From the NCBI GenBank assembly GCA_964016885.1, contig OZ024742.1, positions 232,004,001 through 232,068,000 on the forward strand: a DNA stretch of 64,000 nucleotides, read 5' to 3'. Made by a program: the position numbers and the translations under genes. Under the pieces are notes generated by a model, which worked only from the letters and a program-made list of their open reading frames with translations, did not search any database and was not told the origin of the DNA. Numbering within the stretch: the first letter of the stretch is position 1; every line of letters starts with the position of its first letter. Source of the DNA: Eledone cirrhosa. Its lineage: Eukaryota. Below, in pieces: positions 1-64,000 of this stretch.

Positions 1-40
1 TACTCCTCCACCACTGTGGGACTTGTGAAGAAATATCTGC

Positions 41-103
41 ACATACATACATACATACATACATACATACATACATACATACATACATACATACATACAT
101 ACA
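41..103. repeat. (TACA)n microsatellite (second tract at 670-718)
   Basis: Direct reading of the sequence. Confidence 0.95.
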
Positions 104-719
104 TGGTGGCTGCCAACTCGTTTTCGAGTACGGCCACTACTTTATATCCATGTAGGAGAACCCCTACCGATGCGCTGAACGAGTGTGACGTTTTAGTCCA
201 GCCTGCGACTTGAAAACTCTGGTACAAACACTACACTTGTGACAATTATTGACACATAGTGCTGGGCCTATGGTACCATGTGACGACAAGTGCAGAGAGA
301 TCTCCAGATATAAAGCAATGCCTGTGCCGTGAAGCTTTTATAGTGAGCAAAGGCACTGCACAAAGCCAGTCCCACTCTCTTAACCAAGATGATATTTACC
401 AAAAAGAATAACAAGTCAACATCATTGGATACCATCAGGGTTGCAGGTGTTATATCAGAGTTTTCCTTCTCCTAGAATTCTGCCTTGACAAAGGCTAAGG
501 GGTCATCTCTCCCGGTGATTTTGGATGGCCATTGACTCTTAAGAGCTCCTTTGCCCTTTGACAGGTTTTGTTTTTAGTCCTGCAGGATGTCCAAAGTCAC
601 CCTCCTCACCAAGAAACTTTGGTGTTGTTGCCAGTTTAGTCGCCAACGACCCGACCATGAGACAGGTTGTACATACATACATACATACATACATACATAC
701 ATACATACATACATACATA

Positions 720-2790
720 AATGTGAAAACGCATCACTAGAACAGCCGTTAAAACAGCAAAATGTAACGATGGGCAAAAATGCCTCAGAGGACAGAGACC
801 AATGGTCAACAGAGAGACAATCCACAAGGTGGGTGACAGGCAGATGAAATATAGAAAATATTGAAAGAGAAGGAAGACAAAGAAAAATGTGTTGGCGCAC
901 AGAAGTGACTGGAAGAAGGAAATGAAGGAAGGCGATATACAAGACAAATTTATACACAATCTTCACCCTTTGTCTTATACATTGCCTTCCTGTAGTAGTG
1001 CATTCCCTGACAGGGCATTTCCGAATGTAGCAAATGTCCTTTACGATGCTCTGTGTGAGGTGTTGCCTCAATGTCCTTTCACACCATGTTACTCGCACTG
1101 AGAAGCCTTATCTTCTGATGCAGTTTCTGTCTATTCTCCTCGGTATGGCAGATCAATGTAGATCCAAGTTTTATTTATCTTCTCTCGTTTCTTTGTCTCC
1201 TTTTCTTCTTGTTGGAGTCGTGTCTTTCGTCTGCGAATAGTTGCTATTAAGACTAATGGTGGTGGTTGGTGTCGTGTGGGATGTGTATCTGTTTGTTTGT
1301 GTTCTCTTATATTTTTGACAACGTTTCTTACAAAGTGTTGCTCATAGCCTTTTTTTAACAACAATTTCCGAAAGTTGCTTAGCATGGGTCTTTCTTGGAT
1401 TGCCTCGTCGCATCTCTCCGTGTGGTGTATAAGTTCGTTCCTGGCCACTTGGTATTTTAGGCTTTGTGGATATGTAGAGTCTGACTAGAGGAAAACATCT
1501 CTTTTGGCTTCTTTTTCATAGAAGCTGATGGTCGCCTTCCCTGAAGCTAAGGATAGGGTAAAGTCGAGCAGAAGGTTTTCTATTCTGCTTGTGGTGGTGC
1601 TGTGTGTATATACTGCTATGTAAGAGGTACGTTAGGATAGTTTCTTGGTATGTGGTGTTGTCTACTACACAGAACTCTCCTTTATCTGATGGTAGGTAGA
1701 CTAGGTTGTTGTTCTTCGGTGATCTGAGAACTGTCCTTTCTCTGTCTGTCAGGTTGCATGGCGATTGTTGTATGAGTGCTCTTTTCATATTTAGGGTTTT
1801 CTGACATAGTCTATCGGCTCTATTTTTGTATGGATCATCCGTTTCCGGTGGTTAGCCGAACTTTTCTTCGTAGGGGTAAGATTGAGTTTTTTTTGTTGTG
1901 GCCTTGTTCTGTTTTGTCGCCTCCGTTGGGTTGGTGTGTCCATAGAAGCGCATAGGCCATTCTAGAGGTGGGGGTAGTGGTTTTGTGTTCTGGGAGCTTG
2001 TGGGCTATTACGAATGTTGGTTCTTTATCTAGCTGCGATAATTCGTCCACAGTGAATGTCCTGGAGAAGTCCGTGACCACTGGATTGCGTGCCATGGAGG
2101 TGACTGTGGTTGTCATGTGTTGTCATGTGTATATTTGTGTTTGTGTTGTTGTTTGTAGTGTGGTGTTTGTGCTACTGTATGTATATGTATTGTTGGTGTT
2201 GTGCGTGGTGTGTGCAGTGTTGTGTGTATTGTAGAGGCTAGGTCTGTTGTTCCTTGTACCTGTTTTCTGGAGTAGTGTGTCGTCTGTTTTGTGATCTGCG
2301 GAGGAGGTGTTTGATTTCGATTGGTAGTGTTTGCGTGTCATTTGGTTGATTTCCTGTATTAAGTCAGCTGAGTGTTCGTCGGTTGACGGGTGTGGGGGAG
2401 ATTTTCGTGTTGAGATGGTGGAGCTTTTTGTATTTTTCTCGAACTGTTTTGTTGGTGATATACTTACAGATTTTGTTTTTTCATCTCTGAGAAGACACTG
2501 TGTTCTCCAGATGTGTTAGAGATTGTGGTGTTACGTGGTGCATTTTACATTTCTTTATGAGGCAGGTTCTCTCTCGCTTGTCGATGTTGTCACAGAATTG
2601 TTTGAGTGGGAGATACGTGGCCTGGCGGGGGCTTCTAGATATAATGTTGGTGTATCTCAAGCAACATATTTGTATGTGTAATGGATTCCGTAGTTTTCCG
2701 TAGTGCATGTAGTTCAGGGCAGGGTAAGGAGGGTAAGTTATAATGAGTAACGAGGGAGAAGCTAGAATGGAATAAAATACGATAAAAGAG
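720..2790 (-). mobile_element. Degenerate, internally deleted Penelope-like element
   Basis: Minus-strand fragments LTDRERTVLRS..NNNLVYLPSDKGEFCVVDNTTY (PLE N-terminal DKG motif), KRDVFL..DSTYPQSLKYQVARNEL (thumb-like) and YIDLPYRG. Many stops; RT core missing. Confidence 0.6.
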
Positions 2791-2816
2791 ATAAAATTTG
2801 TTTAAATATACATATC

Positions 2817-2877
2817 TGTGTGTGTGTGTGTGTGTGTGTGTGCGTGCGCGCGTGTGTATGTGTGTGTGTTTGTGACT

Positions 2878-2908
<31 letters not shown>

Positions 2909-2918
2909 CGCGCGCGCG
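2817..2918. repeat. (TG)n/(CG)n compound microsatellite
   Basis: Direct reading; alternating purine-pyrimidine tract. Confidence 0.95.
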
Positions 2919-3864
2919 TATGTGAATTCAACAAAAGAAAAGGATAGATACGGGCGTCACAAATAATATTGCAAAATTGGCAATAGGTAAAAAATATCCG
3001 CAGTAAAACTCTATAGGTCTAACTGACATTCTTCTCCCTCGTATTGTTCAACTTAAATATCTTCTTCTTTGTCCACTTAATCCTGAGAGAGTCGTTGGGG
3101 CAGAGTCCTTAAACGCTCCTTCCAGCCGATCCTGTCAGAGGCAACAGTCTCCAACTCAACCAGCTGGATTCCCAAGCGTGACTAGCCAAGCTCATGGGTG
3201 TTATCCAACCATCTTGCTCGAGGTCTACATCTGGGTCTACTGTCGGTTGGTTTTCCCCTTAAATAATTGTTTCTACTTTAGGCACAAGGCCAGCAATTAC
3301 CCAGTGCATTACTGGTACTTTATTTTATCGACCCCGTAAGGATGAAAGGCAAAGTCAACCTCGGCGGGATTTGTTTTCCCCTTAAATAATGCCCAGCGAT
3401 TCTTTCTTGAGACATTCTAACTACATGTTCATAGTATCGGAGCTGTGACATTTTTTTTTTTAATTGAATTTCTCAGTTTTATTTTATCCACGAAAGCATT
3501 TTACGTTATGTACTGAAATACCACCGAGATCCAACTGATCCGGCTGCATCCCAAGCGTGACCAGCCAAGATCATGGATGTTATCCAACCATCTTGCTCGG
3601 AGTCTACTCCTGGGACTCTAAATGTTGTAAATTTAATTTTATACGTATTTGTCTTCGCCATGTAATTTCACATAAGTTTTATTTCGTTTTGGTTTTGTAA
3701 AATACTCCAAGGACTCTGTTTGACTACTTTATCAGAGAGTGACCCCGGCTAGACCAGCAGTATCGTCGGTATGAATCGAAACTATGTACATCTTTCACTA
3801 TAGCTGATGACAACATATATATATATATTTTTTTATTTTTGTCTGATGCCAGTTTTGCAATATT

Positions 3865-4070
3865 TGGCAATATCAGTAGAGCATCAGACACCATGCTTCG
3901 CAGCATAGAGTTATGTCCCTTTACGTTCTTAATTAAAATCCCTCCTAGGTTAGCTTTGCCTTTCATCCTTATGGTGTCGATAAAATAAAGTACCAGTTAT
4001 GCACTGGGTCGATTTAATCGCCTTTCCCTCCCCAAAAAGTTGTTGGCCTTGTGCCTAAATCAGAAACAAT
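3865..4070 (+). mobile_element. tRNA-derived SINE with GCCTTTCATCCTT..GGTCGATAAAAT core (Meta/MESC-like); partial inverted copy at 3264-3372
   Basis: A-box-like TGGCA...GTAGAG head and conserved core; the family recurs at 5182, 14555, 21045, 34795-35180 and 44110. Confidence 0.7.
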
Positions 4071-4772
4071 TTTTTTTTATGTTCACAGCAACATCACCCC
4101 CTCTTCTTTTGTTGAGTTGCACTATTTTACCGCGACCATATCTCCTTCCATATCATGTGACTATTGTCTCGTTCCATCGTTTACACTGTTTAGTTATGGT
4201 GTCTGCTAGCAGTCAATATTCTTCTCTGTACGTGTCACTTTCTTTGTGTTTGGTTTCCTCTCAATAGGTCTAACTGACCCTCTTCGTCACATTGTTCGGC
4301 TTAAATGTCGTACATTTAATTTTATACGTATTTGTGATTGCCACGTAATTTCCCGTAAATTTTGTTTACTTTTTGTCTTATAAAATACTCCAAGGATGGT
4401 TGAGTATCTAATAATTTTATCTAAAAAAACAAAAAGTAGGTTAACCATCGATCATATTGCAACTATCAGTTTCACCATATTTCGGCTCAACCAGCTTCAT
4501 TTTGTGTATGTTGAGATAACATCTCATCATTCATAGTATGAATAGGGATTAATATCAATAACCCATGCATCGATAAACAGTGAAACTCCCCAGGTGTCGT
4601 CGACGTCAACGTTGTTGTTTAGTTCTAGATCGGACCCAAATTAATAACATATTCTAGCCATCCCTTTAAAAATAATAGAATATTTTAGAATGATTGATTG
4701 GTTTTAATTGCTTGAATTATTCACGTGGATTATTTAACAGACGTATTTCATTTCTTCTCAATTTCTTTGCAG

Positions 4773-4855
4773 AATTACTATGACATTGACGTGTAAAATG
4801 AACCTTCGAAATTTCCCATTTGACAAACAAATTTGCTCAATGCAAATAGCAAGTT
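4773..4855 (+). CDS. Cys-loop exon (83 nt) of GlyR/GluCl-like chloride channel subunit
   Basis: Acceptor ttctttgcAG and donor GTaagt. Encodes ITMTLTCKMNLRNFPFDKQICSMQIAS, the C-x13-C Cys-loop signature with FPFD. Not in the ORF track. Confidence 0.92.
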
Positions 4856-5181
4856 GTAAGTATGGCAAGCAAATTATTAGTTTATTTTGTCTAGAAAACA
4901 AAGGCAGCAAACGTTTTACATAAAATATATGTCAACAAGGGCAACGAAGATAACTTCAGTGTGTCCTCCTTTGAATCAACACATGAAAACGAAAGCTTCA
5001 TTCAGCTCAGCAAATGACACAAATGAATACGGGAGATTATTTTAAAAGGGGACTATCAACATATCATGTTCAAGCGTAATACGTGGTAAGCACTACCACC
5101 AATATAGATTATCTACAGATATAGTCAGCAACTGTATATTCAGTTTCCTCCTCAATTTACTTTCCTCTAATATATAACTTT

Positions 5182-5335
5182 AGGCGGCGAATTGGCAGAG
5201 TCGTTAGAATGTCGGGTAGAATGCTTTATGGTATTCGTTCCGGCTCTCTGCTCTCTGAGTTCAAATCTAGGTCAACTTTGCCTTTCATCCTTTCAAGGTC
5301 GATAAAAAAAATACCAGTCTAGTACTGGCGTCGAT
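5182..5335 (+). mobile_element. tRNA-derived SINE (same family)
   Basis: ggcggcgaattggcagagtcgttaga...ctgaGTTCAAAtc...ggtcaactttgcctttcatcctttcaaggtcgataaaa: A and B boxes plus core. Confidence 0.75.
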
Positions 5336-8300
5336 TCTTCCTCTATATCTCTTTCTCATTTCCTCTCTTTCACTTTCTATATTTCTCTGGAAGAAAGCTG
5401 CTGTACCCAGGCCTGGAGAGGGATGGGCTCTGCTTGGCTTTAAATGTCCAAGAAACGCCGTATGTCAATACGGCGCCCCTACACTCGATCAGGAGTTACG
5501 AGACTACCATACCAATATATAACTTTATTGGTGGTGGTGGTGGTGGTGGTGGTGGTGGTCATGGTGGAGCGATACCCAATAAAGAACAAGAATTTATTTA
5601 GGATTCCAGATGAAAAAATGAAAGTGATACCAAGTGTATTCAAAAGCAATAAGTGAGGAATTTTATTAAAATACTAATAAAATTCCAACACATTTTAATG
5701 CATGTTATTTGGGGTTCCTGGTCTTTTACAGTCGGGACCCCATTTCGAAAATCAATAATACCCTGTGACCCTTGCCGATATATTTAAATTTAAAGAAAAA
5801 TACGTTTTCCAAGACTGAAGTGGACTTAATGTTTTATACTTTTCTTATGGAAATATTCTTCAGTTTTTTTATTTTTATTTTATTTATTTTATTTTATTTT
5901 GCTTGCATTAAATGTTGTATTACGGTCCATATATCTATGACTTATTGTATAACATATTCATGGACATTTTATCGAATACTTCAAAAATGAAAGAAATGAT
6001 CTTCGAAACCCTTTCAGAATTTTACCGTAACCCAATTTGTGCCACGACCCATAAGTTAATCTAATCTAATCTGGCCGAGTTTGCACTCACAAATAAGAAG
6101 AACCAGAGTCACCCCTAGGAGTATTGGATTTGGTGTACTTCATATTTGTTTCGGTTGCTGAATACAATCAGGGATCGCTGCTTCTCCTGAAGGTCAATAG
6201 TTCTCTTCTAACTCGACCGGGAGCGCCTTTCCATTGTCAATTTGCATTGATCATCTGCAAAGCCGCATTGTTCACAGAACTACTACACCAGTCATTCGAT
6301 GCGTGCAGTTGGAACTACTGCCACCCATTGATTTGGCAGGATTTTTTTTTTTTTTTTTAATATGGCCGTTGAGTCTTATGAGTTCTTCCGCCCTTTGTAA
6401 GGTTTTGTTTTTTGGTCCTGCAGGGTGTCCAAAATCACCCGTCCCCCTCACCAAGTAAACTTGGTGGGGTTGACGGTTTAGTCACCGACGACCCGACTGT
6501 GTGACAGGTTGTACTGGGTTACATGCTACCAGTAGCACACGAGAGTGACCTGACATAAGTTAAGATAGAGAATAAACATTCTGGAACTACACTTCCATTA
6601 AAAAATATATAAATCCATACTAAAAAATAAGTTAATATGGCTTCATTGTTGATATTGTGTGATTAGTTTTTATTTTATATCTAGTGTCGTAGATCATGTT
6701 GGTTTTAGGTTTATGGACAATATTTGCTTGAGTACGTGGATAGTGTTGGTTTTGAGTTACTTTGTTTGGGTTTATATTAGGGCATGGTTATATATATATA
6801 AATGGTCGTATCATGGCCGAATGGTCATGTTGGGATCGATCCCACTGTGTGACATCTTGGACATGAGCCATTTACCAGAGCCTCGGGTTGACCCGTGCCT
6901 TGTGAGTAGTATTTGGTAGATGGAAACTATTTGGAAGTCCGTTGGATGTCATTCAAAAGGCTAGTCTTGCCACACACTGTCACTTTAAAGCTCCCTAAGA
7001 ACTACGTTATAGGTACACGTGTTTGTGGAATGCTTACACGTTAGTTTCATGAGCAGACTGTTCCGTTGTTGATTGAACAACGGGAACACTCCCCGTCAAC
7101 ACCGACTGAAGCCCATTCTAATGTATATAAATATATTGTATGCTTGTATTTTTTTAGGTTATTGTGGTTTCATTGTTGGATGGTATTTATAAATTAATTG
7201 TTCGGTTGGTCCTGCCTCGAATTCCTTGGTACAGATACTCGTGTCTATGTCCAACTCACTCTCGAAAGTATTTATCGAATATGGTTACCAATTTAGCGAG
7301 TGAAGTTACCAATATAGCGATGGAATTTATTTTGGATGTTGGTTGTGTGAACTGATATTAGTCTGTTGTTGGGTAGTTTATGTTCATTGTGTCGTGGCAG
7401 ATGTTATAGTAGTAACTTGTTGTTAGCTTGATGAATGATTATGTACAAGGCTGGCCTGTCTCATATAAAGCGCTGTGTGGAATGCCGTTGAATGAACAAA
7501 GAAAACATTAAATATATTTATTAATTTAATAACCTGCTACGAGGTTATTGTTGACAATGTAAGAAAACAAGGCTTAAGTTGTGATGTATGCGTGTGTACA
7601 ATGATTCAAAAGATGGTATTTACCGCACTTCTGTAATGTGATGATGGTTGTTGGCCTGGCAGCGAGAGAGACCAAGAGAGAGAGAGAGAGTGAGAGAGAC
7701 CCAAGGGGTCTGTGGGAGAGAGTGGACGACATTTTAACTGCTCGAAATCAACTCTGCAACTCCGTGCTTTGACTCTGGGAGCTGGCTATTTATCACTATC
7801 GCTCATTCTTCTCCAGAACACAAGTCAAAGCAGATGGCCGTTATTTATGTCAAAATTTTAGACATATTGGCGACTAAAAACAGATTCACAATGGAAACTT
7901 ATCTATGAGGCCACTAAAGATTATTTTATTTATGGTCACTTGATAGTTTAAAAGAAACTCTATTGAAGAGAGTATCAACTGACTGCTACATATATATAGT
8001 GTTTTCTTCTTCTTAACCCACAACTTCTGATGGAGTCTTAGGGGCACCGCAGTGACATACAATAAGTCTTGGGCACTTTAAACCTGGAGGAAGCCAGCTC
8101 TCCAGATCTGAATACAGCCGATTTCTTCCAGAGAAGGGGAGAATGAGAAAGAGATATAGAGGAAAACTGCACCTTTACAGTTTTCTTTATGATCTACAAA
8201 TATATATTGACATTATTTTTAGGATTAACCTTGTATTGAAAGTAGAATATGTTCATACATTTAAACTGATGATACATATTCAAAAGACACAGGATGAAGA

Positions 8301-8752
8301 TTAAAAATTGGGAAACAATTTCTGTTTGACACGTTTGTTCTTTAACTACTATAATACGATTCGCCTGAAATTCAACAGCCAATATATGCTTCCTGTGTCT
8401 ATATCACTGATTCTTTGATACAAGCATAGCTGCGTGTAGGGTTTATTTTAAGGAAATTTTAGAACCGTACAGATCTTTGAGACAGGTGTCATGACTCAGT
8501 GTTTAATATTATCCGAGTCTGAGAAGCATTTGTAATGCTATTTGTTTAGAATTTTTTATGAATGTTTCAAGTCTTTTAACCACCATTTACCATGTACGCA
8601 CATGTAATATTTACTGCACAAAATTAGATACCGAAATACGGAAACAGGACTCAACTGTACGTTAAAATAATCACTAGCTGCGTGTCATTTATGGTATTAG
8701 TTGCCATTTAGAAGTACCATCGAGAAGGGGCATTTAATTAGATCGTCTAGAT

Positions 8753-9055
8753 CAGGGGCGTGCTACAGGCGGCCCGCGGGCCATAATCCGGTCCACCAGA
8801 CGAGTCAGAGTGGCCCGCGATGACCGTTTCTAATTTTTACCTTGTAGGCTTATTTAGATTTTTGTTCGTAACCGTAATACAATTTTCTGTTAGTTGACCT
8901 ATACTAAAGGGCTTCACTGATAAGGTTTTTTTAATTTCCCAGTTGCATGTTATGGAAAGAAGTTGTGGTAAATCTTTGGAATAGTGCTTAATGGCCCTAA
9001 TAGTTGTTCCAATGTTCAAAAGTGGCCCGCCAATGGAATATGTTGTACACCCCTG
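8753..9055. mobile_element. hAT (Charlie-type) MITE
   Basis: Termini CAGGGG...CCCCTG, perfect 8-bp TSD GTCTAGAT (8745-8752 and 9056-9063), subterminal GGCCCGC motifs. Confidence 0.88.
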
Positions 9056-9604
9056 GTCTAGATCATTTAAACAATGTGTATATGTAGTTTTCTTAGGCTG
9101 TGGGTGTGAGGACTAGGTGGATATGTATATATATTAAAATATGTATAAACATGTGTGTTTCTTTTAGTGATGAGCGTTGATAAAAAAAATAATCAAAATG
9201 CTCATCTTTAATTCTTTTGAATAAACCGGTGTAAATAAAGAAGCGACCTTTCTGCATCCTACAATAGCAGGAGACTGACATTTCGTCAGCAATTTGAAGA
9301 ATTGACATAACGTATATAATCACTATATCAAAACTTTATGGTCTATATTTTACGACGATAATACATTAGTACATATACTTCACAAAAACTACTAAATATC
9401 TGGGGACTGTCTGATGAGAAAAACATTGACAACTGTACTATATTAATTTTCGACATCAGTTCATTATAAATTCAACTACTGAGGAGACCTTTTGATAGTT
9501 TGGCAATTTAACATGACGCTGGGTTCCATTCGCTTGAATGGAAGAATTGGCTCGAGAACAATATTGATAGTAAAGAATTAGCAAACAATATATCTTGTAT
9601 TGGT

Positions 9605-9895
<291 letters not shown>

Positions 9896-10109
9896 ATTTT
9901 TCTCCTTAATAATTCATTGTTTAATTATCATCCCGCTTACAAACAATCTCTTTGATGGTTTCCATTGAATCAAAAATAAGGGTATGATAGATAAGCAATC
10001 GCTTTTACAACAAAAACAAAGATATTCATTAAAACACACCACTAAAAGTTGTACAGCGAACGATTTCAAATTTGGTGGAGATGTAGAAATGTTCCTAAAA
10101 AAACTCAAG

Positions 10110-10183
<74 letters not shown>

Positions 10184-10328
10184 GGTCAGTTAGTTGTCAT
10201 TTACAATTTTGTTATTTCGAGTTGTTCACATGCGCTGCTTATAAATTTACACTGTTTGTATCGCACGTGTTTAGCAATCGCTCCGTACATCACAGATTTT
10301 GCCGAGTACACATACACGCATACGTGTT

Positions 10329-10367
<39 letters not shown>

Positions 10368-10382
10368 TATATAAAATATACA

Positions 10383-10540
10383 AAATGAAATATACTTATC
10401 CAAGTACCCTGGGCAATGTAGTTTCAGAATATATATGGTTATGGGGGTCTATCTCCAAAACCAGAGGAGGAGTTCGTGAACAAACAAACAAATAAACAAA
10501 CAAACAGACAGGAACTACAACTTTATATATATATATATAT
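10383..10540 (-). mobile_element. Helitron 5'-end fragment (inverted copy of 13450-13600)
   Basis: Reverse complement of the first ~150 bp of the helicase-bearing Helitron at 13449. Confidence 0.65.
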
Positions 10541-11063
10541 TGACCGCCTGGAAACTGTTCAGAGACTTGCAACCAAGCGAATATCCTTCATCAGGCATCT
10601 ACCATACTCTGAACGCTTTGCTTCCCTGGGCATGGATACATTGAAACTCCGACGCCTGGCAACTGACTTGGTAAACACCCACAAAATTATTAACCATCTC
10701 GCCAACAACAACCCTGAGCACCTTTTTGATTTCCATGTCTAACACACGTGAACATGCCCACAAAGTCATAAAACAGCACAGCTCCCATGATTTTCGAAAA
10801 CATTTTTTCACGCTCAAAGTTGCTGAAGCATGGAACGAACTACCTGCGTCAGTTGTTAGCTGCTGAGACACTGCATCCTTTAAAACCTCCATGCTTCCTG
10901 AGATTCGCCAACACTACACCGAATATTCCTCCTCCATACACACGTACACATGTATATCATGACTTATACACTATTCACTTCCCTGACATTTGTATATTAT
11001 TCTATATACTATACATGCACCTTTGACGAGTTGTAGTGCACCTGAGCACTGTACACAATAATT

Positions 11064-11110
<47 letters not shown>
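10541..11110 (+). mobile_element. CR1/L2-clade LINE 3' end with (ATT)n tail
   Basis: DRLETVQRLATKRI..IRHLPYSERFASLGMDTLKLRRLATDL...KHFFTLKVAEAWNELP, a typical CR1 ORF2 C-terminus. The 3' UTR recurs at 62265-62440. Confidence 0.85.
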
Positions 11111-12390
11111 GTTCTTTGAGTCTCAGTCATTGATGTTAGTTAACTGGAAAGTTTGTTGAAATGAATATCAAGCCACTACCTGCAGCCTCAGATATTCAGG
11201 ACGTATCGGAGGGTTCTTGCTGTTCCCAGCAAGCATGCCTTTTGAAGCGTTCCAAAAAGCGTGAAGGGGCCAATTTTCCTTAACCATCCCTGGAAACTTT
11301 TTGAGATAGTCCCTAGTGCGCCTATGACAATCGGGACCACTTTGACTTCATGGCAGTTCCAAATCCTTTTTAACTCCCACTTTAAGTCCTGGTATCGGTT
11401 AATTTTCTCCCTCTCCTTCTCTTGCACTCTCGTGTCGAATTAGCAGGCCACATCCAGAATCAGGCACGATCTTTTTTCTTTGTCCACAACCAGCAGGTCA
11501 GGTCTATTGTGTTCCAGTTTCTTGTCCGTCTGTATCCTAAAATCCCACAGCACCTTCACCTGATCGTTCTCCATCACCGACTCTGGCTTATGCTCATACC
11601 ACTTCTCAGAATGTGGTAAATTGTTTACTTTGCATAGGTGCCAGTGGATCACCCTGCCCATCACATCATGTCTCCAGCCTTTATAGTGAGTCTGGGCTAG
11701 GTGTTTACACTCGGATACAATGTGAACCACAGTCTCCTCTCTCTCTCTCCACAGATCCTGCACAGTGGGCTAGCCTCGTCCTTGTAAATATGGTGTTTCA
11801 ACCACTTCGTTTTGAGGGCCTGCTCTTGCGCAGCCATTAACATTCCTTCTGTAGCCTTTTTAAGGTCTCCTCTTTTCAACCAGTTCCATGTCTGTGGATC
11901 TCTGAATTCAGTTTTCTCAAAGAAGGTACTATGAAGGGATTTTTCCTGAAGGCTGCTCTTTCTCCTTGTTGTTATTTCCTCCTTGGACATCCCCTGGTCT
12001 ATTGTCCTCTCCTTCAGTACAGTTCTGAGCATTGGCTCCTTACTATCAGTCACGTATTTGTGTAGGTTGTTTTTCTCCATCTGAACACAGTCCTCTATGC
12101 TGATAAGACCTCTTCCACCTTCAGATCTCCTTAAGTAGAGTCTATCGACATCACTCCTCTTGTGGAACATGTTGTAGATAGTCAATAGCTTCCTAGTCTT
12201 CCTATCCATTTCTTTTTGTTCAGCAACATTCCATCTCAGAATTCCCGCACTGTACCTAATAATAGACACAGCTCGGGAATTTACTGCACTTATGGCATTC
12301 CTACTGTTCAGATGTGACTTTAATACGCTCCTTACTCTCCGAATGTATTCAGTTCTTATCAATTCCTTCATTTTTTTGTTCTTGGTGTCA
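11111..12390 (-). mobile_element. Dong/R4-clade non-LTR retrotransposon, 5'-truncated and frameshifted
   Basis: RLYLRRSEGGRGLISIED, CRICG..ETVVHIVSEC (CCHC knuckle), RHD, and RPDL..D...DVAC..KINRYQDL (restriction-like endonuclease). Flanked on both sides by (ATT)n. Confidence 0.88.
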
Positions 12391-12414
12391 TCATTATTAT
12401 TATTATTATTATTA

Positions 12415-12470
<56 letters not shown>

Positions 12471-12999
12471 CATTATTATTATTATATCTGTTAGACACAC
12501 AGTGACTAACAACAGAATGTTTTAAGTCTGCGTGTCTGACATACATGCGTAGCTTGTGAATAAAAAATCCAAGGGGTATCGCTGGCCGTGGTGATCCTCC
12601 CAAACATCTTTTGTAATGTATCGTCTTATTGGCTAATTTCATCGTCTTATTGGCTAATCAACCAACGAGAGTAATTGTTTCTCAAAAGCATCCGCCACTT
12701 TGTTTGCACGGTTATTTATCGTTTCGCTTTCGAATCTTCCTCCAGTAATTCGTCGTTTATCATCAAAATATTTTTCTCGTTTTGGTAAGTTATATTGTTA
12801 ATTTATATATGATTTTTTTAAATTTATATTAACTATTAAAAGTCTGAAAATATTTTTATACATCTTACAATAATATTTATAAGAATCATTTATAAAATAA
12901 CAATTATATAATCTAATTACATTACAACGATAATGTATTATTAATATATATCATGTTTAACTAGGGTTATTACAAGCGTTGCCTTAAAAAAATATTAAA

Positions 13000-13447
13000 C
13001 TAGACCTGAAAATGCGCAAGCTCAAAAGAGCCACTGACTGTTATAATAAACCTTCAAAAGTGTGGGACTAGAGTTGTTGCTCAAAAATATTGTAATCATT
13101 ATCTATCGTATAATCTGTGGCATCCTTTTATAAAAAAAAAAAAAGAGACTCATAACGAACTCAAGACGACACGATAATTAGTTAAGTGAATTTATAATAT
13201 AGAATTCGGTTTAAGTGCATTTCGTATTAATCATTACTAAACATCTAATGAGATATTGAACATTAGCTTAAATAATTATCGTTTCGTTTTGATTTCGTTA
13301 TGAGTCTCTTTTTTATAAAAGGATGCCACAGAATGTAGGATAGATAATGATTACAATATTTTTGAGCAACAACTCTAGTCCCATACTTTTGAAGGTTTAT
13401 TATAACATTATGTGGCTCTTTTGAGCTTGCGCATTTTTCAGCTCTAG
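13000..13447. repeat. Foldback/MITE-like long inverted repeat (arms 13000-13186 and 13267-13447, ~80-bp spacer)
   Basis: Arms are reverse complements with few mismatches (e.g. gcgcaagctcaaaagagccac / gtggctcttttgagcttgcgc). Confidence 0.9.
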
Positions 13448-13448
13448 T

Positions 13449-14403
13449 ATATATATATATAGTTGTAGTTCCTGTCTGTTTGTTTGTTTATTTGTTTGTT
13501 TGTTCACGAACTCCTCCTCTGGTTTTCGAGATAGACCCCCATGATCATATATTCTGAAACTACATTGCCCAGAGTACTTCTATAAGTATATTTCATTTTA
13601 ATCAAATGGTTCTCCGAGGGCAAATTTCAATAATATTAAGACACCCTAATAGGGGTTAAACCCCCTATAGTGAAAATGTTGGCCAATAAATGGAAGAATG
13701 CGTTGTAACAAGATTGCATGAGAACTTGATTGAAGCAACCATTATATTTGGGGCTTACAAAGGTCAAGCTCTTTTCATTCCGAGGATCCCACTTATAGCA
13801 AGTGATAGCGAGTTGCCTTTTATATTTAAGAGGCTGCAGGTCCTAGTGAGGCCATGCTTTGCCATGAACATCAATAAGAGTCAAGGTCAAACTTTCAAAA
13901 CTATTGGTATAGATCTGACAAACCCATGTTTCAGTCATGGCATGTTTTATGTGGCTGTTTCAAGGACTGGAACTTTAACAAATCTCTACATTTTAGCCAA
14001 TCAAAGAAAGACAAGAAATGTTGTTTACCATGAAGTTCTTCATTAGGACAAAGTATGAAATATATTTTCATGTATTTATTATTTAAAAAAATAAATAATT
14101 AAACTTTGAATTTCTAATTTGAAAATAATGGTTTACACAGAAATGAAATGATCAAGTTTTGAATTGATATTTTGAAAAAATTATTTACAAGAAACAAAAT
14201 AAGAATAAGATTTAATAATGTAATTTTGATTTGATATATTACAAAAAATAATGTTTTCCAGTTTTTCATACATAACATTTTACATTGAGTAATATTGAAA
14301 TGCAGAGTTTTTCTTCATAAATTATATCACTGATTTAAAATCAGTCGTCATTTTCTTACAAAAAAATTGTGTGAAACGCAGCAAGGTGCGGGTAATTTGG
14401 CTA

Positions 14404-14404
<1 letters not shown>
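13449..14404 (+). mobile_element. Non-autonomous Helitron retaining a helicase C-terminal fragment
   Basis: Starts with TA-rich then (TTTG)n sequence; ends with a cgca-gcaagg-tgcg hairpin and CTAG followed by T; carries a PIF1-like fragment. Confidence 0.8.
13690..14046 (+). pseudogene. Helitron PIF1-like helicase C-terminal fragment
   Basis: FIPRIPLI...PFIFKRLQ..VRPCFAMNINKSQGQT....GIDL..PCFSHGMFYVAVSR (SF1 helicase motifs V and VI). Confidence 0.9.
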
Positions 14405-14461
<57 letters not shown>

Positions 14462-14554
14462 GTTTTGCAAGGTTTTTTATATGAAATCCTGTTTTGAAAC
14501 AAATATTGTTATATTTGGAGAGAGTCATATTGTTCTAATATTGCCAGGAATAAT

Positions 14555-14745
14555 AATTGTTCCTACTTTAGCACAAGACCAGCAATTATCCCAGTGTATT
14601 ACTGGTACTTTATTTTATCGACCCCGTAAGGATGAAAGGCAAAGTTAACCTCGGCAGGATTTGAACTCAAACCGTAAAGAGCCGTAACTCAATACTGCAA
14701 AGCATGGCGTCCGACACTCTACCGATACTGCCAATCCACCGCCCT
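14555..14745 (-). mobile_element. tRNA-derived SINE (Meta/MESC-like core)
   Basis: Nearly identical to the 21045-21230 copy; A and B boxes on the minus strand. Confidence 0.78.
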
Positions 14746-15133
14746 CTGCCAGAAATAATAATAAAACACCGTTTGGTTTGGGTTGGTTTTCACTTTTGTA
14801 TATTTTATATCGCAAAATGTTATTTAGTTGGCAATCAATGTTTATCATTGATTGACCAACAGTTAAACATATGGATATAAATATATTTCATTATGTCTCA
14901 CATAAAATAATACAGCCGGCTATCTGCAAAATATAATATAGTTAGCACCCCAAACATATAATTTGGATTATACTCAGGCACATCCTATTGTTTGTTGAGT
15001 GAGATGGATGTCGGTCGGAGTATTGTATATATATGTATATATATATATATATATAGTCTCTCAAAGTTCTTTCATCACACACCTCTCACATCATCAGTGA
15101 TACTATAATGTTTCCTCCCGTTGTATTGTAATG

Positions 15134-15210
<77 letters not shown>

Positions 15211-16351
15211 TAACAGATTAAAGTTTAAGCAAAGAATCGGTGCTTTCGCCCTTAACAGGATCTTCTAAAACTAACAAAGTCAATCTGTGAACGCAGAAGT
15301 GAATATTTCAAAAAACGTTGCAACCGGAGGAAGACAGGAAGACGATACTTTGGTTCGTGGAAACGTTCCCTGGCAAAGAACGGGAAAAGACGAATATAAT
15401 ACGTTATTATTTGGATCGGTGAAAATATATATATATATATCGGGAAATATATAAAGGGAAATGACAGGAGGCCAAATATGTTGAATTTCCTTAATTATTT
15501 ATTTCTGCAAACACTACACATTTCAGTAAGAACCTGGTAACATCTTCAGGTGTATACCAACAGAATGATGGTAAATTTTAAGGAAACAAATTAAAAAGAA
15601 TTAAGAAGAATTAAAAACTAAAAATTAAAGATTTAAAATTAAGTGTTGAGGCAAGTATTTCCTCTTCCTTTTCAACAAGGAAGAGGAAAAAACTTGCTTC
15701 AACACTTAATTTTAAATTTTAAATTTTTAGTTTTTAATTCTTCTTAATTCTTTATATCTTGAGATGAGCTATATTCATACAAGTATGAATATAGCTCTTA
15801 TCAAGATATATTCTCGTGATATCATTACTGAAAATTTTCTTTTAATAATGACTCTAAGCATATAAATACGACCTTTCAAAGTAGAATCCCCTATAATTGT
15901 AACACAGTAGGATTCTCTCTAACTCTCACAAACGTAGTAATCCCTCCAACATTGCTATACTTAAACTATTTTTCAATGTTTTGTTTTTTAACTGTCTTTT
16001 AGAGACTACTTTGAAATTTTTAAAGATTTTTTTAATATTCCTGTAATCTGTTACCATAATGAACGGTGAACAAGTACTTCAATGTAATGAACTTTTAGCC
16101 TGTGTGGAATATTGATGAAGCCTTAAATAAACTCTGATGATACCAACTCTGAATCAACACCGGTGGGTTAAGTTTTAAAATTTTGAAATTTTAAAATTAT
16201 AATATTATGGCCCAAGGGTGAAATTTTAAGACAGCAGAAACATATGTCAATTTGATAATGAATTTGAATCTTCGGTATTTTGGAAATTAATATACAGTAT
16301 ATATATATAATATAATATATATAATGTAATATATAATATATATATATATAT

Positions 16352-16565
16352 AGGAACGATCAACATTCGTCAAATCGGACCGAAGAAACAATATTTCCAT
16401 TGGTCTTTCCAATTTCTAATACTATCTATCGGTCGCAACTCCAGGTAGAAGGAGCAACGTGAAATAAAGTGTCTTGCTCAAGGACATAACGCTTCGCCCG
16501 GTCCGGGAATCGAACTCACAACCTCACGATTGCAAATCCAATTCTCTAACCACTCAGCCACATGG
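16352..16565 (-). mobile_element. CORE-type tRNA-derived SINE (inverted copy of 32701-32915)
   Basis: Reverse complement reads ...GAGTTCGATTCCC...tgtccttgagcaagacactt (B box and CORE-like motif). Confidence 0.75.
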
Positions 16566-16735
16566 TTTCTATATATATATAGTAATAATAATAAATGCGA
16601 AGACTAAAATCCAAAGAGGGCTCAATAAGGATAAATATATATCAAATATTTAAGAACCCTACAGCAAATATTTATTAAAATAACATTAAAGTTTAAGCAA
16701 AGAATCGGTGCTTATGCTTAAACTTTAATCTGTTA

Positions 16736-16786
<51 letters not shown>

Positions 16787-17259
16787 TTCTGACTTGACCA
16801 CTAGCTACGTCACAGTTCTTAGCCATTTTGAATTCGTTTCTGGAGGGGATCATTTAAGAAAAATCTTCGCCCAATTGAGTTTGTTTCCTGATGATTTCGA
16901 AACTCGTGAATTTATCCTTGATCGGATATTTCCAAAAAGCGAATGAAATCTCATGGGGTAGAAACATAATTTTGGTATGCTTATACACATTTTTTCTTCT
17001 AACTTTGATTTTGTACCTAATTGTGTATGATTGACGATATATCTAATCGATTTCCACGTGCTATTAGAAATGGTGGGTAAATATTCTATGGCTGTTGATC
17101 GCGGATAGATAGCTGTCGTTTTTTTATCTATTGTTTCTTCATAGGTGCCTTTTAATCTTATAGCTCTGTTTAATTGTTTTTTTGTGTGGTTGATTATGCT
17201 GATTGGGAGAGGAAATAATGTATATATTTTATCAAATGATTCTATGGACATACTTTTTC

Positions 17260-17333
<74 letters not shown>

Positions 17334-17344
17334 GAGAGAGAGAG

Positions 17345-17810
17345 ATTTACAATGCGGTCCAGTGATTCAGCCCAAGTCACTGGTTTAGTCAGATTATATT
17401 TATTGATGGAAATAACCAAAAATATTCCATACCTAAAGGGTGGAAAATACCAAGATGATGCTCTTTAGAATATAAAAAACACAACATACAAAGAACTAGA
17501 AAGGATTTGCATAAATTCTTCAAAAGTAATAACCTAAGTATAACTGTAGACGTAAATACTAAAATAGTTAACGTCTTAGATGTAACTCTAGATCTCCAGA
17601 CATGTACTTACAGACCATATCATAAACCAGGTAAACAACTCTTCTGATAAGAAATTAAACCGCCCTAAAGCAATACCTAACTCAATAGTTAAATGTATAT
17701 CTAATAGAATTAGTATTTTATCATAATGAAACTGTCTTTAACCAAAATGCACCATATTATAATGGCGCTTTATCTCGGTCTGGCCACACTGATAAAATTG
17801 GGTATATAAA
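17345..17810 (+). mobile_element. Degenerate Penelope-like RT fragment
   Basis: GGKYQDDAL (YxDD), KIVNVLDVTLDLQTCTYRPYHKP and VFNQNAPYYNGALSRSGH, typical of PLE RT and thumb. Confidence 0.7.
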
Positions 17811-17977
17811 TGGTAGTGTTAATGAGGGAAGGCCATGTAATATAATATCACGATATGGCAATGAAAAAATCTAAATTGAAATATCATAATAATAATTTAT
17901 ATAACCATAAAAATGATAAGGATACACAAACACAAAACACCAATAATAATAACAACAACAACAACAACAACAACAAC

Positions 17978-18010
<33 letters not shown>

Positions 18011-18011
<1 letters not shown>

Positions 18012-21000
18012 GTTTCTTTATTGGCCACAAGGGCTAACATGAAGAAAAACATTAGAGACGGAACAGTACAGGACGATACAAAGTGGGTTTTGGTCGTGTA
18101 AACAAGTTATAACAAGATAGAAATCGGGATAGAAATAAAAAAAATTCAAACAACAAAAATTCCCCAATAGGGGGGAAATCTCCGAGGGTCACTCGTGGCG
18201 AAAACCATACAAAAGACCACGGCCACCCTGACCACCAGAGCAAGCGCCCTCTCTCAGTTTTCCCACTCCTCAGTCTACAGGCGCATACTCAGAACGGGCC
18301 CGTTCACTTGGACCAGACTCACCACTTTCACCCACCCTTCAACAAACTTACTAGAAGACAGCACTTGCCTCTCCACCCTGATTTTCCTCTTCAAGTGAAA
18401 CTTGAAAAAGTTAATCAAGGTTTGGCCGGAGAGGAAAGTGTCCGTCTTCAACCCTTTCAACCTTGTCCACCACACAATCTCTTTCGCCATAGCCACCAGG
18501 CAAATGAAAACTGCCTGCCCTTCCTCCTCTTTAAAGGAGGGTGGCGGGGAAATCTGCACAATGGACTCATTCGATAACTGGATCCGTCCTACACGCGACA
18601 GCAGCTGTTTGACATGGCTCCACAAGACAGCAATCCTCGGGCACTGAACGAGTGCGTGCAGGACGGTTTCGTCGCTCTGTGCTCATCTCGGACAGGCTCG
18701 GCTGACAGCACCTCCGTGCCTGTAGAGCTTATCCCGAACCGGAAACGCTCCTCGGTAGCACTGTCAGGCCAGGGATTTCTGGAAGTTGTCCATAGGCCCC
18801 GGTCTGAAAGTTCTCTTGAAGAGAGTGAACAGCTGATCGTCTTCGGCGCCCAGGGTCTCCCTGAGAACGTCGTCGCTCTTTCCCTCCACTAGCCCTCTAT
18901 AGAACGCCGAGGTGGATGTTCCACCGATACTAGTGCCCTGCTGGTAGAGGGCGGTGAGCGCTTGGAGACATTCCAGCTTCCAAGCGCTATCCCTCGGTCT
19001 TTTCCTAATCCAGGGCTGCAGTTTCGTCAAGGAGACGAGGTGGGGGAAGGCGCTTCTGGCAAACGGTGATCACACCTGTTAACCGTCAAGGAAGCACCAG
19101 AGATGTCGCAGCCTCTGCGCATGTTTGCGCATTATCAGCCACGGCATGCTTAGTCCTCCACGCTACCGGTGTTGACAGCAAATGGATCGTCTGACGATGG
19201 GAGCACGTCCCTTCCACAAAAAGCGGAAGAGAAGGCGCTCCCTTTTGGCCAGAGTTGGGCGGGGGCAAGGTACGACGGTCAGGCAGTAGTAGATGACGGA
19301 CGCGATGTATTCATTCGCCACCTCCGCCCGACCTTTCAGAGTTAGCCTCCTCTCGGCCCATTTCTGGGTGAGAGAGGCCACCCTGCTCGTCACCTCGCTC
19401 CAGTTTTTCTCCATCTGGAGGTACGGACCGAACCAGACCCCCGAGCAATTTAACCGGTTTTTCCGTCCAGCGCCCCACGACGCTGTCGGACGGCATGGAC
19501 TTGCCTCTCCAGGTGCCGAGTTGCAAGCTCACTGACTTTTCCTGGTTTATTTTTGCTCCTGTCACCGCTTCGTATTCCTCGAGAGCGGTGTCGAGCATCT
19601 GGACGTGTTTGGTGCTCGACACCACGGTGATGTCGTCGGAGTAAGCTGACACGGATCTCCCGCATTCCAGTTCTGCTCGGGTTCGAGCATCAAGTGCCCG
19701 TTTTGATCATGCAAAGACCGAATTGTGGACTTGTTGCCACGTCGCGCCTCCACCACCCGGGCCCATTGAACGGCTTTTGTCCCCTCGTGTCTTAGAGCAC
19801 ACGCTCTAGCTCTGACAACGCAGCCTTCATGCTTTGCGTTGAAGAATTGGTCGGGTGCCAATCTTACCGCAAGCACGTCGGTTGCGATGCCTGTCCTAAA
19901 CGCCTCTTCTAGCTTTCTAACTAGCTCTCCTTCTACTCTATTTTCCTCTGTCACTACTCCTTTGCTAAACCTTATCGATTCTACTTTAATTGCCCTTTTC
20001 AGGGTGAACCACCACCTGTTGTTGACGATCGCACCCGTCAACGCACGCTTAACTAATTCGCTAATCCGGTCTCTGTAAGCTTTGCGCCGGGAACGACGCA
20101 TTCAGCTTCCAGTAACCGGGCCCTTGCCTAAGTCAACTTCACAGATCACAAATTTGTGGTCCATGTAGTCGACTACTTTAAATTGTGGACAACCTACACT
20201 ACCCTTATCTGTTTCCCTACAGAATACTCTTATCTAAATACGATCTGGATGACCCGATGCGGTTTTCCCATGTCCACATTGGCACATTCGGATAATCCAG
20301 TCGATACCTGTCAGACAGTTCAAAACGTCTGAACAGGTTGTTGAGGCTTTTACACCCTCCTGCCCTGTCTACTAGCCCCACATAATTCCAGCGTACATCT
20401 AAGATACCGTTCCAGTCGCCCACTAACACTAAAGAGCGGGACGTTTCAAGAAAGGTCTCTAGACGTCTGAAGAAATCTGGCCGTCCTGCCCCTGTTGGGG
20501 CGTAGACGGCTACTAGCCTAAAAGCATTGTTTTCGCTGCCGATCACGTCCAGCACCACCGACTTACCTTCTGGGTCTAGGAAGATGGCCTGTATGGCGAG
20601 ATCCAAGCCTCTCCGAAAAAGGACGGCAACCCCTCCCTCCGATCCTGAACGGCTGGGAGATGCGTATACATCGTAGCCGCCGAAGATCGGTGCGAAGGCT
20701 CGTGCTTCGGAGATTCTGGTCTCGCTGATGGCCACCACATTTATGTTTAGTGACCTGAGGTCGTTGAGCAGGTGGCCCTGCTTCCATGACGACCCCAGGC
20801 CACGCGCATTTATGCTGCCTATTCTGAGTAAGGTCATGTCTTTATAAATCCTCCTGGAGAGTGTTTGTCGGAAGTCTCCGATGTCCTTGGGGAATTTTAA
20901 TTTTAGTGTCGTGTACGTTTTCTGTGTGATGCGAGTGATTTGTATGTGTGGGGGTGGTGTGAATTTTTAGGGTGTTCTATAGTCTTTTTCTATGATGCTG

Positions 21001-22857
21001 GTATTATGTTGGATGTAGTGTAATAATTGGTTGTTATTCAAATTTAATTGTTTCTACTTTAGGCACAAGGCCAGCAATTACCCAGTGCATTACTGGTACT
21101 TTATTTTATCGACCCCGTAAGGATGAAAGGCAAAGTCAACCTCAGCGGGATTTGAACTCAGATCGTAAAGGGACGTAACTATGCTGGAAAGCATGGTGTC
21201 CGACCCTCTACCGATACTGCCAATCCACTTTAATGCTGTGTAGTGTGTATCGTTTTGGTTGCGTTTGTTGTGGGTTTGTTTCTGTTTCGCTTTTTAGTGA
21301 TTTTTGTGGTGTTGGAGTTAATGATGGTGGTGGTGGTGTTGGAGTTAATGATGGTGATGGTGTTGGTATTTGTGGTGATGGGGCTGGTGATGCTGGTGTG
21401 GGTGGTGGCATAGCTGTCTTAACTTTTTTGTTAGTTTGTTTGTTTCGCCCTGCATTTTGTTTTTTGGAGGGCGAAGGAAGAGGATTTTTTTCTTTTTTGG
21501 TTTCTTTTTTTTCTTTTTTCCAGATACAGTTTCCCGCTCCTCCTCGTCATCACAATCTGTCTCCAGGCGTTGGTTTTGGTTGTGGCGTAGTGGATTGTGG
21601 AGGCGCTGGTGCTAATTCTGGCGCGGTGTGTGGGGGGGGGGGTCTGGTTTGGCTACTGTTGCCTCTGTTGTTGCTGCCATTTCTGCTACTGGTTTTGATG
21701 GTTGAGTCACTGGGGTCAGTAGGCGAGCTGGCCTCAACTGTTTAGCCTGAGGGCAGAAAGCCTTTGGGTGGGTTCCTTCGTCACTTTTTAATGGGGCCAT
21801 GGAGTGCTCTCTGGCTTCCTGTGGGGTTCCAAAGAACACGTCCACGCTTCCATATTTTTGCCCACGTCTGGTGTGAGTTTTTTGAGCCCATACATGTCCC
21901 AAAGCTTTTTGTATCTGGGACTCGGATGCCCGTCCCACTCGGCGCGTTTTAATATTTATCGTCCGATATGACACGGTGCATAGGCGCCGATGCTCCATGG
22001 TATTAGCTGTGGGGGGCGTGTGAAGCTGACCCTGTAACCATATTTTTTTACCATTCGCTTGGCTTCATTCAATTCATCCTGGCTTACCTCAACCGCTTCA
22101 TTTTATTTTGCCGCTTTAGCAAACGACACATTTGGTTTTGCGCTGGTGTTGATGTTGTTGTTGTTATTCTTATTGTTGCTGTTGTTGTTGTTGTTGTTGT
22201 TATTTTTAGTTTCAGTTGTGGTGGTGGTGGTGGCGTTCGGCGTGGGAGAGTCGATTTTCGGAGAATCCATTTTGATATCACGAGAAAATAATTTATTTTT
22301 TGTTTCAGTTGTTGCTGGGGTGTTGGTTGTTCTATTTGACATTGTGGTGGTGGGGATGGTGGCTTTAACACCTGTAGACATTGGCAATGGCGGGAAATCC
22401 ATGTCTGTATGTGACAAATCTAAATAATTGCCATTGCTATTACTTTTTGCAGTGTTGTCATTTTTTTCTGTTGTTTGTATTTTGGTTGTCCCTGTTATTG
22501 TTGTAGTTGGTGTGGTAATTTTTTAAAAATTAGTGTTCTCAGTGTTGTTGTCTTGGTTCACGTTGTTTTTGGTGGTGTTTGTTGTATTAATTTCTGTAAT
22601 CCTCCTCTCAACTTTTACGCCGTTGTCACACGACACCAGACATATTGCGGGGGGACGTAGCTCAGCCATGTTTTTTTTTTATTTTTAAAAGTAAAATGTT
22701 CAAATATTTGGGCCAAAAGGCCCAAATATTATACTTTCCCCTTCACAAGGCAAAGACCTAGGGCTTATATCCCTTACACAACAAGAAAAATTAAACAATA
22801 AATAATTATAACAGGTAAATAAAGCGACTTACAGGGAGCGAGCAAAAATAACAGACC
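18011..22857 (-). mobile_element. Tx1/L1-clade LINE, near full length but degenerate, with an internal RT deletion
   Basis: ORF2 start MTLLRIGSINARGL...ISET...VYAP...VGDWN...SYLD (APE endonuclease), SAYSDDIT, KINQEKS, LTLKGRA, C-terminal Cys/His region. ORF1 remnants at about 21250-22460. AATAAA near the 3' end; (AAT)n on both flanks. Confidence 0.85.
21045..21230 (-). mobile_element. tRNA-derived SINE nested in the Tx1 element
   Basis: Full head and core copy; TTTAAT on both sides is a possible TSD. Confidence 0.8.
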
Positions 22858-23143
22858 AATAATAATCTAAACTATAATAAAGTAAGAAGCGCGGGACTGC
22901 GTACGGTTTATAATTTTTTATCCCTTTAGTAAAATAAGTTGGATTACTTTGAATAAATAATGAATGAATATTACATAATTTATCTACTAAATTTCGTGGC
23001 TGTTCATTAAATATATTTTATTACTTAATTAAAGATTCACTTCTTTAAAATGTACAAATGTCAACACTTCCGGTTAGTGATCGTTTAAATAAATATTCAT
23101 ATATTTCTGTAACTAATTTTCTCCTAATACAGTTTATATATAA

Positions 23144-24464
23144 CTAGCAGCTGAGCCCGGTTGCACCCGGGGTCACTTTTTATTAAGTTAATAATTTGAA
23201 AAATTTTATTGAAAGTTTACTATAAAGAAGCAGTTTCAGGGAAAAAAATAGAAATATGCACTTGGGGCTGGACGGCGTACAATGAGAAGTGGAGCGACGT
23301 GAAAAGCGTTGTTTATTAACGGCGAAATAGCAATGTCTATGATATGCAAGTTTGAAAATGCAGATTATGAAGGTTTGTATGATAGTTTACACTTTGATTG
23401 CCCTGGTCAACAAGAGGGGCCTCTATATATTAGACGTTTATTAGAAGAGGGGGAAATAATTAACCCCAGTATTAGAACAGGGGGTTCGCAATGTAAGGGT
23501 TTTATTTCTTTTGTTAGAAAACTGACCTTTTTCGGTTTGGCATTTCGTAAAATTCTACTGCAGAATCGATTTCATAAAACGGTACTGTATGATCGTTATA
23601 GAAGTATTTAAATTTAATATAGAGCAACTGTAATTGAAAAATGAAAATAAAACGTACTGTAGAAGGCAACAGTTTATTAACAGCGAAATAACGTCGTGTT
23701 TGATATGTTATTTTAAATAAGACAATGAATATTTAAAAAAAAAACTGAATTAATTAACTCGGCAACCAAACTGCTTATAGATCCCATTCATTAAGTTTAC
23801 AATGAATATTTAAAAAAAAATGAATGAATTAACTCGGCAACCCAAAGGCTTATAGATCTCATTCATTAAGTTTACATGTATGTATTCTCTAAACTTTTCA
23901 TTTGACTTTGAAAAATACTACTTACTGTTAGTGGTGGTTAACATGTATTAGAATTAAAATAAAAATGATATCGGAAAAAACGTAGCTGAGAACACGCGTC
24001 CCTTCTTCGCAATTTAAGGGTTTTTTTTCTTTTGATGGAAAACCGTGACCGTTTTCGGTTTGGCATTTCGTAAAATGGTACTACAGAATCGATTTCATAA
24101 AACGATACTGTATGTTAAGAGCGAAAGAACGTTGTGTTTGATATGTTATGAAAAAATTGATGAGTTTAAAAATGTGTATGAAATTGTAAATAAGACAATG
24201 AATATTGAAAGCGACTACGGAAAATAACTCATCCAAGTATTAGAACAGGGGGAAATAACTCACTGAACGCGATAGTAAATAGACCGTTTTGATGCCCCAG
24301 GGACCACATTTTTCAAGTTAGAGATTTGAAACCTCGTCTATTTGCTTCCTTGGCACTTTTTACATGGGTGTGTAAATTTTCATGTCCGTCCGACCACGTC
24401 TACTACCATTTAACCGTGCACAACTGAATTTCAACCACCGCCCATTTCACAAATATATATTAGA
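23144..24464 (-). mobile_element. Non-autonomous Helitron
   Basis: Minus-strand 5'-TC (tctaatatatattt) and 3' hairpin cccggttgcacccggg followed by CTAG; sits between A and T; internal direct repeats. Confidence 0.8.
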
Positions 24465-24467
24465 TAT

Positions 24468-24805
24468 CGTCTTTTTTTAATGTATCATGGATTACGTTAC
24501 TGATTACATAAGACAGTGTAACGCAGTCTTCGTTCAATTTCTGTTTATATTGTCAATTACGATTTTATTTGATCATATCTACATCCATATATACTTGTGT
24601 ATAATATACACACTACACATGCTAGTAGATATATAATATGGTCTTTTTTAATGTATCATGGATTACGTTACTGATTACATAAGAGAGTGTAACACAGTCT
24701 TCGTTCAATTTCTGTGTATATTGTCAATTGCGATTTTATTTGATGTATCATATCTATCATACTTGCATATATACTTGCGTATAATATCAATATACACACT
24801 ACACA
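24468..24805. repeat. ~170-bp direct tandem duplication
   Basis: gtcttttttaatgtatcatggattacgttactgattacataag... occurs at about 24469 and 24641. Confidence 0.85.
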
Positions 24806-24806
24806 A

Positions 24807-24860
<54 letters not shown>

Positions 24861-25480
24861 CACCTAGCCCAGACCCACTATAAGGGCTGGAGACACGATG
24901 TGATGGGCAGGGTGATCCACTGGCACCTGTGCAAAGTAAACAATTTACCACATTCTGAGAAATGGTATGAGCATAGGCCAGAGGCGGTGATGGAGAACAA
25001 TCAGGTGAAGGTGCTGTGGGATTTTAGGATACAGACGGACAAAAAACTGGAACACAATAGACCTGACCTGGTGGTTGTGGACAAAGAAAAAAGATCGTGT
25101 CTGATTGTGGATGTGGCCTGCCCATTCGACACGAGAGTGCAAGAGAAGGAGAGGGAGAAAATTAACCGATACCAGGACCTAAAGTGGGAGGTGAAAAGGA
25201 TTTGGAACTGCCATGAAGTCAAAGTGATCCCGATTGTCATAGGCGCACTGGGGACTATCTCCAAAAGTTTCCAGGGATGGTTAAAGAAAATCGGCCCCTT
25301 CACGCTTTTTGGAACGCTTCAAAAGGCATGCTTGCTTGGAACAGCAAGAACCCTCCGATACGTCCTGAATATCTGAGGCTGCAGGTAGTGGCTTGATATT
25401 CAATCCAACGGACTTTCCAGTTAACCAACATCAATGACTGAGATTCAAGGAATGACAACAATAATAATAATAATAATAAT
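24861..25480 (+). mobile_element. Dong/R4 3' fragment (REL endonuclease), inserted in (AAT)n
   Basis: ORF 24900..25376 is highly similar to the minus-strand copy at 11188-11700; (AAT)n on both sides. Confidence 0.9.
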
Positions 25481-25484
25481 AGGA

Positions 25485-25955
25485 GATAGATAACGATCAA
25501 GTGAAGGTGCTATGGGATTTCAGGATACAGACGGACAAGAAATTAGAACACAACAGGCCTGACACATGGTAGTTTTTGACAAGGAAAAAAGATTGTGCCT
25601 GATTGTAGATGTAGCCTGCCCATTTGACACGAGAGCGCAAAGAAGAAGGAGAAAATAAACTCACCAGGATTTAAAGTGGGAGTTAAAAAGGATTTGGGAA
25701 CGTCATGAGATCAAGGTTTCCCGATTGTCATAGGAGCACTAGGTAGTATCTCAAAGAATTTTCAAGGGTGGTTAAAGAAGATTAGTCCAGCTCTGTTTTT
25801 TGGAACACTTCAAAAAGCATGCTTGCTGGGAACTGCAAGAACCCTCCGATACGTCCTGAATATCTGAGGCTGCAGGTAGCGGCTTGATGTTCATTTGAAC
25901 AAACTTTCCAGTTAAATAACATCAATGACTGAGACTCAAAGAATAATAATAATAA
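25485..25955 (+). mobile_element. Older, diverged Dong/R4 3' fragment in tandem
   Basis: NDQVKVLWDFRIQTDKKLEHNRPD...LQKACLLGTARTLRYVLNI* with frameshifts; same 3' UTR. Confidence 0.85.
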
Positions 25956-26677
25956 ATATAATAAAGACATTAAAATAAACACATATACATTTAGATCTAA
26001 TGATCCCCACATAAAACCTATAACAGCATAATATTAACATTAAATATAAACCCCCTGAAACCACCAATACACACACAATTAATCAAAATGATAATACGAA
26101 CATGAGCAAAGATAAACATAAAAATTAAAAAAAAACCTAATCGCTAAGATTAGATACATATTTTAACCACCAAATGTGACAATCTGCAACACTTCACACC
26201 TTAGCTGTTAACTACACACTTTCAGGCAAGCCAACACGCTCGCAACATTACCACAGGTGATGGTGAAGCTAAGGCGCTGAAATACCAGGCACCCTCACAA
26301 TAGAAACTTCTCACCTGGACATAGATACCATAAACTAATTATCAAAAACATGATTAAATTCTCATTCTCAACCACACCTAATATAGCCGCACAGTTAGCT
26401 TTTAGTAATAATAGGAAAATAAAAAAAAATACATTAATTCTTTTTAAGTGGATAATAATATCACAAATGGAAAAAATGAAATTTGATTTCTCACTCTTAG
26501 TACGGCTTAGTACATACTTATAAATAATATCACACGCCTATTGAATACATTTAACCAAAACAACCAAAATAACCTTTAAAATAATAATATAAATAACTTA
26601 ATTGGTACTATAAATAACATACAAATTACTTCTAACTCCATAAATAATATTAACACCCACAGCAACCATAATGTTAC

Positions 26678-27307
26678 ATCATCATCATCATCATCATCAA
26701 CGTTTAACGTCCGTGTTCCACACTTGCATGGGTTTGGACGGGGGTAGTCCCACTTGAGGCAAGAGTGATTGTCTTGCTCGCATAGGACTGTCTGGCAGGT
26801 TTTCTACAGTTGGATGCCCTTCCTAACACCAACCACATTTACAGTGTGGGTCTGGGAGGTTTTTACCGTGTTGCCTACACGGCCACATTACAGCGTGGAC
26901 TGTGTGTTTTTTTGTCGTGACACCTACACGATCTCATTTGTTTCGGCCTGGATGGCGCGGCACCAACATAACTTTACATAGAACGGGGTGGTGTGGATGG
27001 GGTGGGGGTGGCGGCGGGAGGGGTGTATTTTGTTAGAGATGCCTACTGGCAAGGCGGGTCTTCTCTGTTACTGAGTACCGCCAAAGGTCACGGTCCAGTG
27101 ACATTGTCTTGGAGAGGTGTAAGTGTGTGAGGTCGGAGTTTATCAGCTCATCCCATGTTTTTCTAGGTCTGCCTATTCCGTGGCTACCGTCTATCTTTAT
27201 TGCCCTGCACTTTGTAATACAGCTATCGACTTTCATGCGCATCACGTGTCCATACCAACGCAGCCTTCTCTCGAGTAAACAACATCTGATCCCTCTTATC
27301 TCTAATT
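26678..27307 (-). mobile_element. RTE-clade LINE 3' end with (GAT)n tail
   Basis: Inverted homolog of 29880-30509; RRLRWYGHVMRM...GRPRKTW. Confidence 0.9.
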
Positions 27308-27435
27308 AATTAATAATATTAACCTAAGATCTACAATCCCCCACACTAACTATATTATTAATCCAAATTGTAACTATAGAAATAATACACTATGCCCACT
27401 TAGCTGTAATTTTTTAACTGATAATATAATATATG

Positions 27436-30400
27436 GACTGTGACAGTAATATCTGCGTACGCACCCCAATCCGGATTGCCTAGCGCTATAAAAGACAGAT
27501 TCTATGAGACACTGATGCTCACTACCTCCCAAATAACCGACAGTGACTATATAATTATTGCTGGACAACATTGTGACGGCTATGACGGAATCCATGTAGG
27601 CTATGGGTTTGGTACTAGAAATGAGGAAGGCTCCAGAATCCTGGAATTCTGTGACGCAAATAACCTAACTATCTGTAACACTAACTTCAAAAAACGAGAC
27701 AATCTCTTGATCACCTACAGATCAGGGGAACATACCAGCCAGGTAGATTATATCCTTACCAGAAGACGTGACAGAGTGTCTGTTGTAAACACTAAATCCC
27801 TCCCCCATGAAGAATGCACCTCTCAACATAGACTCATAATTAGCTACCTCATAGTCAGGACGAGACGTACTCGACAACAGAAGAGGACTATCCTCAGGAG
27901 AAAAATATGGAAGCTAAAGGACCCCACAGCCAGTAATAAATTTAAAAGCATATTACTTGATGCTTTCGCCAGTAAGGAAGAGCATTTAGAGTCGTACAAT
28001 ATAGAGGAACAGTGGGAATTCCTGAAAGCTAAACTGCTGAAGGCGGCAGATGAAGTCTGTGGATGGAGCAGGCCTATAGGCAGGAGGAGAGTAACATGGT
28101 GGTGGAACAGTAAGGTGGAGGGGTCAATTAAGGCCAAAAAGCAGGCTTGGAAAGTATGGCGGGATGGGGGAAGTAGAGAAGACTATCAAGTGGCCAGGAG
28201 GGAAGCTAGAAGACAAGTGTACTTCGCAAGAAGGGAAGCAGAGGAAAGAAAGTTCAAGCATGTTCTACAACGCGAGGACCAAAAACGTGAGGTGTTCAGG
28301 ATTGCTAGGCAATGTGTCAAGGAAAACCGTGATATTGTCGGAGAGAAGTGTGTCCTTAATGATGATGGTGTACTTGCCATCACTGACGCTGATAAGAAGG
28401 TAGCTTGGAAGTGTCACTACGAAAGGCTACTAAATGAGGATAATAAATGGGAGAAAGACAGTCTCCCCCACATCGATCCAATAGAGGGATCAGCAGTGTT
28501 AGTCGAAGGTAGTATAATAAGTAAGGCAATCAAAGATATGAAGACGGGTAAGGCGGCTGGGCCTGCGGAAATAGTTGCTGAAATGCTGAAAGCTTCTGGA
28601 ACGGTGGGACACACTATGGTCACCCGGATAGTAAACCAAGTCATACAGAATGGGGTTGTTCCGAAGGACTGGCGTAGCATCATCATCATTAACTGCTACA
28701 AGGGTAAAGGAGATGCCCTAGATAGGGGTAACTATAGAGGCATTAAATTAATCGACCAGGTCATGAAGGTCATGGAAAAAGTAATAGCGCAACTAATCAG
28801 AGAGAGAATTGATCTAGATGAAATGCAGTTCGGGTTTGTGTCAGGTAAAAGTACCACAGACGCTCTTTTCATTATACGACAACTACAGGAGAAGTACCTA
28901 GTTAAAAGTAAACCCCTATACTTAGCTTTTGTCGACTTGGAGAAAGCCTTTGACAGAGTACCCCGTTCCATTATCTGGTGGGCTCTTAGAAAACTAGGTG
29001 TTGATGAATGGCTTGTGAGAGCTATACAAGCCATGTATAAAGAAACAGTCAGCAAGGTTAGAATTAACAACGAATATAGTGAAGAGTTTAGCGTAAAAGT
29101 TGGTGTTCTTAGCCCCCTACTATTTATTATTGCCCTTCAGGCTATAACAGAGGAGTTCAAGACCGGCTGCCCATGGGAACTCCTATACGCAGATGATCTA
29201 ACGCTCATAGCTGAATCAATGGCTGAACTAGAGAAGAAATTCCAAACATGGAAGCATGGCCTAGAATCAAAAGGCCTTAAAATTAACCTGTCTAAGATTA
29301 AAGTTCTAGTTTGTAGGAAGGAAAATAGGGCACCGGTCCCATCCGGGAAATGGCCATGCTCAGTGTGTAGGAAAGGAGTAGGCAGAAACTCCATTTTATG
29401 TCCCAAATGCAAAGTATGGGTGCATAAAAGATGTAGTGGGATCACAGGTAAGCTAACTAAGAATATAGATTTTATATGTGGCCAGTGCTCTGGTGCAATA
29501 AGTAGCAGCAAGTGCCCACAGAATACTAACTCATTCCATCGCACAGATGGTTCTATAGAAATAGTGGACACCTTCCGTTACCTGGGTGACAAAATCAGCA
29601 GTGGTGGAGGGTGCTCTGAAAGTACAGTGGCTAGAGTCAGAACTGGATGGAAAAAGTTCAGAGAGCTTATACCACTATTAGCTGCTAAAGGGTTCTCTCT
29701 AAAAATGAAAGGTAGGCTGTATGATGCCTGCATACGAACAGCAATGTTACATGGCAGTGAGACCTGGGCATTGTGTGCAGAGGATATACGCAGACTGGAG
29801 AGGAACGAAGCTTGCATGCTCCGCTGGATGTGTAATAGAAATATACGTGAACGACAAAGCATAAACGAACTAAGAGAAAAATTAGAGGGATCAGATGTTG
29901 TTTACTCGAGAGAAGACTACGTTGGTACGGTCAGGTGATGCGCATGAAAGACGACAGCTGTATAAAAAAGTGCAGGGCAATAAAAATAGACGGTAGTCAC
30001 GGAGTAGGCAGACTCAGAAAAACCTGGGACGACTTGATAAATTCTGACCTCACACACTTACACCTCTCCAAGACAATGTCACTGGACCGAGATCTTTGGC
30101 GCTACACAGTAATACAGAAGACCCGCCTTACCTAAGTACAAAGTGAAACCTACTACAGTCAGTAGGCACTTCTAACAAAAATACACCCCATCCACACCAC
30201 CCCTTTCAATGTAAAGTTATGTTGGTACCACAACATCCAGTCCGAAACAAATGAGGTCGTGTAGGTGTCACGACAAAAAAACACACAGTCCACGCTGTAA
30301 TGTGGCCGTGTAGGTAACACGGTAAAAACCTCCCAGTCCACACTGTAAATGTGGTTGGTGTTAGGAAGGGCATCCAGCTGTAGAAAACCCGGCAGACAGT

Positions 30401-30509
30401 CCTATGCGAGCAAGACAACCACTCTTGCCTCAAGTGGGAAAACTCCCGTCCAAACCCATGCAAGCGTGGAAGATGGACGTTAAACGATGATGATAATGAT
30501 GATGATGAT
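27436..30509 (+). mobile_element. RTE-clade LINE, 5'-truncated, with 3' UTR and (GAT)n tail
   Basis: Contains the 832-aa EN-RT ORF, a frameshifted C-terminus (29935-30135) and a (GAT)n tail at 30486-30509. Confidence 0.95.
27440..29938 (+). pseudogene. RTE endonuclease/reverse transcriptase ORF (likely disabled) with embedded PHD-like finger
   Basis: ISAYAPQ, QVDYIL, SQHR (APE); NYRGIKL, QFGF, FVDLEKAFDRVP, LLYADD, FRYLG (RT). The GDFN and QGS motifs are deleted. Confidence 0.9.
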
Positions 30510-31820
30510 GTACAGTTAACACCTCTTGGGATCCTTTTCCAGTTAACTTTGTGGAAGTTTAAGCAGGAGAGAGACCAAGTGCTTCCTGTCTGCTGTATAT
30601 CTCCAGTCTTCCTCGGACTCTACATTACTAGTTCTATTGTGTTATGGTTGGAGAAAATCGTTAGTGTTACTTTCACATTGTGAATGAGTTTTCCATGTTA
30701 TTCATGAAGCAGAGATCCAGGGTATTCTCACCTCTTGTTGGGTGGAGTACGATTTATTCCAAGAAAAGCCTGTTTGTAAGGTCCAACAAGGATTCTGTCT
30801 GCCATTGTTCAAGTGCCGTCATTCCTGAGAGGGGGGCAGGAGCAATCGGGCCATTTGACCTTGGTGAGGTTAAAATCTCCCAGCAGCAGTATGTTGAGTC
30901 TATTATCTAGATTGATTAGTACTTCTTCCATCTTTCTGAGGCTATCTTCAAACTTGTCCTCATGACAAGGGGCGTCTGATGGTCAATATGTGACCCATAT
31001 TACCATTTTGAGTTGCTTTACATATACTATTAGTGCGTCACAGACAGAATTGGAATGTGACAACCATACTAATGATGTGATAGCTTCAAGGAGGTACAAA
31101 ACAATTCTACCATGAGTTCTCCCCCTCCTGTCAGTACGAAATACAACATACTTTGCTATGTGTATTTCTATGTGTATTTCTGCTATCCTAGCTGTCAGGT
31201 GAGTTTCAGTTAGTGCCATTCATATTGCTTGATTGCTTATAACTAGATCTCTTAGGTAGGGGATCTTACACATGTTGGTCAGTTTTACTAGGCCTCTTAC
31301 AATTAGTAGTAGCACTGGTGTGACATTTGGGGTGTTAGTGGTGGCTGTTGATGTTGCATTTGTGTGGGTATCAGTGGTGGCCACCCTGGGTCCTTTATTT
31401 GTTGTGGTCGTGAGTGTTGATGTGACTGACCTTGGCTTTGTATTTAATGAAGCCAAGTCAGCTGTCTCACAATCTTTTCTGCTATTTTTTAAAAAGACTG
31501 TTGTTCTGTAGCTACAGTCTGTACTGCTTTCACATACTGTCTCACCTTCATCAGGACAGTACGTGCAACCTCAGCATACTTCCTGGGCAATAACCCAGTG
31601 TGCTGTGTTGTTTGCTCATGTTGGTTTTGGCTGGAGTATTTGGGATGAGCAGGCTGGGTGCAGCTCACCTGGGGCGTGCAAAACTGTAGCCATTCCCAGC
31701 TTCCCCATGCCAGCAGGACCCTTTCTTATAGAACTTAAAAAGTAGTTAAGCTTTCTTTTTCCAAGGGTCTCTGTTTTTCCTAGTTCTAGTCTTCTTCACC
31801 TTAGCATTTGTCTACTGGTT
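30510..31820 (-). mobile_element. Degenerate CR1/Jockey-group LINE 5' fragment (endonuclease)
   Basis: LLIVRGL..., ALTETHL...YVVFRTDRRGRTHG.IVLYL, with many stops. Confidence 0.6.
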
Positions 31821-31853
31821 GCCACCTGTCTGTTTATTTACATTTTTCTTCTT

Positions 31854-31937
<84 letters not shown>

Positions 31938-32639
31938 TATGAAATGGAAATGCGGGTATACAGAATTTATTAGGTAACAATTGTTTCTATAGTGTATGGG
32001 TTACCTATACCTCGCTATTTGAATAATATAAAAATATTATCATAAACCGAAGGTACACTGTAAGCAAAAACACCATGTCGTCAGACCTTTGTATTGGAAT
32101 GATATGAAAATATTTTATACACTAGATAAAAGATAAAGAAGGAGGTAGGAAGAGAAGGGGAAGAGGGAAGTGAGTAAGGTGGAGGGAGTCTTAGGATTTA
32201 AGACTGTCAAACTAGTAGAGATTGTAAGGAGAGAATGTTTTGGCAGCAGTTAGCTTAATGAGGCGTGTTAGGGTTGGCGGGGGAAGTAAATTCTTCTAGT
32301 GGTGTTGTTCGGACAAAATTTAGTTAAAGGGGTCAAAGTGGTAGAGTGTCACAGACAAGTTATTGGGGCTATTATAGTAGCAGGTTATTTCTAAAGGGGT
32401 CCAGAAAACAGTGTTTAGTACTATTATTATAGAAAGCTATATCTTGTGTATAAACATATAAAACAAAAATTTGCAAACGGTGGTGTAAAAAGGTAACATT
32501 ATATGCATTTAAAAAAAGAAAAAGTCGTTTTCAAACGATGGTTACAGTATAGAGAACGTTCAATTTTGCTGTTCAAAAGTTTGTTTACCGACGTTAAAAT
32601 GCAGTATATCTCCAAATTGCATAACTTGCAGAATCGATG

Positions 32640-32700
<61 letters not shown>

Positions 32701-32703
<3 letters not shown>

Positions 32704-32915
32704 AGGCGTGTGGCTGAGTGTTCGCAATCGTAAGGTTGTGAGTTCGATTCCTGGACCAGGCGATGCGTTATGTTCTTGAGCAAGACACTTTATTTCACGT
32801 TGCTCCTTCTACCTGGAGTTGCGACCGATAGATAGTATTAGCAATTGGAAAGACCAACGGAAACATTGTTCCCTCGGTCCGATTTGACGAAAGTCGATCG
32901 TTCCTATATATCGTT
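32701..32915 (+). mobile_element. CORE-type tRNA-derived SINE inserted in (TA)n
   Basis: ggcgtgtggctgagtg...gagttcgattcc...gttcttgagcaagacactt; (TA)n on both flanks. Confidence 0.78.
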
Positions 32916-32988
<73 letters not shown>

Positions 32989-33261
32989 CAAAGGAATTGT
33001 GGTAAGGAACCAGATGGACCATAACGCACCAGAGTACTCAATACTTAGGGTAGTAGAGTGGGAAATAGGAAATGGTATGACCCCGTCGGGGTCATACCAT
33101 TTCCTATATATATATATATATTGTTATACTTTGGGTAGTAGAATAGGAAATGGTATAAGAAATACACGCACCAGTTGCTTTCACTTCAATTTATTATAAT
33201 AAATTTATAAATTTAGGAATTTGGTTGGTTGGTTCCACAACCAGATGGTTGTTTATATATT

Positions 33262-33304
33262 GTCAAAGTTCTTTCGTCACACATTCTGTGACCTCTTCAG
33301 TGAC
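33262..33304 (-). ncRNA. Minimal type I hammerhead-ribozyme-like motif (Penelope pLTR remnant)
   Basis: Minus strand GUCA-CUGAAGA-G-GUCACA(GAAUG)UGUGAC-GAAA-GAAC-UU-UGAC: core boxes plus stems I and II and a minimal stem III. Confidence 0.5.
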
Positions 33305-33364
33305 TGGGGATTCTTTTCTTTGTTTTTGTGCCTCTCCTTTGTTCTGTCCTACGCCATCTTGACG

Positions 33365-33419
<55 letters not shown>

Positions 33420-34268
33420 CATATATATATTTATTTTATATATTATATATATATGTATATATATGTGTGTGTGCTTATCTTAAAGAAATTTTAGAACTGC
33501 CCAAATCTTTGTGACCCAGTGCTTAATGCTCTCTGAGTCTGAGTACCATTTGTAATGACTATTTTTACCATCATTTACCATGGAAGCCCATAAAACGTTT
33601 ATTACATTTATCAGAATGATAGTGGACTCTGGTTGAGAAGTTTGCTTCACAATCATGGCATTCCAGGTTCAGTTTGACAGTGTGGCATGTTGAACAAATC
33701 TCTTTATCATAGCCGTGGGTCAGAGAGTTAAGATCAACTAGTTGAAGACATTATGACTGCTGGAGATTTAAATTACCAAAATTATGCTGCTGTTGACTGC
33801 ATAAGTCAAAAGTAACACTCTCCTAGCTTCTGTTTGAACTCATGCTTATATCCTTGTTGAATTTGACAGCTAAAGAAGTGAGTGATTGATGTGCTTTTAA
33901 TGAGGCAGAAATACTGAATTTGAATTGGCTGAATCCTCATTAAAAAAAAAAAAAACATTTTTGCAATATATCTTTGTTGACAAAAAACGAACAATATCGA
34001 AAAGTAGTGATTCATGCTCGAAAGATTCTTGAGTGGATCAAAAGTTAAGGTTTCACATCTCAGGGGAAAAATATGTTACATTAGTTATTGAGCTAATGTT
34101 GTTTTTCCTCCTAGCATAATTATTTTTGATATTGTATCAGAAGTTTATAAAGACCAAACGGTCACTCTTCATCCTCTTTCTTTATAGTTTCTGTTTGTTC
34201 CTGTATGATGATTCACCATTTTAATAGACATCATTTGTTTACTTTTCTTTTATATTTTTGTTTCATAG

Positions 34269-34406
34269 TCAGCTACACGAATTCAACATTACTGTTGAAA
34301 TGGTTTCCTATAAAAGCAGTACAAATAAGCAAGAATGTTGTTGATACACAATTCATAATGCAGCAAGTTTCTCAGTCTGAATGTGTAAACTTTGTTCGAC
34401 AAGAAG
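34269..34406 (+). CDS. Loop B/F/C exon (138 nt) of the same channel subunit
   Basis: Polypyrimidine tract plus tttcatAG, donor GTatag. Reads (F)SYTNSTLLLKWFPIKAVQISKNVVDTQFIMQQVSQSECVNFVRQE(G), which aligns by eye to GlyR FGYTMNDLIFEW...AVQV...LPQF...YC. Phase-compatible with both neighbouring exons. Confidence 0.88.
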
Positions 34407-34534
34407 GTATAGTAAATAAATTTAAATATTCTAATATTTTAATTTATTCAAATATATTGAAATATTTGAATATTTGAATTTATTCAAGTATTGAATTTAC
34501 TCAAATTGATTCGCTCAGTTTGTCATATTATGAG

Positions 34535-34750
34535 TTAACCCATTAACATTTAAACCAGCCGTATCTGGCCAGAATTCTCTCAACTCTGTCTATTTAAATT
34601 GGCCATAACTGGCCACTCATTCCGATGTTAGCGTATTGTTCTCAAAATAAATCATATCAAAATCTCATAGATTCGATATTATATGAGATAAAGGCTTTAC
34701 CACGAAAATACAATAGTAAATATAGAGTAATGTAAATGCTATAGGGTTAA
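34535..34750 (+). mobile_element. piggyBac-type MITE (~210 bp)
   Basis: TTAA-CCC...GGG-TTAA; same family as the 58841 copy. Confidence 0.75.
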
Positions 34751-35532
34751 ACAAAAACAGAAATGACAGTTGATTGCTAGTTACTATACTGAATTCTAAC
34801 TTAGGCACAAGGCCAGCAAATTTGAGAGGGAAGGCAAAATTGATTAAATCCCATCAAGGTCAACTTTGCCTTTCATCCATCTATAAAATAACACACTAAT
34901 AATGCATTGGGGTCAATTTAATCAACTTTCCCTTCTCTTCAAATTGCTGGCCTTCTGCCAAAAATAGAAACAACTATTATAAGGACGATGCATTAGCAGA
35001 ATCGTTAGAACATCTGACAAAGTGCTTTGCAGTATTAAGTTGCAACTTTCTATGATCTGAATTCAAATTCCACCGAGGTCAACTTTGTGTTTCATCCTTC
35101 TGAGGTTGGTAAAATAAAGCAAAGAAATGGGTTGATATAATCGACTTGGCACAAATTGCTGGTCTTCTACTAACATTAGAAAGCTTTTATAAGTAATACT
35201 TATTCCAGAACAGTAGATACAGCTCAGTCATACATCTTGTAACTGGCACAAAACCAATTTTTAGCCAGCTTAGTTAATTGAAAATACTTATATATGTAAC
35301 TGGTATTTGTTTTATCAGTCTCAAAAGGATGACAGGAAAAGTTATCCTATACAGATTTTACTGTTAACAGATTTGAAAGTTGAAGACAAAAAAATGAAAC
35401 ATCTATGTTTCTGTGGAACCTTTAGTGAATCTATTTATAGAGGCTCCTAACCTTGTTTGAAGGCAAGGGATGTTGTAATTGCTGTTGTGCTGGTGGTGTT
35501 ATTGTTGCCATTTGCAAACAAGTCTTACTTCT

Positions 35533-35655
<123 letters not shown>

Positions 35656-36279
35656 CTAAATACACCAATGAACAGTGGGCCTGCAACCTACACAGTTTTC
35701 ATGAGTGCTGTTATGAACATACGTCAGAAAATACTTTTGAAAATTCAAAAGAGCTGTAAAGCTGTTAACATCCTGTTCCACGTGAAACCACATCATCTAA
35801 TTTAAGAGATAAAACTCTAACTCCTTCCACTGTTATTATTTCCTGAGTTTTCTCCCTCACATTAAAGAGTTGCTAACTTCCTTGCTACACAAGTTTTTGC
35901 AGTATTTACTAATTGTGCTGTAATTTTCTGTTACCCTTTTCTAATAGAAATGGCATCAATAAAGCTAGGTGGTTAAAGCTCTAAGGGCAGTGATGAAAAG
36001 CCTAAGAAAGTTAGAGAAGTGCTTAGTCTCCAACAAAAGTTGTGAGTATTAGATCAGTTGAAAACCATATCAATAACCGGAGTAGCATAGAAATAGTGGG
36101 TGAGTCTAATATCTGTGTGATAAGACAAAGAAAACTAATGAAATTCACAGAAGTTTTAAGGCAGAGGTTCTCAAAGTGGGTGCTACAGGTCAACATTTCT
36201 GCTGGTAATGTTCTGCAAATGTAGTCTTTTATCTGCTCACTTCTAGCATTTTATTACAGAGAAAAAATCATCTACTTCA

Positions 36280-36540
36280 CTCCATGTTCTGCTGCACTTC
36301 AGGCTGAGGAGGGCAAACTCTCCAAGTACCGGTCGCTCTCCGACAGGTTTGCAGTCATGCCCCTAGCAGTGGAGACTTATGGTGTACTTGGCCCTAGAGC
36401 TACCTCTCTACTTATCACCATAAGCGCTGAGCTGGCTAGCCACTGGTGTGAGTTTTGTGAGATGGAATGGCTCTTCCAGTGCATCTCCCTTACCATCCTC
36501 TGGGGAAACGCCTTCTCCATTCTGTCCGCCAGGGCTGTGG
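36280..36540 (+). mobile_element. CRE-like non-LTR retrotransposon C-terminal REL endonuclease remnant
   Basis: AEEGKLSKYRSLSDRFAVMPLAVETYGVLGPRA...WLFQCISLTILWGNAFSIL matches the K..KY...F.P.AVET.G..G...QRIS..I.RGNA pattern. Confidence 0.65.
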
Positions 36541-36803
36541 GGCAGCCAGCACGTGGACCCCATTTGTTCATAATACAGAGAGATGGGGAGGACGAGAGAG
36601 ATGGAGGCAATGACAGTGGCAGTTCGGCTCTTCCGTATTCGGACCTGGTGTGCAGCATCAGTTGTCCGTAGGGAGGTAGTGGTTTGTACTTAGCGAAGGT
36701 TTTTAGAACCTTGTGTTTGCGATTCCTGTATGTATTATTATATGTTTGGGTTCAACATAATCCTGTTACATAATTCATTACAAAAGTCTTTCACATTTAT
36801 TTT

Positions 36804-36834
<31 letters not shown>

Positions 36835-36847
36835 ATTTATTTCTCAG

Positions 36848-37245
36848 GAAATCATAGCTGCCTTCAAGCAAACTTTCACCTGACTCGTAGTGTTGGATAT
36901 TATGTTGTTCAAATGTACATCCCAACTATACTTATTGTTGTACTATCCTGGTTGTCATTTTGGTTGAATGTTGGTTCAGTCCCAGGCCGTATATCTCTTG
37001 GTGTACTCACTGTTCTCACAACAACTACCCAAATATCGTCAGTCAATGCAGCTTTGCCCAGAGTCTCTTATACAAAAGCCATTGATATCTGGATGGCGAC
37101 ATGTTTACTATTTGTATTTGCTGCCCTCATTGAATTTGCTGTTGCAAATGTCTTAAGCAGGAAAGAAACAATGAATGGGTTTTTCTTTCAAAATGTTTAT
37201 TGCAAAGAAGACACTGAAAATAAACAGTCAAGCAACAAAACTGAG
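36848..37245 (+). CDS. M1-M3 transmembrane exon (398 nt) of the channel subunit
   Basis: Acceptor ttctcAG after a long pyrimidine tract, donor GTaact. Encodes YIPTILIVVLSWLSFW (M1), PGRISLGVLTVLTTTTQ (anion-type M2), LPRVSYTKAIDIW and M3. Lies within ORF 36730..37332. Confidence 0.96.
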
Positions 37246-38475
37246 GTAACTAAAAACATGTGTTATTTCTTTATGAATGTTGATCATCATCATCATCATC
37301 ATCATCGTTTCATGTCCATTTTTCCACGCTAGCATGGGTTAGACGAGTTGTCCTGTTGTGGGCTCATACAGAACTAATTTTGGCTTGGTTTCTACAACTG
37401 GATGCCCTTCCTAATGCCCAACTCATTTACAGTGAGTACTGAGTGCTTTTTGTCGTGACCCTTATACGACCACTTTACAGTGTGAACTGGGAGCTTTTTG
37501 TTGTGACACCTACATGACCACTTTACAGTGTGGGCTTGGCACTTTTTGCTGTGACACCATCATGACCACTTTACAGTGTGGGTTGGGGGCTTCACTGGAT
37601 CTATACTTTGGCCTCTGTTTATGGTGAGGCCGATAATGTTATTAGAACTCAATGTAGCCTTGAAGAGATGATTTCAGTATTATTAATCAGAGAGTCCTAT
37701 AGTTTTTGTGCTAGGTCATCACATAAGGTTTCCTTGAAGAAGAATCTGCCCAAGTTACAGAGTCATTTATATAGATGTGTATTGTCTGAGGAAGACCGTT
37801 GGATTGATCAGGAATTTCAAGAATAGAAACAGGTAGGAATGTAACCACTACCTGCTAGTCAATATATTGATCTACCATGATCAATGAACCCTCTGAAATG
37901 ATTGAAAAGCAATGAACTAATTAACTAACTATCTCTGACTTTTGTTTTATTTTCATTGTTCAATACACAAACACACACATACACGCACACACATACACAC
38001 ATGCATATATATGTATATATATATATATCCAGGGGGTGTAACTAGGAGTTACTGCAGGTTCACCCGGGAGAGCACTCGATGTTTAGGTTCACTTCTGTGA
38101 TGAGGTGTAGAGCTATACAGAGTGTACCACCACCATGACCACAACACACATCGCCATACGTCCATAAACTCTTCTCCCCCGCGTTCCATATGTCACCTTT
38201 TAACCTGTAACCCATCGCACTATTCGATCCTGTATATTTTTGTCGCTCACAACTCCACCACCACAAGACACAACTCCATACTTCATTAACACCGCCAACA
38301 CATACCTCCACTCCCGAACCAACGCAAGTGTGTGTGTCTGTGTGTAAGTATTTTTTAAATATACGGGCGTATAAATATGCGTGCGTGTACGCATATTTAT
38401 ATATTATATTTATATATATATATGTGTGTGCACATATATATATATATATGGCATAGGTTAATTAATTGCCTATAT

Positions 38476-39140
38476 GGCATAGGTTAATTATAACGCCCGC
38501 GAAAGTGAAAGTCAATTTCTGACAAGTGAATGTGTTTGTTTGTTTTTTGTTTTTTTTGTGAAATTTACGATAAACTCTTTGTTTATTTACAACAGGTCTC
38601 TATAGTGATATGGTGTTAATTAGTATTGCGTTTGTGATTATTTTCTCTTATATATATATGTGTGGGTGTGTATATGTGTGTATATATATGTGTGTCTGTA
38701 TGTATATATATATGTGTGTTTGTATATATATATGTGTTTGTGTCATCATCATCGTTTAGATGTCTTTGTAATATCTTGCCAAAGTTGGCACCAACTATAA
38801 ACAAATTAAGGCCGGGTCATAAGAAGGACAGAGAATGATAAGCGATTTGCGTAAAAACATCTAAACGATGATGATGACACAAACACATATATATATACAA
38901 ACACACATATATATATACATACAGACACACATATATATACACACATATACACACCCACACATATATATATAAGAGAAAATAATCACACACGCAATACTAA
39001 TTAACACCATATCACTATAGAGACCTGTTGTAAATAAACAAAGAGTTTATCGTAAATTTCACTGTAAAAAACAAAAACAAACACATTCACTTGTCAGAAA
39101 ATTGACTTTCACTTTCGCGGACGTTATAATTAACCTATGC

Positions 39141-39141
<1 letters not shown>
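38476..39141. repeat. Long foldback inverted repeat (arms 38476-38763 and 38857-39141, ~93-bp spacer) flanked by (TA)n
   Basis: Arms are near-perfect reverse complements, including their internal microsatellites. Confidence 0.92.
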
Positions 39142-39220
<79 letters not shown>

Positions 39221-40283
39221 CTACATATATGTATATAGGTGAATCTCTGTGTATGTGTATGTGTGCGCGTATATGTGCATGTATGTGTATGTGTGTGTGT
39301 CTGTGTCTGTGTATGTGTGTGTATATATATATGTGTGTGTATACGTGTGTGTGAGTGTGTATGTGTATATTTTGTATACGTGCCTGTGCGTGCATGTGCC
39401 CATATCCGTATGTGTGTATGAGTGTAGGTATGTGTATGTATATATGTATAACACCTTCTCCATTGCCTCTCACCTTCCCCCCATCTCTGTCGTTCGCCAC
39501 CCCCACCGATACTCCCCCACTCTCCATATTTGTGTCCGCATGCGCGCATGCACATACATGTGTGTATATATACATATGGCTGTGTATGAGCGTGTGTCGA
39601 TATGTGTGGGCAAGTATGTGTTTTGTGTGTGATTATACAACAATATATGTGCGCATATATACATATGTGTGTGTGTATACATATATACAACGTATTTGTC
39701 AGACGAAGAGCGTCTAGCTATGTATCTCCGTAAGGACTTGGACACCACCAACACATCCACCACACCACCACAAACGCCACTACTATAAACAACAACACCA
39801 CTACCACACCCCCACACACGCCAACCCGTCTACTGACAATCCACTAACCTCATACCACAGTAAGCGACCATAACCACCATCATATCATCACATCCACCCC
39901 CACATACTCTACACGCCAAGGCCAACCCACCACCACCACACCACAGCCCACCTCATCCACAGACCGTCACCAACATCTCACCATCACAACCACCCCCATA
40001 TACACTACAGGCCAGTACATCGCCTTGATCCTTCCCACCAATCAAAACAACTCATTTTGTCAAACTCTTGAAACTCTGACTTTACCACATAGCATGTATT
40101 TCATTTTCTTATAGCATTTTAAGAGGGTCCGTCGAGCTGCCGATTATTGAGTTGGGTACGATTGATACAGATCGAACCTTGAGCTGATCAGTGGCGAAAC
40201 GCGCGTCACCTATCAATAAATGCAATGAAGGAATGATCAATCGTCCTTGTTATCCTTTCAATATATATATATATATATATATA

Positions 40284-40827
40284 CGTTAGTTACATTGGTA
40301 TGGACATGTGATGCGTATGAAGGATGACAGCTGCATAAAAAGGTGCAGAGCACTAGAAGTCGATGGAAGCTGCGGAGTGGGGAGATCCAAGAAGACCTAG
40401 GATGAGGTGATAAAGGCCGACCTTACCCAATTGCACCTCTCAAGAGCAATGACACACGACCGTGACCTCTGGCATCACGCAGTGATGCAGAAGACCCGAG
40501 CCCCACAGGAACAAGCCGAAGCTGAGGCATATAGACAGTATGCCCCCATACCCTCCCACTGCAAAGTGGTCGTGGAGGTGCCACGGCAAAAAAGCACCCA
40601 GCCCACACTGTAAAGTGGACGTGTAGGCGCCACAGAAAAAAGCAGCCAGCACTCACTGTAAATGAGGTTGGTGTTAGGAAGCGGCTGTAGAAATCAAGCC
40701 AGAATCAGTTCCTGTATGAGCAAGACAAGATCAGCCGACTGGACACTGCCCACAACAGGACAACCCGTCTAACCCATGCTAGCGTGGAAGAACGGACGTA
40801 AAACGATGATGATGATGATGATGATGA
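40284..40827 (+). mobile_element. RTE-family 3' end (diverged subfamily)
   Basis: LHWYGHVMRMKDDSCIKRC..., the RTE 3' UTR and a (GAT)n tail. Confidence 0.85.
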
Positions 40828-42361
40828 TATATATATAATCATGCTCTTAGTGTAGATCCAAACCAAGATTGGAACTCAACCAGGATTTCAGCCATCTGTC
40901 ACCTCAACATGCCTTACCACTAAACCACCATGTATGTATGTATGCATGTATGCATGTATTCAACTAAGATTGTTGACTGCCTTAACCGACAATTAAATAC
41001 ATTCAGAAAATCAAAGCCAACCATGAACCCAAGCCAGACATAAACCATATGCCTATGCTCAACTTCAGACACCCTCCCATATGGCTCAAGGATGAGCTAG
41101 ATCACGCATGTTCTAGCTGTATCCCCATTCCCCATTTAACCAATCCCTGCACCAACACTGGTCTGGGGAAGACAGGCGTTATCGAGTTAGAGCCATCATA
41201 TGTAGCTTATATATAACAATAAGCATCACTATCAGCAACGACAACTCCATTCAATGTGCCTCCTGAAATTTCCTTAACTGTAAACCCCTTACGAACCACC
41301 AAAATAAAACATAAGCCCCAATAATCCTGAATAAACATGCAGCTTCATGCCCAACTGATGTACGACCAAATAAAGGACCATTAAACCAGAGTATAATTCA
41401 CTATAAACCTGACATCAGACCAATACAGAATAAAGCCAGCCTAGAAAACATGAAAACATTGAAGGAAGTTTATAACATAAATATCTTACAATCCATGACA
41501 CTAGATAAAGATATTAAGTTATATTAACATGAAAATTAAATACAATACTATCGAAGTAAAAAGGAAAAAGAATATGTGTTTATTATACTACATTAGATTA
41601 CAAAGTGAAAGGTTGTTTCAGGAGGTACATACCAACATAGGTAATAGTAAGCTAGCAGTGTAAGGAAGCTATGTTGTCTATATGAAGAGGCAGATGATTC
41701 TCTGTGTGTAGTTGAAGTGCCAATAGAAGAATTGCTCTCAGGCCTTTGACGACAGGGCCATAACATTTTGCTAAGTGCTACATCTCACTATTTACTGAAG
41801 CAGATCGAAGTGATGCTTGTCTCCCAAGGGACCAGGATCGATTGAGACAAAGAAAGACTTATTTCCTTTCACCTCAATCTAACCATCCACTCCAGACAAA
41901 TGACCCCAACTGAGATAACAGAGATATAGCAGCCAAATGTCGTTTGGGGGTCAGCAAGTGTGAAGAGATTTCGCTGCACACACACACACACACACACATA
42001 CACACACACACACACACATATATATACACCTCGTGTAAAATCTGCTTTAAAATACTACTGTCAAGATGCAAACATGCATATCAACTGAGACCTCACTCTC
42101 ACTGCAAATTTTAAAAGAACCCTGGTCGATCAGCCAGGCCAGAAGAAGCCAAAGTCACACACACACTTCACCTACTGAGTTCAAAGAACACCAGTCAAAA
42201 CAGACATAAAAAAGAAGTCAAATTCACGTACACTATAAAGCACTATGTATGCTATAAGACATTCTCTACAAATATTTATCATGCAGAAAAAGCTAAAATA
42301 TGCACACCTTAGACCAGAGGTGGCCAACTGGAGGAAATGTTGGCTTCATCCATATGCAACC

Positions 42362-42545
42362 TTAACCCTTTAGCATTTACATTACTCTATATACACTACT
42401 ACATGTTCACGATAAAGACTTTACCTCACAGAATTATCTCACATATATGGAATCTATGAGATTTTGATATTATTTATTTTGAGAACAATACCTTAACATA
42501 GGTATGAGTGGCCAGTTGCAGCCAGTTTGATTGCTAAAGGGTTAA
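42362..42545 (-). mobile_element. piggyBac-type MITE (inverted orientation); partial + copy at 42777-42975
   Basis: TTAA-CCCTTTAGCA...TGCTAAAGGG-TTAA. Confidence 0.82.
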
Positions 42546-45371
42546 TTGAAACCCAAACTTCACTTATCATTTCCAACTCCTAGCCTTTCATTACTTAATT
42601 GCAAATTCAAAATAGCTCTGAACCTTCTTAAAATCATCCCAAGACTTTGACAAAAACGCTGTATCAATAATTTCCAATCAAATTCTTGTCCAAACATCTG
42701 TGTAAATAGTTGCCAAACCGCTTCCATTCCTCTAACCTGCTTGAATAGATTACCCACAAATGTGTGTGTTTTGTGTTTAAGCCTTTAGCATTTAATCCGG
42801 CCATACCTGGCCAGAATTCTCTCACCTCTTTCTGTTCAAACCAACCATAATCGGCCACTCATACTAATGTTAAGGTATTGTTCTCAAAATAAATAACATC
42901 AACATCTCATAGATTCGATATTATGTGAGATAAAGCCTTTACTGTAAAAATACAATATTATAAATAGAATAATGTATAATTTCAGTTAATTTCCTTAACC
43001 CTTTAATTATACAGAACAATATACTTATACTTAGTTTGGAACACATAGGCCTTGGGTGACAATAGATTTCTGAGGAAAAAAAAAAAAAAACATGGATGCA
43101 ATCTGAATTTGTTAAAATAATTAAAGACTACTTTCATTATGTAATCAGCTGTAATAAAGTCACAAATACCAAAAAAAAAAAAACAGATTGCAGTCAGATC
43201 CAACAAAGCCAAAATACAAGATAATATTTAGTTTCAAACAAACAAGGAAGCAATACATTACCAACATGACAGTATGTCATGTGTGTGTTAAGGAATAGGT
43301 TTTGAGGAAGCCACCATGTCCATGGCTTTTGCATTCCCCCCCCCCCCAACCACCACCACCACCACCAAGACAAGTGTAATCAATTAAGTTAGCCCCTTTG
43401 ATATCAAACTGCTTGAAATCAACCCTGTTTCTATGATGCAGAACAGTTTATTTTAAAGTGTCTATCATCACCATCATCATCATCATCGTTGTTGTTTTTT
43501 ATGTCAACTTTTACATGTTAGCTTGGGTTGGATGGGACGTTTTGAGGCAATGTTTTACAGCCAGATGCTTTTTCTGACATCATCCCTTTTAGTCATGTCT
43601 TAAACATACAGGGATACAGTGTATTTATTCTAAACAACATACACTCAGTTTAGAATAAAACTTCCATCATAATTTGATGTAAAAACCTTTAAATTATGTT
43701 CCAAACACCAACTTAATAATGACAAAAGTTTTACTACTAAATCCCACTAAATACTTGATTGTTTTCAAAATGATCTGAAAATCTTAAGCAATATGGTAAC
43801 GAAAGGATTAATGTTCCATTGAGCAGTTATCAATTGATTGCTGCAGGAAAAATATGTGCATGGAAGTGAATTCCAGAGAACCAATGTTCTGGAGAAGAAG
43901 GTATTTGTGTAATGGTGGGGTGAGTGGAGACAAAATTAATGAGAAAAGAGTGACAAAAGAATGAGGAGTGAAATGAGACCAGACAGTTCTGAGCAGCAGA
44001 AGCCATAGTAATATCGTAGAAATTGCAGAAAAAAGCGACAGCATGTCTGTAGCCAATAAGTTGAATTATATTGGTTAGCTAGTATCTCAAACTACTAATA
44101 GTAATTCTGAGGTGACAAATTGGCAGAGTTGTTAGAATCTTGGATAGAATTCTTTGCAGTATTCATTGCAGCTCTCTTCACTCTGAGTTCAAATCCTGCC
44201 AAAGTCAATTATGCATTTCATTCTTTTGAAGTCTATAAAAAAGTTGAACTGTGTCCCAAGCTCAAAGGTTCACAGGTCAGTGCTTATCCAAGTTTCCGCA
44301 ATGCTAAACTACTCTTTCATGGACAGGACACCAGTCCATCGCAGGTTCAACTCCCACTTTTAATTATCAGTTGAGTGTAGTGGAGCAACATGAAATGAAG
44401 TGTTTTGCTGAAGAACACAATGTGCCACCCAATTCAAAAATCGAAGCCATCATACTCTCACCCCTTCACCCATTTAGTCTGGTTCCTCTGTCATTTCTTT
44501 CTCCTTTATTCACCCTCATAGCCACATTGGCTTGAATGAATTGAGACAATATAGAAAAGGGAATACTCTTTACCCTTGTGAGATTCAAGACAAACTAGTG
44601 CTAGTACCATAATAAAATGTACACGCTGCTTTCTGTTAAGTGGTTAGCAACTGAACAGAGACTGTGTAGGTTTGAGAAGACTTTTATCTTACAGGAGACA
44701 CAACAACCTCTCTAATACTGGATCTGTAATAAAATATACCCAGTACACTCTGTAAAGAAGTTGGCAAACAAATGGAGACAAGTTAATGTTGAGAGGACCC
44801 CTTAATGTGCTGCTGCCATGATAAAATGCACTCAATAAAAGTGGTTAGTGTTAGGAAAGACACGCAGTTGTAGAAACCATGCAAAAAATGAAATGTTTTA
44901 GTGCGATATAATCCACCAACATATCTAGGAAAATAGTGAGTCCATGATAACTCATCCAACTTATGCCAGCATGGTTGACATAAGATAATGATGATGATGA
45001 TTGATTGGTTACATGTCAGGCTGGAAGCATTAATTAGACACTTTTCCAGAGTATTTGCAATGTGTGTGAGAAGTCTGGAAGTTTTTTGTGTATACCTATT
45101 ATCATATATTGGTATGGATATATATGTATGGAAGTATATATGCATGTGTCTAAGTGTAAGTGTGTTTTTTTTCTCCATTCCATATATGTTTTATGAAATG
45201 TTTAAATACCCAAAACCATTTAACATAAAATGTCTCAAACAATAAACCACTGTGTCCTTTTTTTCTTATGAATGTTTTCTATTTATAAATGTGGTAAACA
45301 AAAATTTATATATTTTGTATTTTCAAATTTAATGAGTGGGTGAAAAATATATACACTTCTGCAAACATAAT

Positions 45372-45598
45372 TTGACCCTTTAGCATTTAAACTGGCTGTA
45401 TCCAGCCAGAATTGTTTCAGCCCTTTCTGTTCAAACCAGCTGTAACCAGCCACTCATACCGATGTTAAGGTATTGTTCTCAAAATAAATAGTATTAAGAT
45501 CTCATAGATAGGACATTATATGAGATAATTGTTAGGTAAAGCCTTTACCATGAAAATATAATAGTATATATAGAGTAATGTAAAGGTTAAAAGGTTAA
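45372..45598 (+). mobile_element. piggyBac-type MITE just upstream of the terminal exon
   Basis: ccctttagcatttaaa...aaaaggttaa; body shared with the other family copies. Confidence 0.8.
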
Positions 45599-45662
45599 GG
45601 AATTTTTATATCATACATGGATATTAACTTTTTTGTGATTTATATAATTTCTCTAATTTCAG

Positions 45663-45842
45663 ATGAAATCACGTGAAAATGATTTGATCAACAAAATTAC
45701 TGACATAGAAGGTGGTTTACCAAAACGAACTGGGATTTGGTATGCTTCAGTGCTGGATAGTTCATCAAGAATTGTTTTCCCTTTAATGTTTGCACTTTTC
45801 AATTTAGTTTATTGGCCATCTTATTTAGAAAAAACAGACTAA
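45663..45842 (+). CDS. Terminal exon (end of M3-M4 loop, M4 and stop) of the channel subunit
   Basis: Acceptor ctaatttcAG, phase 0. MKSRENDLINKITDIEGGLPKRTGIWYASVLDSSSRIVFPLMFALFNLVYWPSYLEKTD* carries the D..SR..FP..F..FN..YW M4 signature. At 59 aa it falls below the ORF-track cutoff. Confidence 0.92.
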   Translation: MKSRENDLINKITDIEGGLPKRTGIWYASVLDSSSRIVFPLMFALFNLVYWPSYLEKTD

Positions 45843-45910
45843 TTAAATGTTCCCTTCGTAGCATCTTCTTTATAAATTTCTGAAATTCATCTTGAGGTTA
45901 AGAACTTTCC

Positions 45911-46040
45911 TAATGACAAGATGTAAACCACTGTGCTTTGATGAAAAACTGTTACTAAATGGAAGCAATTACTCAATGACAAGATGTAAACTATTGTGCT
46001 TTGATGAAAACTGTTACTAAATTGAAACAACTACTCAATT
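45911..46040. repeat. ~64-bp tandem duplication in the putative 3' UTR
   Basis: aatgacaagatgtaaac...gtgctttgatgaaaaactgttactaaat...tactc occurs twice. Confidence 0.85.
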
Positions 46041-47033
46041 GTCAATAAGACTTCTTTGAACTTCTTTATTTAATATTCTCATCTTGTAATCTGATCTTCT
46101 CTTTTTCACAATTAGTTACCTTTTTATATTCCTTATCGGTGCAGATATTAATTGATTTACTAATCATGTATAACATCTAATATGGATTTCTAACTTACCT
46201 CAATACACTACCTGAAAATGAAGTCCTTGCAGATGACTTAGTAAGAATTACAGGATATGTATTTTATGTATGCAAGAGTGTGCTTGGGAATACAGTCAAT
46301 TTGGACGTACTCATATATGTTTTTTTTTAGTATATTTTATTATGAGATAAACTCTCAGATGAAACATTTGCTCACTTAAATTTGAAGAAAAATTACTTCA
46401 TCTTTATTGCTATAATGTGATTAACTAATTGCGTTAACTAATGTTAACTAATGTCAGCATTTGTTAATACCAATTGAATTTGTTGGGTTTTTTTCCATTA
46501 AATATTTTATGTATCATAGAATAAATCAAGAATTTTAATATATTGACCACTAACAGATATGATAAATTATTTTTACCCAGTAAAACTACTTACAAATGTT
46601 TATTGTCTGCATATTGTTTCTATTTACAATCTAAATTTTATAACACCATGATGTTGTTATAAACTATTGCTGAAAACCCACCATAAAATTGGAATCTTGA
46701 GTTATCAACAATAAATCACAAGCTGGAATGAACAAGAAACTTTATATCATCTATACTGGGATTGTTATTCTTCTATCATTGTTATTCTTCTATCATTTTG
46801 TTTGTTTTTTTTCTGCTGACCTAAGTTTGAGACCTGTTCTTAAGTAATTTGGGGATGCTGAGTTTAAAAATGACAATACTTCTTTTTTTATCATGTCAAG
46901 TTTTTATGTATGGGCTGGTCCATATTGACCCCACCCATAACTACAAGAGATATCATAGGTAATAATTTATGTCGATATTTTATTTTATCTGTGTATTTTG
47001 ACATATTTTTATCTATCTAGATACACCTAGATA

Positions 47034-47733
47034 TCATCATCATCATCATCATCATCATCATCGTCGTTTAATGTCCATCTTCCACGCTTGCATGGGTTTG
47101 GACGGGAGTTTTCCCACTTGAGGCAAGAGTGGTTGTCTTGCTCGCATAGGACTGCCTGGCGAGTTTTCTACGGCTGGATGCCCTTCCTAACACCAACCAC
47201 GTTTACAGTGTGGACTAGGAGGTTTTTACCGTGTTACCTACACAGCCACATTACAGCGTGGACTGTGTTTTTTTTTGTCGTGACACCTACACGACCTCAT
47301 TTGTTTCGGACTGGATGTTGTGGTACCAACATAACTTTACATTGAAAGGGGTGGTGTGGATGGGGTGGGGGTAGTGGGACGGGGGTGTATTTTTGTTAGA
47401 GGTGCCTACTGATTGTAGTAGGTTTCACTTTGTATTTAGGTAAGGTGGGTCTTCTATATTACTGTGTAGCGCCAAAGATCTCGGTCCAGTGACATTGTCT
47501 TGGAGAGGTGTAAGTGTGTGAGGTCTGAATTTATCAAGTCGTCCCAGGTTTTTCTGGGTCTGCCTACTCCGTGGCTACCGTCTATTTTTATTGCCCTGCA
47601 CTTTTTTATACAGCTGTCGTCTTTCATGCGCATCACGTGATCATACCAACATAGTCTTCTCTCGAGTAAACAACATCTGATCCCTCTTATTTCTAATTTT
47701 TCCCTTAGTTCGTTTATGCTTTGCCGTTCACGT
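47034..47733 (-). mobile_element. RTE LINE 3' end (inverted)
   Basis: Very similar to 29843-30509 in reverse; tail reads (CAT)n on the + strand. Confidence 0.92.
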
Positions 47734-47789
47734 ATATTACTATTATATACATATATTATATCTAATAATTATTTTCCCTCTTTTCAGAT

Positions 47790-48150
47790 GGATTTTAAGA
47801 AATATTACAGGTGTTCAGTAGCATGGCTTCATTACAAAGAAAATGTTTGCATTCCCCTTACTCTTTTTGCTATATATGCAGTAGTTTTACAGTACCAAGT
47901 CAAAGAATGAATATGGTGAATTTGTGAAAAGAGCACATTTAGCTTATTTTAAGCTTAAACTTGGTGATCAGGATAAATTGGAGGTCCTGCACAATATATG
48001 TAAACCATGTGTCGAAATTCTATGCCAATGGACAATGGGCACAAGGAAACAACTAGCATTTGGCATTCCTATGGTATGGTGGGAGCCAAAGAACCATAAA
48101 GAAGGTTGCTATTTTTGTCTCACAAAGACTTCTGTTATGAGGAAATAAAA
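47790..48150 (+). mobile_element. Degenerate DNA-transposon protein fragment (superfamily uncertain)
   Basis: KRAHLAYFKLKLGDQDK...C..CVE.L..WT.G...LAFGIPMVW.EPKNH...CYFC, a Cys-rich N-terminus I recognise from a widespread invertebrate transposon-encoded family. Confidence 0.55.
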
Positions 48151-48953
48151 ATTCAACTTAATCATTATCATCATCATCATTAAATGTTTGTCTTCCTAGC
48201 TAGCAAGGGTTATATGGGTCTTCACAATCTGAGTCAGTACTCAAGAAGAGCAACTGATCTCTCACAAAGTATTAACTTTTCCTTTGCTTATCTATTAAGA
48301 TCAATTAAGTATCTAGATGACATCAGAAGGACTCGTTAGTTGTGTCAAAGGCATAACTCCCTCCCCCACCTAGATTTAGTGTCCTGCATGATAAATGCAA
48401 CCAGTACACTCTGTAAATTGGTTGGTGATAGGAAGGGCATCCAGCCATAGAAAACCTGCCAAACAAAGGATTGGGAAGACTCTTTAGCTATGCCAAAGAT
48501 ATGACAGCTTATCTAGTGTTGATACCATGATAAAATACATTCAGCATAGCATGGGATCATAAGTCAGGCTTCTGGCCTACCAGGAGGTTAAACACTTCGC
48601 TTGAGTACAGACTGCTCTGAGATGACATGTCCAACCATTGCTAGCAAGGAAAACAGATGTTAAATGATGATGATGATGGTAGTGGTGGTGGTGGTGGTGC
48701 TGGGGATGAGAGCAGGTTTGACACTTTACAAAAACTGGAATACACTCAGCATTGAACAGTAATTTCAATATTTTCTAGAACTGTTCTACTTGTGTACAAA
48801 CACCCGTATTATCTAGTTTTAATTATTCATACTTTCTATATTTTTTAGTGTAAATAGTATCATATCAGTAGCATAGCTAGTACAGGTGGCGAATGGCAGA
48901 GTCATTAGAATGTTGAATAGAATGCTTTATGGCATCCTCCTCATCCTCCTCAT

Positions 48954-49032
48954 TCTTCTTCTTCTTCTTCTTCTTCTTCTTCTTCTTCTTCTTCTTCTTC
49001 TTCTTCTTCTTCTTCTTCTTCTTCTTCTTCTT
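48954..49032. repeat. (CTT)n microsatellite
   Basis: Direct reading. Confidence 0.95.
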
Positions 49033-49458
49033 CTCCTTCCAGAGGTCCTATCAGAAGTAACCATCTACAATATTTTCACATCGTGACTGCAATCTTCTCA
49101 TGGAGTGACCTCTATATTGTTGTTTTCTACTTGTATGCCTGTAATTAACTAAAGTGGGTAACATGCTTTGTTTATAAGTTTCCTTTTTTTAGACCAGTCA
49201 CACAGATCTGTTACCCAGATGTTATGACAGGGTGGACAGTTTAGGCCATGCATGAGCAACCTCTTTCATGCAATGGGCTGCATAGGATGGGCACTACTAA
49301 AAAATTCAAGGCAATTTTGAAATTAGGTGTGCCATTCAGAAAACCAAATAGGCCAGAGTTTGCCCTTGACTTCTTTAGCCTATCAGCCACAAATTGTTTC
49401 ATCTAACATCTAGCGAATTTGATAAATCAAAGTTAGGAAGATGAAAATCTCAGTTGTC

Positions 49459-49651
49459 TTAACCTTTATCATTTACATTACTCTAGATATACTATTTTAT
49501 TTTTATGGTAAAGGCTTTACCTCACATAATTATCTCACATAATATCAAATCTATGAGATTTTGATATCATTTATTTTGAGAACAATACCTTAACATCAGT
49601 ATGAGTGGCCAGTTACAGCTAATTTCAACAGTTTAAATGCTAAAGGGTTAA
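49459..49651 (-). mobile_element. piggyBac-type MITE (inverted)
   Basis: TTAA...aatgctaaaggg-TTAA. Confidence 0.8.
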
Positions 49652-50122
49652 CATGTTTTGAACTATAGAACCATTGGTTCTAAACTTGTGGAAGGTGGCA
49701 ACTATCAACATCGTTGTTCCTACCTTGGCATTAACAAACATATTTAAGAATACTAATTTTTATATTCATTGGTTTCATTTTAAGGAAATACAATGCCCTA
49801 TATTTTTACGAATAATTAGAAATTGTGAAGTTCATACTTTTTCAGGGAGCATTAGTGCCATAGGGGATGACATCTTGCATCAACTGAAATTGAAGTCAAA
49901 TCACAATGTTGATTTTCCAGAAAACTAGTTTTTGCCTTACAGTTTGTGTTAAAATATCTTATATATAATGATTAGAGAACTGCGAGACTGTGTCCAGTTT
50001 ATTATTTTACATCGGTTATTAAAATAAGTCAGATTACTTTAAATAAATCATAAATTAATATTATGTAATTTATATACTAAATTTCTTAGCCCTTGATTAA
50101 ACATAAATAATCTTATATATAA

Positions 50123-51407
50123 CTAGCAGTAAAGCCCGGCGTTGCTCGGGGTCGCTCAGTAGCTGTGTTAAAGTTACAATGTTAAGTTTCTTTCTTGGCT
50201 TAAAAACTGTAGTGTCTACTGTGCAGACTTGCATGTGGTGTTTTTGATTAATATTCCCTCAACCAACAATATGCCTTATGAAGTTAAGAAAACATAACAA
50301 TAACCCGAATGTTATAACAAAAGAGGATGCTGGGGATAGAAACTGCACTGGCTATTTATTAACAAAGATCGAAAATGTAAACACTGCAACGCAGAGAAAA
50401 ACATTAGCGTAACCAAATTATCAGTTATGTCTGTCTGCACGCCTATATCACCTCTCTGCACGACTGTCTGTCTGCACGCCTATATCACCTCTCTGCACGA
50501 CTGTCTGTCTGCACGCCTATATCACCTCTCTGCACGACTGTCTGTCTGCACGACTGTCTGTCTGCACGACTGTCTGTCTGCACGACTGTCTGTCTGCACG
50601 CCTAACGACGAAATATTTGCTTGTTTTACGTAGTCTTTAAATAGACTTGTTTTCAAGTAAAAATATTGTTTTAAAATGCTTTTAAATGGAAATGAAGCAA
50701 AACGGAAGCTTAGTGTTCGAACTGATGAATTTTGCAGGTCAATATTTTGCTGGCTCGACAACTGTTAAAGCCAGCGTAATTTTTTACGTAAGACGCTCAA
50801 TGTAAACAGAACAAAGGGAAATAACTGATAACTTACGCTCAAAAATCGATACATTATATTCGATTTCGTCACATAGGGTGGGTCAATTTGAAATTTTTTT
50901 TTTTCCGATGTCTTCGCTAGGGCTCAATGTACAAGTCTAGCAATTTCGGTGCAATTCCGTGAGAGATTCTAAGAGGAGATGTGTGCCAAAAATCGATAGA
51001 CAGACAGACAACCACAGTTTTATATATATAGATAAAAATATTGTTTTAAAATGCTTTTAAATGGAAATGAAGCAAAACGGAAGCTTAGTGTTCGAACTGA
51101 TGAATTTTGCAGGTCAATATTTTGCTGGCTCGACAACTGTTAAAGCCAGCGTAATTTTTTACGTAAGACGCTCAATGTAAACAGAACAAAGGGAAATAAC
51201 TGATAACTTACGCTCAAAAATCGATACATTATATTCGATTTCGTCACATAGGGTGGGTCAATTTGAAATTTTTTTTTTTCCGATGTCTTCGCTAGGGCTC
51301 AATGTACAAGTCTAGCAATTTCGGTGCAATTCCGTGAGAGATTCTAAGAGGAGATGTGTGCCAAAAATCGATAGACAGACAGACAACCACAGTTTTATAT
51401 ATATAGA
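50123..51407 (-). mobile_element. Non-autonomous Helitron with internal minisatellite and duplicated 5' end
   Basis: 3' CTAG plus hairpin cccggcgttgctcggg at 50123-50150; 5'-TCTATATATATAAAACTGTGG at both 51032 and 51407; 37-bp and 16-bp repeat arrays at 50428-50600. Confidence 0.85.
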
Positions 51408-52924
51408 TGTATTGCTTATTTTAAGACTCTCTTCTGTTAAAACTGTAAAGTGGTTGTGTAGATGTCATGACAAAAAACGCCCAACCCACACTGTAAAGTA
51501 GTCATGTAGGTGTCATGACACAAATCACCCAGACACACTATAAATGTGGTTGGCATTAGGAAGGGCATCCAGCCATAGAAACCAAGCCAAGATCAGCCCT
51601 GTAATGAACAAGACATGGTCATCTGATCTGACTTGTCTCACAATGGGACAACTCGTCTAACCCATGCTAGCATGGAAAAATTTATCCTTACTCTGTCACT
51701 ATCTTCCCAACCCAGCCAGGATACAAGCACCCTTGTGTTGAAATGTGGTAGTATTGGTTCCGCAATAAAATATATTCAACCCATACTGGAAAGTGGAAGT
51801 GTTAGTGTCACAATAAAATGCACCCTGTTCACTCTATAAAGTGGTAGTGATACCATGACAAAAGCACCTTGTTCACCTTGTCAGGTGGTAGTTGTGGTGT
51901 CATGAGAAAACACAGTTGGATCATGCTGTGAAGTGGTTGGCATTGGGAATTGCATCCAGCCATAGAAATCATGCCAAATTGGAACTTATGAACAAGACTG
52001 TCGTTTGACTTGCCTGTCTAGCATCAGAGCATGACAACTTATCTAACCCCTCCAAGCATGTAAAATGGGGATGATGATGATACACATACACATGCAATGA
52101 ACTTGTAGCGACCCCTAGGGTAAAAAAAAGAGAATTAATTAGAGTTACTTCCCGTAAGCATAATAAATAGACGAGACTTGTGTTTCTCACTCTCTTATTC
52201 GCTGCCGGCCTCGTTCTGACGAGCAGCTCTCTATATCTTCTTTCTTATTGAATTAGTGGTTGGTTACCAGCGGTATCTTCCGGAGAAGATTAAACCAATA
52301 AACCAATTCGCTAAAAACTTTTGCACAGTTTCCATCAACCAAATTTCGCTCACAAGATTTTGGTCAACCAGAAGCTATGGTACAAAACAATTGCCCAAGA
52401 GGCCACACAGTGTGATCAATCCCAGAACCACTTGGTTTTAAAACAAACCTCTTAACCATATAGCCAACAAAATACACCAGAAAGCAAGAAATATTGAAAC
52501 TATACATTATGGAAAAAGAAATATTCATTTTATTGGTTTTAAACATAATTTACATAACTTCTTTCTACACTCTTCACTTTGAATCCCAGCCAACAAGAAA
52601 GCTTTCGGTAGTTACTCGATCTGCTAGAAATAGCCACCAAATCTCCCTCGAATCACATTCTTTTGTCTTTAAAATAAAAGAAGGGTACATCATTAGATAT
52701 CTAAAAAAGATGTATTTCTAATTAAAATGCCTTTCCTCATAGATATACTCAACCAAAACCGACTTTATACAAAACAACTTTTGTCATTTTCATGATTACT
52801 TTGATTGTATCATTTTCATACTTATTTTTCGCTATCACAGTTTCCCTTGTCACTATCAAAATATATATTGTTTTAAGTTATACAAGCTATTACACAAAGA
52901 AAATTATTTCATTTATTAACATTG

Positions 52925-53245
52925 ACACTGAGGGAGAAGCTAAGTTTAAGAGGAATCCAAGGTGGTGTGCAGGAGAGAAGACTGCATTGGTACAGACATG
53001 TGATGTGCGTGGATGATGATCGATGGGTGAAGAAGTGCCAGGAAATGCCAGTGGAAGGAAGCTGCAGTAGTGGTAGATCGAGAAAGACCTGGGCAGAGGT
53101 GGTGAGAGCTGACCACAAATTGCTGAGACTCACAGAGGAGATGTCAAAGAAATGCAGTGAGTGGAGAAATGCTGAACTGAAAAGGACCCGTCCAACCCAT
53201 GCAAGCATGGAAAAACAGATGTAAATATGATGAGGATGAGGATGA
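52925..53245 (+). mobile_element. RTE-related LINE 3' end (different subfamily)
   Basis: LREKLSLRGIQ..VQERRLHWYRHVM...GRSRKTWAEVV and the shared cccatgcaagcatggaaaa...gatga tail. Confidence 0.8.
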
Positions 53246-56129
53246 CATATTTAAGAGTGGAGCTGTGGAAATGCTTATGCCATTTTCCTCGCATTAATGT
53301 AATATTCCCTTAAATGCAGTTAAAACCTCAAAGAATAAAACCTTATGTTTTTACTTTTATTTCCTTCAACCAGAATATGAAGTAAATACTTGAAGAATAG
53401 GTATCAACAATCTCAACACATCAACACAAAGATGGACTAATCATGGAAAAAAAATAATAAGATAAAATTAAAGTTAATTTAAATTGTACTCAACCATCCC
53501 AAAATATCAACACAAAGATGTAATCATTAAAAGAAAAAAATGAAATTAAAGAATTGTAAAGCTTTGTTAAAATGTACTAGTTGCTCTTGTTGATGTCGTT
53601 GTTTCTCTTCAGGTCAATCCTGATCACTAAGACCTATAATCAAGAGTATTACCTCTTTCATTACCATATTCCTAATGTAAGAAAATGCGTATGGTTTTCA
53701 ATTAATTTTGAAAATAATCAAGAATTTAGAGGGATTTAGTAAAATAATTTTCTCTTTAGTAAACTAATTTGTGGAATAAAACTTAATAAAAATGATAATG
53801 GTAGGTTTGTGTATCATAGAAAGGTTTTGTATCAGATAGGGGCAGTTTCAGGAAAATTGATGTCAAAGGGGTTAAAACCATGACAATCCTGTCATTTGTG
53901 TTTACCAGAGTCTACAGGGGCCAATGTGTCTTTCCTTCTTTTTTCTAAGATAGCAAAGGGTGATTTAAGTGAGAATTGGCTGCTCTTTCTGGCAAGTTCA
54001 ATAACCATGTATAATTTCCCCAAATTGGCTAATAAATATATAAATTCATAAGTGTGTTGAAACTTTAAGTGAACATTGCAGTAAAATCTTTGTTTACATC
54101 AAAATATAAAACTGTAATAAGAATACTCTAAGATATAAATTGAAACTATCCTTGACAAATTCATTAAATCAGCAGTTAAGATTTTAAAAAAAGGTATTTA
54201 TTACAGGTAAGATTCCATTATAACGATTTTTTCAGTATAACACATTTTTTTTATGATCCCCAAAGTAATAACAAACCAATGTTCGATTTGTTTCAGTCAA
54301 CCTCATTATAAAGAATTTTTCATTACAACAAATTTTTTTTTATACCCCATGAATTTCACTGTATAAAGGGAAAGGGTGGGAGGGGGGAGCAATGCCATAG
54401 GTTTTTACATGCCTTCCTAAACTGGTCAAGTGGATATGTTTTAATTGAAGTATGATGATTGTAGGAAAAATATGTGCTGGAAAGGAATACAGAGGGTTAC
54501 ACTCTGGAGAGTATGGCATGATCGGATAGGTGTGGGTGTTGTTAGTAAATGGAGTTGGAGGAGGAAGACAGTGGGGATGACTGAGTAGAGACTGTCTCTT
54601 TGTGATATTAAAAGATGTCACATAGATGTGGGGCATGGCTGTTATGAGATGTTTAAGTTGTATGTGAATTATATCTGTCTGAAAAGGTGAAGGACAATAT
54701 CATCTGCACAAGAATGTGTGGTTGTTGTTGTTGTTGTTTAAACCCAGGTGAACCATAGTCAGGCTGGCCTGATCAAAGGCATTTCAACCATGACCATCTA
54801 GTCTTTTTAGAGGTATGTAGCACAACATTGTCTGATGTTGCCTAATTTTAGATGGAATGGTTTAATTTGAGGAAGATTTGGTTGCTATTTCTATGTAGTA
54901 CAACATTGTCTGATGTTACCTCATTTAAGATGGGATGGTTTAATTTGAGGAAGATTTGGTTACTATTTCTAGCAGGTCCTATGACTGTATAGAAGCTTCT
55001 TCGTTCATTTGCATGTGTGTGCTGGAGGATGTTGGTGGCTATTAGTAATAAAGGGAAATCAATTTATATTAGAAGGAAGAGAGTGAAGGATATGAAACAC
55101 AGCCAGAAGTTGATAGAATGTGGATGAGAGAGAGAAAGCATTCTAAATCGTTCTGGGACTAAGAATAACATTCTGATCTATGTAGTGAGGACAAATGAAG
55201 ACTATAAGATGGCAATATTAGAAGGTTCTCCTGACAAGCAAGGAGTCCATTGAGAAGGTTTGAGGAGAAGGTTTGAAAAAGTAAGTGTTTGTTGCTATTT
55301 CTGTCAACTTTGAGTTGTTGGAAGAGAATATGATAGGATGATAGTTGGCTGACTCAGAGGTTGTCTTTATCTTGATGATAAAACACACCAATGCACATTT
55401 TCATAAGATAGAATAGTTATCCAAATATATGTGTGAGTGTCTGTTGTGTGTAGTGGTAGTATCACGAGAAAACAAACTTGTTATATGCATTGAAGTAGTT
55501 GGCATTAGGAAGGGCAACCAGCCATACAAACCATGCCAAAATGGAACATATGTATAAACAAGCCATCTAACCTATACAACCATGGAAAATAGATGTAAAA
55601 CAGTGATGATGATGATATATATATATCATTATCGTTTAATGTCCATTTTCCATACAAGCATAGGTTAGACAGGTTGTCCCATTTGAGGAAAATCAGATCA
55701 GGTGACCATATCTTGCTAATACAGAAGTTTCTGGTTTGTTTTCTACAACTGGATTCCCTTCCTAATGCCAGCCATATTTACTGTGCGGACTGGGTGCTGT
55801 TTGTCATGACACCTACATGACCACTTTACAGTGTTGACTAAGTGTCTTTTATTGTGGTACCATAATGATCATTTTATAGTGTGGGCTGGGTTCTTTTTTT
55901 CATGATACCAACACACACAAACATATATATATATCAAATTAAAAAACCGAGTTAAAGACTCACGTTAATCCCCTATAAGTTAATGAGCTTAAGGAATAGA
56001 AGACAGTATATAGAGAAAAATACACAAAGAGATGTGTGTGCAATTATAGGGGATAGAATACCACCAGAGTGAAAAACATTGTCTACGAAAGGGATGGAGA
56101 ATACATATCAATTAAAAGAATAAATTAAA

Positions 56130-57234
56130 AAGTACAAACCACCTGTTTATAACTATAACACCTGGACACGCTCAAATTAGAGAATGTTTCTCCATAAAAA
56201 GTGAAGAATCCATAATGTTGAGGGCTTATCAACAATATGGTTCACACTTCTAAAAATATCACGTGTGGATACATATCTTTTACAATCAATCGAGTGCCGT
56301 TGCATAGCCTTGGTGGGTGGAAATTATCAATAACACAATGGGTGCTTTTTCTTCAAGATAAAGGTCGTCATGTGGAAGTATTCCTGGTGGTTCTAAAGAA
56401 TTGAAGAACTCTGTTGGGTAATTGACAGCTTCTGACTGTTCCACCAGAGTGTTTACAGATCGACAGAGCTTCGAAACCTTGCAATTTTTTTAAACAGCTC
56501 TTGATTTACCAATTTCACAATCACATTTTTCGGAGCCAATATAGCCCTCTCACTGAGCCACTTGCGAACTGATATTCAAGATTAGGGAACACTTTTTCTG
56601 AGATGGAATAATGATTCCACCATTATGTCTAAGGGACTTATATCAATAGCTCCCTTTCTATCTACAGGAAGTCTTCCGTCCCCAAGCATTAATAGATTCT
56701 GGGTGAACTGCTATGATTGTTCGTCTTTACCAAAATATGCCCTCATGTTTGTAGTGAGCTTCAAAACTTTGATAGAAGTCCAGTGTTGATTTTTTTTCAA
56801 ACTGGTTCAGATTTGATCAATCCTATTGCCTTTTGGAATGACTGGGAGAGTTTGACTAAAATCTCCTCCTACTACTACTACTACCAACACCACCACCACT
56901 ACCACCCTCCACACCACCACCACAGAATATATAGAAAGAGAGAGAGCATTGTAAAGATATATACAGAGGGGAAAAGTGTAAAATGCAAAGACAGACAGAT
57001 AGATTTATAGAGAGAGGTATTCTAACAGTTGTGGATTCTAATATTCTATTTTGGCGATTTGAAATTGATGTATACCTCGTAACAATTACATCTTTTGATA
57101 ACTAACAACTATAAAACATTCTCATTGGGACACAGATTTAGAAAATGAAAACCGTTTTTCTATAGGATGCACCATTTCGGAGCCTTTGAGAGACATACAC
57201 ATATACACGCATACACTCTCATTTATAGTATAGA
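56130..57234 (-). mobile_element. Degenerate Helitron with helicase remnant
   Basis: Minus-strand WLSERAILAPKN and AVNYPTEFFNSLEPPGILPH motifs; 5'-TCTATACTATAAAT end at 57234. Confidence 0.75.
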
Positions 57235-57281
57235 TATGGGAGAGCGAGAGAGAGATGAGTTTACTGAGGATGAGAACAAGT

Positions 57282-57844
57282 TTAACCGTTTAGCATTTAA
57301 ACCGGCCATATCCGCCCAGAATTCTCTCACCTCTTTCTGTTCAAACCAGCCATAACCAACTGCTCATACTGATGTTAGGATATTGTTCTCAAAATATTTA
57401 ATATCAAAATATGTGAATGAATGAAGAATAACATGGTAGGCTGTACAAAAAGGGTTTTATTTACAGTATTAACAATTGTTTCATTAATCAGGTGAGTCTA
57501 AAGGCCGCTGATCACTCGAAATTGCGTCACTCGACCTTAATTACAGTGTGCGTCTCTGATCAAATCATCGGAATACAGCCGAATAACCTGCATGAGAATT
57601 CTCACAAACTCACTACCTAACTAAGGAAACCTCTTGTTGAGTCAAACAGCGCCGTACATTAAAACTATCCATAGTACAGAGTACTCACAACCTCTAACTG
57701 GATTACCTAAAACGATAACTTGTTATCCCATATAATATCAAAATCTCATAGATTCGATATTGTGTGAGATAATTATGTAAGATAAAGCCTTTACAGTGAA
57801 AATATAATAGTAAATATAGAGTAATACAAATGCTAAAGTGTTAA
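57282..57844 (+). mobile_element. piggyBac-type MITE interrupted by a ~320-bp insert
   Basis: MITE halves at 57282-57410 and 57732-57844, with taatatcaaaat repeated at both insert junctions. Confidence 0.72.
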
Positions 57845-58840
57845 GAACACATGAATAACAGAAATTTCATTAGGACTGGTTACTTTATTGGGTTAATAAA
57901 GTTCTGTCTGCAAAGGAAGTTATTATTGTTTAGCCCCAGGTCAGCCAAAATCAAGTATTCCTGTCTCTTTCCCATGTTATTAATATATAGTTTAACCACT
58001 GTATCATCCTTTTCTTAAGGTAGCAAGGTGGATAAATTGAGGAATGGCTGATGTTTCTAGCAGATCAAAACAGCCAAATATAGGGTCTTTCAATGCAATG
58101 GCAAGACTATATTGTATGTACATCTGCTAGGAGTTCAGAAATCTTCTGTAATACCGATGAGTTCTTTTTTCTCTAAATACAAAAACAGATTGTTCTATAC
58201 ACATAAGTAAATAAATCATTCACCAGTTTTGACAATGAGTATTCCAGGTGTTTCAGCAATGATACCATCTCTACCTATTGAAATATAGTATAATTGGTTG
58301 AACATTCCACAGACATTTGCACTCTTTAACAGCCTATAATGATTTAGCAGAAGATATCTAAAAATGGCTTTGTTAATTCACATGCTTGTTAATAGTATCT
58401 TTACAAGTGAACAGATTGTGATTATTTATAGTATTAGAGTAAACACTTCAATTTTCAATGTGATGCAATCATAGTATGGCTTTATATTTTTCAAGAATGC
58501 CTTGCTAATGTGGTTTCATATGATACAGGATATTAAGAATTAATATAAACCTCAGGCAGTTTCATTGTGACAAATATCTCCCTCTTTATTACAAATACAA
58601 TCCATCCAATTTATTCAAAAGATTTGGGACAACCTGAAGCTAAGATGCCATACAGAGTCTTACATATACAAAATAAAATAATACTTCATTAACGTCATTA
58701 CAACAAATACATTTTAATTGTTCAGTTGTACACTTAGCTCCTTATTATTGTTTGATTTCAATATCCAAAAATAAAAATCTATTAAATTAATAATGATGAA
58801 GAATGAAACTCTCCAAGTTACTGCCAAGCAAATATCCTCC

Positions 58841-59057
58841 TTAACCCTTTAGCATTTAAACTGGCCATATCTGGTCAGAATTCTCTCACCTCTTTCTGTT
58901 CAAACTGGCTGCCCATACTAACGTTAGAGTATTGTTCTCAATAAATAGCATAAAAATCTCATAGATTCGATATTATGCGAGATAATTATGTAAGATAAAG
59001 TCTTTACCACAAAAATACAATAGTAAATATAGAGTAATGTAAATGTTAAAGGGTTAA
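58841..59057 (+). mobile_element. piggyBac-type MITE (reference copy)
   Basis: TTAA TSD; TIR CCCTTTAGCATTTA / TAAATGTTAAAGGG. Confidence 0.85.
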
Positions 59058-59727
59058 ACAAGGGAATAATGAGGTCATGGATAAAAATTCACAAACATAA
59101 TTTGTATATTGTTTGCATAAATGTGAAAGGACCAAGTTAGTTATTGGGGCTTCCGCTCATGGGTCATAAGTTCTAAGAAACTATTAAAAGTGATTTATAT
59201 ATCTGTGAGCTTCAGTTCACTGAGCTATAAAAATAGGAAGCAAGATAAATAGATGTCTAGCAGAACAGTATTTCTCTTTACTTTTAATTCTTTTTAGCTG
59301 CTCAGGACTGATACATTTTCTGACTTTGAAACACAAGTACAGAATCCGTTATGCAATCATGATTAAAGGAAAACTATGTAGTCAATATGAAACATTATCA
59401 CAGATTATAAATAACTTTTATAGAACAATCAGATTGGAGGAGTTAAGTATAAGAAGTGGTAGGATGTAACAGTTGGGATCTATTTTCACTGACTGTTTTG
59501 TTGTCAAATGACATCAGAGATTTGAGTGCTTATATTAGAATGTTTTTTAAGCTTTCTGTTTATAGGGAACAAATATCGAATAGGCTAGGTAGCCAGTAAA
59601 CCCTAAAGGGATGCAACACACATCACTATAGCGTTTCACCAGCCCCTTCCTTCCTCAATCATTACATAGATGTGTATGTAATAATTATTTTGTATAATGT
59701 GTCTATTTATGAATATGTATGAGTAGA

Positions 59728-59766
<39 letters not shown>

Positions 59767-59896
59767 ACTTCTGTTGCCTGTGTCTATTTATGTATTTACA
59801 TGTAGATGTATGTGTGTATGCCACAACTCATGGTGCCTGATACTCTTACCAGCTACATAGCCTCTTCCAATAAATATAGCTGATTGAAATTGCATG

Positions 59897-60050
59897 GGGG
59901 GATTGAAGTCTGTGGCCAGAAGGTGAGATGGAAGTGAAGCCAGTGGCCAGAAGGTGAGAGGGGATTGAAGTCTGTGGCCAGAAGGTGAGAGGGGGATTGA
60001 AGTCTGTGGCCAGAAGGTGAGATGGAAGTGAAGCCAGTGGCCATAAGGTG
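59897..60050. repeat. ~31-bp minisatellite with two unit variants
   Basis: gattgaagtctgtggccagaaggtgaga and gaagtgaagccagtggccagaaggtgaga, about 5 units. Confidence 0.9.
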
Positions 60051-60127
60051 AGAGTGGGTAGAGATGTCAATGAGAAAGTCAACAAAAACTAAAAACAACT
60101 TTATAAAAATGTTATTTAATGATTATA

Positions 60128-61042
60128 CGAGGTGTCAGAACAGTTCCAGGACTGATGTCACAAAAGATTTATTTCAAACCCAAACTTCACACTAAGAGTT
60201 TTCTCCTTCAAAGTAATCCCCCTGGAGTCTAATGCACTTTTCCATCATTTTCTGCCACGCTTGCATGCACTCCTAGAAGGATTCTTCCAGGATCCTCCGC
60301 AGTTCCGTCGTCACGGCCTTTTTGATGCCGTCCACGTCTTCAAAACGGGTCCCCTCCGGGTCGTACTCAAAGATCCATGACTCATCACCGGTGATGACTG
60401 TCCCTAGCAAGTCTGGTTCAGTTTCAAGACGCTCGAGGATGTCCTGGTACACTTGCATGCGTCGACCCTTCTGGTCATCATTCAGCAGTTTTGGCACCAT
60501 CTTCGCGCAGACTTTCCGCATGTCCAAATCTTCAGTGAGAATCTTCCAGACGCTGTCCCGATTCATGCCCAGCTCATTTGCCATCAGTCGAAAAATCAGC
60601 CGACGATCGCTACGCACCATATGCCTGACGCGCTCAATGTTGACCTCAGTCCTGATTGTTGAGGGCCTTCCGCTCCTGGTGTCATCTTCTACATCCTCGC
60701 ATCCTTCTTTAAACCTCTTGCACCACTCAAAAACACGTGAGCGTCACATCGTCTCATCTCCATACACTTGCTGCAGCAATCCCAGTGTTTCTGACGGAGT
60801 TTTCCCCAACTGTACCAGAAACTTCAAGTTTGTTCGTTGCTCTGTGCTCATTGCTTGACGACCTGAAACAGAGGACATGTATATAAAATTATGAAGAAAA
60901 AAGTTTGATCGCTGCAGAGAGCTAAGATTACAGTTACATACTCCAGGGGGATTACTTTGAAGGAGAAAACTCTTAGTGTAAAGTTTGGGTTTAAAATAAA
61001 TCTTTTGTGACATCAGTCCTGGAACTTTTCTGACACACCTCG
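60128..61042 (-). mobile_element. Mariner (Tc1/mariner) element, internally deleted and non-autonomous
   Basis: TA TSDs and ~100-bp TIRs. Transposase remnants MSTEQRTNLKFLVQLGKTPSETL (HTH), RKVCAKMVPKLL, and ITGDESWIFEYDPE fused directly to GTRFEDVDGIKKAV, so the catalytic core is deleted. Confidence 0.93.
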
Positions 61043-62264
61043 TATTTCTTCTGATATTCCCTTTAAAATGTGTAAAATAAAGAGGCAATTGGGATTTTCC
61101 ATGATAAATTATATTTTTCAATCTGAAAACTTAGTTAAAATCACCAGAGCTGCTCAATAACTTAAGATACTGAAATTTAACTATTTAATATTCTGTATGG
61201 CATGAAACCATATGAGCAAGATTTTTGAAAAGTACAAAACAACACTATGACTACATCACATTAAAAATTGAAGTCTTTTCTCCAATACTGCAAAATGATC
61301 ACAAAAATCTATCTATTTGTAAGGATACTACAAACATTTGAATTAACAAACCTGTTTTTAGACATTTTCAGCTAAATCATTACAAGATGTTAAGAGTTAG
61401 CCAACAGACAGAAACATCTTGAAGGTAAAGTAATTCAGACCATTTTAGGTTGTAGTTCCACTTAATTATTGCAGTAACCATATCTCCCTTACATCAAATC
61501 GCATTATACTTTTAAAAAATACACATTAAATACACTATACCTGCAAAAAAAAAAAAAAAAAAAAAAAAAAATCCGGATAGCTACCACTGGAATGCCTTTG
61601 ATCGTATTTTAATTTAAAGTCTGTTACTAGCTAGGAATCTCATCAAACCATTAAGTGATTAAGGGTACAAGACTTTTCCCACTGAATAGGATGTCAGTCC
61701 ATCACAAGGTTAACCTCCAGCTGATGTTGGCAATCATTTTCAGCTGAGTTGAATTGAGCAACGTGAAAGGTATTGTTTTCTTCAAGAACACAACACACCA
61801 TCCAGTCCAGGAATCAAACTTACTACATCCTAACCATTAGGCCACACATGCCTTCTTTTGTCATAGGTCTGATTTTGGCACATTTTTTACATATGTTGAA
61901 TTTTAGCTCTGACTTTAAAAAACTGTATGGTTGCTTACACTATATTTTCATCTGCAGCAGTGTTTTTCATACATTTTTTTTCTTTTCTCCTAAAAATGTT
62001 CCTTCACAGATTGTTTACAGGATTTTTTAAAATAATTATTACAAGTGTAAATTATTTTCTTTTAAAAGAGATTAGAAATCTAAACTAGAAAGAGGTAGTC
62101 ATGACAGCCCCATCTTCTTCAGAGAGATCAATCTGCCACTATATTCATTATCCAATGCATCTATCATTGTTTATGACAGTAGTTTGATTTAAAGGAGGTT
62201 TGGGTGCTATTCTCTGCAGGCCAAGCAAACACAGAGGCTCCTTAGTTGGTTGGAGGGGAAAGGT

Positions 62265-62440
62265 CATGCTTCCCTAAATTTCGCCAAGACTACACCTGAT
62301 ATTCCACCTCCATACACACGCACGACTCGTACACTTTCCTGTCATTTGGACATTATTCTATGTACTATACATGCACCTTTGAAGAGTTGTAGTGCACCTG
62401 AGCACTGTACATAATAATTTTCATTATATTATTATTATTA
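62265..62440 (+). mobile_element. CR1 3' UTR fragment with (ATT)n tail
   Basis: Homologous to 10890-11080. Confidence 0.75.
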
Positions 62441-63011
62441 AATGTGGATGGCATTGTCTTTGAACTGATATGTGTACATGTGTAGTAGAGTGCTTCTATT
62501 TAGCAAAAATAGTTTGAGTACAGAGCTCTACTGAAAATGGAGGGGCAGCAAAATCACATAATTCCTTGCATTTTAAAGAGAAATTAGAATCTTTATTGTA
62601 TAATAAAGACACAAACAATAGTGAGAAAGAGACTGTATTTAATATGGAGGATGAGGCTCTTTCCCTATCTTCTTTACATGTATGACTACATGGGTATACA
62701 TGTATATGACTGTGTGTATGGCTGTATGTATACACATATATAACTGTATGTATATGACTGCATGTGTATCATGCACATATACCTGTATGTATATAATTGC
62801 ATGTGTATATATGTATGTACATTTACATCACTGTATATAGATGTGTATCACTATATATACATGGATATGATTATGTACATATATATACAATTATAACTGT
62901 ATAACATGTATACATGCGTATGATTGTCCATGTTTATGACTATGTACATGAATATAACTATATATGTGCATCTGATTGCATATATAAATGTATATAACTG
63001 TAGATGACTGT

Positions 63012-63180
63012 ATCATCATCATCGTTTAACGTCCATCTTCCATGTTAGCATGGGTTAGACGGTTTTGTTCCATTTGATGCGGGAATAGTCGGGAGACCAT
63101 GTCTCGCTCTCACGGAAGCATCTCTGGCAGGTTTTTCTTTTTTTTACAGCTGGATGCCGTTCCTAACACCAACCACAGTT

Positions 63181-63225
<45 letters not shown>

Positions 63226-63332
63226 TCATGTATTATGAGTGAGACACGATCACCCGACCCAACTTGCCTCTAATGGAACAAACCCATCTAACCGATGCTA
63301 ACGTGGAAAATGGACATTAAACAATGATGATG
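63012..63332. repeat. Inverted pair of RTE-tail/SINE 3' ends around a TG/TA/CA microsatellite
   Basis: catcatcgtttaacgtccatcttccatgttagcat... versus ...atgctaacgtggaaaatggacattaaacaatgatga. Confidence 0.75.
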
Positions 63333-64000
63333 TATATGTCTGTATGTATATTACTGTATATAATCCTCTCAGAGGATTTATAATTCCTAAAAAATATTCG
63401 TTTCCTTCATCTCCTCCTAGCTAGTTTATCTTGTGACACTCTACTATCGTTCGGTTGACCAGTGTCTTATCAGTAAAATTTGATAAACAGAAACTGCAGA
63501 AGCACATCAAATACGAGAGAAGAAAAACGATAAAATAAAATGGATGAAAAAAATATTCTATAGTATTTAATGGGCTGAAGTGGTCTAATCACTCCCAGGT
63601 TAGCCTTTTCACCAGAAATGCTACTAACAAGAGTTTAGCACCTTAGAAACTTAAAACCAATGATGCTAGTGTTTACATAATGCATGATATCAAACCATCG
63701 AAATACAAATACGAAATAGAGGTAGAGAATTTCTTTTTCTTTTGGGGTTAGACAAGCCAAGGGAGATAATCAAGAGGGCATTATAAAGACTTCAAATTAT
63801 AGTTATGCATGCTCATCAATTAGTTAATACAACTCTTTATACAGAAGATTAGAAAAAATGTACATAGGATAGATTAAGGATACAGTTCCTATTTCCAGTT
63901 TCATATAATTTTCCCAATAAAAACTTCAAATAAATCACATCAAAAAGTAAAGTAATAACAATATACAAAATTATACCAAAATTTCATAGATTGTCATTTA

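What the first reader, a model, noticed from the sequence alone, without database searches (positions are those of the whole stretch)
4773..45842. Divergent, probably orphan Cys-loop anion channel scattered over 41 kb of transposon-filled introns
Seen: four exons splice in frame into the C-terminal two-thirds of a pLGIC, with the 83-nt Cys-loop exon separated from the next exon by 29.4 kb. Established: GlyR-alpha has loop B ESFGY and loop C C-x10-C with aromatic residues (YCTKHYNTGKFTC); GluCl has ASYAY and YCTS.TNTG.YSC. Here loop B is ASFSY. Loop C is C-x11-C (CVNFVRQEGNHSC), with His at the conserved aromatic position, no loop-C Thr, and an N-H-S sequon. The conserved LPQF motif reads DTQF. 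Inference: the orthosteric site may bind neither glycine nor glutamate, so this could be a lineage-specific receptor for another transmitter, for protons or for a chemosensory cue, or a non-binding accessory subunit.
Basis: partly seen in the sequence, partly recalled or inferred. Interest (0 to 1): 0.75.

Follow-up and report, generated by a model that had tools for sequence, protein, structure and literature searches.

The report
Octopus orphan "zeta"-type chloride channel
This is an intact, spliced octopus gene of a glycine-receptor-like ion channel group found across molluscs; it lacks the arginine that such receptors use to grip glycine or glutamate, so it likely opens a chloride pore in response to a different, still unknown signal, most likely a small amine.

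Summary
The four exons are real and in frame. Four more exons lie upstream: 8 exons, 179 kb, 421 aa. Transcript-like contigs of one run join the exons across the 29.4 kb intron.

The gene is not octopus-specific. It is the single copy found here of a mollusc-wide clade (100/99 support) containing the uncharacterised Lymnaea "zeta" subunit. Orthology to the Aplysia glutamate-gated chloride channel is rejected (AU p=0.0018).

The loop C sequon, the loop B Ala and loss of the LPQF proline also occur in other channels. The strongest sign lies upstream of the window: the carboxylate-binding loop D Arg is Tyr, and no Arg stands in loop A or G.

Across the clade that Arg is His (38 of 46; 0 of 151 outside), paired with a loop C His (38 of 46). 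Octopus, squid and cuttlefish keep only the loop C His.

Best reading: a chloride channel subunit for a ligand without a carboxylate, probably an amine. pH/zinc gating and an accessory role remain open. No ligand was tested. No earlier scan note covers it.

The parts
4773..4855 (+). Exon 5 of 8: Cys-loop (C163-C177) and start of loop B (A182, S183, first base of F184)
   Evidence: AG/GT ends; covered by an X16 contig whose loose ends match exons 4 and 6
4856..34268 (+). Intron 5, 29,413 nt, GT-AG, repeat-rich
27425..29935 (+). LINE-type retrotransposon ORF (837 aa stop to stop) inside intron 5
   Evidence: PF00078 RVT_1 E 1e-26
20220..20966 (-). Endonuclease fragment, probably of a second LINE, inside intron 5
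   Evidence: PF03372 E 3.8e-9
34269..34406 (+). Exon 6: rest of loop B, loop F with DTQF (34343-34354), first loop C cysteine C222 (34382)
36848..37245 (+). Exon 7: end of loop C (N231, H232 at 36853-36855, C234), M1, PGR at -2' to 0' (36982-36990), M2, M3, start of the inner loop
   Evidence: PF02932 E 2.5e-29
45663..45842 (+). Exon 8, coding part: M4 and stop codon; the 3' UTR runs on to at least 46500
   Evidence: X16 contig joins 37243 to 45661 and continues to 46500

Best explanation
The gene is the intact, spliced octopod member of the mollusc-wide 'zeta' group of glycine-receptor-like pentameric channels, and its product likely forms a chloride channel that is likely opened by a small ligand without a carboxylate, most likely a positively charged amine, rather than by glycine, glutamate or GABA. 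Shown: gene structure, splicing in one run, clade membership, and the residues at each pocket position. Inferred: five subunits assemble; the ligand sits between subunits in a pocket of aromatic residues (Y89, F87, Y124, F184, H232) with two acids (D70, E229) and no arginine at the loop D, A or G positions; loop C closes; the PGR-lined pore passes chloride and inhibits the cell.
For: Loop D Arg (GlyR R65) is Tyr, loop A is Pro, loop G (N46) is Asp, loop B Glu is Ala, and the loop C Thr/Phe are Glu/His. Mutating the loop D Arg abolished glutamate gating in a nematode channel, and glutamate needs an extra Arg in loop A or G (PMC4338433, results read). Only 2 of 46 clade members have Arg/Lys at any of positions 46, 65, 101, 129, against 139 of 151 outside. 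Both faces of the pocket are kept: 14 of 15 tabulated pocket positions are identical across five octopod and decapod proteins, whose extracellular domains are 83-92% identical. The pore has P-2', R0', L9', T13' and no acidic residue at -1'. Tree support for the clade is 100/99.
Against: No ligand was tested and no member of the clade has a function in the papers I could read. The amine-binding loop B Glu is lost here (Ala), although 30 of 46 clade members keep it. Loop C holds an Arg (R227) that might bind an acid; a cnidarian channel uses a loop C Lys for glutamate (PMC13335744, passages). 14 of 15 conserved positions is not clearly above the 83-85% background. Courtney et al. screened 41 O. 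vulgaris channels with 18 ligands including monoamines, ACh, choline and betaine, and the parts I read describe only DopC and AChRB channels; whether this gene was in that screen is in a supplement I could not see. G at -1' differs from the usual PAR motif.
Confidence: 0.4

Rival explanations
1. A proton- or metal-sensing chloride channel: the two clade-typical histidines on opposite faces of the old agonist site, with nearby Glu/Asp, would act as a pH or Zn2+ switch. The coleoid copy would be a retuned form with one histidine.
For: His at GlyR 65 in 38 of 46 (0 of 151 outside) and at 207 in 38 of 46 (4 of 151 outside); both in 31 of 46. pH gating is known in related invertebrate channels: Alvinella Alpo7 (PMC4801368, passages), Drosophila Alka (PMC13103399), and mite SsCl, where His/Glu residues set pH sensitivity (PMC13065796, passages).
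Against: This gene has Tyr at 65 and Ala at 157, so the full pair is absent. The SsCl sensor lies beside, not in, the orthosteric site. The Alka K+ site is absent (S47, K139, D49, S61 against D, Q, N, D). No coordinates were available to measure the His-His distance.
Confidence: 0.22
2. An accessory subunit that does not gate alone and shapes heteromers, for example with the one octopod paralog that keeps the loop D Arg (contig C2).
For: Key agonist residues are altered on both faces. M1-M3 is far more conserved than the extracellular domain against Lymnaea zeta (80% vs 41%). No homomeric function is reported in the papers read.
Against: The substitutions are specific and clade-wide rather than scattered (17 diagnostic columns). 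Loop C keeps its disulfide in coleoids. The clade has several copies in bivalves and gastropods, which fits ligand tuning.
Confidence: 0.22
3. Still an amino-acid or taurine-type receptor, with the acid group held by a different basic residue (loop C R227, or loop E R144).
For: Glutamate recognition has moved between loops several times. Loop C is rich in Arg/His in many clade members. Dufour et al. called Lymnaea zeta a 'putative GluCl' (PMC3757052, passage).
Against: The verified GluCls aligned in PMC4338433 share the loop D Arg motif. Asp at the loop G position would repel a second carboxylate. Orthology to GluClAc is rejected.
Confidence: 0.13

Closest known systems
Lymnaea stagnalis GABA/glycine-receptor-like 'zeta' subunit (Q08861, CAA50492)
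   Same: Same clade at 100/99; 46% identity, 80% over M1-M3; shares PGR, loop C N-H-S-C, loop A Pro and absence of the loop D Arg.
   Different: Zeta has His65, Met157, C-x12-C and LPQF; this gene has Tyr, Ala, C-x11-C and DTQF. One-to-one orthology is neither shown nor rejected (AU p=0.5). Zeta is listed only as 'putative'; its 1993 cloning is recalled, not read.
Annotated coleoid orthologs: O. vulgaris CAI9725134, O. bimaculoides XP_014773572, O. sinensis XP_029639301, Sepia CAE1284566
   Same: 77-85% identity over the chain for the three full-length ones compared; same pocket residues apart from S/T at 129.
   Different: Automatically named 'glycine receptor alpha-like' although the glycine-binding motif is missing; a search for two of these accessions found no paper.
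Aplysia GluClAc2 (NP_001191520), molluscan glutamate-gated chloride channel
   Same: Two Cys loops, loop B Ala, same broad lophotrochozoan radiation (98/83); 38% identity.
   Different: Has loop D Arg, loop A Arg and loop C Thr/Phe, all absent here; grouping with it is rejected, p=0.0018.
Vertebrate glycine receptor alpha (PDB 6UBS, 9PKY, 5TIN)
   Same: Best solved match by sequence (E 1.7e-100) and by fold (TM 0.70), both for the O. vulgaris ortholog.
   Different: R65, E157, T204, F207 are Y, A, E, H here; separate clade.

Membership tests
Pentameric Cys-loop channels | C-x13-C loop, ligand-binding domain, four membrane helices | tested here: met
   C163-C177; PF02931 and PF02932, and four helices in the model of the O. 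vulgaris ortholog
Two-Cys-loop anion channels | Second disulfide in loop C | tested here: met
   C222 and C234, x11 spacing; x11 also in 16 of 151 channels outside the clade
Two-Cys-loop anion channels | PAR motif before M2 | tested here: inconclusive
   PGR; G in 44 of 46 clade members, 8 of 151 outside; no acidic residue at -1'
Two-Cys-loop anion channels | Measured chloride selectivity | not testable with these tools
   Needs electrophysiology
Glycine receptor alpha | Loop D Arg65, loop B Glu157, loop C Thr204 and Phe207 | tested here: not met
   Y89, A182, E229, H232
Glycine receptor alpha | Groups with vertebrate alpha subunits | tested here: not met
   Separate starred clades; no AU test run for this pair
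Molluscan GluCl (GluClAc) | Loop A Arg plus loop D Arg | tested here: not met
   P126 and Y89; motif from PMC4338433
Molluscan GluCl (GluClAc) | Orthology | tested here: not met
   AU p=0.0018, log-likelihood 52.9 lower
Ecdysozoan GluCl | Loop G Arg | tested here: not met
   D70
Molluscan zeta clade | One clade with Lymnaea zeta | tested here: met
   29 rows, 100/99; 110 of 331 rows at FastTree 0.98
Molluscan zeta clade | Loop C His, PGR, loop A Pro, Met117 | tested here: met
Molluscan zeta clade | His at the loop D Arg position (typical, not universal: 38 of 46) | tested here: not met
   Tyr in all coleoid members that have the segment
Molluscan zeta clade | One-to-one orthology with Lymnaea zeta | tested here: inconclusive
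   AU p=0.5
Drosophila Alka (K+/alkali-gated) | K+ site residues (GlyR alpha1 positions 47 D, 139 Q, 49 N, 61 D) | tested here: not met
   S, K, D, S; positions converted by me from the alpha2 mutant in PMC13103399
Insect HisCl and pHCl, Alvinella pHCl | Orthology | not tested
   No sequence named HisCl or pHCl was identified among the tree rows

The most novel reading that the evidence does not exclude
The zeta clade is an undescribed molluscan class of inhibitory channels in which the amino-acid site was rebuilt around a histidine pair, giving either an independently evolved amine-gated (for example histamine-gated) chloride channel or an orthosteric pH/zinc sensor. The coleoid ancestor then re-tuned the site once (His to Tyr, Glu to Ala, LPQF to DTQF; stem branch 0.72 changes per site) and held it almost fixed in octopus, squid and cuttlefish.
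Probability: 0.3. Interest if true: 0.7.

Novelty: new member of a known kind. Interest (0 to 1): 0.38.

Why it matters
The gene itself has annotated orthologs, and orphan molluscan anion channels lacking the amino-acid motif were noted before (PMC4338433). What this adds is a defined clade with a residue signature that narrows the ligand search and corrects the 'glycine receptor' and 'putative GluCl' labels. Of seven other two-Cys-loop genes located in this genome, only one shows the loop D Arg, five show Thr or Glu, and one could not be read. So much of the octopod inhibitory channel set may use unknown signals. Fast chloride responses to amines in gastropod neurons are known to me from memory only; their genes would be a long-standing gap that this clade makes testable.

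Tried and rejected
Unusual gene structure: rejected. Other introns of the gene are as long or longer, and two exons of the C2 paralog lie about 120 kb apart.

Loop C sequon as a pocket-blocking novelty: rejected; it is in 39 of 46 clade members, 48 of 151 others, and the Arg-bearing octopod paralog.

DTQF as loss of function: not supported. GluClAc2 works with Ser at this proline, and Pro-to-Leu editing here gives gain of function in glycine receptors (PMC10239821, passages).

Alka-type K+ site: absent.

Tissue expression: not obtained. Only 4 of 16 listed runs hold the stretch, all from one study, with no tissue label. Three behave as DNA and may be the window's source.

Papers: ten searches found no functional study of the clade. 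Kehoe 2009 is not held. The 1993 zeta paper did not appear. PMC4938671 and PMC7789530 held nothing on zeta.

Earlier scan notes: none relevant. No complex prediction was run, since a homopentamer would pass by likeness to solved structures. The C1:355.4 Mb fragment was left out of the tree (only M1-M3 found).

Full report
Observation. The window lies at C3:232004001-232068000 of a 3.0 Gb genome; its closest proteins are from octopuses. Searches with the O. vulgaris ortholog found four more exons upstream, at C3:231870419, 231923942, 231941341 and 232002803. The eight exons have GT-AG introns of 53.4, 17.3, 61.4, 5.7, 29.4, 2.4 and 8.4 kb, span 179,424 nt and give 421 aa with a single terminal stop. 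That 83- and 138-nt exons also occur in vertebrate glycine and GABA-A receptor genes is recalled, not tested.

Splicing. Four of 16 listed runs hold exon 7, all from one study. Three give contigs that run through intron sequence. The fourth, X16, gives a 964-nt contig that lies on exon 6 at its positions 31-166 and on exon 5 at 167-251, with loose ends matching the start of exon 6 and the end of exon 4. A 1326-nt contig joins exon 7 to exon 8 and continues to at least 46500. The 29.4 kb intron is therefore removed in a transcript-like contig. This is one run, of unknown tissue, and its library type is not on record.

Relatives. The closest proteins are coleoid: O. bimaculoides 85%, O. vulgaris 84%, Sepia 77%. 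Next come gastropod, bivalve and chiton proteins, among them Lymnaea 'zeta' (Q08861, CAA50492; 46%). An IQ-TREE tree of 81 chosen rows by 280 columns puts the gene in a 29-row clade with zeta at 100/99. A FastTree of 331 rows, out of 349 aligned, gives the same clade with 110 rows at 0.98. Every named member is a mollusc; many members are unnamed, and the 50%-cluster search could hide non-molluscs. The coleoid group has a long stem (0.72) and short tips (0.03 or less). Holding it with GluClAc is rejected (p=0.0018). Holding it with the Lymnaea-type gastropod group is not (p=0.5), so strict orthology is open. Seven other two-Cys-loop genes placed from this genome all fall outside the clade; the genome search gives lower bounds.

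The pocket. In GlyR alpha1 numbering the gene has M44, D46, F63, Y65, Y99, P101, M117, T129, A157, F159, E204 and H207; loop C has one extra residue, so the 202-204 match is approximate. Lynagh et al. (PMC4338433; abstract, introduction and results read) define an amino-acid agonist motif with a loop D Arg whose loss abolished glutamate gating, plus a loop A or loop G Arg for glutamate. They also note that many molluscan subunits lack the motif and form new classes. All three arginines are missing here. After removing rows over 85% identical, position 65 is His in 38 of 46 clade members, never Arg, and His in 0 of 151 others. Position 207 is His in 38 of 46 against 4 of 151. PGR replaces PAR in 44 of 46 (two further members have A at -1', and some have A at -2'). 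Both histidines occur together in 31 of 46. That positions 65 and 207 face the same cavity from opposite subunits follows from the motif description and from recalled GlyR structures; I had no coordinates to measure it. Coleoids keep H207 but have Y65, A157 and DTQF.

The loop C His and the missing Thr are informative. The sequon is common. Loop B Ala is the GluCl state. The proline of LPQF is Ser in GluClAc2, and its edit to Leu raises agonist potency in glycine receptors (PMC10239821, passages). DTQF may therefore tune gating rather than break it; this is inference.

Mechanism. The fold is that of a glycine receptor: the model of the O. vulgaris ortholog has mean pLDDT 78.5 and TM 0.70 to 9PKY. 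The pore motif points to anions, unmeasured. An aromatic pocket with two acids and no arginine best fits a cationic ligand without a carboxylate (0.40). A His-based pH or metal switch fits the clade better than this copy (0.22). An accessory subunit (0.22) and an amino-acid receptor using loop C R227 (0.13) remain possible.

What is known. Courtney et al. (10.1101/2025.04.02.646353; first two of ten parts and keyword passages read) tested 41 O. vulgaris channels with 18 ligands. Histamine, taurine and zinc do not occur in the main text, and the gene list is in a closed supplement. A venom-gland preprint (10.1101/2025.06.15.659772; one section and passages read) reports two uncharacterised cephalopod groups next to GluCls and no glycinergic channels; whether this gene is in one of them I could not see. 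Dufour et al. (PMC3757052, passages) list zeta as putative. Blarre et al. (PMC4178172; introduction and passages) and the MolluscaGenes preprint (PMC13174522; passages) gave context only. Ten paper searches found no functional study and no mention of the histidine pair; most subscription papers are not in the library.

Verdict. A real, conserved, orphan receptor of a known but uncharacterised molluscan group: new member of a known kind, interest 0.38. The clade-wide histidine pair and the coleoid re-tuning are the leads worth testing.

Noticed in passing
G000 C4:114.9, 115.2, 223.8, 374.7, 375.7 Mb and C1:76.2 Mb (L032-L036, L038, L044-L049): Six further two-Cys-loop paralogs form a second molluscan clade (100/94). 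Five that could be read have Thr or Glu at the loop D Arg position, and all six have Arg or Lys at the loop E Ser position. This may be a relocated acid-binding residue, a fourth way to bind an amino acid.
   Followed up: partly
G000 C2:19.32-19.44 Mb (L037, L043); ortholog P0291: The only paralog seen with the loop D Arg. Its O. vulgaris ortholog has loop B Glu and no loop A Arg, the pattern expected for a glycine/taurine/beta-alanine receptor, although a preprint saw no glycinergic channel in cephalopods.
   Followed up: partly
Exon 4, G000:C3:232002803-232003029 (1.0-1.2 kb before the window): An AG 30 nt into the exon matches two unnamed proteins in the Sepia cluster (P0125 on 10 contigs, P0127 on 1) that lack exactly the ten loop D residues: a likely alternative acceptor that deletes loop D in frame.
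   Followed up: partly
Bivalve members of the clade (P0039, P0070, P0086 and others): Many have lost the first or both loop C cysteines while keeping both histidines or the loop D His.
   Followed up: no
window 60276-60743, minus strand: Fragment with a homeodomain-like HTH match (PF13565, E 1e-5, below cut-off); looks like a Tc1/mariner transposase piece.
   Followed up: no
window 27425-29935: The intronic LINE ORF carries a weak PHD-finger match after the reverse transcriptase (E 1e-5).
   Followed up: no
G000 C11:23.6-23.9 Mb: Cluster of about 20 long single-exon matches to the ligand-binding domain; by layout probably the chemotactile receptor cluster (label recalled, not tested).
   Followed up: no
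G000 C1:355.4 Mb (L050): Divergent anion-type M1-M3 exon without the second loop C cysteine and with a changed M2-M3 loop; its other exons were not found.
   Followed up: no
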